Shown: piece by piece, positions 1 to 64,000 of the stretch
Numbering within the stretch: the stretch's first letter is position 1
How the letters are laid out: the number at the start of each line of letters is the position of its first letter
DNA from: Okamejei kenojei
Lineage: Eukaryota
Reading direction: 5' to 3'
DNA: 64,000 bases
Assembly: GCA_035221665.1 (NCBI GenBank)
Contig: CM069136.1
Span: forward strand, 40,982,001 to 41,046,000
Notes under the pieces: model-generated
What the model was told of the DNA's origin: nothing
The model's input: only the letters and a program-made list of their open reading frames with translations
Database searches by the model: none
Program-made: the position numbers and the translations under genes

Positions 1-377
1 TTCTGTTCTTACATAGTCTTCCAGCCGGAAGAAGAGTAGGATTCCTCGCGTTCTCGACTTGGCAATCAGCTGGCTCTGGAACAATGCTGCCCTGGGGTCA
101 CCAAATTGAAACATCCTCTCTGGTAGTCAGCAAAATTGTGGAGCAGATGTTGGGTAACTGCTGTTGCAGCAGGAAGTTGCAAAGGCTTGATCATCCAGAA
201 TGAAATAGAGAAATCACAAATCTGAGGAAATGATCACCAAAAGCCAGAGAATTTTGTCTATTATCCATTGTCTAATTTGAAACCCTTCCATACACATCAG
301 ATCAATTCTATGTCCTTTTACAGAGCACTGAAACTGACCTAATCCCAAAATGGCGTGTATAGATACTCCATCCTTAC

Positions 378-462
378 CTTTTTTTAAAAGCTTTGCAAAC
401 CAAACCAAAGGCATTCTGTTCCAATCTTTCATGTGCATTCTCCAACCCAAAGTTACTCTCAT
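378..462 (-). CDS. Candidate alternative start exon within ARHGAP42 intron 2 (MRVTLGWRMHMKDWNRMPLVWFAKLLKK)
   Basis: aacaATG at 462, open 85 nt, strong donor AAG|gtaagg at 377; ends in phase 1, the same phase as exon 2; flanking DNA has no recognisable repeats. Confidence 0.4.
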
Positions 463-2131
463 TGTTTAATTCTACTTCTGTCAAGTAAAACCATTATAAC
501 TCCAGAAATACATACGGCACTGTTCCATCCAGAGCCACCAATGGTTTCAGCTTTGGTCTCCGCTATTTTCTCATCTACGTGCCTCCATGAAGTCAGGTTC
601 CAAACACAGATGAGAGCCAAAACATAACCTCATATATCAAACCCATTGCAAGGGGTCCAATTTGGATGAGCAATCTGTTGTAATGAGCTACCATTTTGAC
701 TGGTTAAACATAGCGGCATCTTAAGCAATGGAATGAGCCAAGTATGATTCTGCATCATTCTGTAACATGTGCCAAGTCCACAAAAGGAGAAGCAGCTAAT
801 TCAAGACTCCTTCACAAATATGTTCAAAGAGGGTTAAATTACTCCCAAAAAATGTTTTTTTTTTCAAAGCAAAAATCAAATCAAATATATTGATAAAAGT
901 AACCAAACTATGATAAATATAAAAATAAAGCAATTGTGGCACAATAATCTCCCTTTAAGCTATCTCTAAAGAAACTTAGATTACTAGTGCAGCCACTCCT
1001 TTTGAGAAAGCTGCTCTTTCCTTGAGTGTAATGCCAATATTGGATAAACTGCACGAAAGGTCTTCGGAAAGGAGTGGATGGTTTACTTGTGACAGATTTT
1101 CCCATCATGAGGGGGGCTCCACATGCTGAGAGTCTCATGAAGCTGACCTTTAGAAGCCAAAATTGAAAGATGACCTTTTACAATTACCATGCAAACTGAG
1201 GATAAATGAATTTCTAGTCGGAGATGTCAGTGGCATCCAGAGTACTCAATAAATCATGTGCTTGCAGATTTAATTTGCAGGGGGGGAAAAAATGTACAAT
1301 AGATTTTGTGTATATGTAGATCGAAATGAATATGAATGCTCATGGGAATCTTCGAAATAACAAAGAGAAAGATCAACTGTGACAAGCAACTAAATGTTTT
1401 CCTGTCTAAAAAGTTACCTCACAGTAGCTAATCTATTCCACTGCAATAATGGAACGAACTTATGATCAGCATCAGCACATTTCCCCACTTCCCCAATATC
1501 ACTAGAACAGTTCAAAGTTTGACCTAAAATTCAAAACATTACAAATTTCTCATAAAAGGTCATTAAGGTTGGAAATTCAAAATAAAGCAGCTTAGAGCCC
1601 TGCCTGGATTCATCAGCGCTGGGATTTTACCATTTGGCTTGTAACAGTTAACAGATGTCAGCTCTCAAGAGACCTAATCTACTTTCGTTGACCTTAGACA
1701 TTTCTTCAATCACGGCTTTCCAAAGGCAAAATAAAGTAAATTACAGAATAGCAGACCACCAACCACTCGCTTCCCTGGCAATTTACATCTCCAGAAACTA
1801 AAAACTTAGACACAAAACTTGACAAATTCAAATCCCAGAACGCACTAATACTAAGGCACAACAGTATTTTTAAAGCATTTGATAATCCAAAAATATTAAG
1901 ACAAGGATGAGTTTCTATTAAGTAAATCAGAAATCAAATGCCATGAAAACACAGATGCTTCCCCTACTGAACTGATATCGGCTACCATTTTTGTATTGCT
2001 TGAAAACCCAAACCAGTTAATTGTTTTTAAGTGGTGCAAATGGATCATTGGTCGCTGGAGATCTCTGATCTCAGTACATATTGTCCTGAATTTTTCCAGG
2101 CCAACATCATTCTTTGCATCACCACCCCATA

Positions 2132-2470
2132 TAACCCACAGCAACTTTGGAATTTCTGTGCATGCATTTTTAAATATAAAATTTCTAAAAGTAGCAAGAC
2201 TAGGCAATAAGCTGCATTCTAATACTGAACTCCTCCTTGGGCTAAACATTTCCATTGCAGACTTGCCATTTAATGGTCTACTGGGTCCCATGAGGAGCAA
2301 AGTGCATTTCCCCTAGGATTATGATTGGAAAACGCTGCAAGAGCATCAGTTAAATTGTAGGACTTTTCAGATATTAGTTTTTAAATACTCTCAATCTTTC
2401 TGAGATTTTATGTTCTAAAAATCACCTTCAGGTTTATGGTAAGCTTAAAGTTGATAGTTCCCAGCTCCCA
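2132..2470 (+). repeat. Local duplicated segment, copy 1 (paired with 7461-7790)
   Basis: Colinear match, e.g. taacccacagcaactttggaatttctgtgcatgcat ... ggtttatggtaagcttaa in both copies. Confidence 0.9.
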
Positions 2471-3059
2471 GCATGGTAAGTTGCTCCCTGTGCCGCAGCC
2501 ATGCCTGACAACAGGCCTGGCTCTCCCGCTGTGGTATTAACAACCAGCCTGAGGAAGGTTGCCGCCGAACCCCATGGACTGGAGAGGATGAAGTCGAGCT
2601 GAGGGCCAGGGAATGGATGGGCGGTGGGAGGCAGTGCAGGGCTTCCGTAGTGGAGAGGGCCGCAGAAGCCCCTTCAGCAGCGTGGGTCTCAGCCCAGCGG
2701 CCCAGGGAGCCGAGGCTGTATCCCGACCGCAGGCCCAGCTCACCTGCTGTGGACCCGGGAACCCACCCAGAGAGGGAAGGCTGCCGAGCCTAGTGCCTGC
2801 TCACCCCGAAGTCCAGGAATCAGAGAGGAGGGTGGAGGAAGATGGCAGCAGACAAAGTGCCCGGTAAGAAGAACCAGTGTAATTTTACCTTCTATGTCAT
2901 CAAGGACAGTTGTGGGAGGCACACCCTGGGGAACAAAGGCTGAAGGCCAGGCGAGGAGGTGAGTGACATCGGATCGCAGGACTACCAAAATGGAGGCAAC
3001 GGCTGCAATGGACCTTTGTGTCCAGCTGCAGCTGGAACAGTAAATCTGCACCAAAATGT

Positions 3060-3380
3060 TGCCCTTTGCATTTGGCTCAGGGGCTGTACATTCTTTACTA
3101 ACCAGGGGATTGTGTGCTGAGCTGTATTTCACATGTAAATAAAGAAACAATTGAAGTAGAGGTTTAGAGGAGATACAAGCACAGAGCATGGATGGAGTGT
3201 GGAATGCAATGCCAGAAAGGGTGGTAGAGGCAGAGACCTGTAACATTTCAGTATCAAGACCAACTTTTAAATCAGCAAGGCATAGAAGACTGTAGACCAA
3301 GTGTTGGTAAATGGGACTAGTGTGGACAAATATTTGATGGTTGGAGAGGGTGGGCCGAAGGTCCTGTTAATGTGTTTCAT
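3060..3380 (+). mobile_element. Old CR1 LINE 3' fragment
   Basis: Degenerate CR1 3' motifs (gtgtggaatgcaatgccagaaagggtggtagaggcag ... tgggccgaaggtcctgtt). Confidence 0.65.
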
Positions 3381-4309
3381 GATCCTGGGACATGGACCGC
3401 TTCTTAAATTTGACCCATTTGTAAAGTATTCAGTGCCTGGAAGCACTTTTGAATGCTTTAGAAACATTTTAGCTATTTTTAAAACCATCTACATTTACAA
3501 CAAAAATTATTGAATTTGTCTTGAATATCTCGGAAACATTCAGAGGGCTTTTAAAAGATGGAGTTTGACATCCAAACTAAATACAGCTTCCTGAATGCCA
3601 GTATCTCCTAAGATCAATTAAAGACTATACCTATAGTGTGAAATAGTTATTAACTGGAGCCTCAGGGCATCTCCAATACTCAATTAAAGGCACCATACCA
3701 ATGCAAGTAGTTGTTATTGCCTTGATGTGTTTTTGTTCCATTCTTACTCTTTCTCATCAGACTTGTACAGTGGCAAGGTTTATCTTTCAATAAAGTACAC
3801 AACAAAATTAAAAATAGTTAAAATAATGTAAATTGCAATTATGTCATATATCTAATCATGTATACGTCTTAATTAGGATAATTTCCAAAATTATATAATT
3901 CAGAACACTTATGAAATTAACTATGTTGGCCTGATCTCGCTGAGTAAATAGAAAAGTTAAATTCTATCATCTAAACAACGGCTGAAAGTTAGCAATCAAG
4001 TGCTATCTATTTAGGCTGGATAATTGGACACAGTGGGCTGAATGGACATTGAATTAAATTTCAAAATTTGCAATTTGAATTTAAATATGCAATTATTGAT
4101 TTAATATTTGAAAAAAATGTCATAGCAAATGCTATAGCTGCTTTCCTTCCAGTCAAACTATTAACAAGAAATAAAATGTCCCCTCTTCTTTTCATTGGAC
4201 TGTAAGGTAAAGTGGAGGATCTCCAAGGGACTCAATAGCCTTTTCTGTACTCCAGCAATTCACAACAGGAAGCAAGTAACAGTAAATCACACCTAGCAGC
4301 GCATCTGTT

Positions 4310-4437
4310 TGAAGAAGGGTCTCGATCCTAAAAGTCACCTATTCCTTTTCTCCAGAGATGCAGTCTGACCAGCTGAGTTACTCCAGCATTTTGTGTCTAT
4401 TTTCAGTTTAAACCAGCATCTGCAGTTCCTTCCTGCA
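4310..4437 (+). mobile_element. Penelope-derived pLTR fragment with degenerate hammerhead core
   Basis: tgaagaagggtctcgatcctaaaagtcacctattccttttctccagagatg...ccagcatctgcagttcc; flanked by a catctgtt direct repeat. Confidence 0.75.
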
Positions 4438-4620
4438 CATCTGTTGAAATGAACGGACTGAAAAAATCACTGCCTTGGACCTCCAGAAAATTTCTATCGC
4501 CCACTCTCTAGGAAAACTGAAACAGCCACAAGCTTATAAGCAGGAGTAAAATACATTATTGGCGAAGAGATGGAAATAAATTATCAAACAGAGAAGATAT
4601 CAGAATTGTCTAGTTACTAA

Positions 4621-4751
4621 AGGGCCTGTCCTACTTAAGCGACTTTTTCGGCGACAGCCTGTCGTAGACATTGTCGTAGGGGGCCGGTTTCTCGACGTCA
4701 CGCCACGACAGTGACTGTCGCCGAAAAAGTCACCTAAGTGGGACAGGCCCT
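4621..4751. mobile_element. Short non-autonomous TIR element (Harbinger-like MITE, TWA flanks)
   Basis: ~34-bp imperfect TIR agggcctgtcctacttaagcgactttttcggcgacag / ctgtcgccgaaaaagtcacctaagtgggacaggccct; flanks TAA and TTA. Confidence 0.85.
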
Positions 4752-4906
4752 TTAATAGGCCAACAAATGACACTCTATATTTAACACCACTTTTACGAAG
4801 CACCAAGCAGAGCAAGGAAAGCATAAAATGGCATAAAATGCTGCAATTCTCCATTCCCATTTGTACATGATTTATCTGCCACTGGCCTCCTGCGCTGTTA
4901 TACTGA

Positions 4907-5355
4907 AGGGGCTGTCCCACTTCTGGCGAGTTTGCGTATTTTTCAACGTTGAAAAATGCCCGCGAGTAAAAAAAGGTCGCCATGGAAAGAAATCTATACC
5001 TTTTTTACTCGTAGGTTTAGTCAAAGTAGTTTGTAGTAGGTCGTAGTAGGTCGGCATGTTAGTCGTAGGTAATTGAGGATAGTCAAAGGTAATCGAAGGT
5101 AGTCATAGATAGTCTTTATCATAGTCGAAGGGAGGTCGAAGGGAGGTCGAAGGAAATCAAAGGAGGTCGTCTTCACTCTCTACTATTTGGTGTCCAATTT
5201 TCCCAAAGTTAGTCGTAGGTAGTCGAAGCTGGTCTTCAACATAGTCGAAGGAGGTCTTCTAAGTAGTCGAAGGAGACCTTCAACATGTCATTTTTTCAAA
5301 CTCTCCTAAACTCTTCTAATCTCGCGAATTAGGTCGCCGCAGTGGGACAGGCCCA
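4907..5355. mobile_element. Non-autonomous TIR element (Harbinger-like) with internal 9-12-bp tandem repeats
   Basis: TIR aggggctgtcccact / agtgggacaggccca; flanks TGA and TAA; internal tagtcg(t/a)agg repeats; related to 31092-31495. Confidence 0.85.
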
Positions 5356-5781
5356 TAAATTTGAGGAACATCAACTCATCTTCCACCTGGACAAGTTACA
5401 GTGTTCCAGACAAGATGTGGAACGCCACAACTTCAGGCAACTTCCTCTGTCTGTATAAAACTAATCATTTCAATCTATGGCATTGGAAAGTTTTCATCCC
5501 TTTATTAACATATCCTGACCTATTGGACATGTCCATCAGTCCTACATTTTCCAATTTTTACATTCTTTCATTTGTACTCATTTGATGCATTATCTTGAAA
5601 GCACATACATTGTATATTCCATTCATTTGAACAAAGATGCGACAGTCCTAAAATGTAGAGCAAGCACCATTTCAGACAAATCCACATGCTTCTAACAAGA
5701 AGGGACAACAATGAAATGTGATTACTTTTCAATCACCTTTGTTGAACTACAACGCCACATACTTGTATTGATTGATACAAT

Positions 5782-6993
5782 ATGAAACATGGCACTGACT
5801 TGTGCATATATGCCCTAAAGGAGATTGTAAATAAATATAGAGGCAAAAACCCTTCCATTCTTATGTGCTTTATTGATGCCTCCAAAGCCTTTGATCATGT
5901 TAATCATAGAATGTTTTTTGTTAAATTGAGTCAAAGGGGGTGCCTAAATACATTGTGAGAATGCCAACCAGACTATGCAAATAAAATGGGGCAATAGGTC
6001 TCAGCCCAATTTGGGGTTAACAATGGTGTCAGACAAGGGGGGATTTTATTCCCAGTCCTTTTTAATCTTTATATTGATGAATTGTCCAATCAATTGAAAG
6101 CCTGTAATACTGGGTGCATGATTGATAATACTTTAGTGAACCATATTATGTATGCAGCTGATCTTGTGGTCTTTAGTCCATCTAGCGCTGGTCTCCAGCC
6201 GCTCCTTACTACAAGTTCTGTGTATGGTGTGGAACATTATTAAATATAATGCTTGTAAGAGAGAGTGCTGTTACGATCTGTAGAATCAAAGAGGATAAAT
6301 GTCTAAAATGTCCTGGTTTTAAATTGTTTGGTAATAATCTTAGTGTCTGTAATAAGGTAAAATACCGTGAGCGTTTTATTACAGAACAAATGACAGATGA
6401 TGAGGATATTTATAGGCAATGACGTATGCTGTATGTACAGGCGAATATTCTCTTGTGTAAGTTTGGTGCGTGTACAGATGTGGTGAAGATGTTGCTGTTC
6501 AGAACATATTGTACACCACTCTATACTGCGCACCTGTGGTCGAACTACAGAAAGACAAGTTTGCAGAGACTAAAGGTGGACCTATAATAAAGCCATGAGA
6601 ACGCTGCTAAGGAAACCTAGATGGTGTAGTGCTAGTAACGTGTTTGTGGCTGCAGGAGCCAGTACTTTAGAAGATATCCTAAGAAATCATATGTATAAAT
6701 TAATTTGCAGGATAAATTACTCTAAAAATATAATTATTGTGGCCTTGTCAAACATAAGATTTAGCACTACACGCTACGAATCCCAGTTGTGGAGACACTG
6801 GTATCGCTGTCTCGTTGTTGGACATTGATCATTCTTTTTTATTCTGGATTTTAAATCATGTATTGTGTTTTTATTAAATATATAATTTATGATGCTTTTA
6901 TAAGTGATATACTAAGATTTTATATGTATTTTATGGTGTTTTTATATGCAATGTATTTTTATGTAATGTCTGGATCTTGAGTCTGAAATAAAG

Positions 6994-7026
<33 letters not shown>

Positions 7027-7029
7027 CAA
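5782..7029 (+). mobile_element. 5'-truncated non-LTR retrotransposon (RTEX-like) with (ATT)n tail
   Basis: Frameshifted RT motifs (FIDASKAFD, GVRQGG, MYAAD), C-terminal YCTPLYTAHLW; aataaa plus (att)n tail; 23-bp target duplication atacttg(t/c)attgattgatacaat at 5759-5781 and 7030-7052. Confidence 0.85.
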
Positions 7030-7460
7030 ATACTTGCATTGATTGATACAATTGATTTATTGAGGCTAAATAGATCATTTAGAGGGCATTCTGGAATTTT
7101 TCCCCCAACAAGTTCAACTGAGTGCAGTTTTACAGAAGCTAAATGAGCAGCTTTGAAAATTCTGTCCATCACTTCATATCTATATCTGATGCAATTCCAA
7201 TTTGTCTTTTGTCCTTCAACTTAAATAAAACAACACAACCACTGTATGCGTCCTGTCAAAGATCATGTTGCAATCCCAAGATCCAACTCTTTGCCACCAT
7301 TCATTAATTGTAGGTTACCGGTGGCTTAAATATAAAGTGCTTACACCCGTGATGAGATGATATTTTTGACTCAATCCTCTTATTTCCCTACACCACTCCA
7401 ACTTGTGCATATGACAATCAACTTGAAGGCTAACATCGTACTTTGATTCATTAGCCCCTG

Positions 7461-7790
7461 TAACCCACAGCAACTTTGGAATTTCTGTGCATGCATGTAT
7501 AAATATAACATTCTAAAAGTAGCATGACTAGGCAATAAGCTGCATTCTTATGATGAACACCTCCTTGAGCGAAACACTTACATTGCAGGCTTGCCATTTA
7601 ATGATCTACTGGGTCCCGTGAGGAGCAAGGTGCATTTCCCCTTGGATTATTATGATTGGGAATAGCTGCAAGACCATCAGCTAATTTACAGGACTTTCTC
7701 ATATATTCGTTTTTAAATACACTTTCCACAAATTTATTTTCTAAAATCACCTCAAGGTTTATGGTAAGCTTAAGGTTGACCGCTCCCAGT
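7461..7790 (+). repeat. Local duplicated segment, copy 2 (paired with 2132-2470)
   Basis: Colinear diverged match to 2132-2470. Confidence 0.9.
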
Positions 7791-8874
7791 GTGCTGGGAT
7801 TAGTTTATGACTCGATCCTCTTATTTCTCCACACCACTCTGACAATGAACGAACAAGGTTCCCCATCAAACATTACATTCCATTCATCACCATCTTGGCT
7901 ATCCTCTTCACTTTTGCAGCTGCAGTTTCAGCTTTCTGACACACGCTATGGATTTTTCGCTCCAAACCCTTTTGTGACACCATCTCCCTCCTTCAACTCA
8001 GTCCTGATAAAACTTCTGAGCATCCCCTTCTTTGTCTCACTGTATTATTCTTTTCCTGACAACTTTGTGGTCCAAGAGGATGCTTAAATCTGTAGCTACC
8101 TGGCCCGCTGATTTACTCCAGCACTTTTGTGTCTTATTTTGTAAAAACAGAATCTGCAGCTCCTGTGTCTCCTTGTGGCCATACATGATTATTCACTAGG
8201 TGTGTCAGGAAGAACATGTTTCTCAGACTTCGCTACACATTAGACCGATGCTGGCATTTGACAACGGGTCGGCAATTCTGGAATGGGCAAACAATGGATA
8301 GAATACAGTTTTGCTAAATTCAAGGGTGAATTCCTGGTGAGAGATGCAAGAGGAGAACAGGGAATGACTTGACCATAGATGGGAAAGAGGTCCCCCTTGG
8401 AACAGAGTCTGACAGGCAGCATTTAGCGATCATTATTTGTATCAATAATCCGTCCTTACCATGTCCTTACCCGCATTTACATTCCATTGAAGTATGCTCA
8501 TGTCAAAATAAATTTATACTGAAGGGAAATAACACGACGGGCTTACTTCCTCACTCATTATCTGACACCATATGAGAAGAAAGATCGCTTTCACAAGAGA
8601 TGAGAGTTTCCCAGTTCTTGTGGCAGTGTATCCCGGAAAGAGGTGAGAAAGCGGGGGGAGGGGATTGAGAATGCTTTTCTGGCTTTTTGTCGATAATAGC
8701 TTTGGACAATCAAACCAGTGAAGCTGCGCTTTATCGTTTTCTATGTGTAATCAATTATTTCTGAACTTGGAAATGGTGGGAACATTTGGCTAGAAATCTT
8801 GGTGACACCACAAGAAAAACTAACTAACATTAAATATGAATAAATGATAATTTTTTTTAATATTTAAGACTTAC

Positions 8875-8970
8875 CAATATTAATCTCATCATCAGTCTCT
8901 GCATCGCCAATGCACTCAAACTGGAAATCCTGCAATGATTGTGAAAACCTCTGAACAGCTGCAGATAAAT
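8875..8970 (-). CDS. ARHGAP42: Coding exon 2 (BAR domain) of a GRAF-family Rho GTPase-activating protein, best match ARHGAP42
   Basis: Minus strand reads polypyrimidine-cag|AT TTA TCT GCA...ATT AAT ATT G|gtaagt; 96 nt, phase 1-1. Translates (N)[31 protein letters not shown](A), nearly identical to the ARHGAP42 segment as I recall it ([33 protein letters not shown]) and closer to it than to OPHN1 or ARHGAP26. Confidence 0.92.
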
Positions 8971-9306
8971 CTGAAAAACAAATACAAAAATACTAGACTT
9001 AAGATACTTTTCTAACACCTAAATTGGTCCTTTTTTAAAAAAAGTGAATAATGAGTCAAAGCTCAGCAAACATTGTTCATTATGATGCAAATATTTTAAA
9101 TGGGCAGGAATCTCATAGCACAATTCAATTATTCTACTGCAAAAATAATGTTTTGTCCTTTCAAGTCAAGAATCCTTGCTGTGAGTAACAACTGATATCA
9201 GCATTCAATCACTTTGAGGCTTCAGTCACATTCCTTGTGCTGGCTTTCCGGTTATAACAGTGCGGACTAAAACAAATCCCCTCCTGCTGCTATTTTGTGT
9301 TACTAA

Positions 9307-9795
9307 AGGGCCTGTCCTACCAGCATCCAACTCCATGCGGTGAGCGCGACCAAACCGGCAGCGGGGGCCGCGCGGAGGTGGGGTGAGTGGCGCAACGCGG
9401 CGGGAAGTGAGGCGAACTTGGAGCGAAGTCTGAAAGGTAAGTTCGCCAGGACTGAGAGGGACACACAGTGAGGGGCACAGAGTCACACACAGAGAGGGCC
9501 ATGGAGCCACACACAGAGAGGGTCACGGAGGCACCTACTGAGAGGGTCACGGAGGCACAACGTCGAAGCGGTGTGTAATGCGCCGAGGCAACTGCGAGTC
9601 GACAAGCCGTTGCCGCGCGGAATTTTTGAACATGGTCAGTTTTTCGGAGCCCCGCGCGATGTCGGGACGAACTCCGCACAATTCCGCACGGCTCCGGCGA
9701 TCGAAGTGGGACCGGCCCCGGGACGCCGGACAGCTCAAGCGACCACGTTAGGTCGCGCTCATTGCATGGAGTTGCATGCTGGTGGGACAGGCCCT
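9307..9795. mobile_element. Non-autonomous TIR element (Harbinger-like), CpG-rich; same family as 37619-38185
   Basis: TIR agggcctgtcctaccagcat / atgctggtgggacaggccct; TAA on both flanks; internal ~20-bp tandem repeats at 9450-9560. Confidence 0.9.
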
Positions 9796-10715
9796 TAAGA
9801 AGTTATTAGCTTAAAATCTTTTGTGTACATTCACTGGTGAAATGACACGGTAAAATCAATGGGAGAGTAGTTTTTTTTTTTTTTAATTGCTTTACTTCCT
9901 TAGTTACTAATTGCTAGTTCTTTGATAAGGAAATATGCATATGAAATGGAATTGCTTGTATTGCAAAATGCAGTCAGTAATTTCGATTTGGCACCGTCAA
10001 GGCCTTCAAAGAGAGACAGGATGTTCTGCAATTTCTCAAGTCCAGTTTTTGTTTTCAGATTTATCACGTAATCCATCTGAGGAGGAATGAAGGTGCCAGA
10101 TTTTGCTAACAGCAACTAAACAAACCTGTGTATGGCAAACACCTGTCAGGCAACGACCCAAAAAGCATAATCCCTCCCAGAACATCTGGCGATGATGTTA
10201 ATAGGACAAGCATTGATATTCCTTCGTAGCTAATCACATTGAACAATCAACAGTCATCAACAATCTGGTGACCTTGACCCATGCAAGACCACATTTTTCC
10301 AGAGATAGTCCAAGCCCAAGGGGACCAAAACCTGGTCTTGTGTTGAGTGACCCCAATATAACATTTGCTCCATGGGCTGGAAATTATGTTCAGTGATGGG
10401 CAATCCATGTTCAGTGTCGACATCACAAAATGGTCGCACATTTCATGGTTCTTGCATTCATACTTGACATATGGAAATGGTTTCAACAGTCACAGCAAAG
10501 TCATACAGGGCTCCAGGACTAACTAACACATGACCTGCTATGCAATGGGTGGTGTCCAGGCCAGCCTTAGCTACTTGTACTGAAAAAAACAACAGGTTCC
10601 TCCTGTCAAATTGTCCACTGGTTCTTCATGTTTCATTCAAGTGCCTAAAACAAGTTTTTTTTTTGATGCTACAAATTCTTTAAAGTATTTATATGCAAAT
10701 TAACATCTGAAAACA

Positions 10716-11785
10716 AATTCAGATTCAGATTCAGATTCCTTTATTGTCATTCAGACCTTTCGGTCTGAACGAAATTTGTTACCTTGCAGTCATAACATGT
10801 AATAAAATTAAAACAAAACACACAATAAACACATAATTAACATCCACCACAGTGAGTTCACCAAGCACCTCCTCACTGTGGTGGAAGGCAAAAGTCTTAA
10901 AGTCTTTGTCAATTTCCCCTACTTGTTCCCCCTCTGTACTGAGGCAATCCAGGCCTTCGATGTCATCGTCCACCAGGCCCGCGGGCCGAGCCTCCGAAGC
11001 CAGGCCGCCACCGCCGCCGCCGCCGGAACACCACCACAGCCCCCAGCCAGGATCGACCACGGGAACGCTGGAGAGCCGCTGGAGCGCCGAAGCCCCGAAG
11101 CCGGGCCGCTGCTGGAGCACCTGCTGGAGAGCCGCCGGAGCGCCGCAGCTGGGCCGCTGCTGGAACACCCGCTGGAGAGCCACTGGAGAGCCGCCGGAGC
11201 GCCAATGCCGGGCCGCTGCTGGAACACCCGCCGGAGCCGCCGGAGCGCCAATGCCGGGCCGCTGCTGGAGCGCCGCTGGAGAGCCGCCGGAGCCGCCGGA
11301 GCGCCGAAGCCGGGCCGCTGCCAGAGTACCCGCTGGAGAGCCGCCGGAGCCGCCGGAGCGCCGAAGCCGGGCCGCTGCTGGAGCGCCGCTGGAGAGCCGC
11401 CGGAGCGCCAATGCCGGGCCGCTGCTGGAGCACCGCTGGAGCAACTGCTGGAGCGCCGAAGCCCCGAAGCCCCGAAGCCGGGCCGCCGCCGCCGCCGCTG
11501 GAACACCGGAGCTCTGAACGCTCGCCACAGCTCCGAGGCCACCAGCTCCGCCATTAGGCCTCAGCACAGACGGAGACGGTGACGGGGGACACGACAAGAA
11601 AAGGTCGCATCCCCCGAAGGGAGAGACTAAAACCTTGTTTCTCCCACCCTCCCCCCCCCCCCCCCCACACACAAACACAGCCTAATAAACCAAAATTCTA
11701 ACTAAAAACAGACACAAAAGGACCAAAAAAAAGAAAAAAACAGACGGGACTGCAGGTGAGCCGCAGCTGCCACGCAGCGCCGCCA
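10716..11785 (-). mobile_element. Non-coding retroposon-like element with (AATCTG)n tail and internal GC-rich minisatellite
   Basis: Minus strand ends aataaaggaatctgaatctgaatctgaa (LINE-type microsatellite tail); no RT motifs; GC-rich repeats inside. Confidence 0.65.
11066..11512. repeat. GC-rich composite minisatellite built from 9-12-bp modules
   Basis: Reiterated gctggagagccgccggagcgccgaagccgggccgct variants; module lengths are mostly multiples of 3. Confidence 0.9.
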
Positions 11786-11965
11786 AATCTAAACTGACTG
11801 CTTAGTCCCTCTGAGTTCACGAGAGAAGCTGACTTTGAACCAGATCCAGCATGGAATTGCTGCATTGGACTTCACTCAGAAATAAGCTTGGAGCCCAAGT
11901 CTCAGAAGCAGCCACAAAGAGCTCACCATAGCCAGGAACATTCCATAATGGTGAAGCAGAAGTTA

Positions 11966-12670
11966 TGGGTCTGCCCCACTTAGGCGATTTTTCAGGCGAC
12001 TGCCGGCAACTGTTAAGTCGTAAAATGTCACAGAAAAGCCGGCGACTGGAACGGCGACAAACATACACACATCACTTCCTTCACCAGCTCGTTATGCAGA
12101 CGGAGGACAGGGCAAGTGGGGGGAGCACTATCTGAGTGAAATTCACATGGTGCAAAGCCACTGTGATACAGACACACACCACGATGAACAGGCCGGTTGA
12201 CGCTGTAATTAAGACGGTGAAAGTACAGTGTACGGGAATGGTCACATAAGTATTTTAAAAGAGGTGGGAGAGAAGGAGTGAAGACAACTTTCAAGAAGCC
12301 AGAGATACACGGCTGTGAAGCTCAGCGGATATTAACATTACAGTCGGTTATCCTTGGTTCTGAAAACTACTGTTTACGTTTTGTTTCCCCAATGAGCCTA
12401 TGGAATCACCGGTCAGCATCGGCGACAACCTCCTGGTAACCCACTACCACTGCACAATGGCACGAGAATTCTCGCTACTCTCCATGGCGGCTTCATTCTG
12501 GTCGCCACTAATTTTTCCACATGTTGAAAAATTAGTGGCGACCAGATTGAAGCCGTGACTTGTTCCGAGAATGTGGGAACTCCTTACGCCCATGAAGGCG
12601 ACTCCCCGGCAACCACCCGCGAACATGTGGCAATCGCAAGTGGGACATAATCGCAAGTGGGACAGGCCCA
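11966..12670. mobile_element. Non-autonomous TIR element (Harbinger-like), related to 4621-4751
   Basis: TIR tgggtctgccccactt / aagtgggacaggccca; flanks TTA and TAA. Confidence 0.85.
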
Positions 12671-14338
12671 TAACTCTCGGGATGTGGGGTCATTTTGGAG
12701 AACACCAGAAATATTATTACAATCTTCCCCCAAATCCAGCCCATCATAACCCTATTGTTTGATCCAAATCTGCCTCAAAAGTCATTGAACCTGGTTTCTT
12801 AAACTGTACCTGCAACATAATCTTAAAATGGGACCATTCTGAAGAGTGACACAGAATGGAGTGAAAGCCATCAGGCCTGCTCACAACACTCTTGTAAAAG
12901 TATTTTAGATGAATGTTAGCTTTAAACAACACTGATGGCAAAGCTTGAGAAGAAAAATTTGACTTGCAGAAAAAGATTAGTTGTTTTTTGACTAAAATCT
13001 TTGGGGCACAGCAGTGAATGTCAAGTAGAATCCAGCTTTGTTACAAGTACATCGGTGGGGCAGAAGCATCTCCTTTGAAGCCTGACTGTGCCACACTTCC
13101 GATTACTTTTAAAATGTCATTCTCCACCTTCAACATTTTGTAAAGTTTGCCCCAATAACTGAACGAGGTTATCAAAATCAATTCACAGAAAATGAAATAA
13201 AGCATTAGAATGGCTTTAATAAATTAAGTAAAAGAGAAAAAAATAAAATATATATATTTTAAATTTCCAATAAGAAAAGGCTTAGGAAAATAGACTACAC
13301 TTAAAAAGTTAATTTTCAGTGCCAGTGTTATAGCCCTGTCTCACGGTGCGAGTTCACCCATGAGTGACCCCGAGTGAAAGACTCGTGGTTGTGTACGAGA
13401 CTCCACGTTTATGATCAAGAGTTTAACCGAGTTCCCACGGTTATGACTAAGTTTGCCGTTTACTTCTAATTTCTGCGATGTCCCGAGTTACCAAGTTCCT
13501 CTCCCGAGTTACTCTTGAGCCAACCGTGAATGAAAGCCTGTTTTAAGTATCAAATAGAGGAGCTGGACAGCACCTCATACATTAAGTATATTCTGATTCA
13601 GTATTGAAAGTTATTCAATTTCAGAACTTAAAAAAACTAGGCAGGATCTCGGCCCCGTACTCATTTGTGCAGCAAGGAGGCGGTGGCGGTGAAGCAACAG
13701 TGTTAAAGAAGACAGCTCCATCCTGCGGCTTTGAGTTAAAGATAGAATTCAGCGCGGCCGCGTCTATTGATATGACCTACAAAGGGAAAATGCGCACCGT
13801 CCAGTGCCAGAGTTAGGCTGGGATCATTCTCTGCTCTCATCTCTCTCTTTCTGTGTGTGCGTTAGCAGGGGAAGAGTGGTCTACCTCGCTGGGGCACAAG
13901 ACCACTGCCGCCTGCCCCTTGCAGCCATCAACTTGTTTGTTCCTTTGGTGCGCCTCATCTGCCCTGCTCCCATCCCAGCGCTGCCCCAGCTCTCTGCCCC
14001 ATTCTCTTGGAAATGTCGCTTCCGCCACTGTAACGAGGAGGGGTCCGGCTGGCTGGCTTGGTGGGTGGGTGGGTGAGCAGGGAGATGGAATGGCTACAAA
14101 CCACCGAATCCATTCTCAAAAGTCAGGCAGGGCCGTGTAGAACTCGCGTTTCTCTCTGCTTCATATACGTGGGAATTCCCTCAGTATGGTCACTCAGCGG
14201 GCAGGCAGCATCTCTGGAGAGAAGGAATGGGTGATGGGATGACGTTTTAAAATTTAAATCATGGGCAAACCATCTTGCCCCAGGCTGCTTTACATTATTT
14301 ATTGTGTTGAGTTGTTTGTGAGGCTGGGACTTCTCTGA

Positions 14339-14575
14339 GGGTCGCCACCTTATAGTGGAGACATATGCGTGTGCCTTAGTTCCTGTAAGCTGGCCTCATG
14401 GCAGGAATGTCGAGGGGGAGGTCCCTGACAAAGCGCGGCCCAAGAAGATGACCTCAGTGGAACTGGCCGAGGATGGTGTTTGGCCGGCGGCTGAGAAGGT
14501 GGAAGAAGGCTGCAGCAGGGAGAGATTCACAACCGTGGTGGAGTCCATATCATTGGACCCGGGACTGTCAGTGAA
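14339..14575 (+). mobile_element. 5' part of an RTE/Vingi-type non-autonomous element
   Basis: gggtcgccaccttatagtgg...gagggggaggtccctgacaaagcgcggccc is homologous to the 5' end of 28691-29101. Confidence 0.65.
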
Positions 14576-14736
14576 TGTTGTTCGAAAAGTGTTACCAATC
14601 TCTTTTGTTGGAGATAATAGAATTACAGAGTCAAACAGTGCAGAACCATCCCTTCACATCCTTTTTACCCATCCGCACTAATCGCATTTGCTCAAATTAG
14701 GTCCTTATCCTTTCCCTGCCTTGTCTATTTAAATAC

Positions 14737-14935
14737 TTTAGAGAATACAGCGCGGAAACAGGCCCTTTAGCCCACCGGGTCTGTGCCGACCAACGATCCC
14801 TGCACATTAACACCATCCTACCCACACTAGGGACAACTTTTACAAGCCAATTAACCTGCAAACCTGAACATCTTTGGAGTGTGGGAGGATGCCGAAGATC
14901 TCGGAGAAAACCCACGCAGGTCACGGGGAGACATA
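14737..14935 (-). mobile_element. HE1-type V-SINE, 5'-truncated
   Basis: Reverse complement of the V-core (cctgcgtgggttttctccgagatcttcgg...ctccaaaga) plus CR1-derived tail. Confidence 0.8.
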
Positions 14936-16035
14936 CACACAAAGTCATTCACATCAACATCCTTTTTGTTTTGATGCTCGTTTATTGAGCTGATGAAACT
15001 GCAATGTTACAGTTCAATCCCAATCACTGGAAGCACAGAACACATTGTGAGTTTTCCAAACCTTGGTGTAACAAACAATGTGAAATCAAGAGGGTAATAC
15101 AGAGAGAGACTGTAATAATTCCAATCAGCACAATCTAAATCAAGACAGGATCAGCCTCTACACAGGGACTTTCCCACAGTCCGTGTCTGCCCATCACCAC
15201 CACCCCCGTGCCCCTGACGCTTTCTTGTCTACATGTGTGTCAGAGAGATGGCACCAAATGCCCTGGACTGCTGCACCTGTACTGCTGCACCTTTCAACTG
15301 GGATGCCCAACTGTTCCCGGATTTGAGGAAGGGCTCCAACAGAATGGACGAGGAGGGGAGTCAGGTTAAAGAGGGCGGATTTGTCTGTTCTGAGCAGTCC
15401 CTGGGCTTCAGTCAAGGGTCAGTGTGTGGGGCAGTGCCCTGGAGTTTACATCCTTTAGACATCCACCATGGTTCCCCACTCCCCGTCCCTCTCTCAATGT
15501 GTGACGGAGAATGGCCAAGAATATCACTGATTTCGCATCCAATCCTGTAAAATGTGAAGAGTTAAGAGTGTCATATGTCAGTTTAAAGTTGCAGCTTTAC
15601 CATCTGAGATAGAGCACAAAGACGCAGCAGAAATTTGGAAACGTCATCCCGTCACCCATTCCTTCTCTCCAGAGATGCTGCCTGCCTGCTGAGTTAAAGA
15701 GTGCCCACGGTTGACTCACGAGTCACTAAGGTAAACGCACGGGCCACTACGTTATTACAACAAGTTTAAATGTTTTAATTTTTAACTTGAACATTAAATT
15801 TGACTCGTGGAAAACCTCAAACATGTTTGAATTTTTTCAAGAGTTAACAAGTTTCACGGGTACCTGCCGTTATCGCCACAAGTTGCTAAGTTGCGCGTGC
15901 GACTTCCAACGTTCCCGCTACGTTAATTGCATGTGATTACCGCGAGTGAAAACTCGGGATTACTCGTCGGTCGACTCGCACCGTGAGACAGGGGTTTAAT
16001 TTAACAATGCATGAGACAGACCGAGTCATTAAATA

Positions 16036-16171
16036 GGTGATGTTTCGGGTCGAGACCTTCAAGGGTCTCGACCTGAAACGTCACCTATTCCTTCACTCCA
16101 TAGATACTGCCTCACACAGCATTCTTGTCTACCTTCGATTTTTCCAGCATCTGCAGTTCTTTCTTAAACAT
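16036..16171 (+). mobile_element. Penelope-derived fold-back element
   Basis: ggtgatgtttcgggtcgagacc-ttcaag-ggtctcgacctgaaacgtcacc hairpin; flanked by direct repeat gagtc(a/g)ttaaata at 16023-16035 and 16172-16184. Confidence 0.8.
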
Positions 16172-17865
16172 GAGTCGTTAAATAAGTTATTTTTCTGGTG
16201 AATTTAATTCAATGAGACAAAATGTGATAATTTAAAACACCTGGATGCCATATTGAAATCTTGATACAAAGTCTGGCAGACCGAAATAAGTCATAGCATT
16301 AAATGTACTCATTTTGTTCCAAAAATATACCAAAACAGGGAATCTAATATTAACCACGGCATGGAAGGAAATCATAATAAATGTGGAAGTGCATTCTAAC
16401 ATCCAATGTTAGTAAAAAAGTCAATAAATCTTTAAAATGGTCAAAATACTCATGTGCCATAAAAAGACCATCCGTTGTTCAAAAACTATTTAATGCAAGT
16501 GTGTGGTTGAAATACATTTAATCTGAATTAATATATATAACACAATGCAAAATAGAAACAAGAGGGCTTTGTCATTTATTAGAATTACAATACTACAATT
16601 ACTAGTTTTTGATCCATAAAACCAATCATACATTACACAATTTTTACTTGAGCACATACAAAATTCTCTATAAGATGAAATCATCGGCAGAGCATATTTT
16701 TGGGGGCTTCCTGAAATGATTGGTCAAAGTGCTCAATAACAAGGTTAAATATATTTAAAATGAAACTTCATAATTGTATTTTTAATAATTTATATATTTT
16801 TAAAAACCAAGAAACTTAAATTATATTTTAATTCCTACAGTCCCCCAAATGACCCTTGGACATTTTTGCAACATTTCTCATAGTAGTGCCCCACAAGTTA
16901 AACTGAGGGAGATCCAAGGCAACACTGAATGCAGGCAACACTGAATGCAGGCAACCCTGCCATCAAAACAGGAATAAACATAATTTGAAACAAACATATT
17001 GTTCACTCTTGAAAGTCATGCATAAATATTGAAGGTTTTTTATTAAATACAAGAGGACCAATATTTTTTAGACAATTTAAAAAAAAAACCGATATTTTAG
17101 GATGATGAAGTATTTTAAATAGGTCTTGCACTACATACCCAACCTACTGTCGTGACTAGACATAACCTAAAGCAATTTCCCATGAATATTCAAAATATCT
17201 CTTCATACGTACCAATCTGCTGATATTTACATTAATTGTCCATACTTATTCTCTTTGTTATACTCAAGTAATTTTCCCACGCATGTGTTTTTAGTTAGCA
17301 TTAAAAAAAAGAAAATCAAATATTAAAATCCCTATGGAACAGAAAGCTTTCAACAGAATCTGAAGATCATAAATATTTTACTTCAGCCTCTTGACAATTC
17401 TCAATGCAATAGGATCAGTCACATACTGCACAACTTTCAGAAGTCTAGCATAAAACGTATTATAATTCATCTCGAGGAAACTGTTCTGCTTAAACTGAAA
17501 TAACCCCGCACTAAAATCATGAACTCATTGTAGTACTACATGCTGCCTTTATTCAATTTAAAACATGAACAAAATGAGTCTGAAGAAGGGTCTCAATCCA
17601 AAACGTCATCCATTCCTTCTCTCCAGAGATGCTGACCGTCCCGTTGAGTTACTCCATCATTTTGTGTCTATCATACAACAATGCAGGGTTTAACAAATCA
17701 GCTCTCCAGAGGTTCTGTAAGTATATCAGAATCAGGAACATCAGGACACAATCAGGAAAAAGAAAAAATCATTTTGGTCAAATTTGCTGCATCACATACT
17801 CTGGATGCTATTCCCGAAGAACAGATCCGGAATCTGGTTTTAATTCATTAGGTTTAACTAACTAA

Positions 17866-18135
17866 AAGCCCTGTCCCACGGGGCATTCCAAGAGCTCACC
17901 CGAGTTTGCCCTGATTCGAACTCGGAGATTTACGGTAATGGCCACTCGTCGGTACTTGGCTTACCTGCCGTTAGCGAGTCTTCCCGAGTACCTACCGTTA
18001 GCGTTACGAGCCGCTAGGAGACGTACCCAAGCTCCAACGTACCCGCTACGTTCATTCTCGTTGCTTATCACGAGTTTGATTTTTTTTAAACTAAGGAGAG
18101 CTCTTGGAATGAACTCGTACCGTGGGACAGGGCTA
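17866..18135. mobile_element. Non-autonomous TIR element (Harbinger-like), related to 13331-15996
   Basis: TIR aagccctgtcccacgg / ccgtgggacagggcta; flanks TAA and TTA. Confidence 0.85.
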
Positions 18136-18239
18136 TTAGTGAAACTGCAATTGGAGATTTGTGTTCCATTTTAATCACACTGCTATAATAAAGATATTGC
18201 AATTCTGGAAAGTGTGCAGGGAAGATTCACAAGGTTATT

Positions 18240-19004
18240 ATCTGAATGGTGGCCGATTAGGAAAAGGGGAGATGCAACGAGACCTGGGTGTCATGGTACA
18301 CCAGTCATTGAAAGTAGGCATGCCGGTGCAGCAGGCAGTGAAGAAAGCGAATGGTATGCTAGCATTCATAGCAAAAGGATTTGAGTATAGGAGCAGGGAG
18401 GTTCTACTGCAGTTGTACAGGGTTTTGGTGAGACCACACCTGGAGTATTGCGTACAGTTTTGGTCTCCAAATCTGAGGAAAGACATTCTTGCCATAGAGG
18501 GAGTACAGAGAAGGTTCACCAGACTGATTCCTGGGATGTCAGGACTTTCATACGAAGAAAGACTGGATACTCAGATTATACTCGCTAGAATTTAGAAGAT
18601 TGAGGGGGGGATCTTATAGAAACTTACAAAATTCTTAAGGGGTTGGACAAGCTAGATGCAGGAAGATTGTTCCCGATGTTGGGGAACTCCAGAACAAGGG
18701 GTCACAATTTAAGGGTAAGGCGGAAATCTTTTAGGACCGAGATGAGAAAAACGTTTTTCACACAGAGAGTGGTGAGTTTCTGGAATTATCTGCCATGGAA
18801 GGTAATTGAGGCCAGTTCATTGGCTATATTTAAGAGGGAGTTAGATGTGGCCCTTGTGGCTAAAGGGATCAGGGGGTATGGAGAGAAGGCAGGTACGGGA
18901 TACTGAGATGGATGATCAGCCATGATCATATTGAATTGCAGTGCAGGCTCGAAGGGCCGAACGGCCTACTCCTGAACCTATTTTCTATGTTTCTATGTTT
19001 CTAT
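18240..19004 (+). mobile_element. CR1 (HER1-type) LINE 3' fragment inserted in an older CR1
   Basis: ORF2 C-terminal motifs RDLGV...LVRPHLEYCVQFWSP and FFTQRVV; (TTTCTATG)n tail; gttatt direct repeat on both sides; older CR1 sequence continues either side. Confidence 0.92.
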
Positions 19005-19234
19005 GTTATTGCTGGGACTTGAAGGCCTAAGCTACAGGGAGAGTTGGGATCGCAGGAGACTGAAGGGTGATCTTATATAGGTGTATAAGATCATGAAGGG
19101 AATAGATAGGGTGAACGGACAGTGTTTTACCCAGAGTAGGCTAAATCAAGAACCAGAGGACAGAGATTTGAGATGTAAGAAGAAGAATTAATTGAAACCC
19201 ATGGGGAAACCATTTTCTCCACGCATAGTTCATG

Positions 19235-20180
19235 GTTCAACAACAACAAGCCCTGGTTCACTGCAGAACTCAGACAGCTCCGACGGTCTAAAGAGGAGGC
19301 CTACAGGATCGAGGATGCAGACTTCTACTGGCAGGCTAAGTACAAGCTGAGAAGAGGAATCAGAGCTGCCAAGGAAAGGTACTCTGAGAAGATGAGGAGC
19401 AAGTTCTCAGCTAGTGACTCTTCTTCAGTTTGGTAGGGCTTGCAAGAAATTACCAGCTACAAGAGGAAATCATCTTGAAAATCAGAAATGTAACTCTGGT
19501 ACCCCCTTCCCCCCCCCCCCCCCCCAACCAACACAGCTAGAGCCCAGTCTACACAGAATGGACCCTGCCCCCTCTCCTTCCCATTTACCAGACTTCACAC
19601 CTGACCTCAGCCTGACCTCAGTCAGCAAAGACTGGGCCCTTCTACACCCACCCCCCTCCAATCACCACTTCACACCCAATCACAAACACCCTCTGTGCTG
19701 CACAACATCACTTATCCAATATCAACAATAAAAAGAGGAGGTGGAGAGGCATTTCAGAAGACAAAAAAGCCGGATATCTCCAGGACCTGACAATGTTTTC
19801 CCCTCTACTCTTAAGCTCTGTGTCAAACTGCTGGCACCGGTCTATACAGACATTTTCAACCAGTTCCTGCAAACATGTACTGTCCCTGCCTGCTTCAAAG
19901 TCTCCCCTGTATCCAAAAAGGCAAGGATTACTTGTCTTAATGACTACAGGCCTGTCACACTGACCTCTGTTGTCATGAAGACACTCGAAAGGCATGTGCT
20001 GGCCAAGCTGAAAAATATCACGATCCCTCTGCCGGATCCTATGCAGTTTGCAAATCAGGCCAATAGATCTGTGGATGATGCAGTCAACCTGGGCCTGCAC
20101 TTCATCCTACAGCACCTAGACCGCCAGGGGACCTATGCGAGGATCCTGTTTGTTGATTTTAGCTCTGCATTCAACACCAT
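19235..20180 (+). mobile_element. Rex1/Babar LINE RT fragment
   Basis: KPWFT and CLNDYRPVTLTSVVMK...DPMQFA...ARILFVDFSSAFNTI motifs. Confidence 0.88.
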
Positions 20181-21882
20181 TGGAGGTAACAGATGCACAC
20201 ATGGTTGACAGGACTAGCATTTCCCAAACTTGCAAGTGTATGTTTAATTTCCACATGTTTGGACAATTGTTTGCAGCATGAACAGTAATCCGAAATCGTA
20301 CTTCAGGATTAAAGCAAACAGCACATGTATTAAAATAGACAAAGGTTGTTCTGCCTTTCTTGTTCCTTTTCAGACTTGCCCTGCTCCAGGTCCATTCATA
20401 TGTTATGCTCCAGGAAGTACGAGTCACTGTGATTTAGCTTTTGTGCCAAAAACCACAGCTATGTGCAACTTGTCTATATCAAGTTCAGTCCCATCCATAA
20501 CCATCAGGAGAGCAACCGCATCAAGCCTAAGCAATATGTTAGATGACACAAAATGCTGGAGTAACTCAGCGGGTCAGGATGAGTAAAGGTTCCTGAAGGG
20601 TTCCGACACAAAAACTCACCGATCCATTTTCTCCAGAGATGCTGTCTGACCTGTTGACTTACTCCAGCATTTTGTGTCCATCATTGGTGTAAACCAGCAT
20701 GCAGTTCATTTTTATGACATCGAAGCAATCTGTTATTTACCTGCAATGTTTAGTACTGATTGGGCAGTCAAAGATGAAAAACAATGATGTTCATTAATCT
20801 ACTGCCATGCCCATCATTATCCACACTAATATCTATTGGCAGAAAGGAAGTTGACATCAGCTTAGTCTTCCAAGCATCAGACAATAACTTCCACTAACGT
20901 ACTGTATTCAATTTAATGGCGACTAGGAAAGCAAAGATAGAGAGACATGTTTGGCTCACTGGAGTAGGAGTTGCAGAAATGTTTCAAATGGAAGGTCAAA
21001 TTTGACATTATTGAAATTAAAGTGTATACACTAGTGAATTTGCAGAGGTGGAAAGGTGGGCAAAGGGTAATGTACAACAATACAAAGTTGGTGATCAAAG
21101 TTGGCTCTATTATTAACACAATATAAGCAGTAATTGTGCAAGATAGCAAAATCATAACGTGACTCACCGATGTGTTGGAGTTTATCTCAAAGGTGGGGTT
21201 AAGAGTGATAGGAGGTCAATGAACATAGGGAATTAAGGAATATGTGCTGGTTTTACCAACAACATTGACTTGCTAAAAAGTGAATTAAAAAAAAAATAGA
21301 CTTTAGCAGATCACTGGGCAGAAGAATGAGTAAGAGAATGGCTAAGAGATTGCTGATAATAGGAAACATTCTCCACTGTCTACTATACTTACAGTTTTAG
21401 TGTCATCTGCAAATCTTCTCATATTGTTAATTACATTTTCATCCAAATTATTAATGTATACACCAAACAGCAGTGCGCCCAGCACTTGTGGTCACAAGCA
21501 CCCGATAAGAAGAACCCTCCACAATTCCTCTTCAATTCCTTTCTCCGAGCCAATTTTGAATAGTCGGACATGTGATCTAATCTTCCAGACAAACCTATCA
21601 TGCAGTACCTTTACAAAGGCCTTGCTAAAGTCCATAAAAACAACGTTCACTGCCCTGACCTCATCAATCTTCCTTGTGATCTCTTAAAAAAAATATCTGC
21701 TCTTCTGAAATAGTATTTCCCACATACAAAGTCATGCTGCCTATCCCCAATCCCATGCCTATTCAAATACTGGTAGATCCTGTCTCTAATGATCTCCTCC
21801 GACAATTTACCAACCACTGACTTCTGACTCACCAGCTTGCAATTTCCTGGATTGTCCTTGCTGCCCTTATTAAATAAATCTA

Positions 21883-22440
21883 AATGGTGAAGATGTCACT
21901 ATTTAGAGCATACTGCACACCCCTCTACACTGCACACCTGTGGTTGAATTATTTAAAGACAAATATGCAGAGACTAAAGGTTGCATATAACGATGCCATG
22001 AGAACACTGCTAAGGCAACCAAGAGGGTGTAGTGCCAGTAATATGTTTGTGGCTGCAGGAGTCAGTACTCTAGAAGCTATCCTAAGACAACACATGTATA
22101 AATTCATTTGCAGGATAAATGACTCTAAAAATGAGCTTATTGTGGCCTTGACAAACATAAGGGTTAGCACTACACGCTACGAATCCCAGTTGTGGAGACA
22201 CTGGTATCGTTGTCTCATTGTACGACATTGATCATTTTTTACTCTGGATTTTTAACTTAAGTATTGTGGGGGTTTTTTTTAAATATATAAATTATGATGT
22301 TTTTATGTGATTTACCATGATTTTATATATATTTATGATATTTGAGATGCAATGTATTTTTTTTTAATGTAATGTTGCCCCTTGTCTGGACCTTGAGTCC
22401 GTAATAAAGTTATTAGTATTATTATTATTATTATTATTAT
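21883..22440 (+). mobile_element. RTEX-like LINE 3' fragment, same family as 5782-7029
   Basis: VKMSLFRAYCTPLYTAHLW...WRHWYRCL, aataaa and (att)n tail. Confidence 0.88.
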
Positions 22441-23039
22441 TAAATCACATTAGCCAACCTCCAGAAATCTGAATGTTCACCTGTAGTTAAAGATGATGCA
22501 AATATCTCTGCATGTTCCTCCCTAGCTTCTAGGCGCAAGGGCAGAGGATGCACGTTTTAAGGCCCAGGGAATTAATCCACTTGATTCATTCTCTTTAATA
22601 CCACCAATGTCTCCTCTTTTCGTAATTCCTATATAATATACGACTTCACAACTTCCATTCCTCAATCCTCTCCCTTCCAGGTAAAAATGGATGGATCTTC
22701 ATTTAATATCTCCCCCATCTCTTCTGCATCAACACCAAGACTGCTATGCTGATCTCTAAGGGAACCTTTTCTTTTCCTAGTCATATTTTTCCTTAATTTA
22801 CCTAGAGTTATAGGATTAGCGCCATACAGCACGGAAACAGGACCAACTGGTCCATGTCAACCAAGATCTAATCTAGTTCCATCTGCCTCTGTTTGGCCCA
22901 TATCTCTTTAATCCTTTTCAATCCATGTCCCTGTCCAAATGTGTTTTAAATGCTCTTATAGAACCTGCCCTAACCACCTCCAGCAGCTAGTTCCTTAGAC
23001 CCACCACACTCAAGTAAAAACGTTGCCTCTCGGTTTCCT

Positions 23040-24119
23040 TTTTTTTTTGTTAAATATTTTTATTAGACGTAAGTACATATTAAAAGAAGAATATACTTGT
23101 CACATACATTCTTAATATTATTAATATTAACAATTATGTCTTGTTTGTACTTCTATACATCTTTTAGTTTTTAACGCAGATAGGAAAAAAGAGAGAAATA
23201 AAGTAAAAATAGAAAATATAAAAGATGAGTAAAGTGTTAAACAGGTTATCCATCGTTGGAGATATATCCATGATTTGCTATGTATGATTCTTCATCTATT
23301 CCTTTATTCAGGCTCTCGCACCGAGCCATTTTGACCCTTTAAATATTCAATAAATGGAGACCATATCTCTCTGAAAAGATCCAACTTGTCCAGTAGGACA
23401 AGCCTTAATCTTTCGAGATGAAGTCTCCGACATTCCTGTAATCCACATTTTGGTTGTGGGGGATGTAGGACCTTTCCAGAATTTCAATATTAATTTTTTC
23501 CCAATTATTAAACTGTAATCAATAAAAATTCTTTGATTCGTTGTTATTAATTGATCTGTTTCTAATATTCCCAATATTATTAATTTTGAGTCAGGAATCA
23601 GATTCGTATTAACAACTTTCGAAATTATCTTAAATATTTCTGTCCAAAATTCAGTAATTTTTATACAATTTGTAAATGAGTGTGTTATGTTAGCTTCTAA
23701 GTGCTGACATTTATCACATATGGCAGATACATTTGAAAAAATACTATGTAATTTGGATTTTGAATAATGTGATCTATGTAATATTTTAAATTGCATTTAA
23801 CGAGCAGTGGTGTAGATTTTCATCCCATACTTCTGGTCTAATTATTTGACCTAATTCGTTTTCCCATGATTGCCTATATATTTCTGTCATTGGGACATCA
23901 TTTTCCAATAAAATGTTATAAATATATGATATCAATGTTTCTGTGTTTGGGTGTTTATTTAGACATTCATCTAAAATGTCTGTCTTTCTATTTCTAATTT
24001 CCTGTGTGTTTGCTTTTACATAGTCTCTAATTTGTAAATATCTAAAGTAATCTTTTGAATGTAATCCATAAATGTGTTGTAATTCTTGAAATTAAAGGAA
24101 GGAGTTTTCCCTGTAGAGA
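23040..24119 (-). mobile_element. L1/Tx1-type LINE 3' fragment with poly(A)
   Basis: QFKILHR...CDKC...H..C C-terminal zinc-knuckle region; aataaa plus poly(A); 12-bp target duplication tctcgg(t/g)ttcct at 23028-23039 and 24120-24131. Confidence 0.88.
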
Positions 24120-24639
24120 TCTCGGGTTCCTATCAAATCTTTCCCCCTCACCTTAAACTTGTTTTTTGATTCCCCCAGCATGGGTACCTTTGGAATCTTA
24201 TAGGAAATTCCTTTACCTAGTCTGCCAGCTCCATGTTTGGTCCTCTTTTTGCCCTCCTGATCAATGTTTTAAAGTATACTGTGAATACATACTCACAAAG
24301 GGATTTGCTTGATCTCAATTGCTCCTTTTTCCTGACCAGAGCTTCAACATCTCTCGTCAACCACAATTCACTAAACCTAATAGCCTTGGCCTTTACCGTA
24401 ATGGGAACATGCTGCCCTGCACTTTTGAAAGCCTCCCCACTTGCCAGATGTCTCCTTACCTGCAAACAGATTCTCCCAATCAACCTCTGCAAGTTCCGAC
24501 CTATTGCCTCCAAAATTGGCCTTGCCTTAATCTAGGACCTTAACTTGTGAGCCATTTCTAACTTTCTCCATAACTACTTTCAAAGTAACCGGATTATGGC
24601 CATTGGTCCTAAAGTGCTTCAGTCACTTGACCGCATTAG

Positions 24640-25065
24640 GTCATAAGTGATAGGAGCAGAATTAGGCCATTCGGCCCATCAAGTCAACTCCGCCATTCAA
24701 TCATGGCTGATCTATCTCTCCCCCCTAACCCCATTCTCCCGCCTTCTCATAACCCCTGTGCCAATCAAAAATCTATCTCTGCCTTAAAAATATCCATTGA
24801 CTTGGCCTCCACAGCCTTCTGTGGCCAGGAATTACACAGATTCACCACAATTCCCTCCTCATCTCCTTCCTAAAGGAACGTCCTTTAATTCTGAAGCTAT
24901 GACCTCTTGATCTAGACTCTCCCGCTAGTGGAAACATCCTCACCACATCCACTTTATCCAAGCCTTTCGCTATTGGGTACATTTCAATGAGGTCCCCTCA
25001 TTCTTTTAAACTCCAGCGAGTACAGGCCCAGTGCCGTCAAATGCTCATCATTTGTTAACCCATTC
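24640..25065 (-). mobile_element. CR1 LINE 3' fragment
   Basis: LGLYSLEFKRMRG motif and CR1 3' UTR (ggccattcggcccatc...tcaatcatggctgatc). Confidence 0.85.
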
Positions 25066-25235
25066 ATTCCTATCTCATCCCCAAAGAGGAAATCCAGTGT
25101 GGTGTCATCTCTGGTATAGAACCTATATATATTAAGATAGATTTCTTTGATGCATCTGACAAATTCTACCCCATCCACGTACTTTACATTATGGGAGATC
25201 CAGTCAATATCAGGGAACCATTTCCTTCCTATTTT

Positions 25236-25625
25236 CGATAAGATACGATAGAACTTTATTTATCCCAGGAGGGAAATTGGTCTGCCAACAGTTATAAAAC
25301 ACAACAAGATACATGAAACATAACTTAAAGTGACGAGTGGAAAGTCCATGATTTAGAACGTGCAAAGATTCGGGATGGGGGGTGGGGATTTTGGGGGGGG
25401 GGGGGGGGGGGGGGGTGTTGTTAGGGGAGTCAGTCCACCCCACGACAGAGGGGGGAGTAGTTGTACAGTTTGATAGCCACAGGGGAAAAAGGATCACTTG
25501 TCGCGTTCCGTGCCGCATCTTAGTGGAACAAATCTGTTGCTGAAGGTGCACCTTAGGTTGACCAGTGTGTCATTGAGGGGGGTCAGCTGTATTTTGAGGA
25601 GCATCCACCCCTCCAAGACCATCTC
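25236..25625 (-). mobile_element. LINE 3' fragment (Rex1/Babar-like) with microsatellite tail
   Basis: Minus strand ends ttcctcctgggataaataaagttctatcgtatcttatc. Confidence 0.6.
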
Positions 25626-25879
25626 GTTAATCCAAACACCCCCACATAACCTCACTGGATAATCCCCCAAGAATTACCTCTCCGAGCGCTGTAGTTATGT
25701 CTTACCTAATCAAAAAGGCAACTCTTCCCTCCTTTACCTGCTTTTCTACCTTGCCAATAGCATCTCTATCCTGAAATATTGAGCTGCCAGTCCTACCCTT
25801 CTGTCAGCCATGTTTCTGCTATGGCTATAATATCCCTGTCTTCTGAACCGTACCACAGCCAGAGTTGATTCATCTTTCC

Positions 25880-26295
25880 CGTTTGGCAGCACTGGGCCTC
25901 TGCTTGCTGGAGTCTAGAAGGATGAGAAGGCACCTCATTGAAACTTATCGAATAGTGAAAGGCCTGTATAGAGAGAATGTGGAGAGGATGTTTTCACTAG
26001 TGGGAGAATCTAGGACCAGTCATAGACTCCGAATTAAAGGACATTCCTTTAGGAAAGTGATGAGAAGGGATCTCTTTAATCAGAGGGTGGTGAATCTGTG
26101 GGATTTCTTTCCACAAGAGTGCTGTGGAGACCAAGTCAATTGATATTTTTAAGTCAGAGATAGATTCTTAATTTGTATGGGTGTCAGGGGTTATGAGGAG
26201 TATAAGGATAGGAGGGAGAGATTATTCAGCCATGATTGAATGGCGAAGTAGACTTGATGAGCCGATTGGCCTAATTATGCTCATAACACTTATAA
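25880..26295 (+). mobile_element. CR1 LINE 3' fragment
   Basis: RRMRRHLIETYRIVKG...FNQRVVNLW plus CR1 3' UTR. Confidence 0.85.
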
Positions 26296-27464
26296 ATGTA
26301 GGCATCCATCAGTGAAATGAATAGAGTTTAAACCACCAGACGTTCCTCTCTGTTAGTGCATCTCCCCATCCTATCTCCTAAATTTGCCTACAATATTTGC
26401 ATCAACCTCTCATCTGCCTCATATTGGCTCATCAAACCAATCTAGTTTAAACCTTTCTGAGTAGCACACGCAAATCTCCCTTGTAGGATATTGGTTCCCT
26501 TCCGGTTCAGGTGCAACCCATCCCTATTGCACTGGTCACTTCAGCCCCAAAAGAGATCCTAATGATCTAAACACCCAAACCCATGCCCCTGCAACAGTTA
26601 CTCAGCCACACATTCACCTGGCCTGTTTTTCTATTCCTACCCTCACTAACACATGGCAATGGGGGAAATCCAGAGTTTACCATCCTCAGGGTCCTGCTTT
26701 TTAACCTGTTTCTTAACTCTCTATAAGCTATCGGCAGGACTTCATCCTTTTCCCCACCTTTGCCATTGGTGCCGATGTGCACAACAACCTCTGGCTGCAC
26801 ACCCTCCCCCTTGAGAAGGTTCTGCAGCTGCTCCAAGCCATCCTGAAGTCTGGCAACAGGGACATAACGCATCTTTGTCATCACAAATTCTTCAGTCTGT
26901 CTAGAGTCTGCTCTCACTGTAGATCCGTTTGCCTCCACCCTACCCACCGTGCATCGGAGCCAGACCTGTTGCCACAGAGCTGGCTGCTGACGCTTTCTCC
27001 TGCAGTCACCCCCAAAACGGAATCCAAAAGGGTGTACCTGTTTTCAAATAGCCATATGAGATTCCTGCACTCTCTGCCTACTCTCTTTATCCTTCCTGAT
27101 GGTCACCCAGCTGCATGCCACCTACACCTTAGGTGTTCGCACTTCACTATGGGTGCAATCTATGGCGCTCTCATTTTCTTGGACGATCAGAAGCCTGTCT
27201 ACCTGCACCTCGCATTCCTCGTGCAGTCAGTAAGGAACTGCAGCTGGACACACTTACCAAAGGAGCAGTCTTCCAAGATACTGGAAGTTTTCCTGACTCC
27301 CCACATCCCGCAGAAGGAGCATACCAGTGCTCTGTCATCCCATCGCCACTTATTCTGCAATAATCTAGACAATTCAGCCAATTCAACCCCATCTTATTTG
27401 CATCCTGTATTAAACTTTCTGTATTAACATTCTTACTTCATAATCCAATTATATTTGAACTCCA

Positions 27465-28180
27465 ATATGGGGATCAGATCCAGGAACCATCCGGAGTACT
27501 GCCCTTACACTACGCTATTCAGCAGTCAAATATGCCTGCCCAGTCTGGGGGCGTTCTTCGCATGCCAAGAATTTGGATCCGGTGTTAAATGCAGCATCCA
27601 GAACCATCTCTGGTTGCCTCAAACCCACACGAGTTGATGGCCTGTACCTGATGTGTGGTATTGCACCCCCTCCAATGAGAAGAGCAGTATCCTCAAAAGT
27701 GGATGTACCAAGCTGGAGGATGACCCTCGTCACCCACTCTTCCAACATGCCCAGGCTCCAAAGAGGTTAAAATCCAGAAACAGCTTCCTACATGCAGTTC
27801 AACCCCTGAATGATAACCCCCGCACCTTTAGGATAGATGCTTGGGTGACACACCTGCAATCAAAACCCCACACTTTGATACTATACCCTGAGGAGTCCCT
27901 TCCATTGGGAGCAAAAGAGACATGGCCAGTCTGGCTCTGCCTCAATCGTCTCAGAACACGGGTCGGACGGTGCAAAGCCTTCATGCGGAAGTGGGGGTAC
28001 AACACTAGACCAATCGAATGTGACTGCGGGGAGGCAACCCAAACTATGGAGCACTTATTTACCTGCCCCCTCCTCCCAGAGCACTGCAAACCAGAAGATC
28101 TCAACATCTTCAACCCATGTGCCAGAGCCTGCATTATGCAGTGGCTTAGAAAAGTGTAGCGACACGACAAGAAGAAGAAG
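27465..28180 (+). mobile_element. Vingi/Ingi-clade LINE 3' fragment
   Basis: YACPVW, ISGCLKPT, GIAPP, HPLF, RLKSR, LNRLRT..GRC...KWG...CDCG...QTMEHLFTCP motifs; (GAA)n tail at 28170-28180. Confidence 0.88.
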
Positions 28181-28690
28181 ATTTCAATATCCCAAATGGC
28201 TTAGACTTTGCCATTCTACCTTATTTTGCAAGAACCTATTTTTGCAAAATATCACTTTCAAAATATATTGAATGATTAATGTCAATTAAATTAATATACC
28301 ACATTTTAATATTTTTTTCTGTAAATCACCTTTTCTGGGTTTTTTTAGGATTATCACATGATTAGTATAACAAATACAAATATCAATATAGTATTGAGAG
28401 GAGGCCCTTTAAATTTAACGAGCCCTGAACCTTTGTGCACTGTTTTGAATACTATGCAAAACCTTTTTGCTGTCTATCACCATATTGTGGATCTTGTTAT
28501 GTTGCATTTCTATCGGAATCGACTCGTGGTAGGTCACTGTGAAAAGAGCTGCAGGAGAAATAATTCATTCAAATTTATGTTGAATGGTATAAAATGCCAC
28601 AAGTGCTTACAAACTGGGTGAGGAGAATCCATAAAACAAATTCTGGCCATCTATAACCTAAAACTAAAGACTGGATTTCATAAGTAGCAT

Positions 28691-29101
28691 TTTTTTCTTC
28701 TTAGGCCTCCTTTGGTCATGGCTGACCATGGGTGTCTCCAGGGTGATATTCACTATATGGAGGAAGCCTGTGCATGACTGTTTCATGTGGGGAGACTGGT
28801 GCACAGACAGCCACCTTGACAGATCTGGGTCAATCCAGTGGCATGGAGTCCAAGACGACCGGAGGCCCTTTTCTGCTGCAGCCTTCATCCACCTTCCCAG
28901 CCGTTGTAACGCACCACTAAGGTCAGCCATCGTCCTCCGCCTGTTCCACCGTTGAGGTCTTGGCTGGATTGCTCTTTGTCAGAGACCTCCCCCTCAACGT
29001 TACCACCATGGGTGGCCCTATTAGGAGCATAGCTCCAGACGGCATCGCTCTCATGATCTCAGGTCTACACAAGCATCTCCATCACAACAAGGTGACAATC
29101 C
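28691..29101 (-). mobile_element. ~410-bp non-autonomous RTE/Vingi-type bipartite element with (AAG)n/A tail
   Basis: 5' end ggattgtcaccttgttgtgatggag...agggccaccca...ctgacaaagagcaatcc resembles RTE (BovB-like) 5' UTRs as I recall them; no ORF; tail taagaagaaaaaaa. Confidence 0.7.
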
Positions 29102-29464
29102 ACAGATTTAGTGTGAAGTCGCACTAAAACTGTCAGTATTCAGCTGCATCAACTTAAAAAGAAACAAGGATTTCTGCATGTGCTGTGTGGAAATATCAAT
29201 GTTATCAATGGCTTTGTATTATTTTCCTGCCTTGTCTACCATAAACCAAATAATTGCACAAATTTTAATTATTCTCAATGCAATAGGTTGAAAGTATTAT
29301 CCTGTTCAGCTCGAGTTTTGTTTAAATGGCACATCAAACTGCAATTACTAATTAGTGAACTGCTTTTAATAATCGAATTGTGTGAATTAATAGAACATTG
29401 AATGAATAATTTAAAACACAATTGATTTTATTTTCTCAAAAATGTTTTTCAAAATTTAATACAG

Positions 29465-29840
29465 AAACTTTTTTTTGTTTCAGCTTTGAACTGCGCAAGG
29501 CGCTCGTCTGACATGTGTAGGATGGCTTCTACAGCATGAATCATGTTCGGCAATGCGGTGTACTCTTCTGCAGGCGTGTTTGCACTGGGCAGCCGGCTCA
29601 GGGCATCGGGGACAAACATTTCACGTCCTGGCTTCCACCGTATTTCCAGGTCGTACCGTAACAGGTGCATTCGCATGCGCTGGAGTCTGGGGCTTAATTT
29701 GTGTAGCAGCTTGGCGATGCAGGAAGAGTTTGGCAATTTAGAAGGGGTGGAGATAGTTGTTGACGACATTCTCGTTTGGGGTGTGAACACAGCACAACAT
29801 GACGCAAGGGTGAAAGCCCTACTCGAACGGGTGAAAGTAT
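29465..29840. mobile_element. Ty3/Gypsy pol scrap: two fragments in opposite orientation
   Basis: Minus strand SPRLQRMRMHLLRYDLEIRWKPGREMFVPDALSR (RNase H end); plus strand GVEIVVDDILVWG...HDARVKALLER (RT active site). Confidence 0.85.
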
Positions 29841-31091
29841 ATTAAAGGGGCACTGGCATTTATATTACATATACATCACATCTCCCCCTTTACTATAATT
29901 ACAATTCTCTCCCACCCCTGAATGAAATTAAAGTTCTCCTTGAGGAGAAATAAATGAGAACACAAACGTTAATGTATCAGGAAGGGTAATTGCAGCTATG
30001 CGGACGGGAATTACTCTACAATACATATAACCTTTACCTAAAAAAGCAGTATGCACTTTGTTGTTCCTTTGTACGGCAAATATTCTTCTGAATACATCTC
30101 AAAAGTAGTTATTGTTATAATAGTCAGACGGGAGTTGGATACAGAAGATGGAAATAAATAATTGCTGGAAGCACATATTTCATTCATTTCTAGCCCTTGT
30201 GCAAAGGCAGATATGAAAAATAACTGAACATGCATCAAAAAACACATCTCACAAATCTTCCTAAATGCCGCTTCCTCTTTTATTTATTTGGTGTGCCCAG
30301 ATGTAGTTTGGACAAGCTATTATACCCTTAATCAATTGAAAAGATCTGGAAGCATAACATTCCCATGTTCTGGTTTCTTTGACATTTATTGCAAGAATTA
30401 CATATTGGAATTGACATTAGCTTCAAGTTAGATGATGAATCTGGCACTAATAAGTGAAATACTCAATACTGAAATGGGAGACCAAAAGCAGCTTGAAGAA
30501 GGGTCTCGAGCTAAAATGTTGCCCATTCTTTCTCTCCAGAGATGCTGCCTGCCCCACTGAGTTACTCCAGCATTTTGTGACCATCTTCGACAAGAATATA
30601 GAACCACTTTATACAATACAGAGCATGCTCCGAACAGAGACAAGTGCTGCTGCTTTGCGGAAGGATTTTTTGAAGGGTGAAGATTCTAATTGAATATGTT
30701 ACTGGAATGCAAGTACTAATGTGATGTAGGGTTGGGATTGGGAGAAGGGGGATGCTGAGATTACATTGTTGAATTGGCGCCCAGCAACTACCATATCTAT
30801 CAGACTGTTTAAATATTTCTGCCTGATTTCTTTATACAGATACCACAGCCCAACTGATGGGAGAGAAAGGCTCTAATAATAGAACCTTGACATTTTGTTC
30901 TTAACTCGCTGAACAACTGCTGATGTACGTGGAAAAGATTGTGTGCTCCCCATGCATTTCTTAATGCTCATGAACAAACTGCTCATCTTTCTTTCCCTCA
31001 AAGCATATTGCAGCAAGAAAACAAAACCATTTATCACCCTTAATGGTTTTGTGTTAGGTCACCCTTAAATCACAACCATTTATCACCCTTA

Positions 31092-31495
31092 AGGGCCTGT
31101 CCCACTTTCACGAGTTATTCACAAATTCTCCCGAGTTTTCCACTTGATTCAAACTCGCAGAATGTTCGTAACGAGTCCGTAGGAACTCGTAGGAGTTCGT
31201 AGATATATCGTAGCGGCCCGCTATGCTAGCCGTTGGTACTCGTGGCATCAGGTAAGTCGGGACATTTTTTGCAGCCCAATAAAAAATGTCCACGAGTAAA
31301 AAAAATGGTCGGGATGAAAGAAATTGCAACTTTTTACTCGTAAGGAGGGCATCAAAATAGTTGTGGGAATTCGTAGACATACTCTTAGGAGTTCGTGAAC
31401 ATAGTCGTGGAAAGGCATAGGAGTTCGTAGATTAGCACGATCTTGATTTTTTTTTTTAGGTCCTTTAATTAAGTCGTGAAAGTGGGACAGGCCCT
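31092..31495. mobile_element. Non-autonomous TIR element (Harbinger-like), TTA on both sides
   Basis: TIR agggcctgtcccactttcacga / tcgtgaaagtgggacaggccct; an empty-site paralogue lies at 31025-31056. Confidence 0.92.
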
Positions 31496-31870
31496 TTAAT
31501 GTTTTTGTGTTAATTCCTCATCTTCTCTGTTTTTGAACAGATGCAAGTTGTTGCAGGTCTGATGAAAAATGTAACAGTTTGTTAATTAGTATATTCTCAG
31601 AAAGAGTTAAGACAGAAAACATAACCTGGAAATCAGTTGTCTATCCAACCTATTCCATTTTAATCGCACACCAGTTCAACTTTAAAGAATTTGTAGTCCA
31701 AGGCTCAATATAGTAAGAATGCACTATTTGCCACTTTCCAAACTCATCTCATGAAATTCAGTGAGAACTCCAGATATTCAGCTGGAAAAGCCACAATACT
31801 CACTATGAGAAATCACAAACACACAAAACTCACACAGAAGGCATCAAGAGGCAAGACACAACATATTGCA

Positions 31871-34800
31871 CATGGCTCGAAATTAGCGGTTGCCTGGGTG
31901 CCATTGAACACCCAAAGTGCCGCCGGGCAACCTAAACGCGAGTCATTTTGCCCGGCTTGGCTCGCAGATACTGGTTTATACCAAAGATAGACACAAAAAA
32001 ACTGGCGTAACTCAGCGGGTCAGGCAGCATCTCTGGAGAAAAGGAATGTGATGGTTTGTGTCAGCGACGGCTATAATGCGTGGGAAAGATGCCAAGTGTG
32101 GCGTGATGGAGGGTCGGAGCGAATGACGGGCCCCGAACAGCAACGACGTCGGCGACGGCTCCATCTCCTCCCGCCCCCCCGCCCGGCCTGATCATGACCG
32201 CTGTCTGCCACTCCGCCAACGGCGCTTTCAAAACAAACCCTCCCGCACGCCGAGGTTGGGAGGAAGGAGAGAGGGAGAGAGGGAGGGAGGGAGGGAGGGG
32301 GAGGCCCCCTTCCGCCGTCTGAAGCATCTGCACCGCTCGGCTCCGCACCTTCCTGTTGGTTGGCGGAGGAGGGGAGGTGGTGGCGAGGATCCCAACTGCC
32401 TCCCCCTTTGGCGGCGGCACTTGGCGATGGACAGCGGAAATCCCGGGGGGGGGACGTCTCCCCCTGTTTTGAGAGGTCCCCACCCGAGAGCCCTTCCCTC
32501 TTCCCTCCATGCCCGAGGGTGGCCAGAGACGTCGGGAGTCAGAGGGGAGTGGTGCTCCCAGGCCCACAGCCAGCGCAGAGAAGCAGCGCTAAACTCAGCT
32601 CAACTCTGCCTCTCCCGCCAGGTTATCCCTGCCTGGATTTACGGGAAATATGTCATCAGTCCAGGCGAGACAGGCAGAGTTGAGCTGCATTTAGCGCTGG
32701 ATTAAGCCTCCGAAGCCTCTCGCCTCTCATCTCTATCTCCCTATTCACCTTGCATTGATTCTCCTGCCACTCCCCATCAATCCTACACTGGTCCCCCAAT
32801 TCATCCTGTACTGACCACCCTTCCCATCCATCCTGCACTGCTCCACCCCTTCATCCTGCACTGCGCCCCCCCATCCATCCTGCACAGATTCCCCACATTC
32901 AACCCACTGTCATCCCCCATGCTCTCCCCTCACAATTTTACCTACTCCAACTAACACGCACGAATTCCCCTGCCTCAACCCATCCAATCCACCCCCCCCC
33001 CCCCCCCCACCATCTATCCATCCTGCACTGATTCATACCCCCCACTCCCGACCCTATTGTGCTGGAAATGTCTTCAGAGCTAACATTGACTATGTTTGAT
33101 AATGGAATGCAATCAAATATGTTTTAATTCCCAATGTTTTAATCCATAAAGATGGATGAATTAAATTGTGAACACGTTAAACATTAAAACCGCAGTGTTC
33201 GATTGTCACTGCTACCGTTGACACGTTATTTCAGAATTCATTTTAATGGCAAATCAATGCTCTTAATATGGAGTATCAGTACTGTAGTTATTTAATGAGC
33301 AACATTCACAACTATACATTGGATTTATCCAGGTTTTACTTCTACAGTCAGTCATATACATCACAAATTTGGTCAAGAGATATTTCAGTTTAAATTTTAA
33401 CGTTAATTCTGAAGTGGGAATGATGGAAAAAGCATTTATCAACACATTTTTTTTAAATTGTTGCTTACAAACTGGATATCTTAATTGCTGTTCACAACAC
33501 ATACATCTGATCTGAATGTCCGGTAGTGTGGCGTCTAGACACCTTTAAATATATTACCAAAAGAACATTTGCTGCATTTATGTCCTTTGGCCATCTCTTG
33601 TTAGTTAGTGTAATGTTTAACCTGTCAGATGGGTATAGTGAGTTTTAACAGCTTTTATCATAAAATGCCTTTAGAAAATTCCTTGCAACCTGTATATTTT
33701 GTTGTGGATAAATTACGTGGGAAGCGATGGTGTTTCTGTACCAATAGCAATAATGACCCATGCTGTGGCCATGTCATGATCATTTTTGGTCCTTCACAGA
33801 AAACATGCTCGCATCAATCTGTAGTGTGCATGGTTAAGCATATATGTTATCAAGGTCCAGGATTCCAGTATGCAGATGACACAACAGTGATGGGCCTCAT
33901 CCGGGACGACAATGAGCTTGCTTACAGGGAGGAGGTGAAACTGGTGGACTGGTGCAATACGAACAATCTGATCCTGAATGTCAAAAAAAGAAAGGACGTA
34001 ATTTTCTACTTCAGGAAAAACCGGCACAGTCACACACCACTTCATAGTAATGACAGCGATGTGGAGTTGGTCAGTAGCACTAAGATCCTGGGGGTGCAGA
34101 TCACTAACAGTCTGACCTGGTCAAATAACATCACATCAACAGTTAAGAGAGCGCAGCAGCGGTTGCGCTTTCTGCGCCGGATGAGAAGAGCTCACCTCCC
34201 CCATCCCCTCCTCACCACTTTCTACAGGGGCACCATGGAGAGTATTCTGACCAGCTGCATCTTTGTCTGGTTTGGGGACTGTAAAGCCTCTGACTGGAAG
34301 TCCGTGCAGAGAGTGCTGAGGACGACTGGAAAAATCATCTGGACTTCTCTCCCCTCAATCGGGGACATTGCGAGCAAACGTTGCTTGTCTAAGGCCAGCA
34401 GTATTATAAAGGACTCCAGGCAGCTCCATCATGGACTCTGCTGCCCTCGGGCAAAAGATATCGCAGCATAAGGAGCAGAATGTCAAGGTTTTGCAACAAC
34501 TTCTTCCCACGAGCCACCAGACTCTTGAATGCCATGTAATGGGCTGCCACCACTGTCTATTTTATCTTTTTATCCATTTTGTCTTTTTATCCATTTTATT
34601 TTTATATCCATTTTGTCCTTCTGTTTGTTATTGTGTTGCACAGAGAGCCAAATGCAACGGAATTTCGTTTGGAATTGCATATATCGTTGTATTTCTAAAT
34701 GACAATAAAGTTTGTTTGATTTGATTTTTTGATTTGATTATTGACACAGGCTGATCATACGCTGAATAATCCAACCACATTTTTGTTTGGAAGTGGAAAG

Positions 34801-35094
34801 AAATAATAAAAATTGCATTCATTGCAATGTGTAAAAAGAGTTAAGATACAGTATTATAATGTTACTGCATGTCATTGTGGTATATATCATGTCTTGATTG
34901 GTGAATATGTTAGATTGTAACTTTATTTGAAGCAGAAATAATATGTGAATGCTTCATTGAGCATAATTCCGACTGGTAACTACGCACTTCGTCCGAGCAC
35001 GCGTCATGCACGCCATCTTAAATGACCACCTAAACTGTCATTTGGCAACCTAAAAAGCTGCCAAGGTTGCCCGGCTAGTTAAGCGAGAGCCCTG
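31871..35094. mobile_element. Non-autonomous hAT-like DNA element with 5-bp TSD and nested insertions
   Basis: Ends catggctcgaaattagcggttgcc / gttaagcgagagccctg; ggcaacc/ggttgcc subterminal motifs at both ends; ttgca on both flanks (31866-31870, 35095-35099). Confidence 0.65.
33862..34740 (+). mobile_element. Rex1/Babar LINE 3' fragment
   Basis: YADDTTVMGLI...WCNTNNLILNV...KRAQQRLRFLRR...FYRGTMESIL; aataaa plus (tttga)n tail. Confidence 0.9.
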
Positions 35095-35560
35095 TTGCAG
35101 CATATCAAATTATCTTCAAGGAAAATCCCAAGAGATTCTACAGATATATTAAAAGGCGGCTGGGGAAACAATAGGTCCCCTTAAAAATCGGCATGGTGGT
35201 TTTGGTGTAGAACCACAAGAGATTGGGGACATATTAAATTAATATTTCTCATACATTTTACTGAAAAGATCATGGAAGCTAAGGAATTGAGACACTGATG
35301 TTGTGATCTCCTCAGTCATACACAAATTAACAAAGTGGAGACATTGGTGGTTTTTAAGCGAATTAAATGGTTAAATTCCCAAGGCCTGACAAAGTACATC
35401 TTCAGAACTTGTGGGAAGTTACAAAGGAAATTGATGAGACTCTTGCAGAAATATTTGCATCATCATTAGCCACAGGTGAAGTTCTGAACGACTGGAGGGT
35501 AGCTTTTGGTGCAGAATTATTTAAGGAAGACAGCAAGGACAAACAAAGGAACTACATAGA
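35095..35560 (+). mobile_element. Old CR1 ORF2 fragment
   Basis: KENPKRFYRYIK and LAEIFASSLATGEVLNDWRVA motifs. Confidence 0.8.
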
Positions 35561-37184
35561 TCCCTCGACTCGTGCAGCGCAGAAACAGGTCCTTTGGCCC
35601 AAATCGGCCCATCTCTGATTATCCCATTTGCTCAAGCCTGACTCATATCCATCAAAACCTTTCTTATCATTGTAACATCCAAGTGCATCTTAAACATTGT
35701 TCAATAAAACTATCTGCATGTATTGTAATATTAACTTTTTTTTAAGCTCAGTGTATGATTTGGTCGATAAGGTAAATCCAGTTGATCCCTTATTTAAAGC
35801 AAAACATAGGAAATACTCCGAATAGAAAAACATTTAAAGAAACCAGGAGCATGAAAATACGATTCATGAATTTCCTTCATTAAGCTGGTGTAACTCACTG
35901 GCCCAGATCTTCCATGAATAAGTGAGGCACTTAAATTCACTGGCTAGCTCCCAGTTCATCACTGAGCCTCATTTCCAAAAGTGAAATAATCGAAAATAGC
36001 CTGGTCTCTCATGGATTTCTCCACCAATGGTGAACATTGCAAACCCTTTCCTATTCTGCACCCCCACATCACCACCTCCTCCCCCCTCGCCCGTAAAAAA
36101 ATAATGCAATCTATCCATCATATATGAAAATACAAACATTTACTGACAAAAGTTCAGGAACACAAAGTAAATCCAAAACTATGCATAACTGTAGCATACA
36201 ACTGACAAATGCATTCCAATTTATAAAGCTCATAACCAAACTATAAAGATCTAAATAACTTACTATTTAGACTGTGGCCATAAAACAACATAGTCTAACT
36301 TGCAGATAAACTGAACTACCCCTTGGGATTACCGATGTTATGAAATAGCATACGAGCACAATAACAATGAGCCAGATGTTCTTGGACTCAGCCAGTGTCC
36401 TACTGTCCCACCCACCCACACTCATCTGGTCTGGATACATTAGTTCAATCTCAATGGGCATCCACATACTTAAATAAAAACAGAGAATGATGTAAATATT
36501 CAGCAGGTTGGGCAGCATCTGGAGGGAATTAGTTTCTCACCTCAAGTTCAAATGTTATCTTTGTTTCCCTTTCCAAGATATTATCTAGCCTGTTGAGTAT
36601 TTCCAGCTTTTTCTGTTCTTTTATTGACGCATTTGACTTTTCTCCCCATCCTCAAGTCAAGCACTGAGACAGAGGTGATTGGGCCTCAAGTGACAAAGTG
36701 GTGCGACCAAATTTAAAACTTTGATGGTCCTTTGCTTTTGTCAAAACCACTCATTTTAACTGATTTCAAAAGTCTCTGCATGTCAGAAAATTCGATCCAA
36801 ATCATAAAGTGAAATAAAATTCTAAAGACATTTGTAAAAAGATATTAGACCCAGATTTTTTTTTTTAAATTAATCTGCAGACCAAGAATCCTCACAGCAA
36901 TGAATGGGACATGGCATTGGATCAGAAAGACAGTTGTTCTGTGAAATATTTTAGATCTTAGGCCCTTCAGCACACTATGCTGTACATAATGCCAATATAA
37001 ATTACTCTCATCTGCTTTTCAGTCTCAGAGTATCCATATGCCCATCTAAATGCCACTATCATATCTGCCTCCATCCCCATTGCTGGCAACTCATTCCAGA
37101 CACCCGCCATACTCTATGTAAAGAAAATTGCTCTACACATCTCCTTTAAACCCTGCCCCTCTCACCTTAAAACTATGACCTCTA

Positions 37185-37380
37185 ATTTAATTTAGTTAAG
37201 CGAAGCAGCGCAGAAACAGTCACTTTGTCCCACCAAGTCCACGCCAACCAGCAATCCCCGCACACAAACTCTGTCCTACACATACTAGGGACAATTTACA
37301 ATTATAGCAAGCCAATTAACCTACAAACCCTGTACGTCTTTGGAGTGTGGGATGAAACTGAAAATCCTGGAGAAAATCTT
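37185..37380 (-). mobile_element. HE1-type V-SINE fragment
   Basis: gccaattaacctacaaaccctgtacgtctttggagtgtggga matches the other copies. Confidence 0.75.
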
Positions 37381-37434
37381 CTGGATCAGCCGACCATGGG
37401 AAACTTTATCAAACATCTTACTAAAATCCATGTA

Positions 37435-37618
37435 CAGTGGCTTGCAAAAGTTGTCATACCCCTTGAACTTTTCCGCATTTTGTCACGATACAACCACAAA
37501 TGTAAATGTATTTTATTGGGATTTTATGTGATAGACCAACACAAAGTGGTGCATAATTGTGAAGTGGAGGGAAAATGATCCATGGTTTCCAAATTTTATC
37601 ACAAATAAAAAACTGAAA
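37435..37618 (+). mobile_element. Tc1/mariner transposon terminal fragment
   Basis: TA followed by cagtggcttgcaaaagt..cataccccttgaacttttcc..gatagaccaacacaaagt, a typical fish/amphibian Tc1 long-IR end; truncated at the next TIR element. Confidence 0.85.
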
Positions 37619-38185
37619 AGGGCCTGTCCCACCAGCATGCGACTGCATGCGGCGAGCGCGACCAAACCCGGTGGCTTGAGCTGTGCGGCCTCACGAGGCC
37701 GGTCCCACTTCCAACCGCGGAGCCGTATGGTGTTGTGTGGGGCTGGTCCCGACATCATACTCACCAATCAGCTGGGCAGGAGGCGGGCCAACTGAATTTG
37801 GACGTCACACGGCGTCTGGCGGCGACGTCATCACGCAACGGCATGCCGGACGGTGACATCATCACGCAATGCCACGCGTCAGGCGTGCGCCATCAAGAAG
37901 CTGCGTACGGCGTCCAGACGCTGCGTACGGCATCATGACACTGCATACGACGTCGAGACGTTGCGCACGTCCTCGATGCGGCTGCGGGCCGACAGGCCGT
38001 TGCCGCACGGGATTTGTGAACAGTGTCAGTTTTTCAGAGCCCCGCGCGATGTCGGGACCAGCCCCGCACAACTCGATACGGCTCCGGCGATCGAAGTGGG
38101 ACCGGCCCCGCAAGGCCGTACGGCTCAAGCGACCACGTTAGGTCGTGCTCACCGCATGCAGTCGCATGCTGGAGGGACAGGCCCT
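37619..38185. mobile_element. Non-autonomous TIR element (Harbinger-like), CpG-rich
   Basis: Long imperfect TIR agggcctgtcccaccagcatgcgactgcatgcgg / ccgcatgcagtcgcatgctggagggacaggccct; right half closely matches 9575-9795. Confidence 0.9.
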
Positions 38186-38607
38186 TTAGGCAGTGTTTGT
38201 GGAATACAAGTGTTCATATTTCAGATCAAAGATCTTTTATCTCAACTGGGAGCAGAGCTTTTTCAAGGTGGAAATTTCTGGAAATGAAGCAGCAGTGAAT
38301 TCAGAAACAAATTGCAAATGGCAGAAAATCTGAAGTAGGAACAAAAGCTTTGAATTATTAACACCGTTGTTTTTTCCACCAATGTTGTCTGACTTGCTGA
38401 ATGTTTCCAGCATTTTGTTTTTATTGCAGCTTTTTTTTTTTAAGTTCTTTCTGCATTACTTTTAATGTTGAAACTGACTTTAAAATAAATTATACAAAAT
38501 CATTCATTACTTTCATTTATGTCTAGTAATTTCTTAGCGAATTTGAAAATGAAATATTTTAAAATTATATATTAATAGCCTTGTATCTAAAGATATTTTT
38601 TTAATCT

Positions 38608-39600
38608 AACATAACCATATAACCATATAACAATTACAGCACTAAAACAGGCCCTCTCGGCCCTTCCAGTCCGTGCCGGCCATTTGTTTTCCCCTAGTCC
38701 CATCTACCTGCACTCAGACCATACCCCTCCATTCCCTTCACGTCCATATACCTATCCACTTTACTTTTAAATGTTAAAATCGATCCTGCCTCCACCACTT
38801 CTGCTGGAAGCTCATTCCACACAGCCACCACCCTCTGAGTAAAGAAGTTCCCCCTCACGTTACCCCTAAATTTCTGTCCCTTAATTCTCATGTCATGCCC
38901 TCTTGTTTGAATCTTCCCTACCCTCAATGGGAAAAGCTTATCCACGTCAACTCTTGTCTATCCCTTTCATCATTTTAAAGACCTCAATCAAGTCCCCCCT
39001 TAACCTTCTGTGCTCCAAAGAATAAAGACCTAACTTGTTCAACCTTTCTCTGTAACATAGTTGCTGGAACTCTGGCAACATTCTAGTAAATCTCCTCTGT
39101 ACTCTCTCTATTTTGTTGACATCCTTCCTATAATTAGGCGACCAAAATTGTACACCATACTCCAGAATTGGTCTTACCAATGCCTTGTACAATTTTAACA
39201 TTACTTCCCTACTCCTATATTCAATGCTCTGATTTATAAAGGCCAGCACACCAAAGGCTTTCTTTACCACCCCATCTACATGCGATTCCACCTTCAGGGA
39301 ACTATGCACAGTTATTCCTAGATCCCTCTGTTCCACAGCATTCCTCAATTCCCTACCATTTACCATGTACGTCCTATTTTGATTTGACCTGCCAAGATGT
39401 AGCACTTCACACTTAACAGCATTAAACTCCATCTGCCATCTTTCAGCCCACTTTTCCAAATGGCCCAAATCTCTCTGTAGACTTTGAAAATCTACTTCAT
39501 TATCCACAACACCACCTATCTTAGTATCATCTGCATACTTACTTATCCAATTTTCCACCCCATCATCCAGATCATTGATGTACATGACAAACAACAGTGG
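38608..39600 (-). mobile_element. CR1 LINE 3' fragment (fairly intact RT C-terminus)
   Basis: ORF 38947-39642 GPLLFVMYINDLD...SKYADDTK...LVRPILEYGVQFWSP; (ATATGGTT)n tail. Confidence 0.95.
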
Positions 39601-40369
39601 ACCCTGTAACATCACCAAGGCCTTCAAACAAGTAATACTCATAAAAGGGTGACATGGTAACTAGTTGATCTGGGGCATGACCAAATTAATGAGCAGGTCC
39701 AGCAGAAAATTTCGAAAATTATAGTTGAAGATAGAGGAAACTACATTTGCACCAAAATGCATATTTGCATAAAAGCTCAATCTTCTGAACTAGTTTGGCT
39801 AAATTATACTAACCCCACAGAAAACGGACGAAAAGAGTTTCTTAAAAATAATCTATTGAATTTTGAAGAAAAAGAAGAAAAGTACCATTACGGTAACTTT
39901 CATGGACTTAAAATGGACAATCATTCTTTTAAATCAGAACTCAATATCATTCTCAAAACCATTGGGCCCAGCATTTTTTATTATAAACGCAAGCTCTACA
40001 TAAATAAATGAAATTTAAATTGGATTGAAGGATTTCCGTGGCCCATATTCCAACATTAAATTTGTTCTTCCATGCATGTAATGTGCCTGCAAATGAATGA
40101 CATTGGACATGCAATTATGTCAAACACCATATAGCAGATACCTACAGGGCTGCTGCAATGCTGGGCTTAGAATTGCCATTGAAAAGTAGTATGGACCATA
40201 TGGAAACATCCTTACATGAGGAACATGAGGTGACATACCAAAGGGGAGATACAAAACTCATGGTAAGCTATGACTTTAGAAAATTGAGGTCAATACATTA
40301 TGGTGTTCCATGGTGATCACTGCTTTTTCTAAGTGTGTGAGGAAGAGGTCTGCGACTATAGACCGTTTA

Positions 40370-40567
40370 AACCGAAGATAGACACTAAATGTTGGAGTCA
40401 TTCAGTAGGACAGGCATTGAGTTCTGACAATGATATAGAGTTCTGAAGAGAAGGAATGGGTGACATTTTGTATCAAATCCTTTCTTCAGCCAGAAGAATC
40501 TTCTTCTTCAGACCTTCTTCAGGTGTCTGAAGAAGGGTCTCGACCTGAAACGTCATCCATTCCTTCC
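40370..40567. mobile_element. Penelope-derived fold-back remnant with an intact hammerhead core at 40527-40554
   Basis: ctgaagaagggtctcgacctgaaacgtc on plus; degenerate inverted arm upstream. Confidence 0.75.
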
Positions 40568-41550
40568 ATATTTATGAATGACTGTTTGCATAGGGTAAAA
40601 AGTATATAATTCGCAGAGGGCAAAAAATGTAGAATTATGGCAAAGATCAATAATAGAATGCAAGTCAACACAGATAACTTGGCTTAAAAGACAGACAAGC
40701 GGTATATGAAATTTGATGCAAGAAGTGTCAAGTGACACACAATAAAGGACACAAGTAAAAATATAGCAGATTATATGACAATATTAGAAACCTGGAATCC
40801 CACATGCATAAATCCTAGAAAGTGACAGAATCATGAGAGTGGTTAGTAAAACTTTGGAATACAGGGATTCATAAATAGAACTATGGGATACAAAAGCTGG
40901 CAGGTTTCAGTGAAGCGGTTCAAAACACTAATTCAGCCATAAATGGACTGTTGCTTCCAATTTGAGTCACGTAACTTTACGAGGTACAAAGATTCTAGAG
41001 AGAGCTGAGGAGAGTTATTTAGGATCAGACATTGATATCAGGCTTCAGGCAAGAGGTACTAAGGGGATGCAAGGAAGAAACATTTAACTTATTTTACTTA
41101 CACGGCCATACACACACCAGTTACTCTCTGGATTTCAATGTGCAAACAGCAGCGGAAAAGAATCAATCTGTGCCATTGAAAGGGAACTAGATTGACACTT
41201 GAGAGAGAATAATTTGCAAAGCTACAGGGAAGAAGGGTCTACCATGGGGCCATAACAAATCACCAACTGCAAAGCTGTCTGCAGTTTTTCTTTTCTCACC
41301 CTACTCTTACATTCAAATGGTCTACATATCAGACGTTTCCCTTCCTTGGCATCTCCACCTCAGGTTAACTACAAACATTCATTTTAAGTCCACCAACTCG
41401 CAAAGCTATCTCAACCACGCCTCCTCTCACCCCGCCTCCGAATAGGACTTCATTCCATTCTCCCACAATGTCTCTGCCAAACACCATGCCAATATAGACA
41501 CTTATCTGCCTACACATAATCCATATTCCTCACTGCATTATCTGTGTGCC

Positions 41551-41985
41551 GACTGGATCATATGGATCGACTGGGCTTATATTCACTGGAATTTAGACGG
41601 GTGAGAGGGCATCTTATAGAAACATATAAAGTTCTTATGGGATTGGACAGGCTAGATGCAGGAAAATTGTTCTCCATGTTGGGGGAGTGCAGAACCAGGG
41701 GTCACAGTTTAAGAATAAGGGATACGCCATTTAGGACTGAGATGAGGAAAAACCTTTTCACCCAAAGAGTTGTGAATCTGTGGAATTCTCTGCCACAGAA
41801 TGCAGTGGAGGCCAATTCACTGGATGATTTCAAGAATTAGATATAGCTCTTAGGGCTAACGGAATCAAAGGATGGGGAGAAAGCAGGAACGCGGTACCGG
41901 TTTTAGCCATGATCATATTGAATGGTGATGCTGGCTTGAAGGGCCGAATGGCCTACTCCTGCACCTATTTAATATGTTTCTATGT
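41551..41985 (+). mobile_element. CR1 LINE 3' fragment
   Basis: DRLGLYSLEFRRVRGHLIETYK...FTQRVVNLWNSLP and 3' UTR with tttctatg tail. Confidence 0.9.
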
Positions 41986-42659
41986 GCCTTTCCAAGTCTT
42001 TTAATGTCTTTAAATTCCACTCTTGTTTCTGCCTCCACCACCACCTTGGAAGAGTGTTTAAAAGACATGCCTTGCACATCTCCTTTAAACCTTGCCCCTC
42101 TCCTTAAAGCTATGCCCTCTAATATTTGATATTTCCATCCTGGGAAAAAAAATTCTGATGATCTACCCCATGCACAAGAATATTTAACAGAATTCTGCAT
42201 GACATCTACTACATTTCACTCCCAGCATCACAAGAAAATCAATAGTTATATTAAGAATCAAAAAAGGTCAGTAAACCTGACACATCATCGTTATTATTAA
42301 CATTTTACAACATAATACTAAAGGTAATACTTTCATGTGCCTAAAATAAAACAAGCTAGTGTCCTTTCAATAAACAATTAAAAGCTTGTTATCTTCTATA
42401 TGTAAAGACAAATGCCAATACTTTGGTGCTCAAGATGTGGAATTACCTGACGGGCTGTTGATTTTATCATCATGAACAAATATTTTGTGTGATTTCAGAA
42501 AAAAGAATGTAACTAATTTGTGCAACTAAGGTGTGATGATGTGTCTCAACCACACACGATTTTTACCTCTTTGACGGTGGCCACCCTGCCATGCTTGTCA
42601 AATATTTGCTAGTACAAAGCTTAGAAGATCCTGTTTCTGATTAACAGAGTGAGGGGTAT

Positions 42660-44050
42660 GTTGAACAATCCATGTTCCAGACGTACACTGGCCGTATCCA
42701 CAAACTCTTTCTCCACTACATCGATGACTGCATCGGGGCTACTTCCTGCACCCATGCAGAACCCATGGACTTCATTCGCTTCAATACCAATTTCCATCCT
42801 GCACTCAAATTCACTTGGACCATCTGCGGCACCTCCCTCCACTTTCTTGCCCTCACCGTCTCCATCACAGGAGATAGACTATCGACTGACGTCTATTATA
42901 AACCTACTGATTCCCACAACTATCTAGATTACACTTCTTCCCACCCTGCCTCCTGCAAAGACTATATCCTCTTCTCCCAATTCCTCCTTCTACACCCAAG
43001 ATGAGGTGTTCCATACCAGGACATCCGAGATGTCCACATTCTTTAGGGAATGGTGGTTCTTCTCTTCTATCATAGATGAGGCCCTCACGAAGGTCTCCTT
43101 GGAATCCCACAGCTACGTGCTTGCTTCCCCTCCCAGTGGCAACACGGAATAGAGTCCTCCTTGTTCTCACCTTGCACCCCTTCAGCCGTCGCATACAATA
43201 CATAATCCTCTGACATTTTCACCACCTCCAACGGGATCCCACCAGTAGCCACATCTTTCCATCTCCACATCTCTCCGCTTTCCACAGAGACCATTCTCTC
43301 CACAACTCGCTGGTTAACTCGTCCCTTCCCACCCAAACCACCCCCTCACCAGGTACCTTCTCCTGCAACCACAGAAGATGCAACACCTGTCCCTATACCT
43401 CCCCCCTTGACTATCCAATGACCCCAACAGTCCTTTCAGGTTAGGCAGAGGTTCATTTGCACCTCCTCCAACCTCTTCTCTGTATCCGCTGTTTCAGGTG
43501 TGATATAGGCAAGACCAAGCGCAGGCTGGGCAGTCGTTTCTTTGAACACCTCCGCTCAGTCCGCCAAAATCTACCCGATCCCCCGGTTGTTAAACACCTT
43601 AACCTCCCCCTCCGTTTCCCACACTGACCTATCTGTCCTGGACTTCCTCCATTGTCAGAGTGAGGCCAAATGCAAATTGAAGGAACAGCACCTCATATTT
43701 CGCTTGGACAGCTTGCACCCCAGCGGCATGAAAGTGATTTCTCTAACTTCTAGTAACCCTTGTATCCCTGCTCTCTCTGTCTCTTCCCCACCCTAGTTGT
43801 TGTACTAGTTTCACACACTGTCTGTATAATTGGCTGTCACCTAGCCCACAGCCAATAATAGTCCATTGTGGACTCCACCTTTCCTTGATCATCATTGCTT
43901 TTTTGCATATATTTAATTCATTTGTTCTATATCTCTCGTTTTCTTTTTCGCTGACTCTCAGTCTGAAGAAGGGTCTCAACTCGAAACATCACCTATTCCT
44001 TTTCTCCAGAGATGCCACCTGACCCGTTGAGTTACTCCAGCATTTCGTGT
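42660..44050 (+). mobile_element. Penelope-like retroelement 3' fragment (RT, GIY-YIG endonuclease, pLTR with hammerhead core)
   Basis: LHYIDDCIG...FHPALKFT...VYYKPTDSHNYLDYTSSHP (Penelope RT); IGKTKRRLGSRFFEHLRSV and EQHLIFRL...PSGM (GIY-YIG); ends ctgaagaagggtctcaactcgaaacatcacctattcc. Confidence 0.9.
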
Positions 44051-44261
44051 CCAGCTGCAGGAAATGACATTTCTCTGCCCCTATCTATTACTAACAAATA
44101 ATCTGTTTCTACGTTTTTTAATGAAACAGTGAGCAGATTTTCAAGAACAATTCCTGCCCTGCTATTAACTTCAATAGTAGTCATAATGTTGTTTTCTGTC
44201 AGGGAATAAAAACATTAAAATGGGACACAAGATGCAGGAGAGCTGAAGGGGTTAAATGGTC

Positions 44262-44465
44262 ATAAGATCATGTGATAGAAGCAGAGTTAGGCCATTCAGC
44301 CCATCAAGTCTACTCCACCATTCAATCATGGCTAATTTATCTCTCCCTCAGAACCCAATTCGTCTGCCTTCTCCCCGTAATTCCTGACACCTGTACTAAT
44401 CAAGAATCTATCTCTCTCTGCCTTAAAAATATCCATTGATTTGGCCTCCACAGCGTCCTGTGGCA
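44262..44465 (-). mobile_element. CR1 3' end
   Basis: Same 3' UTR as 24640-25065. Confidence 0.8.
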
Positions 44466-44824
44466 ATAATGCGCCCGAGTGGATTTGTCCAACTCCGTCT
44501 AATATGGGCAAGAGAGCAGTCCGATCATTCTGCCTTTAATGGCATACTCACACTTTTTCACCAAACACAAACAACTGTCATGCAATGAAGTACTTACCTC
44601 TTTCAATGCATGGTGATAAAGAAAGTTTCAGCAATGTGCGAACATAATGTCCCACAAAGAAATGATGCACTGAAACCCCCCCCCACACACACACACACAC
44701 GGCAGCAGGTGTAGGAACATATCCCATCAGCGATTCTGGAGTTTGACACAGAACTTATGAAAATAAGATTTATGTATTAATAAACAATAATATTTTTTCT
44801 GTAGATTCCATGTTAAGTGAAGGG

Positions 44825-45650
44825 ATTAGCAAAGCAAAAAAAAGGGCAGGGGAGAAACTCAGTGGTTCAGGCAGCACCTGTGGAGGAAAGTGGACAGTTG
44901 ACATTTCAGGTTGAGACCCTTCATTCGGGCTGCAAGAGTAGAGTGGGAGTAGCCAGTATAAGAGATGGAGGAGGAGCATGAGCTTGCAAGCGACAGGTGG
45001 ATACAGGTCGAGGAGCGGTTGACTGATACTGGGAGACATATGGGAAAGCCAATGTTGGAGATAGCAGCAGAGGCTGGGAGGTGATAAGTAGAGAACAAAA
45101 AGCTGAAGATTCTGGAGAGGAAAGTGACGAATGAAACTGAATGAGAAGCGGTGGTGGCAGATGGGAGGAGATGGATTGGAAGGGTGAGCAATTAGGGTCG
45201 GGGAAGGGGATTCAATCAGAAAGTGTGTGTGGTGGAGGGGGGAGAGGAGGAAGAAAAAAACGGGAATATGGAGGTGGCGTCAAGATAGGGAAATGGCTTG
45301 AGAGAAACCACCAGGATAAATAAGAGGAGAAAGGTGCAGTTGAGGTGCAGGTTACCTGAAATTGGAGCATTCAACATTCATTAACTTTGATTATAGACCA
45401 CCCAGGCAGAATACGAGGTGCTATTCTCCTACTTTGCATCTGGTCTAACCCTGGCAGTGGAGGGGGCCCCAGAACAAACGGTACAGTGTGGGAATGTGAC
45501 GGGAATTAAAATGGCCGACAACCAGGTAACCCAGGTCTTGACAGCAAAACACCACCTCATCTGTTTTTGGCCTCACCGATGACGAGGAGGCCACATCAAG
45601 AGCACTAAATACATCAGGCAAGGTTGGAGGAGGTGTAGCTGAAACCCTAC
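44825..45650 (-). mobile_element. Old Penelope-like 3' fragment
   Basis: Reverse complement shows a GIY-YIG tail (cacctcgtattctgcctggg...aatgttgaatgctccaatttc) and a degenerate hammerhead/pLTR at 44850-44930. Confidence 0.7.
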
Positions 45651-48600
45651 CTTAGTAACATTCTGCTAAGGACTTTGTTGTGTTTTTTCTGCATACTTTG
45701 GTTTAGCACTATTACAATCTGATTACCTGGTATTAACAATTAACTCATTCTATTATTGATTAGTGTGTAAATATTTGCCATGTTATTGCATTGATGGCCA
45801 TGTAAAGCTACAGTAAGTAATAGTTTCATTGTTCTAAAAAGCTGCAGCAAGTAAGAATTTAATTGTTCCAGATCATATCTGGTGCAGTGCAGATGACAAA
45901 CGTTCTCGACTCTTATCCATTGTTTGCCTTCACGTAAGTACAGCACAATGCATGCACTGTGTACCATAAAGTACATACAACAATTCGTCTAGGCTTTCTT
46001 ACAAACACGAGAGAAAAACATCAAACTGCACTGCCTAAAAAAAAAGTCTGCAGTTAAAGACAGCAGGGACAGGGGATATGGGAAGATGGCAGGAACGGGG
46101 TACTTATTAGGGATGATCAGCCATGATCACATTGAATGGTGGTGCTAGCTCGAAGGGCCGAATGGCCTACTCCTGCACCTATTGTCTATTACTGGGGATT
46201 CAAATTAACACGCTATGCTCACTTGGAGATTTACATCTAATTTCTAATTTCGCAACTTTGGAGCTACCCACAATAGTATGATTGACATTTCTTCAGCCAG
46301 GCACTCTTTCCAATTAAGATAGCAGATTTTCAATGCCTCAACAGCAATTAACTATAATTAATTCACATTAATCTCCCAGTACTGTCCATTTCCCATGATG
46401 AATTACATATAGATAAATTCAAATCTCCATATTGACACAAATTACTATTATTCTGTTGCCAATTACCTCGGAAATGTTTGAGCACATAAAAAAATACAAA
46501 TACAAATACAAAAAAATAAGCATGTGAATAAGCAAAACAATTTTCTACATCTAATCAACATCTAAATATCACTGATGATTATTTGCTCGTCGCAGCATTT
46601 TGTCATTATGTGCTTGCATTTGCCTGTCCTACGAGTTGCCAGAGGATACAGCCACATTGGAAAATTATTGTTCACTGGTCTTGGAGAGTTTACAAAAAAA
46701 TCTTAAAGGAATGCCACAGGCACTAGGTCTAGATAGCCGAACTTCATTCAGCAATGATACACAAAAGGCAATAGTGAGGCCAGGTTGCTGACCACAATAG
46801 GATGAGATTTTCACAGTGGAGGAATGTACACAGTCATCCGGAGACAGAACGAATAGCAGGTTTTTCTTTCCCCACAGATTTACGTTACATTCCTTTGGGC
46901 TTGGTATTAATGTCACCAAAGCCTCAAAGTACTGGTCAACAGAGGACCCAAGGCTGCAGTGACTCTAGTCTCTGCCAAAATAAAAATCTCAAACACAATC
47001 CAAAACTCCTGGTCTACTGGACAGCAGATTTTCCCGCTTGGAATGTGTAGGAACTGTAGATGCTGAAGAAGGGCCTCGACATGAAACGTCGCCCATTCCT
47101 TCTCTCCAGAGATACTGCCTGTCCGGCTGAGTTATCCAGTTTTTTGTAGTATCCATCTTCCCACTTGGAATACTTGCTGCACTTGCAAGAAAGCACTAAT
47201 GATGCCGTGGAACAATCCTCCACATCCACTGTCAGGATAAGCCAACCAATGTCAATATCTACTCTCTTGCCAACTTCTTCACCAGCAAGGTTCTATCTGC
47301 ACTCAGCCAGCTCCAATGGACAGGCTTTGCCTGCCTGATTCTGAATTCCCAAAACAGTCTCTCTACCTCAAACTCTTATCTCGGCAAGAGGTGTTCTCAA
47401 AGCTCTCTTGAAATAACCTCACAAAACCAAGAGAATCCTGGCCTATGACCGATCAAAATGGAGGAGGAGCATTCATGATGGCACTGACAACCTAACGCTG
47501 AGAACCTAACGCTGAGAAGCCCAACAGGAAGAGCAGATAGAGACCACCACCCTCCACACTACTCACGACACCTCCTGTCGCATCTGCAGTAGTCCGTGGA
47601 TTCCCACAAATGCCTTCTCCCACACACTGGACTCCTCACTGATTGTCCAAAGCAAAGACCAAGAGCCAACTATGTGAGAGTGGATGGCAGCAACATTGTC
47701 CAGCACATGACACAGGTTTTGGGTGACTGACTGCTGCGTGGACTTGCTGGCCCAGAGATGTTTTCAGTATCGGCGATGAATATCGTCGAATATCAAATGG
47801 AAGATGGTTGGTTCTCTTTCTAGTTGTAAATAGCTATTGCCAGACACTTATGTGATTTGAAATGTTATTTAGTACTTACTAGTCTAAATTTACAGGTTGA
47901 CAATATTTGCTACATGTGCACATTGTCTATTTCATTTTCTGAATTTTTGGAACTGATCACTGCATCATCAGTGAACATCTGCACTTCTGATGATACTTTT
48001 GAGTGAAGGCCATTGATGATTGGACCTTTGACACTGAAGATAGTTGAGCCTTGGACACGGTCCTGAAGAATCACAGCAGCAACATGCAGGGGTTAATTTA
48101 ATAGATCTCAAACAACTACAAACATTTCACAAATGCAAATCAACCATATGCAGCAAAAAAATCTGAAATAAGGTGCAAAATATGCAGGGGTGCTCAGAAA
48201 GCTTTGCACCATTTACCTTATTGAAAGTGGACCTAAGCTGCTTGCCCACAAACTATATCTGGAATTCTAGCAAGTCACAGTCATGACTTCTTACTGGATC
48301 CTTAACCACGAGATCTTGTTCTAATCCCATCCCATTACAAGTGCTCAAATCTAAAATCAATTGTTCCCAGGTAGATTCCAAAACATTCTCTTCTACAGGG
48401 GGTGGGGTGAGAGGTTTGGAAGAAATTAGCAGGTCAGGCAGCATCTGTGGATAGATTACGTTTTGGGTCAGGACCATTGTTCACTAGTCAGAAAAAAATA
48501 TCCCAGCCACACTCTACAAATTCCTTTACCATGGTACAATGGCCAGTGTGATTCGAACACATTAACAGATAAAAATCACCCATGATAATTACAATTGCCT

Positions 48601-48802
48601 TATTATATTCTTCTGACATTTCATGTGTTTTTGTCCTATCGAGAAGAAACAATTTGAGGAGTTTCAATCTATTCCCATGCATGTCTTCTTCACACTGCCA
48701 TTCATTATTTTCAACCAAATAAATTTAACATCACTGTGCACTACATCCAAGCCATCACTCAACACTGCATTTATTTCATATTCAACACAGTATTGATCAT
48801 CT

Positions 48803-49022
48803 GGGTTACACAAAAAGCTGGAGAAACTCAGCGGGTGCAACAGCATCTAAGGAGCGAAGGAGATAGGCGATGTTTCGGGTCGAGACCCTTCTCCAGTCTG
48901 AAGAAGGGTCTCGACCCGAAACGTCGCCTATCTCCTTCGCTCCTTAGATGCTGCTGCACCCGCTGAGTTTCTCCAGCTTTTTGTGTACCCTCGATTCTCC
49001 AGCATCTGCAGTTCCTTCTTTA
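48803..49022. mobile_element. Complete Penelope-derived fold-back element with 16-bp TSD
   Basis: ~92-bp near-perfect inverted arms centred at ~48896, then a 3' tail; acagtattgatcatct duplicated at 48787-48802 and 49023-49038. Confidence 0.92.
48898..48925 (+). ncRNA. Minimal hammerhead ribozyme core
   Basis: CUGAAGA-A-GGGU(CUCG)ACCC-GAAA-CGUC: CUGANGA box, stem II, GAAA box, loopless ACGU palindrome, GUC cleavage triplet. Confidence 0.75.
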
Positions 49023-50527
49023 ACAGTATTGATCATCTACTTGATTAACAATGCTAATAATCATCTTTCACCTTAAGCCTGAAAAGCATAATGATGTAGA
49101 ACAATAAGCTCCCAGGATGGTGACCCTGCAAGCATGCCTGGTTAACACTGTTCGATCGCACACATTTGTTCTTACTATCTCTTGTTACCAAGGCTACATG
49201 CATTCAGGCAACGAGCTTAAATCTTTGTCATTTTACAACTTTCAAATTTCTTCCGATTTCATTTTCTGCCACTATTTTTCTGATATTTTTATTCTCCTCC
49301 CAGTCATGCCTCGATTGTCATTCTCTTTATTCTGTGCCACCACTTCTTTATGGTTTATAAAGTTTCCTGTTACTGGAAACATTCCCCACCCCCCACACTA
49401 ATAAGGCTCGCAGAGAAACTGCCCGTGTTTCAGAACAATTTTGCTTTCTGAAGCAACATCAATCTTTGTTTGTGCCGGTAGGGATTTGGCCCATGGCAAA
49501 TTTTACACTTTATTCCCATCGACTTCAATTTCACAAGGAATCTTTGAGGACACATTCATTCAAATGTTCTCTTGATATCAAAAGTGGTCATACTACCCTT
49601 GCACTGAAATCTATCTGCCTTGCCCATGCACCAAGAGCCAGAACTCTGTGGTCCTGGCCAAATACAAATTGAACATCAGTGACTAGATAATTGGCCAGAT
49701 GGAAGATTTCACCTTCCGTCTAGACAGTTGCACCCCTTGGGACTCAGAAATGAATTTAACAATTTCAGGTAACCACTCTATCTTCCTCTTTCTCTTTCTC
49801 TTTCTTCCTCCACAGATTTGGCTATACCTTAGTTTCATTTTATATCTTGATTTCATTTCTGCCACTTACTGCTGGAATTTAAAGTAATTGATACTTTGAT
49901 AATTTTGGTCAACACCCGATCACAGACATACTTACTGTTCCCTCCATGCCTTCCCCCTCTCTGCAATTTAAAACACACTTGGTTTCTCATCTTTCCAGTT
50001 CTGATAAAGAATACTTCACCCGACTATTAACCATTTCTTTTCCTACAGATGCAACCTGCTAATTGCATCCAGTTTTTGTTTTTGCATTAATTACCGTGGG
50101 ATCTACCTTGCATCAGTTCCCTGCAGATTGATCATTGGTGATGCACTGGACGAATTCTAGGTGATTCTTATCCCCTACCCCATATCTCAAATGATTCAAC
50201 TCCTGGCTGCCCACAGTTTTCAGCCATCCGCAAGGTGCAAGTCAGCTCTCTAAATGAGTACAACACTCAAGAAAACTCAACACTATCCATGTTAATCAAA
50301 CACGTGGCGCAATGTGCGTTGGAAATATATCACCTAATCTTCATTGTAGTTGAATCAAAGACACAATGGTGCTCCAAAGACAACAGCCGATTACAGAGCA
50401 AACTCATTAATAACTTCTCAAGAACAATTAGTATTGGGCAATTATTGCTGGTCTCACAAAAGTCCATATTCAATTGTTGAACAGAAATAAAGTAGCCACC
50501 AATTTCCTATTGTTACAGGAGTGTTCA

Positions 50528-50865
50528 GGGCAGCACGGTGGCACAGCGGTAGAGTTGCTGCCTTACAGCGCTTGCAGTGCCGGAGACCCAGGTTCGATCC
50601 CAACAAAGGGCGCTGAATGTACGGAGTTTATACCTTCTCCCTGCGACCGCATGGGTTTTCTCCCAGATCTTCGGTTTCCTCCCACACTCCAAAGACGTAC
50701 AGGTTTAAAACATTTTTTAAAAAGACCTGCATGTTTGTAGGTTAATTGGCTTGGGTTTGTAAACTTGGTACAAGTGTAAATTGTGGTTAGTGTGTGTAGG
50801 CTTGCAGGGATCGCTGGTCGGCACGGACTCGGTGGCCGAAGGGCCTGTTATTCCAAACTAAACCA
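50528..50865 (+). mobile_element. Full-length HE1-type V-SINE
   Basis: tRNA-like head with A box (tggcacagcgg) and B box (ggttcgatccc), V-core (tgggttttctccc...cggtttcctcccacactccaaagac), CR1-derived tail (ggccgaagggcctgtt). Confidence 0.92.
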
Positions 50866-52439
50866 TGGTTGTGAAACACATTTGCGGGACAGAAAGGAAA
50901 AACTTGGTTGACACATACCTGACTTAGTTTGAAAAATAGAAAAACTTTAATAAGTGTTACACATGATCATAATAGGATTTATTACATATTGCTTACAGAT
51001 ACATATAGGTGATACCGATAAAATTGTCGAAACTGTATACAATTTAGCTTTCAGCAAGGAAAAAAAATCAAAATGCCACTTGTAACATAAATGTTTTAGG
51101 ATATCACTGATGTTTAGCCCCTGATTTTACTTCGGAGTCGGGTATGCCGCATGCGCACCAGTACGTCAGCCGCATTGACGCACGGAGGCTGCGAGGATCA
51201 GAGCTCCTCCAGCGGTAAGTATGCAGACTCCAGGTAAGTTTTTAAAAACTTTTTCTGGAGTTCGAGTCCGTGCTGGCTGGTACGCTATACCGAGTGCTGG
51301 CATGGAAAAAACAGGGAAGGGAAAGCGGCAAGGATCAAGCAGCAGCGGCAGCTCAGGCTTGGAAGCCCTGCCTTATACCCCTGTTCAGTCGCTAGCACAG
51401 CACAGAGCCGCCGCCATTAGGGCGCAAGGAGTCGGGGGAGTCTTCGGTTTGATTCCTCACCGGGGCTGGATAGAGTGTGTACACGCCTATCCCAAGTAGA
51501 GGAGCTGTTGCATACAGTCCTCCAAAGAACTTCACTCCAAGATTAGTGAGTGGCAGCGCTCAGAGAAAGAAGCGCCAGCAGTGCTGCCAGAAAACCCTTT
51601 TCATTTTGAAGGGAGTACAATGGGTCAGGGCAGTCCTGAGCCCGAATCTGATGGGGAAGTTCAGCCAGAAGAAACAGTAGAATTACCAGATGTTCCACCA
51701 CTGGCAGTTCCATTTGCTGTACCATCAGGAGCAGGTGAGCCACTAGGTGAAGAGCTGGCTACCACAATAAATTACATGGTGTCTCATCAGCTCCAGGAGC
51801 TTACTATGGATGAGACAGCCAAAAAAACATGAGCCTCCAAGCAACTGTGAGTTGTTAAGAGTTCCAACTGTGAATCAAGTTATATGGGGCCAAATGGGAC
51901 CCGGCATGCGAAGTCAAGAGATTAAAATCCAGAGAATTTTAAAGTTATTGGCTGCTGGCATTACAGCATTTGCAAGAACAATGGATGGTGGTTTTGTGAC
52001 CAGAACACACCAAGAGGGTCTAGGGTTGTTATGTAACACCCATTTCGAGATCAATTGTCTCAGGAAAAGGGCTATAGGCCCACCATTAATCCCAGATATG
52101 CTTCGCTTTGCAAACCAGCAAATATTCAACCACCTGATCTACTGTTTGGTGCAGATCTTACCAAACAGGTCAAAGAAATAAATGAAGATGCAAAAACAAT
52201 GAGCTTGATGAGACCAATGATGCACGGCAGACAGCTGAAGAGAAAGTATCCTTATAGAACCACCTCAGCATCCGGGGCTACACCAGGGACAAGTCGGTCC
52301 TCAGCGCAGGGGCGTGGATGGTATCCTTCGGCTGGAGCACGAGCAACCATGGGGGCTACTGCCAGACGCTGGAGTCAGCAGGGTGCATCAGTTACCAGAG
52401 AGGTAAGTGGACCTGGTTCTCATAAAAACATATTAATTG

Positions 52440-53844
52440 TAACACAGGAAAAAGTTGGTGGTAGATTACAGCTTTTTTATAACGAATGGAAGCAGCTTAC
52501 TTCAGATCTGTTTATTAGGAGTGTGATTCAAGGGTTTCAAATTGAATTCATTACAAATGGTGATTTACCTTTCCAACATGTTCCTAGTAGAACACTTTAT
52601 TTTCACACACAGAAGTAATGGAGGTTCAAGCTGAACTCTCAAAATTATGGAACAAAGGTGTAATTGAGAAAACAGTTCAACAAGTCCATCAATTTGTGTT
52701 AAATATTTTTCCCTGCCCTAAAAAGTATGGAGGATGCAGAATAATTTTGCATCTGACAAAATTAAATCCATTTGTACTCGACAGACATTTCAAAATGGAA
52801 ACGCTGGTTACGGCCAAGCAACTAATTTCCAGACGTTGTTATATGGCAACCATTGATCTGAAAGATGCGTATTATTCAGTGCCTGCTCATTGCGAGCATA
52901 GAAGGTATTTCAAATTCATTTGGATGAATCAATTATGGCAGTTTAAGGCACTGCCAAATGGATTAACCTCAGCTCCTAGAGTATTCACTAAGTTGTTAAA
53001 ACCAATTTTTGGACTACTTAGAGGTCAGGGCCATGTGATTATGGCTTATTTGGATGATATTTTGATAATTGGGCAAACAAAAGAAATAGCTGAAACATCA
53101 GTGGCAATTGTCAAAACCACATTTGAAAGGTTGGGGTTTATCATTCATTTGGGTAAATCCAAATTAACACCAATTACAACAATTATTTTTTTGGGGTTCT
53201 CAATTGACTAAATTAAAATGGTAATTTCTTTGCCCAGGGGAAAAAGTACAGAGCTAATTGAGGATTGTTTAAAGCTTTTAAACCAGCATAAACCTTCAAT
53301 TAGACAAGTTGATAGGTCCATGCAATTATCAGCAGAAGCAATTACTGATATTTTATGGTGGTTCCAACATGTCTCCAGTAGTTTCAACACAGCTGTGCTA
53401 GAACAACCTTCCATGGTCTTACAGACTGATGTCAGTGCACTTGGGTGGGGTGCCACAGACACAAATTCAAGTTGTGGAGGAAGATGGAGTATGGAAGAAG
53501 CGTTGCTTCTGCAGACATGGGGAATTAATCATTTGGAGCTTTTAGGAGCATTTTATGGGCTCAAAGCTTATTGTTCTAACAAACGCAGTCTGCACGTTCA
53601 GCTCCAAATTGATAACACCACGGCAGTCGCATATGTTAATCACATGGGTGGTATCAAGTCGGTATCTTGTGATAGACTGGCAAACCAAATCTGGATCTGG
53701 TGTATTGACAAACACATCTGGCTCTCAGTTATTTATCTGCCAGGGAAATTTAATACTGTGGCAGGCTCCAGGTCACGAAAGTTCCATGACAACATTGAGT
53801 GGATGTTGAATCAATATGTGTTCAAAGAGATCATTGTCAAATAA
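52440..53844 (+). pseudogene. DIRS reverse transcriptase / RNase H (frameshifts, stops, internal deletion)
   Basis: VGGRLQLF, HFKME, IDLKDAYYSVP, ALPNGLTSAPRVFTK, AYLDDILI; RNase H QTDVSALGWG, INHLELLGA, IDNTTAVAYVNHMGG. Confidence 0.93.
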
Positions 53845-54133
53845 TGGTACGCCAGATGTCGACTTGTTTGCATCTAGGCTAAACCACCAGCTTCCCAAAT
53901 ATGTATCATGGGAACCAGATCCTGGCGCAGTAGCGATTGACGCTTTCTCGCTGAATTGGGGTGGTATGTATATATATGCATTTCCTCCATTTTGCCTCAT
54001 AAATCGATGTCTGCTTAAAATCAAGCAGGACAATGCTTCAGGAGTACTGGTGATACCCGACTGGCCTACCCAGCCATGGTACCCTTTGATTCTACAGCTG
54101 ATGACACAACCCCTGATGGCTGTTCCCAAATGA
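53816..54133 (+). pseudogene. DIRS DNA N6-adenine methyltransferase-like domain
   Basis: DVDLFASRLN...DAFSLNW...YAFPPF...PDWPTQPWYP, the standard DIRS MT-like domain. Confidence 0.88.
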
Positions 54134-54201
54134 AGGGATTTATTGGTGCATCCAGTAACAGGCGAATGCCATCCATTATATGACCGTATTGATTTGTTAA
54201 T

Positions 54202-55182
54202 TTGCAGATTCTAAGAAGGCCATATCTGGGGCATGGATTGTCGGGGCGTACTGTGGATATGCTTACTGCATCTTGGAGATCGAGTACTCAAAAGCAGTAT
54301 TTTTGTTATGTAAAAAAATGGGAAGCTTATTGTATACAAAATGATATTGACTATTGTACAGCAAGTGTCTCACATGTTTTGGAGTTTTTGTCAACCCTCT
54401 ACTATGATGAAGGATTAAGTTATAGTGCAATCAATACAGAAATAAGTACTTTGTGATCATATTTAGGGATGAAGTCAGACAAACAGTCGATTGGGTCTCA
54501 CCCTTTTGTTGTTCGATTGATGAAGGGCATTTTTAATTCCAGACCTCCCAAACCTAGATATATGGCTATTTGGGATGTGAGTATGGTCCTTAGAATGCTA
54601 CGTCAGTGGGTTCCTATCTCATCTTTGTCTTTGACCAAAATCACCATGAAGGTGGCCATGCTTATGGCGTTGGTTTCAGCACAAAGGGTACAGTAGTTAC
54701 AAAAATTACAGTTAGGCAGAATGGAAACTGCTGCAAACAACATTATGTTTTACATTTATGACCTCCTCAAGCAAAGTAGGCCAGGTGTCACACGGTTTAA
54801 AATAGTATTTTCAGCATATCCCACGGATCCATCCTTTTGCCTAAAAACACATTTGATGCAATACATTGCAGCTACAGAGGCCTTACGTAACAGGGAGATG
54901 GGATTGTTTATCAGTTATAAAAAACCACATAAGAGAGTGCCAGTTAACACTATTTCAAGATGGCTGAAACAAGTTTTGATTGATGCAGGTATTAACACGG
55001 ATGTGTTTACATCTCATTCCACTAGGGCAGCAGCTACATCGGCGGCCAAAGTGAAGGTCATGCCCGTCGACCACATTATGGCGGCCGCCGGATGGGCAAA
55101 TGAGCTGATGTTTCAGAATTTTTATCATCGGCCAATTGTCAATCCAGGACTGTTTGCCAATGCTATTCTAAGTTCTGTTTAA
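54202..55182 (+). pseudogene. DIRS tyrosine recombinase (in-frame stops)
   Basis: SWRSSTQKQY, PPKPRY..IWDV, LMALVSAQRVQ, FTSHSTRAAATS, AAGW...FQNFY catalytic motifs. Confidence 0.93.
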
Positions 55183-56289
55183 GTACCTAAATTTAAGGGG
55201 TACTGTCGTTTGTTTACATTGTTAAATAAACCCTATTACTACATTGAATGCAATGTTACTACTAATGCATTTATTTCTCTTTCGAGTCAATCAATGCAGC
55301 GGGATGCCGAAATTTGTAATCTGCGGCATGAAATCACAAAGCTTTGAACTCTTCACGGAATCACTCACGTGACTCCGAAGTAAAATAGTAAGAATAAACG
55401 AGAAATTACCAGTTCGAAGTTTGATCTTGATTTTATGAGGAGTTACGTTGGTGATTACATGCCCGCCACGCCCAAATCTCTCTCACAAAAGATCATACGG
55501 TAGTTCTCGAGTCACTGATCTTACTATGTACTTCGGTGTTGTTTATTTGTGATTTCATACCGCTGCTTTGAAGTTTGGTGCGCATGCGGCCTGGCGGGTC
55601 TTCTTCACGTAATCATCAACATAACTCCTCATAAAATCAAGATCAAACTTTAACTGGTAAGTTCTCGTTTAATCTTACTATTGATGAGCTCAAAATGTGC
55701 TGAAAATCACAAGAATCCCATGTAGTTTTATATAACCTTTTTAACTTTGTTTACTTAGTTTCAAATGAATCTTAGCATAACAAATGTAATATTCAACACA
55801 ACATCCAATCCATAATCAATATTCAATGCATCTTAAATAACAGCCAGGGGATTTAGAACCTCTTCTGAAAGAGAAAGGTGAGCCAGCTGTTATTTGGCAT
55901 CCAGAGCAACTCTGACAGAAACCTTCGCATAGCAGAGACATTTGTACACATTAAAGAAAAATACAACTCAGAAAACTGAGATTCACATAATACAACTCAT
56001 TCAATTCCTCGCTAATTAAAAAATTGACATAAGTGTCGCATGTTCAAAATCAAAACTGAATTTCCTATGGTTAAATGTTCTCTTTTTTTAAACAATTTCT
56101 TTATCTGCTTGTACTTTCAGTAGTATTGTTAATGCTTTATGAGAAACTGAAGTAAATGGAAAGTAAAATTAAGCCGTTGTGCAATTACCCATAGCCAGCT
56201 CTAAATGACAAATTGATATTAAGGAATGGAAGTCACAGTCAATTTAATGATTGTTTACACCATCACCAGTTCCCCAACTTAATAGGTCA

Positions 56290-56465
56290 CCAAATTTTCC
56301 CAGGGCATGTACTATAATCGGCAATAAATATAGCTGTGCTGCAGTCACTCAGTAAAAAAGATTATCTGGTCATTACTGCATTGGTGTGTGTAGATATTTG
56401 CTATGTGTAAAGCAGCTGCTGATATTATTGCATAAAACAGTGATCACATTTCTACTTTACTGGCT
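56290..56465 (+). mobile_element. Ancient DeuSINE (SacSINE1-like) remnant
   Basis: agattatctggtcatta...ttgctatgtgtaaa..gctgc...aacagtgatcacattt resembles the Deu-domain as I recall it. Confidence 0.5.
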
Positions 56466-56474
56466 GAGATCTTA

Positions 56475-57280
56475 TATGAGGCTGCAGGGTGACTTGGATA
56501 GGTTGGGTGAGTGGGCAGATGCATGGCAGATGCAGTATAATGTGGAGTTATGCACTTTGGTGGTAAGAACAAGAAGGTAGATTATTATCTGAATGGTGTC
56601 AGATTAGGAAAAGTGGAGATGCAACGACACATGGGTGTGCTTGTACATCAGTCACTGAAAGTAAGCATGCAGGTACATCAGGCCATGAAGAAAGCAAATG
56701 GCATGTTGGCCTTCATAGCGAGAGGATTTGAGTATAGGAGTAAGGAGGTCCTACTGCAGTTGAACAGGGTCCTGGTGAAACCACATCTGGAGTATTGTGT
56801 GCAGTTTTGGTCTCCTAACTAGAGGAGGGAAATTCTTGCTATTGAGGGAGTCCAGCGTAGGTTCACCAGGTTAATTCCCGGGATGGAGGGACTGACATAT
56901 GATGAAAGAATGGATCGACTGGGCTTATATTCATTGAAATTTAGGATGAGAGGATATCCTATGGAAACATATAAAATTCTTAAGGGATTGGAGAGTTAGA
57001 TGCAGGAAAAATTGTCCCGATGTTGAGGGAGTCCAGAGCCAGGGGTCACAGTTTAAGAATAAGGGGCAGGCCATTTGGGACTGAGATGAGGAAAGACGTT
57101 TTCACCCAGGCCAATTCAATGGACGATTACAAGAGAGATATAGCTCTTAGGGCCAACAGAATCAAGAGGTATGGGGATAAAGCAGGAACGGGGTACTAAC
57201 TTTGCTTGATCAGCCATGATCATATTGAATGGCGGCGCTGGCCAGATGGCCTACTCCTGCACTGATTTACTATGTTTCTA
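56475..57280 (+). mobile_element. CR1 LINE 3' fragment
   Basis: LQGDLDRLGEWADAWQMQYN...LVKPHLEYCVQFWSP; 3' UTR and tail. Confidence 0.92.
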
Positions 57281-58252
57281 AGATGTAGGATATTTACCAA
57301 ATCTTTTTTTTTTGCCCCACAATTGCAAACATTTTTTTAAACGGCATGCATTTTGGACATAGCAGAAACCTCAAAATAGCACTTCTTTGTGCATCTGATA
57401 ATTATAAAAATGATTTCCCAGTGTTAAAAACAGGAGCATCAGTGGGCCATTCAGCCTTGCGAGCCTGCCCCTGCGCTCAAGAAGATCATGGCTGAACTAA
57501 CTTGAAAAACTTTCTTGACCTGTCCCCACATCTTTTGATTTCTCTCATGTCCAGAAATCTATCAACAGGTTTTCAGTGCAATAGTTACATATTCCACTGT
57601 TCTTTGGCATACAGAATTCCAAAGATTCACCCTCAGTGAAGAAATGTTTCCCCATTTCAATCCTAAATGTAAAGGCATGGGATTTTTAAACAACCAAGGA
57701 AATACTGAAGGAGACATCTGTTGCTAACTAGAGGTTACAAGTTCAACTTAAAATATTTCTGCAATTCTATGGGAAAGATTTTTTCCCCATATATTAACGG
57801 TTAATGACTTATGGTTGCATCACACTCTGTTCCACATTTTCAATCACCAGATAGTTGTAGTCCTCTCAACAGTATGTTTGTGGAACAACAATGCCCTCCA
57901 TAGACTTTACAAATGTGCGAGAAAATAAATCTTGCTTAAAAATATGGTTCGGGGAGGAACTTTCAGAGCAGGAATCCACATCAGTTAAATGATGGTGGGG
58001 TTATCTTGAGTATCTGTTCAAATTAATTTTTCATTTGATTTGACCCTCAACTGAAAGGTAATGGAGTTTTTTTAATAAATGAGCTGGCTGTGTCAACTGC
58101 TCTGCCTAATCCCAAACTTGCTTTAATCAGACCTTACAAGGGAACAGATTGGTCTTGTGTAGCACTCATCTTGAGCTGCATCAGCTCTCATCTGTAAACT
58201 GCGTAAATTAGATTTTAAACAACAGGCACAAGTTTTAATTCAGAGATTCAAA

Positions 58253-58545
58253 GTTTAGTTCAGTTTAGAGATAAACATCGGAAACAGGCCCTTCGGCCAA
58301 CGAGTCTGCACTGGCCAGCGATCCCCGCACATTAACGCTATCATATACACACGAGGAAAAATTGTACATGTATACAAAGCCAATTAATCTACAAACCTGT
58401 ATGTCTTAGGAGTGTGGGAGGAAACCGAAGATCTTGGAGAAAACCCACGCAGGTCATGGGGAGAATGTACAAACTCTGTACAAACAGCACCCTTCGTCTC
58501 TGGCCCTGTAAGGCAGCAACTCTACCGCAGCGCCACCGTGCCGCT
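58253..58545 (-). mobile_element. HE1-type V-SINE
   Basis: Reverse complement starts gcggcacggtggcgctgcggtagagttgctgccttacag; V-core and CR1 tail present. Confidence 0.9.
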
Positions 58546-58989
58546 CAGGAATGCAACATTTACAAATTCCCTTTCATTTCAGTGAATGTGATTTGTTTGT
58601 TCTCCATCTGTTATAAATGTAGTTCAATACTCCCCGCAGTTTGGATGTGATCATTTTTCATTGTGAAATTTTGACTTTGTAGGGCATATGGAAAAAAGAC
58701 GTTTAAGACAAGTTATTAGGAAGGATAAATAGTCTGTGTTTAACCAGAAGTCTTTTAAAAAAAGAAAAGAGATGTGAAAGGCAAGGTGCACAAAGAGGGT
58801 AAAGTATCAGTGGATCAAAAGTCATTACAAGTCAAATTCAAACGATCACACTGATTGTACCAAGCTAGTATTGGAAAGTTATGCTGGTGAAATGGCTGTG
58901 CCAAATTAAAAGGGATTGGACATTAATTGAGTAAATGCTACATCAACACAAGAGAATACAATGCAGGAATGAGTGGGTTAACATATGAT

Positions 58990-59484
58990 GAGCGTTTGTA
59001 TCAACGGGTCGATGGTGGATAGGGTCAAGAACTTCAAATTCCCGGACGTGCATATTTCCGAATATCTCTCATGGTCCCAGAACTCTGATGCAATCATAAA
59101 GAAAGCACATCAGCGCCTCTACTTCCTGAGAGGATTACGGAGAGTCAGTATGTCAAGGAGCACTCTCTCAAACTTCTACAGGTGCACAGTAGAGAGCATG
59201 TTGACCGGTTGCATAGTGGCTTGGTTCGGCAACCTGAGCGTCCAGGAGCGGAAAAGGCTGCAAAAAGTTGTAAACACTGCCCAGTCCATCATCGGCTCTG
59301 ACCTCCCTACCATTGAGGGGATCTATAGCAGGTGCTGTCTCAAAAAGGCTACCAGCATCATCAAGGACCCACGCCATCCTGGCCACACGCTCGTCTCTCT
59401 GCTGCCATCAGGTAGAAAGTACAGGAGCCTGAAATCTGCAACATCCAGGTTCAGGAACTGCTTCTTCACCACAGCCATCAGACT
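58990..59484 (+). mobile_element. Rex1/Babar LINE fragment, cut at its 3' end by a DIRS insertion
   Basis: KKAHQRLYFLR...FYRCTVESMLTGCIVAWFGN...HPGH...LLPSGRKYRS...RFRNCFF. Confidence 0.9.
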
Positions 59485-60389
59485 ATTTTACTTCGGAGTC
59501 ACGTGAGTGACTACGTGAAAAAGCCCCGCCAGGCGCATGCGCGTCATTACGTCGACGCATGTCGCATTGAACGGAGCTGGAGAGCGCAGCTCCACCAGCG
59601 GTAAGTAGAAAACCTCGCAGGTAAGTGTTTAAAACTTTCCAGCGAGACTTAAGCTCCGTAAGGCTGGCTTGTGAGTCAGCAGGAGCCTGTGGTACAGTAG
59701 GAGGAGCAAGCGTGGGTCACGCAGCATTGCGGTCCCATCGCAGCGATCGGGAAAATAGATAAGTGCGGTGCCGGTTCCAATACCGGTGGACGTTATTCCG
59801 TAGTTAATAACCCTCCAGCTGCTCTAGAGTCGCACGGGCTGAGGCCCCAACGATAGGGAAGCATACAAGGTTTGCTCTGAGTATGTGTTATCAGATGCTG
59901 TTTGCTTAGTTTGATGCGTATGATCTGTGTGATACTGAGATTAATACAAATATTCTGCAAGCAGAATGTGCCTGTCAGAATCTATAATTCTAAACATGAA
60001 CATATATGGTTTATGCACAAATACACAAGAAAATGTAAAATAAAGTAACTCTCCTCCAAGAGAGGACAAGAATGTGGGGGAGACTAGAAATGGAGAAAAT
60101 GCTGCACACTTTACTCAGTCAAGGGTCCAAAGACCCAAAGATTCCCAGGCAGCCTCCGAAGGAGTTCCATACACTGTGTATGGTGCCTGTTAAAAATGGG
60201 AATCTGACTTTCCAGTGCCTTGTTAGGTCTGGATGAGGTCTCCCTAGAGCAAGACTAAAATGCTCCAAACTTTAATCAGTCAAAGGTCCAAAGACCCAGA
60301 GATTCCCAGGCAGCCTCCGAAGGAGTTCCATACACTGAGTATGCATACCTGCCAACTTGTGAGATTGAAAAATCGGAATCCTATTAGTC

Positions 60390-60520
60390 TGACGTCAGTG
60401 AGGGCGGGGCACATGACGTCAGTAAGGGGCGGGGCAGGTGACGTCAGTTAAGGGGCGGGGCAAGTGACGTCAGTAAGGGGCGGGGTACGTGACGTCAGTG
60501 AGGGCGGGAAAGTGACCTCA
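60390..60520 (+). promoter_or_regulatory. ~25-bp tandem array, each unit a full CRE (TGACGTCA) plus GC box
   Basis: TGACGTCA at 60390, 60414, 60439, 60465, 60490 and TGACCTCA at 60513; the first five are each followed by gggcggg. The motifs are certain, the function is untested. Confidence 0.6.
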
Positions 60521-60523
60521 GGG

Positions 60524-60745
60524 GGGTTACACAAAATGCTGGAGAAACTCAGCGGGTGCAGCAGCATCTAAGGAGCGAAGGAGATAGGCGACGTTTCGGG
60601 TCGAGACCCTTCTCAGTCTGAAGAAGGGTCTCGACCCAAAACGTCGCCTATCTCCTTCGCTCCTTAGATGCTGCTGCACCGCTGAGTTTCTCCAGCATTT
60701 TGTGTAACCCTCGATTCTCCAGCATCTGCAGTTTCTTCGTCAACT
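60524..60745. mobile_element. Penelope-derived fold-back element, near-identical to 48803-49022
   Basis: Same inverted arms and tcgattctccagcatctgcagtt tail. Confidence 0.92.
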
Positions 60746-63014
60746 CTCAGTTTGTGAGTGTTGACGAAGAGGCGGGAACGGGCTGGCCCCGACCCGACCT
60801 GACGCGCTCGCGGTCACTCACACGGGCTGACAGACCCGGCGGGCGGCGGCGGCAGCGGCGCTGAGGTGAGGTGACCGGTGAGTGTTGCCCGTCTGGGCCG
60901 GACCGGACCATCTCTCCCTGCCCCCTCATCGCCTCTTCCCTGCCCCTGAAGTGATAATGAACGTATTTGGCTTACTACCCCACGGGATGATCGTTGATTT
61001 CCCCCTCTCCACCCTCCTCCCCGGTGCCCACCTGACTCGCACCTACTTCTCCCCTGCGCTTCTGAGTCTAGACGCTCCAGCCGTTCCATCCCAATTCCGA
61101 TTTTTTTGTCTCAATATTCCGAGAAAAAAAATCGGAAAAAAAACACATAGAAAGTTTCTGTGTGTTTTTTTTTTCCGATTTTTTTTCTCGGAATATTGAG
61201 ACAAAAAATCGGAATTCGGAATTGGGATGGAAAAATCGGAAGAATTCCGCCCAAATCGGAATGGTTGGCAGGTATGAGTATGGTGCCTGTTAAAAAATGG
61301 GAATCTGACTCTCCAGTGCCTTGTTTAGGTCTGGATGAGGTCTCCCTAGAGCAAGACTTGGGAGGAGACTGACCCTGAAACTGGTGTCCCTACTTATGTG
61401 TATACACCAGAGCACAAGAGCCATGCTCCGGGTGTTCTCGATGTAGCATCAAGTTTTGAGGCTATGGATGAGACCTGGCTGCCAACATTATTTGGTTTCA
61501 CACCTGCTCCAAGAAACTGTTATGATTGAAACAGTAAAAGATATATAAAACACCCGTCTATTGTGCCTCGCTCAGGGTGCCAACAGTAAACTCAGTAATT
61601 TGGGCACCCATGAGTGTAACGATGCGAGGGCAGGAAATGTGTTTCCAGCATGTCCTTTAGCTGATATCAGTTGGCATCACTGCATTTGGGGAAGACATAC
61701 AAGGATCGATAATATCCAAAACGTATAAAGACATGCTTGCGTTACTCTGCAATGCCTATTCGAACCTAATTGTATGATGATAAATTGCCATTTGGCCAAC
61801 ATTCTACCCAAAAAAAAAATGCAGGACTATGTAGGGCAAACAAGAACCAAATTATTGTTAAAAATCTGCCAAAACATTTCAGGATATTTGCCTTATAAAA
61901 CTGCTCATCCCTGCTCTGAGAAAACAAGCAGGTTGAATACGAAGGGGGTTGATTCTGGGAGACCAGCAGAGGCAGGGAGATGGGTACAAAGTATTATACA
62001 CAATACAACCCACATCAACCCTTATATTGGGAGAAGGAGATCTTCTAGTTAATTTACGGAGGTACTCGAACTTCATTCCATCACAGATAGAACTTCTGGG
62101 GTACAACCTCTGGTTGGGTGTAAGATTACAATTGTTTTATAATGAATGATGCTGCATAATATTTGATTGCTTTGGTGTTTGCTGCACCAGAAACTCGTCA
62201 GGTAGAAAATATATTCCCAGACAGAAGAAGATGGGGGTTGCAGAGTCATTCTGGACCTCACAAACTTTAATTCATATGTTCAGTATAGGCATTTTTAAAC
62301 AAGTACACTTTCAACTCTGTAACGCAGTTGTTATCACAAGGCTGCCATATGGCTACTATAGACCTAAAAAAGATACCTTATTATTCAGTACCAATTCATC
62401 ATTATCGCAGGTACTTTAAATTAATTGGATGGGTCAGCTGAGGCAATTAAAGAATTACCTAATGGGTTAACTTCAGCTCTCAGGCTGTTCACAAAATTAT
62501 TGAAACCAGCACTGGTGTTACTGAGGGCTCAGAATCACATTGTAATGGCATATCTAGAGGATATGTTAATTGTAAATGCCACTCAGGAGACAGCTGAAGA
62601 ACTGGTTTCAGCAACCATAAGCCTATTTGAAAGGCTAGGGTTTCTGTCCATCCAACAACATCTAAGTTACAGCCATCCCAAACATTTGATTATTTGGGGT
62701 TTGTCATTAATTCAGTTGATATGTCAGTAACTTGCTAACAGATAAGGTTGGATATATTACAAATGCCTGTACTTGTCTCGCTGAGAGACCTTATCCCTCC
62801 ATCCGAGAAGTAGCTACAGGTATTGGTAAAATGGTAGCAGCATTTCTGCTGTCGAGTTTGGACCTCTGCATTATCGAAGTCTGCAAAGAGCCAGAAGACA
62901 AGCACTAAAAATAAAAATATTTAAATTTTAAAAAATAATAATAATAATTTTTTTTGTTTTAAAGCGTGCATGTCATTTGATAGGTCCCATGCAGTTTTTT
63001 GTTTTTTTTTAAAT

Positions 63015-63175
63015 AATCACAGGAGCATAGAGGAAGCCTCGTGGCTTTCCTACGTGGAAACCACTTTCCACCATTAGGGAGAGTGGCCAAAACCTCCGGG
63101 AACCTCTCGGAAACCTTGGGTGGGGCGCAAGGTCTCCAGGGTTTCCGTTCAGGTTTCCTAAGTGGGACAGGGGCA
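63015..63175. mobile_element. Right end only of a Harbinger-like TIR element
   Basis: taagtgggacaggggca followed by TTA; ggaaacc/ggtttcc subterminal motifs; no left TIR found. Confidence 0.7.
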
Positions 63176-63176
63176 T

Positions 63177-63920
63177 TAAGAAGGCAGGAGAATAGGGTAA
63201 GGCGGGAGAGATAGATCAGCCATGATTGGATGGCAGAGTAGACGTGATGGGCCGAATGACCTAAATCTGCTCCTATCACATGAGCAAATGTACATAACAT
63301 GAGAATATCTTGTGCGTGTTCACTTAATCCGCATGTCATGTCCCAAGGACGAATAATTGGATAATCACTGATTGGCAACTGGATGGCGAGATTAATACCA
63401 GATGGTGATGCTGGAACACAATTTTATTTATTTTTTCAAAAATCTAATTCACCAACAGATAAAACTGCAATAATTGTCAAATGGCTCTCCTAATCATTGT
63501 GGAGCTATCCGCAGTCTTTAACAAGGTTGAAAGCACCATTATTCTCTCCACCTTCATCCTGTTCCACAAGACCTCCTTTAGCAGGGTTCATCTCTCCTGT
63601 CGTAGCCAAGAATCAAAGGCAACAGCACCTCTAGCACTGTTGACTAGTTTTCTAAAGCCTGCATCATCATCTGAAAGCTTCATCTCCTTCAACCCAATTA
63701 GCCCCTAAAAACTATCTATTGCATCAAACTTAATTGTACCACCACTGGCAGCCATGACCTAAAATGAATGTGCTTTAACCCTTAAAATTATTCCCCCAAA
63801 TCTTTCACCCCGTCCTTCCTCTTTAGAAACACTGGTTAATTACCTGCAAAGTTAAATGCCAAATATCTGTGGTTCAGTTAAATTGTATTTGACATCGACC
63901 ACAGAAATAACACTGAGGCA
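63177..63920. mobile_element. CR1 fragments (3' end on plus, older ORF2 remnant on minus)
   Basis: gatcagccatgattggatgg...gggccgaatg 3' UTR at 63177-63280; cactgattggcaactgg...ccagatggtgat RT-region remnant beyond. Confidence 0.65.
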
Positions 63921-64000
63921 CTCTGTTACATTAAAAGGCATAATGTAAATGTATGTCTAATGCTGTTGTTGCTAGAAATCGGATCACTGCGATTCGGGAG

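Follow-up and report, generated by a model that had tools for sequence, protein, structure and literature searches.

In the 64,000-nucleotide (nt) stretch of DNA that we analyzed (the window), seven intact transposable elements are bounded by 3-bp triplets whose outer positions agree in every left-right pair but whose central base usually does not. The reading that we favor, to which we assign a probability of roughly 48%, is that these are PIF/Harbinger-type elements in which a TWA overhang from the donor site was joined in at insertion. The sample comprises the seven intact pairs and one empty site, all within the window.

The 17-letter end motif TWAWRGSCCTGTCCCAC matches the window 17 times with up to 2 mismatches, compared to an expectation of 0.11 and a maximum of 2 in shuffled sequences (n = 100). 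Element ends read W-RGSCCTGTCCCAC, and the terminus motif of the original prediction occurs at all seven of the left ends that it gave, the right partner ends being the second coordinates of the unstranded elements that follow. Element 4621-4751 (131 bp; 4618 to 4754 with flanks) has TIRs of about 40 bp, flanks of TAA (4618-4620) and TTA (4752-4754), and symmetric terminal bases (A/T). Element 4907-5355 (4904 to 5358) has short TIRs, flanks TGA/TAA, and asymmetric terminal bases, and element 9307-9795 (9304 to 9798) has TIRs of about 48 bp and matched flanks, TAA/TAA. Element 11966-12670 (11963 to 12673) is flanked by TTA/TAA, its terminal bases are symmetric (T/A), and its right TIR contains a 17-bp tandem duplication (12632-12664). 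Ends of the AGCCC/ACCCC type, flanks TTA/TAA, and asymmetric terminal bases characterize element 13331-15996 (13328 to 15999), which is enlarged by nested repeats from about 14190 to 15700; element 17866-18135 (17863 to 18138) has AGCCC-type ends, flanks TAA/TTA, and asymmetric terminal bases. The flanks of element 31092-31495 (31089 to 31498) are matched, TTA/TTA, and its terminal bases are symmetric (A/T).

All seven of the two-ended elements originally described were recovered, and to these we add an eighth two-ended copy and the single surviving end of a ninth. The eighth, 37619-38185 (37619 to 38188 with its right flank, TTA), has 137-bp TIRs and belongs to the same family as element 9307 (86% identity over 211 bp). 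Its left flank, AAAA, adjoins a different repeat fragment, presumably Tc1-like, and is unlikely to be the native target; it was excluded from flank counts. The ninth (63162 to 63178, minus strand; terminal base 63175, flank TTA) adjoins a LINE 3' piece, paralogues of which have TTA near the same position. Judged by their sequences, the elements belong to several non-coding MITE families that have a 13-bp end motif in common; we recognize several families, rather than the single TIR family originally proposed, because the copies are mostly unalignable internally. These families may already be catalogued in Repbase or Dfam.

Flanking triplets differ at their center in 5 of the 7 pairs and at their outer positions in 0 of 14 comparisons (P = 0.001, Fisher exact test), confirming the flanks first given for these elements. 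Four of the seven pairs differ by A/T swaps (P = 0.006), whereas the fifth difference, the TGA of element 4907, is probably an ordinary transition from an original TAA/TAA. Left and right triplets are identical in 2 of 7 elements (3 of 7 if the TGA arose by a later transition), and direct matches number at most 3 of 7 at every boundary and duplication length tried. Although the triplet had been described as T-N-A, and its T and A are indeed intact in all 16 ends, the center is W, with TWA present in 15 of 16. Outside the triplet, 8 of the 16 ends have C (P = 0.0016) and 11 have A (P = 0.0028), relative to a TWA-matched background and with P values uncorrected for the columns inspected; the weak target preference reads A-C-TWA-G-T.

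That random decay fails to explain this pattern, as originally argued, is borne out by the rate measured within the elements. Comparing the left and right 13-bp TIR cores gave 7 mismatches among 104 positions (6.7%), at which rate four or more center changes among seven pairs have a probability of 6e-4, and even a rate of 20% gives 0.033. Ordinary identical TWA duplications worn by point mutation would account for the lone TGA at 4904, but with four of seven centers changed and none of the 14 outer positions, we rejected this explanation as scarcely credible; moreover, an unrelated TIR element that serves as a control (60344-61276) has a perfect 6-bp duplication. Joined donor overhangs are favored over decay on its own by a likelihood ratio of 1.3e4 (at q = 0.25), and the 95% confidence interval of the observed swap fraction of 4/7 (0.18 to 0.90) spans the range of 0.25 to 0.5.

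The outermost TIR base varies as well, confirming another of the original observations: of the 16 ends, 10 have A there and 6 have T, and in 3 of 7 elements the two ends are asymmetric at this base (P = 0.009, with decay at the core rate). The base one step inward is G in 12 ends and A in 4, is symmetric in 8 of 8 elements, and looks like a normal PHIS end. Symmetry of the terminal base follows TIR identity, if weakly (P = 0.07), a slight point in favor of donor carry-over. Related elements differ at this base, with 13331 and 17866 unlike at both ends and 4621 unlike the left end of 11966. In the family that includes copies 9307 and 37619, the right terminal bases are alike and the right triplets are not, which lends slight weight to carry-over of the donor triplet.

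A search of the window by separate-flank blastn and a paired-flank scan recovered an empty paralogue for only 1 of the 8 elements. This empty form of the element-31092 site (31026 to 31056, plus strand), situated within a local tandem duplication, consists of a 14-bp left flank, a single TTA (31040-31042), and a 14-bp right flank. It matches the flanks of element 31092 at 27 of 28 positions with a best gap of 3 bases (TTA), whereas the runner-up in the paired-flank scan of the eight elements scored 22 of 28 and 60 random flank pairs peaked at 25 of 28. The filled site exceeds the empty one by the core plus 5 bp, that is, two terminal bases plus three, which supports a 3-bp duplication and a terminal A/T borne by the element. 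Since this sole empty site belongs to a matched (TTA/TTA) element, carry-over itself is not visible there, and because the paralogue lies in a rearranged tandem duplication with repeated TTAAT, a 5-bp loss from an 8-bp target, through slippage or microhomology joining, would look identical.

Under the reading that we favor, gene-less miniature DNA transposons, likely mobilized by a PIF/Harbinger-type transposase, would on excision retain, at either end, the 3-base flank of the donor. A TWA target would be cut with a 3-nt stagger, and the donor overhang would pair with the target overhang and be ligated rather than trimmed and filled in. When a donor TAA meets a target TTA, each junction would contain a central A:A or T:T mismatch, and replication or mismatch repair could then fix a donor triplet at one end of the element and the target triplet at its opposite end, a mixed outcome expected in up to about half of insertions. 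The transposase would accept either A or T at the first position of the TIR, which may thus have drifted between families and ends.

Several of these steps have precedents. Pong/mPing cleavage is reported to be staggered at the duplication with 5' overhangs, yielding an excised element with 3-nt donor overhangs (PMC4561436), and mPing deposits donor TTA/TAA at Cas9 breaks (PMC11254759). Asymmetric duplications of piggyBac have been attributed to mismatch repair (PMC8717057), and the target preference of PIF/Harbinger elements reaches beyond the triplet (PMC2836001). The original suggestion that the element imports one triplet is supported in its donor-overhang form, which fits the empty paralogue and the mPing precedent (PMC11254759, PMC4561436), but not in its Crypton-like form, and its "undescribed joining step" was overstated, the step being known for piggyBac. 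Counting against carry-over, free mPing insertions are described with intact duplications (PMC11254759), the first TIR base of PIF/Harbinger elements is usually A or G (PMC4482050), making A/T atypical, and related elements are unlike at that base. The mismatched duplications reported with Harbinger elements in PMC4561436 are engineered.

Nor did the element frames contain a transposase match: a Pfam search of 48 frames produced no relevant matches (0/48), only two irrelevant ones below threshold. No transposase family was detected among 38 of the 55 listed window open reading frames (0/38), and Rfam returned 0 matches. Scans for the termini in viral collections (0 loci in one scan and 4 in another), metagenomes (78 loci), and prokaryotic genomes (74 loci) found no convincing two-ended element, although 2 of 4 viral, 8 of 78 metagenome, and 4 of 74 prokaryotic loci had a loosely matching partner arm (2 mismatches at most and no flanking TWAW). 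Window similarities of 23 bp (L061) and 34 bp (L138) in these loci were judged to be due to chance, the latter lying in a bacterial contig that is GC rich and has long open frames. The literature searched, including the available supplement text of PMC4482050, contained no mention of these termini in a transposon context.

The main rival to joined donor overhangs, and a close one, is that the true ends are GGG/AGC and that insertion was blunt, without duplication, in the middle of an 8-bp palindromic target (TWAW^WTWA), the variable bases belonging to the host; the original prediction did not include it. Blunt insertion would explain both variable positions at once with no extra step, in that positions 1 and 3 outside GGG vary between A and T independently on each side while the T and A are fixed, and left-right match rates are compatible with independence (P = 0.23 for 2 or fewer of 7). 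Ends starting with GG or AG are typical of PHIS groups (PMC4482050), and Spy elements were likewise misread at first until empty sites settled the matter (PMC4122938). However, the empty paralogue at 31026-31056 contains 3 bases and not 8, such that blunt insertion needs an added 5-bp loss, and because this paralogue was found, our assessment of it fell from rather likely to less likely than not. AAA|TTT is present in only 1 of 7 intact elements, GGANNNNG of Spy fits 0 of 16 ends, and in LINE paralogues of the 63175 flank the TTA follows G, G, and A and no TWAW lies upstream, a weak point against blunt insertion and in favor of donor overhangs. Spy is described from invertebrates only (PMC4122938). 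We consider it possible, though less likely than not, that a vertebrate Harbinger-related lineage inserts bluntly and without duplication in the center of an 8- to 12-bp palindrome (AC-TWAW^WTWA-GT); if so, it would join Spy as a second cut-and-paste group that makes no duplication and could readily be misannotated as TWA-duplicating Harbingers.

The remaining explanations have much lower probabilities. Both triplets might be donor borne if an excised element with two TWA overhangs was caught at breaks by end joining, as demonstrated for mPing at engineered breaks (PMC11254759), and the empty paralogue could then be a precise-excision product instead of the original target; yet we regard this as improbable, since the preference beyond the triplet implies target choice by a transposase, end-joining capture often produces junction deletions of 1 to 7 bp (PMC11254759) that are at odds with the intact T and A, and the right triplet differs within one family (9795 versus 38185). 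A similarly slim chance attaches to triplets that were identical at insertion and were later "perfected" by template switching between inverted ends (TAA/TAA to TAA/TTA). Each A/T swap does turn the flanks into perfect inverted repeats, with inverted identity at 11966 and 17866 reaching another 2 bases outward, and local templated duplications are present at 12632 and 31026, but 2 of the 4 swapped elements kept an asymmetric terminal base beside the "corrected" site, and both matched elements (9307 and 31092) are among those whose ends are most alike. Slimmer still is the prospect of the Crypton-like tyrosine recombinase originally invoked, integrating a circle with a W-TWA-W junction into a TWA core. 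Such a junction would consist of 13-bp inverted arms flanking a 5-bp spacer, CryptonV is target specific (PMC8869645), and the window has a recombinase-like frame (54697-55179); this lone frame, however, sits downstream of a reverse-transcriptase frame, 1.5 kb away, and none of these termini are near it, recombinase spacers are 6 to 8 bp versus a 3-bp overlap here, and animal CryptonA/I are reported without terminal repeats (PMC3212892). A whole 5-bp overlap was rejected from flank composition, the first base being C/G in 7 of 7 left 5-mers and A/T in 7 of 7 right 5-mers. Also rejected were a TTAA duplication (four-base direct repeats in 0 of 7 at any boundary tried) and an AT duplication of the ISL2EU type (A|AT|T), AT/AT occurring in 1 of 7 elements (11966) and without the A...T context.

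Either leading reading breaks the rule that identical target copies flank cut-and-paste elements. If donor overhangs are joined, every copy would record one base of its donor site, offering natural evidence on Harbinger-type junction sealing and a way to follow donor-daughter lineages; if insertion is duplication-free, the elements would represent a new Spy-like group in a vertebrate. Under both readings, about half of these elements would be overlooked or wrongly classified by tools that require the two duplications to match, and ages estimated from duplication mismatch would come out too high.

Among known systems, Crypton and CryptonV could in principle import one core sequence with the element, but their published descriptions give 4- to 6-bp direct repeats or none and no TIRs (PMC3212892, PMC8869645), whereas the elements here have TIRs and neither 4- to 6-bp direct repeats nor a recombinase frame. 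Spy resembles them in its mirror-image AT-rich flanks, which can be mistaken for part of the TIR or for a duplication, but it inserts strictly in AAA^TTT, has GGANNNNG termini, and its empty sites retain the whole motif (PMC4122938); here all 16 ends have G or C as their third base, and our empty paralogue is 5 bp shorter than blunt insertion predicts. NuwaII (C|TNA|G) shares the TNA triplet and the preference for a C...G context, but the center here is W (15 of 16) and the full context occurs in only 2 of 7 elements; the available text on NuwaII does not describe mismatched pairs (PMC4482050). At non-canonical sites, piggyBac joins a donor overhang to a different target overhang, giving an asymmetric duplication after repair, but such insertions make up about 2% of events, whereas about half of the pairs are affected here (PMC8717057, PMC7351741). 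It also differs in its 4-nt TTAA and hairpin intermediate, TTAA being on both sides of 0 of 7 elements here. Kolobok elements likewise have TTAA on both sides, unlike the elements here.

The closest likeness is to PIF/Harbinger elements (Tourist-like, mPing/Pong), with short TIRs and TWA flanks whose A/T center is free (PMC4561436, PMC2836001, PMC11254759, PMC4482050). An extended target preference is also shared and so, to judge by one empty site, is a 3-bp net duplication, whereas the first TIR base here is A/T and often asymmetric, and no autonomous partner was seen in the window. Zator, with its TWA duplication and Zator transposase, is a possible alternative mobilizer. The triplets here disagree by an A/T swap in 4 of 7 pairs, unlike the intact duplications described for free mPing insertions, but 3-nt donor overhangs of the kind that we propose are known for mPing.

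Seven intact elements with terminal inverted repeats (TIRs), named by their left ends (4621, 4907, 9307, 11966, 13331, 17866, and 31092), are flanked by the triplet pairs TAA/TTA, TGA/TAA, TAA/TAA, TTA/TAA, TTA/TAA, TAA/TTA, and TTA/TTA, respectively, exactly as in the original prediction, whose end motif is present at 7 of 7 left ends. A flank-blind search with a 13-base core (up to 3 mismatches) recovered the right partners of all seven and an eighth two-ended copy at 37619 to 38185. The core search and a 17-letter end motif, which occurs 17 times in the window (0.11 occurrences expected in shuffled sequence), also detected a ninth element, represented by a single end at 63175. The end composition was tallied inwards over 16 ends, excluding the left end of 37619 because its flank is AAAA and it adjoins another repeat fragment. 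Outside the GGG/AGC start, the first of four bases is T in 16 of 16 ends, the second is A or T in 15 (and G in one), the third is A in all 16, and the fourth, the terminal base of the TIR, is A in 10 and T in 6.

The element interiors are mostly unalignable with one another, the only clear family pair being 9307 and 37619 (86% over 211 bp), and the elements are noncoding, none of 48 element frames having a relevant Pfam match. In the 9307/37619 family, the end motif also recurs internally (GGCCGGTCCCAC), at 37696, 38108, and 9718, about 76 bp from the element ends. These internal copies lack TWA flanks and may represent subterminal binding sites or an older element that was captured. A repeat fragment at 37422 to 37618, resembling a Tc1/mariner end, abuts the left TIR of 37619 directly and is absent on the right side, which suggests a deletion adjacent to the element. 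Within the right TIR of 11966, a 17-bp tandem duplication (12632 to 12664) looks like the product of template switching at the end of the element. We take the repeats surrounding the elements to be like those of cartilaginous fish.

The left and right TIR cores are mismatched at 7 of 104 positions (6.7%). A transition from TAA is the simplest account of the TGA at 4904, so that the true A/T swaps number four. At the 6.7% rate, the probability of four centre changes among seven pairs is 6 × 10^-4 (0.033 even at 20%), and the outer triplet positions are mismatched in 0 of 14 cases, bearing out the earlier view that random decay is inadequate. The terminal base differs between left and right in three of the seven elements, always A/T (P = 0.009). 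The mismatched-flank pattern is a real, nonrandom feature. An unrelated TIR element at 60344 to 61276, with 13-bp perfect ends (CATACCTGCCAAC) and, near 60177 to 60182, an empty paralogue in tandem, retains a perfect 6-bp duplication, so that duplications are able to survive in this window, as judged from this one control. Inside it lie a SINE-like palindrome and, at 61084 to 61232, a long hairpin.

Two boundaries fit these ends. In the original prediction, the variable A/T is the first base of the element, and TWA triplets flank it; if the boundary is moved one base inward, the element begins with GGG/AGC, and its flanks, TWAW and WTWA, mirror each other as the two halves of an 8-bp palindrome. 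At the inner boundary, a search for direct repeats of any length found none, and the flanks resemble those of Spy, which has mirror-image flanks without a direct repeat (PMC4122938). The two boundaries are separable only by an empty site, which a paired-flank scan found for one of eight elements. The empty paralogue, a local duplication at 31026 to 31056, matches the flanks of 31092 at 27 of 28 positions (the best of 60 random pairs reached 25 of 28), with exactly TTA between them. The filled site is thus longer than the empty one by the core and five further bases, which correspond to one triplet and the terminal base at each end; this sequence comparison favours the outer boundary as originally drawn. 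The paralogue sits inside a rearranged duplication, however, and a blunt target with a repeated TTAAT could collapse to the same sequence by slippage or microhomology joining. At 63175, the flank runs on into a LINE piece, three paralogues of which contain TTA and lack the upstream TWAW, the base before the triplet being G in two of them and A in the third; after the triplet, 2 to 5 bases are absent, and only one half of the site survives. These paralogues give a second, weaker hint for the outer boundary.

A 3-bp duplication with centre-only swaps requires a source for the swapped base. We assign a probability of roughly 48% (a judgement from seven pairs and one empty site, not a computed posterior) to carry-over, whereby a donor TWA overhang would be ligated against the target overhang at insertion. 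Because TAA and TTA are both canonical, half of donor-target pairs would be mismatched, at the centre only, and the expected swap fraction would be 25 to 50%; the observed 4 of 7 (CI, 0.18 to 0.90) fits, with a likelihood ratio of 1.3 × 10^4 for carry-over at 25% versus decay. Terminal-base symmetry tends to accompany higher TIR identity (P = 0.07), and the sole same-family pair (9307/37619) has a common right terminal base, both pointing towards carry-over. Against it, free mPing insertions are described with intact duplications (PMC11254759), and the terminal A/T calls for a separate assumption: related elements are unlike at this base (13331 versus 17866; 4621 versus 11966), whereas the next base inward, G/A, is symmetric in 8 of 8, like the normal end of this superfamily. 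Carry-over itself was not directly observed, since the only element with an empty site has matching triplets. Blunt insertion without duplication into TWAW^WTWA, which accommodates the palindromic flanks, we judge, again without a computed posterior, to be a close rival but less likely, given the single TTA in the empty paralogue and, more weakly, the LINE paralogues. Either reading would amount to a publishable correction.

The tyrosine-recombinase (Crypton-like) route proposed originally is made unlikely by spacer length, 5-mer composition, and an unlinked recombinase frame. Recombinase sites have 6- to 8-bp spacers, and animal CryptonA/I, unlike the TIR-bearing elements here, lack terminal repeats (PMC3212892). 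If a 5-bp core were exchanged, the 5-mers on the two sides should be interchangeable; instead, all 7 left 5-mers start with C/G and all 7 right 5-mers with A/T. The one recombinase-like frame (54697 to 55179; PF00589, E = 1.3 × 10^-6) follows a reverse-transcriptase frame (52591 to 53208; RVT_1, E = 4 × 10^-20), and the core search of the window found none of the present termini near it. It is likely part of a decayed DIRS-type retroelement (52037 to 55682) with nested inverted repeats at 55323 to 55682; related pieces lie at about 59490 and at 62347 to 62508. Elsewhere, an abundant short repeat forms head-to-head copies at 48799 to 48995 and 60524 to 60710 that are near-perfect palindromes (arms 94 to 98% complementary), and a GC-rich minisatellite (10974 to 11532) has all six frames open across 190 to 300 codons, probably a by-product of composition.

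Scans for the termini in viral (0 and 4 loci), metagenome (78), and prokaryotic (74) collections yielded no real copy, and a literature search, with Repbase, Dfam, and subscription journals outside it, returned no description of these termini or of natural mismatched Harbinger duplications. The elements work like PIF/Harbinger MITEs, of which they are putative members. The two positions just outside the triplet favour C (8 of 16 ends) and A (11 of 16), resembling the extended target preference of PIF/Harbinger (PMC2836001) and the C-TNA-G target of NuwaII (PMC4482050). Carry-over has precedents in mPing and piggyBac: mPing makes a staggered TSD cut with 5' overhangs, tolerates T or A at the centre, and still excises from nonmatching TSD pairs (PMC4561436); excised mPing has three-base overhangs and leaves donor TTA/TAA at Cas9 breaks (PMC11254759); and excised piggyBac has four-base overhangs (PMC7351741), an asymmetric duplication at a noncanonical site having been attributed to independent repair at each junction (PMC8717057).

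Follow-up and report, generated by a model that had tools for sequence, protein, structure and literature searches.

A fold-back insertion with hammerhead cores in Okamejei kenojei is probably the end repeat of a Penelope-like element with an inverted arm made at insertion

What kind of element leaves two copies of a hammerhead motif head to head, in an insert of about 220 bp without genes? Such an insert occupies positions 48787 to 49038 of a 64,000-nucleotide stretch of Okamejei kenojei DNA, called the window here. The initial annotation read it as a member of a discrete, non-autonomous, ambisense and retrozyme-like family with ribozymes on both strands. We examined its anatomy, its source, its relatives in the window and in public contigs, and the ways in which its two halves may have come together.

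The inverted arms (48799-48896 and 48898-48995) are 94-98 nt long, 94% complementary and separated by a spacer of 1 nt, and they meet at the hammerhead box as first described. The element proper starts at 48803, and the mirrored part extends to 48990. With lengths of ~95 and ~128 nt, the arms together make the whole ~220-bp insert, from which coding sequence is absent. The predicted fold of the insert has an energy of -188.3 kcal/mol (z -22.7), equalled by 0 of 200 shuffles. The flanking target-site duplication (TSD), also reported as perfect, is identical at 16 of 16 positions (48787-48802 and 49023-49038); its score was attained by none of 150 random window pairs, and the 16-mer was found just twice in the window. 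The parts of the locus are listed below, where pLTR denotes the end repeat of a Penelope-like element (PLE) and copy 2 a second fold-back copy.

48787..48802, + strand: left target-site duplication, 16 bp, by pair comparison
48803..48892, - strand: inverted, tail-less pLTR arm, putatively the second cDNA
48869..48896, - strand: mirror of the hammerhead core, broken (CUGGAGA; GAAACAUC), with no stem I pair
48893..48897, no strand: head-to-head junction at a small palindrome around T48897, 1 base longer than that of copy 2
48894..48990, + strand: direct pLTR arm; over 93 nt it shares 80.6% identity with the pLTR that follows the PLE coding remnant
48898..48925, + strand: minimal type I hammerhead core (CUGAAGA, extra A, 4-5-bp stem II, GAAA, palindromic ACGU, GUC site) with a stem I of 2 bp
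48991..49022, + strand: PLE "tail", 32 nt, on one arm only
49023..49038, + strand: right target-site duplication, 16 bp, from whose first base the apparent empty site matches

The 220-bp insert has no RT-EN reading frame of its own, and tblastn with 8 PLE proteins gave no match at the locus. An Rfam search of the insert returned 0 matches at the gathering threshold, as did exact-pattern scans of viral, metagenome and prokaryote-genome contigs. Identity as a Pol III SINE was rejected, the A and B boxes on the inverted strand being a one-mismatch pair at chance level (likewise found in 69 and 87 of 1000 shuffles).

Contigs of related organisms bear on the age of the insertion. In organisms B (X6) and C (X9), contigs of 1,864 and 1,943 nt match from exactly 49023 and carry 352 and 393 other letters, respectively, before that point. 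This start of the match suggests an empty orthologous site in both organisms. The flank match of organism F (X16) starts only at 49041, and the flank contig of organism A (X4), which may be the source of the assembly, starts inside the tail and has 0 differences in 478. Because 9 of 458 letters differ between the flanks of A and B, the insertion would be younger than about 2% divergence. Given the apparent empty site in two related organisms, the locus is likely to be a real, young insertion. The claim that it inserted as one unit is upheld by the TSD and the apparent empty site in B and C, which point to retrotransposition.

The following remnants elsewhere in the window identify the source of the arm.

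42654..43765, + strand: decayed, 5'-truncated Neptune-type PLE coding region (RT YIDD, thumb, CxxxxCxxC linker and GIY-YIG remnant)
43959..44056, + strand: tail-less pLTR of the decayed PLE, with a hammerhead core at 43963, ~200 nt behind the coding region

The arm of the insert is 80.6% identical to the arm at 43959-44050. Because the latter follows RT and GIY-YIG remnants, the insert arm is, judged by this likeness, the pLTR of a Neptune-type PLE. PLE identity of the decayed pieces comes from homolog search and tblastn, Pfam having matched none of the three. The RT fragment of the window is closest to ray and skate proteins (68-73% identity), then to sharks, and the coding remnant aligns in order to RT + GIY-YIG proteins of 800-890 residues. 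Both RVT_1 and GIY-YIG scored in 3/4 of these proteins, GIY-YIG below the cut-off. The linker of the remnant reads CNHRRCNTC. A CX2-5CxxC linker before a C-terminal GIY-YIG marks Neptune or Nematis (PMC8557442), so the name Neptune rests on the linker plus the vertebrate host. With 80% identity in the arm, the remnant at 42.6-43.8 kb did not itself give rise to the young copy, and a full-length PLE belonging to the young subfamily was not seen.

Two decayed PLE 3' ends face each other in this region (42654-44056 on the + strand, 44851-45643 on the - strand). An older arm at 44927 (-) lies 535 nt behind a weak GIY-YIG match (E 1e-4), and a further PLE thumb fragment is present at 41326-41499. 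The C-terminus of P0011, a zebra shark predicted protein, resembles the read-through translation of the pLTR core region (43747-44022), a likeness that suggests the same pLTR position behind shark PLEs.

PLE insertions are described as an inverted tail-less pLTR, a direct pLTR, a 30-40-bp tail and a TSD, with palindromes present at their junctions (PMC3846280, PMC8557442). The insert is thus a short PLE insertion of a known type, as inverted ends that carry a tail and a hammerhead are known from PLEs; in butterflies, mention is made of short, non-autonomous Penelope elements (PMC6685494). We consider it probable that the locus is a short, recent insertion of a Neptune-type PLE pLTR whose inverted half was made at insertion, not copied from a palindromic master.

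Beyond this anatomy and the homology to PLE ends, the window displays two preferred 3' ends, clustered 5' ends and variable left arms. About 15 pieces related to the pLTR arm occur in its 64 kb. Counted from the first C of the hammerhead core (+n), arms mostly end at ~+90-96 (both left arms, 43963, 17580, 30493, 47063 and 20545) or at ~+122-126 (both right arms, 4309, 8095, 16061 and 20595); the 40365 and 32045 arms end within the tail. At the other end, 9 of the 11 direct arms that include the core begin at the core edge, the other two extend further into PLE sequence, and no arm is truncated inside the 200-nt region upstream. Six pieces are two-arm insertions, including the insert itself (copy 1) and copy 2. 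The other four are as follows.

16033..16171, + strand: two-arm insertion whose left arm is short (+11 to +35), with a TSD-like repeat of 13-16 bp
20545..20722, + strand: two-arm insertion with a tail-less left arm to +57, filler, a tailed right arm and a 13-bp TSD-like repeat
40365..40566, + strand: two-arm insertion with a stuttered centre and a truncated right arm
47049..47154, + strand: two-arm insertion made of an inverted tail piece and a tail-less direct arm, with a 14-17-bp TSD-like repeat

TSD-like repeats of 13-17 bp flank three of these four, each with a score attained by 3 of 150 random pairs. The direct arms of all six two-arm copies start at about -4 to +8, and the inner ends of their left arms lie at +2, +5, +5, +11, +57 and ~+98. 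The left arm of the 16033 copy begins at neither tail site. At the centre of 40365-40566, short pieces of the hammerhead 5' edge are repeated several times, as repeated priming would leave. A 64-nt inverted pair (14189-14255 / 15631-15696; 94%, 1,375 nt apart) includes pLTR positions ~+26 to +73 and possibly represents the termini of another element built from the pLTR.

The initial annotation had argued from matching boundaries, in particular a shared left end, to a special, discrete family. This argument is weak. According to PMC11167929, two fixed RT start sites define PLE ends, and any two fold-back copies therefore tend to share their left end. The left end common to copies 1 and 2 is the tail-less site, which makes a special family unnecessary, and the left arms of the six two-arm copies stop at different inner positions.

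The second full palindrome allows a closer comparison.

60524..60738, + strand: second fold-back copy (copy 2), 95% identical, with no TSD and no intact core, inside a 933-bp element bounded by terminal inverted repeats

Copy 2 (60524-~60738) was reported as near-identical to copy 1, and its left end, its tail and its identity of 95% agree with that description. No TSD was found at its ends, neither core is intact (the plus core lacks the G of GAAA, the minus core one base of CUGA), and its centre is one base shorter than that of copy 1. A discrete palindromic family, in which whole transcripts (hairpins of ~220 nt) of one or a few fold-back masters are inserted anew by the PLE protein in trans, the hammerhead being incidental, would explain the identity, the same ends and the near-same centre of copies 1 and 2, and pLTRs alone can drive integration in trans according to PMC3846280. 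We nevertheless regard such a family as unlikely. In a letter-by-letter comparison that covers two full palindromes only, none of the five arm-to-arm asymmetries outside the centre is common to copies 1 and 2, the centres differ, and the arms of each copy carry a private variant. Moreover, the left arms differ in four of the window's six two-arm copies, and RT would need to copy through a duplex of -188 kcal/mol. At 48978, both arms of copy 1 have T and both arms of copy 2 have A; T, A and C are all common there in contigs, and the agreement is weak evidence, its chance occurrence in both copies being about 0.13 by our estimate. Homogenisation of the arms could also have erased inherited asymmetries. 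With n=2, the comparison of arms favours an inverted arm made at each insertion. Against an arm made at insertion stand the near-same centre of copies 1 and 2 and the observation that near-full palindromes look common, as a discrete family also predicts.

The abundance of such palindromes was assessed in public contigs, with 48880-49480 as the reference (4 of 24 runs listed, likeness 85). Between 76,964 and 96,475 contigs per run match the pLTR family in the four organisms, each of which thus harbours a very large family; contig depths added up over a run do not measure copy number. In organism A, loose 5' ends at 48894, 48895 and 48896 were found in at least 713, 406 and 438 contigs, respectively, and the results for B and C were similar; such counts favour unique flanks, and the cluster is partly forced by the reference, which becomes the inverted arm left of 48894. 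The flanks of these loose ends are long and of low agreement (0.31-0.39). If contig copies were still attached to their native upstream sequence, a clear consensus would be expected; one is seen just partly, at 48894. Per run, 1,165-1,374 contigs run past the reference ends, presumably nearly all into the inverted arm, so that more than 1,100 appear to cross such a centre in each of the four organisms. This suggests that similar palindrome centres are common, and it counts for whole-element copying from a palindromic family as much as for a junction hotspot.

A T variant at 48944, present in copies 1 and 2, accounts for about two thirds of the summed depth in A, B and C and for under a tenth in F, which reads as a subfamily burst after organism F split off. 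Of the family first proposed, the lack of a protein, the great abundance and the preferred boundaries stand, while the attributes "ambisense" and "retrozyme-like" are not supported. What survives is a very abundant unit of ~95-125 nt with 5' ends clustered at the hammerhead edge. Our literature search found no description of this pLTR family in cartilaginous fish; it may already be catalogued in repeat databases, which were outside the search scope.

The surroundings of copy 2 raise the question of an origin at the DNA level. Copy 2 is contained in a 933-bp element (60344-61276) whose 13-bp terminal inverted repeats are perfect and which is flanked by a 6-bp duplication; the element sits in one unit of a 161-bp tandem duplication (60096-61358). 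It also includes five TGACGTCA motifs accompanied by GC boxes (60390-60508), a stretch rich in CpG and another palindrome (61084-61232). The element could spread copy 2 as a passenger. Two other readings of copy 2, as a host-promoter insertion and as cargo of a split-direct-repeat element, were dropped for that of a TIR-bounded element in a tandem duplication. A MITE-like fold-back DNA transposon, or a repair-made inverted duplication of a single-arm copy, arising after or apart from retrotransposition, would fit the position of copy 2 inside a TIR-bounded element and its lack of a TSD. Such an origin is very improbable for the palindrome: in copy 1, the two arms together with the one-sided tail lie inside the 16-bp TSD, the left end coincides with the tail boundary of the family, as in 20545 and the single-arm copies, and the arm is a PLE pLTR.

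Both palindromes are probably situated within a long intron of a GRAF-type gene on the minus strand. A minus-strand exon of 96 nt at 8875-8970 has good splice sites and matches BAR_3 positions 49-75 (E 4e-4, below the curated cut-off); it is likely exon 2 of a gene of the GRAF/ARHGAP42 type, with the remainder of the window probably intronic. A search of the window with four motifs did not locate the exon upstream of it, and the ORF at 1896-2312 was rejected as a host exon, having no homolog. Read-through from the host could form an editable duplex of ~95 bp. The suggested cleavage of host pre-mRNA is unlikely, as the probable host gene is on the minus strand, where only the broken core is in sense.

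The window also contains a DIRS-like element (51500-55460) with RT and tyrosine recombinase by Pfam and many stops, a second RT fragment (62425-62730), a GC-rich degenerate minisatellite with open frames on both strands (10976-11500) and LINE-like fragments (18143-18906, 27459-28159, 33614-34471, 38947-39660 and 58982-59506).

We then considered whether the hammerheads could be at work in this element. The plus core of copy 1 (CUGAAGA-A-stem II-GAAACGUC) has intact boxes and its minus core is a mutated mirror, both as described. The core was correctly recognised as minimal, being of the minimal PLE type, and the weakness of stem I is confirmed: it has 2 bp on the plus strand and 0 bp on the minus strand, and it exceeds 2 bp at none of the 14 core-like sites in the window. 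In predicted folds, forcing a hammerhead-like core costs 28.9-39.2 kcal/mol in all four full-length strands, versus 6.4 in a single arm, and the probability of stem II in the full element rounds to 0. Short segments around five cores gave neither a hammerhead fold nor a better fold than shuffles (z -0.54 to 1.00). Conservation is 0.86-0.94 in the core boxes versus 0.83-0.84 downstream, in a small set of 9 of 16 aligned arms (those spanning the core) that mixes subfamilies. A 5' end as left by hammerhead cleavage (+29) is absent among the best-supported loose contig ends listed. The hammerhead is thus predicted to be a passenger of the pLTR that does not fold at this locus and is probably silent.

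These results weigh on the reading as a retrozyme-like, ambisense element in which RNAs of either polarity are cleaved by the two hammerheads via dimers or circles. The intact plus boxes of copy 1 are in its favour, as are the weak cleavage, as dimers, of minimal PLE hammerheads (PMC4209133; the dimer requirement is reviewed in PMC6765202) and the head-to-tail joints of 38, 93 and 124 nt seen at low counts in pLTR-family contigs, which show that same-strand tandems occur elsewhere. However, the minus core is merely the mirror of the plus core and is broken in both copies, the plus core is also broken in copy 2, and both cores lie in a ~95-bp duplex that would bury them. One transcript has one sense core, and therefore no dimer can form in cis. 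Retrozymes are same-strand tandem repeats (PMC7229834; 10.64898/2026.07.22.740005), and a same-strand tandem hammerhead pair is absent from the locus. We hold this reading to be very improbable.

A pyrimidine tract and CAG directly precede the hammerhead in both native contexts (43930-43962; 44927-44950 on the - strand), resembling a splice acceptor. In Drosophila virilis, Penelope has a 2-bp helix I and an intron that ends at the hammerhead 5' edge (PMC4209133). Speculatively, a spliced form might complete stem I.

How might the inverted arm be made at insertion? The RT/GIY-YIG protein of the element would nick the two strands of the target at sites 16 bp from each other. From one nick, cDNA synthesis would be primed at an outer start site, yielding an arm with the 32-nt tail, and from the other at an inner start site, yielding a tail-less arm. 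Both cDNAs would stop near the hammerhead 5' edge, at which the RNA may begin or RT may stall, and we infer that the two would be joined via the small self-complementary sequence around T48897, leaving a head-to-head palindrome within the TSD. Either the upstream pLTR within a full PLE RNA or a short transcript of its own may have served as template. Snap-back self-priming, as in PMC3846280, could take the place of the second primer; that work favoured self-priming on an antisense template over two primers. In Anolis, a PLE protein cuts and extends both target strands, its RT starts at two sites bounding the tail, the hammerhead is dispensable for insertion in vitro, and no RNA-seq ends are reported at its cut site (PMC11167929). 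These mechanism papers concern other PLE clades. We found no literature on twin priming in PLEs, with most subscription journals and supplements outside the scope of the search.

We propose more tentatively, as a possibility less likely than the insertion model itself, that rays and skates harbour a recently active, very high-copy PLE derivative of ~125 nt that begins at the hammerhead 5' edge, retains the catalytic boxes with a stem I of no more than 2 bp and is made into a near-perfect hairpin by two RTs that prime at opposite nicks, one at each tail site. If so, thousands of young, TSD-flanked products with datable empty sites would provide a natural experiment on the inverted ends of PLEs, and the ~125-nt derivative would contribute much intronic double-stranded RNA. 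It is not settled whether inverted PLE ends come about by self-priming (PMC3846280) or by two start sites with extension of both strands (PMC11167929). The family offers many minimal young products, and their centres and arm variants can tell apart two-primer joining, snap-back and copying of the whole element. The locus also carries a warning: mirror hammerhead cores in such palindromes are no evidence of ambisense ribozymes.

Among known systems, animal non-LTR retrozymes are likewise short, non-coding and PLE-derived, with a type I hammerhead and long TSDs when present (PMC7229834; 10.64898/2026.07.22.740005). They are head-to-tail repeats that release circular RNA, whereas the arrangement here is head-to-head at both loci, with one sense core per strand. 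The cores share with the minimal hammerheads of PLE pLTRs (PMC4209133) the extra base between 9 and 10.1, the G10.1-C11.1 pair and the palindromic 15.2-16.2. Helix II has 4-5 bp and helix I 2 bp, versus 7-8 and 4-5 bp in the Schistosoma families (PMC4209133). Opposite-strand hammerhead pairs 100-700 bp apart were already noted in Schistosoma (PMC4209133); unlike those hammerheads, the two cores here overlap at the centre of a near-perfect hairpin.

The Poseidon element PAc of Anolis (PMC11167929) is similar in its two RT start sites around the tail, roughly 100-150 nt behind the hammerhead, and in the cutting and extension of both target strands. It belongs to another clade and host, and that report does not address the joining of an inverted arm. 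The EN+ PLE insertions (PMC3846280, PMC8557442) share the inverted tail-less pLTR, the direct pLTR, the one-sided tail of ~31 bp, the TSD, the palindrome at the junction and the hammerhead in the pLTR. The insert described here differs from them in carrying no coding sequence and in its TSD of 16 bp, compared with the 8-10 bp cited for rotifer copies.

Follow-up and report, generated by a model that had tools for sequence, protein, structure and literature searches.

How does a DNA transposon come to carry five perfect CRE palindromes, each followed by a GC box, and does such an array do anything for the gene in which it lies? The question is raised by a non-coding element of 933 bp, at 60344-61276 of a 64-kb stretch of Okamejei kenojei DNA (the window, in what follows). 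The answer that we prefer, with a probability of about 0.55, is that the array is the element's own TATA-less CREB/ATF and Sp/KLF promoter, kept after deletion of the transposase gene and now a passenger.

60390-60512, plus strand: five tandem 23-26-bp units, each TGACGTCA, then 4-6 nt, then GGGCGGG (motif positions, Tandem Repeats Finder)
60513-60523, plus strand: sixth, degenerate unit TGACCTCA, cut by a nested insertion (motif comparison)
60762-60779, plus strand: possible decayed seventh unit, a half-CRE TGACG followed by GAGGCGGG (a weak candidate)

The perfect palindromes start at 60390, 60414, 60439, 60465 and 60490 and are the sole five copies of TGACGTCA in the 64 kb; the starts are spaced by 24, 25, 26 and 25 nt, then by 23 nt to the sixth unit. 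The GGGCGGG lying 4-6 nt 3' of each is found on the plus strand of the window at these five places only, and its GGGCGG we take to be the Sp/KLF box. Tandem Repeats Finder gives the array a period of 25, with 4.8 copies and 88% matches. The periods correspond to 2.2-2.5 helical turns, neither in phase nor cleanly anti-phase. The sixth unit departs from the palindrome by a G>C transversion, not by CpG decay, has no GC box and is interrupted at 60524. The first CRE begins 46 nt from the start of the left TIR (60344), and across the element the CRE half-sites number 10 in the left 200 nt, three in the middle and none in the right 200 nt. An earlier note on this DNA had reported the five palindromes at 24-26 bp with their GGGCGGG, the degenerate sixth unit and the 46-bp distance to the TIR, and the motif positions bear it out on all three.

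How surprising is this? In shuffled sequence TGACGTCA occurs 0.47 times on average and five copies were reached in 0 of 100 shuffles, a null that overstates the significance because the five copies stem from the amplification of one unit. A fairer comparison is with the single random 25-mer of array composition: a perfect CRE appeared in 21 of 200,000 and a CRE with a GC box in none of 200,000, before correction for other motifs that would also have caught the eye.

60096-60256, plus strand: 161-bp tandem copy with an empty insertion site (copy 2 is 60257-60343 plus 61283-61358)
60338-60343, no strand: left TSD AGTATG, 6 bp (8 bp, 60336-60343, if the right end is read 2 nt short; TSD comparison)
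60344-60356, plus strand: left 13-bp TIR CATACCTGCCAAC, 12/13 identical to the TIR of zebrafish Pdre2 (PMC10983969)
61264-61276, minus strand: right 13-bp TIR, a 13/13 match to the left TIR
61277-61282, no strand: right TSD AGTATG (TSD comparison)

The insertion itself is directly evident: once the element and one TSD are taken out, the 161-bp tandem unit is whole again. Between its two copies 7 of 159 non-CpG columns differ and, as copy 1 is empty, the insertion would most simply be later than the duplication. When TSD lengths from 4 to 10 bp are tried with full TIRs only 6 bp matches, and a match of 7 or 8 bp is obtained only by shortening the right end by 1 or 2 nt. The TIRs, the TSD and the empty site rule out vector or synthetic contamination; blastn of 60344-60523 against 72,556 plasmid records, a plasmid set rather than a vector library, gave no match. 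Bacterial and archaeal matches to the TIR with the subterminal motif (two, against about four expected) had no CRE and no opposite TIR, and were set aside as chance. The window contains no second copy of the transposon's own sequence. Nine ORF frames overlapping the element gave no Pfam match, and a search of its six frames for THAP-type peptide patterns gave one stray match only. No autonomous partner was seen among the window ORFs scanned with Pfam, which were 127 of the 642 of at least 45 aa, mostly those of at least 90 aa.

To what family does the element belong? Its TIR is that of a P-superfamily element of the Pdre2/THAP9 type (12 of 13 positions), whereas its TSD is not the 8 bp of that type, the 12-bp subterminal repeat of Pdre2 has no copy in the window, and THAP consensus sites are missing. 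TxxxGGCA is one THAP site motif, with no occurrence in the element. The full THAP consensus, TxxGGGx(A/T) (PMC10824691), likewise has none. The 6-bp TSD agrees with the definition of hAT6 (PMC12730594) and the 13-bp TIR lies within the short-TIR range of hAT elements, 10-25 bp (PMC3942097), a likeness in TSD and TIR length. IS3EU was considered and rejected: it requires a TIR longer than 30 bp and TAYGG..CCRTA ends (fungal families, PMC12730594), and the present TIR has 13 bp and starts with CATAC. With TIRs, a TSD matched by an empty site and no transposase ORF, the element is a non-autonomous class II (TIR), MITE-like transposon; because its TSD does not fit the P type and no transposase is present, we class it no more narrowly than as a non-autonomous TIR transposon whose ends resemble Pdre2 and whose TSD resembles hAT6. 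Among frog and fish repeats there are some with comparable termini and subterminal repeats. The combination of a Pdre2-near TIR at 60344-60356 with a 6-bp TSD raises a question of its own: are Pdre2-type ends specific to P elements? Searches of the Creative Commons papers in PMC and of bioRxiv turned up no account of this family, nor of any DNA transposon of vertebrates in which CREs form a tandem array; Repbase or Dfam may already catalogue the family.

60370-60378, plus strand: left-end copy of the subterminal motif AAATCGGAA, a candidate transposase site (motif distribution)
61084-61232, no strand: right subterminal foldback palindrome, rich in TCGGAA/AAATCGGAA (inverted-repeat and motif positions)

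Seven of the eight copies of AAATCGGAA in the window lie inside the element, one in the left 200 nt, none in the middle and six in the right 200 nt. A subterminal motif repeated at both ends is a hAT trait. The 149-bp foldback multiplies the motif in both orientations, its inner arms being 45/46 identical, and is reminiscent of the end expansion of Galileo and Foldback. Since AAATCGGAA occupies both ends and the CRE half-sites one only, we infer that recognition of the ends falls to AAATCGGAA and a promoter-like role to the array; on its distribution, AAATCGGAA is the better candidate for the transposase site.

60524-60744, no strand: nested 221-bp repeat with inverted arms of about 90 bp (95% paralog at 48803-49024)
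60770-60877, plus strand: CpG-rich segment resembling a leader exon, a putative exon (half-CRE at 60800, GC box at 60841)
60878-60883, plus strand: candidate 5' splice donor CCG/GTGAGT, antisense to ARHGAP42

Downstream, the order along the element is that of a gene's 5' end: TIR, subterminal motif, CRE/GC-box array, CpG-rich segment, donor. The stretch 60770-60900 has a GC content of 76% and a CpG observed/expected ratio of 1.03. From the last CRE to the donor at 60878 the distance is 388 nt, or 167 nt without the nested insert, which separates the array from the leader segment. The donor is weak on its own, as the plus strand of the window holds 14 matches to GGT[AG]AGT.

The nested repeat is of some interest in itself. 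Its arms, folded as DNA, form a hairpin with a z-score of -28, and its family is presumably non-autonomous and Penelope-like, with hammerhead-like cores; a gathering-threshold Rfam scan of the window gave no match, and the folding of 60595-60675 gave a palindromic hairpin and no hammerhead. Shorter, diverged relatives lie at about 4.3, 16.0, 17.6, 20.6, 30.5, 44.0, 44.9 and 47.1 kb. The paralog at 48803-49024 has its own clean 14-bp TSD, unlike the copy at 60524-60744, which has none. The tail of the latter (60734-60770) differs from that of the paralog and repeats, in inverted form, 16 bp of the target sequence that lies 5 nt downstream, which suggests template switching or microhomology priming at insertion.

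Where was the array shaped, and was it under selection? Pairwise, its units differ at 2-5 of 25-26 columns. This is more than the apparent age of the copy allows, so that the array was shaped in an ancestor of the present copy, and any selection would have worked on the transposon or its source and not on this locus. When the units are anchored on their motifs there are six substitutions in nine spacer columns and none in 15 motif columns (P 0.003, or 0.013 if the change in the sixth unit is counted), in a test that leaves out indels and is biased, since the units were picked by their motifs. A first column test (P 2e-5) was dropped, as it had been distorted by the placement of gaps in G runs. 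The view that the repeats are only slippage products, held out earlier as an alternative, is opposed, as regards slippage at this locus, by changes that spare the motifs and by an array older than the insertion.

It is tempting to see function in the CRE CpGs, which are, as had been stated, all intact. Over the whole element the CpG observed/expected ratio is 0.94, and over 60745-61276, which excludes the array and the insert, it is 1.03; the window has 0.48 and the DIRS body described below 0.14-0.29. Between the nested arms one of 12 CpG copies has decayed and none of 78 non-CpG columns differs; at that rate of decay five intact CpGs would be found with a probability of about 0.65. We have therefore rejected the intact CpGs as a sign of function: the element is CpG-intact throughout, and the youth of the copy suffices to explain them. 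The sole substitution between the arms is itself a CpG transition, which hints at methylation in the germline.

8875-8970, minus strand: 96-nt coding exon of ARHGAP42, probably the second, flanked by AG/GT (BAR_3 match; 51.4 kb from the array)
59482-62732, plus strand: degraded DIRS-like retrotransposon that hosts the insertion, limits approximate (translated match to the element at about 51.1-55.6 kb)

The gene is identified by a single exon. Among the matches listed, those full-length ones that bear a specific name are all ARHGAP42, and no other member of the GRAF family is named. The 31 complete codons of the exon are identical in 6/6 chondrichthyan references and in 1/71 other named references, a pattern that points to a cartilaginous fish, and in full-length shark proteins the aligned part is residues 49-84. 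A search of the window for the N-terminal part of ARHGAP42 gave no match better than E 0.54. The array likely lies in intron 1, as proposed before: the gene was named correctly, while the intron number is deduced, because the N-terminal exon lies outside the window. The leader segment and its donor are oriented antisense to ARHGAP42. A CpG-island-like stretch at 31750-32600, which holds the window's only two minus-strand GGGCGGG and has no match to the ARHGAP42 N-terminus, could be a repeat or an alternative promoter. Further CpG-rich islands with observed/expected ratios above 1 and short tandem repeats, at 9251-9750 and 37501-38250, are probably the 5' ends of other elements. At 11004-11498 there is a CpG-rich tandem array of units of about 56 bp (GC 78% at 11001-11500) with open frames on both strands, three of which gave no Pfam match.

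The retrotransposon into which the element inserted is recognised through its relative at about 51.1-55.6 kb, which has a reverse transcriptase (E 4e-20) and a tyrosine recombinase (E 1.3e-6); the reverse transcriptase of the host element itself scores E 0.008. The CpG-rich 5' ends of the two (51140-51260 and 59525-59640) share GCATGCGC, which we take to be NRF1-like, a half-CRE and two tandem GGTAAGT donors, and CpG remains high in these ends while the bodies have decayed. With neighbours that also combine CpG-rich 5' ends, factor-like motifs and donors, the layout of the array is an ordinary one for transposons here.

Would such a promoter respond to cAMP? Full CREs are there in five copies. 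The 4-mer TATA, the other component of the cAMP-inducible CRE/TATA promoter (PMC5740062), is absent from both strands of 60344-61276. In neurons, TATA-less CRE promoters are bound by CREB yet poorly induced (PMC5740062). In liver most CREB-bound genes are uninduced and the association with TATA is weak (PMC3671974), which limits the argument from the missing TATA, and methylation of the CRE CpG weakens or blocks binding (PMC11333461). With or without TATA, a tandem array of five CREs may respond to induction; going by the sequence, basal activity is the better prediction.

The preferred reading, of a promoter that the element brought with it, may then be put as follows. The array would have been inherited from an autonomous parent, where it drove the transposase gene. 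The five TGACGTCA sites would be occupied by CREB/ATF dimers, with Sp/KLF factors on the GC boxes, and largely constitutive, TATA-less transcription would start in the CpG-rich segment and be spliced at the 60878 donor. An internal deletion probably took out the transposase and left both ends, with the AAATCGGAA repeats, and not the array, as the predicted binding sites of the transposase. The present copy landed in the decayed DIRS-like element, has the 221-bp hairpin repeat between array and leader, and is probably a passenger without a role for ARHGAP42. In favour of such a descent there is the non-autonomous P-like Izanagi, which keeps degenerate transposase exons (PMC2820524); that no remnant is found in the element counts against this reading, whose descent from a transposase gene is presumed.

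The same lack of any transposase trace would suit a Pack-TIR capture, in which the ends acquired the CpG-island promoter of a host gene along with its first exon and the start of an intron, the array coming from the captured segment or expanding within it. The resemblance of 60770-60900 to a housekeeping 5' UTR with its donor points the same way, and the capture of 5' UTR sequence by a frog hAT element is documented (PMC8277862). Such an origin is nevertheless doubtful: the window, with 3.6 kb of right flank there, contains no parental copy, although the parents of single-copy Pack-TIRs usually lie within 15 kb (PMC8277862), and the array starts merely 11 nt past the left subterminal motif. 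Might the array instead consist of subterminal repeats bound by the transposase, its CRE and GC-box words being coincidental? Tandem repeats with THAP sites are carried by the P-family element Galileo (PMC3688188), TxxGGG is present in all six units, a single TxxGGGCGG occurs at the right end, at 22 nt from its terminus, and constraint on the unit core would suit any protein. We think this unlikely, as TxxGGG is common elsewhere in the window (5.8 per kb), the full THAP consensus and TxxxGGCA are missing, and the right 200 nt, without a CRE half-site, shares AAATCGGAA with the left end. This symmetry of the ends tells against the earlier note's alternative, in which the array was only transposase-binding.

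The unit may also have come by its CRE and GC box through chance and have multiplied by slippage in the ancestral element, free of any selected function. MITE-borne tandem repeats are known (from titles in the reference list of PMC12676858), and the units are recognisably one amplified sequence, so that five copies are one event; but changes that spare the motifs (P 0.003-0.013), and a unit that random 25-mers did not yield once in 200,000, make a neutral minisatellite highly improbable. Just as improbable, we believe, is the reading offered first, of a mobile signal-responsive cassette: a cAMP-inducible promoter or enhancer that acts here on ARHGAP42 or makes an antisense transcript. It has in its favour the five perfect CREs with their GC boxes, and host co-option of transposon-borne sites is possible, as with Izanagi (PMC2820524) and Xenopus MITEs (PMC12676858). 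A transposon with a promoter-like array is indeed what we find. The signal response fares poorly for want of TATA, and a host role does no better: the nested split, the DIRS-like host and the antisense orientation had been overlooked, and the array sits in a decayed retrotransposon, parted by a hairpin from its leader and 51 kb from exon 2. Its CpGs, intact through youth, would if methylated in the germline be closed to CRE binding (PMC11333461).

What would follow if more were true? A recently active family with Pdre2-like ends and a 6-bp TSD might have spread an intact five-fold CRE/Sp promoter with its leader exon through a cartilaginous-fish genome, wiring many loci to CREB/CREM and firing an antisense ARHGAP42 transcript here. 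We consider this quite unlikely; were it so, this would hint that Pdre2-type termini are common to P-like and hAT6-like elements. An array that is family-wide and active would make a mobile, homotypic CREB promoter of natural origin, on which transposon-driven rewiring could be cleanly tested in a little-studied vertebrate lineage. The present evidence is of one nested, interrupted copy of an ordinary non-autonomous DNA transposon in which a promoter was likely kept, and MITE-borne factor sites, TGACGTCA among them, are already known. For the classification of vertebrate P-like and hAT6 elements, a Pdre2-like TIR next to a 6-bp TSD poses a puzzle that is minor yet genuine.

Tandem full or nearly full CREs at short period are familiar from viral CRE-repeat enhancers, the 19-bp repeats of HCMV and the 21-bp repeats of HTLV-1. 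Synthetic multi-CRE reporters include a TATA minimal promoter, unlike the present array, whose natural origin is evident from the TIR, the TSD and the empty site. Zebrafish Pdre2 (PMC10983969) shares 12 of the 13 TIR positions, and internally deleted copies occur in its family; it differs in its 8-bp TSD, 12-bp subterminal repeat and THAP9 gene, and no CRE array is mentioned in the portion of that paper cited. The hAT6 group, of the Blackjack lineage (PMC12730594), has the exact 6-bp TSD with complete short TIRs, while the present element has no transposase. Medaka Izanagi (PMC2820524) is likewise a non-autonomous P-like element from a fish; it measures about 1 kb, its factor sites are clustered and a nested retroelement splits it, but its TIR is 27 bp, its TSD 8 bp, it retains a THAP remnant, its sites are for Dmrt1 and Sox5, and its co-option rests on experiment. 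The Xenopus hAT-N16_XT (PMC12676858), in which ATF sites are enriched, and the C. elegans CERP2/CELE2 elements (10.1101/2022.01.21.477252) are MITEs whose internal repeats or paired motifs serve as promoters or enhancers and which, like Izanagi, show co-option; their termini differ, and they are known from chromatin evidence where ours is known from sequence. Neither a CATACCT terminus nor TGACGTCA occurs in 12 of the 13 supplements of the Xenopus paper (PMC12676858). The Harbinger MITEs of Prunus (PMC5950925) are non-autonomous DNA transposons that carry the identical octamer as a bZIP60 site, such that 49% of the TGACGTCA copies of peach lie in MITEs. There, in a plant, genome-wide amplification of the site has been demonstrated; here a single known copy carries the octamer five-fold, each time with a GC box.
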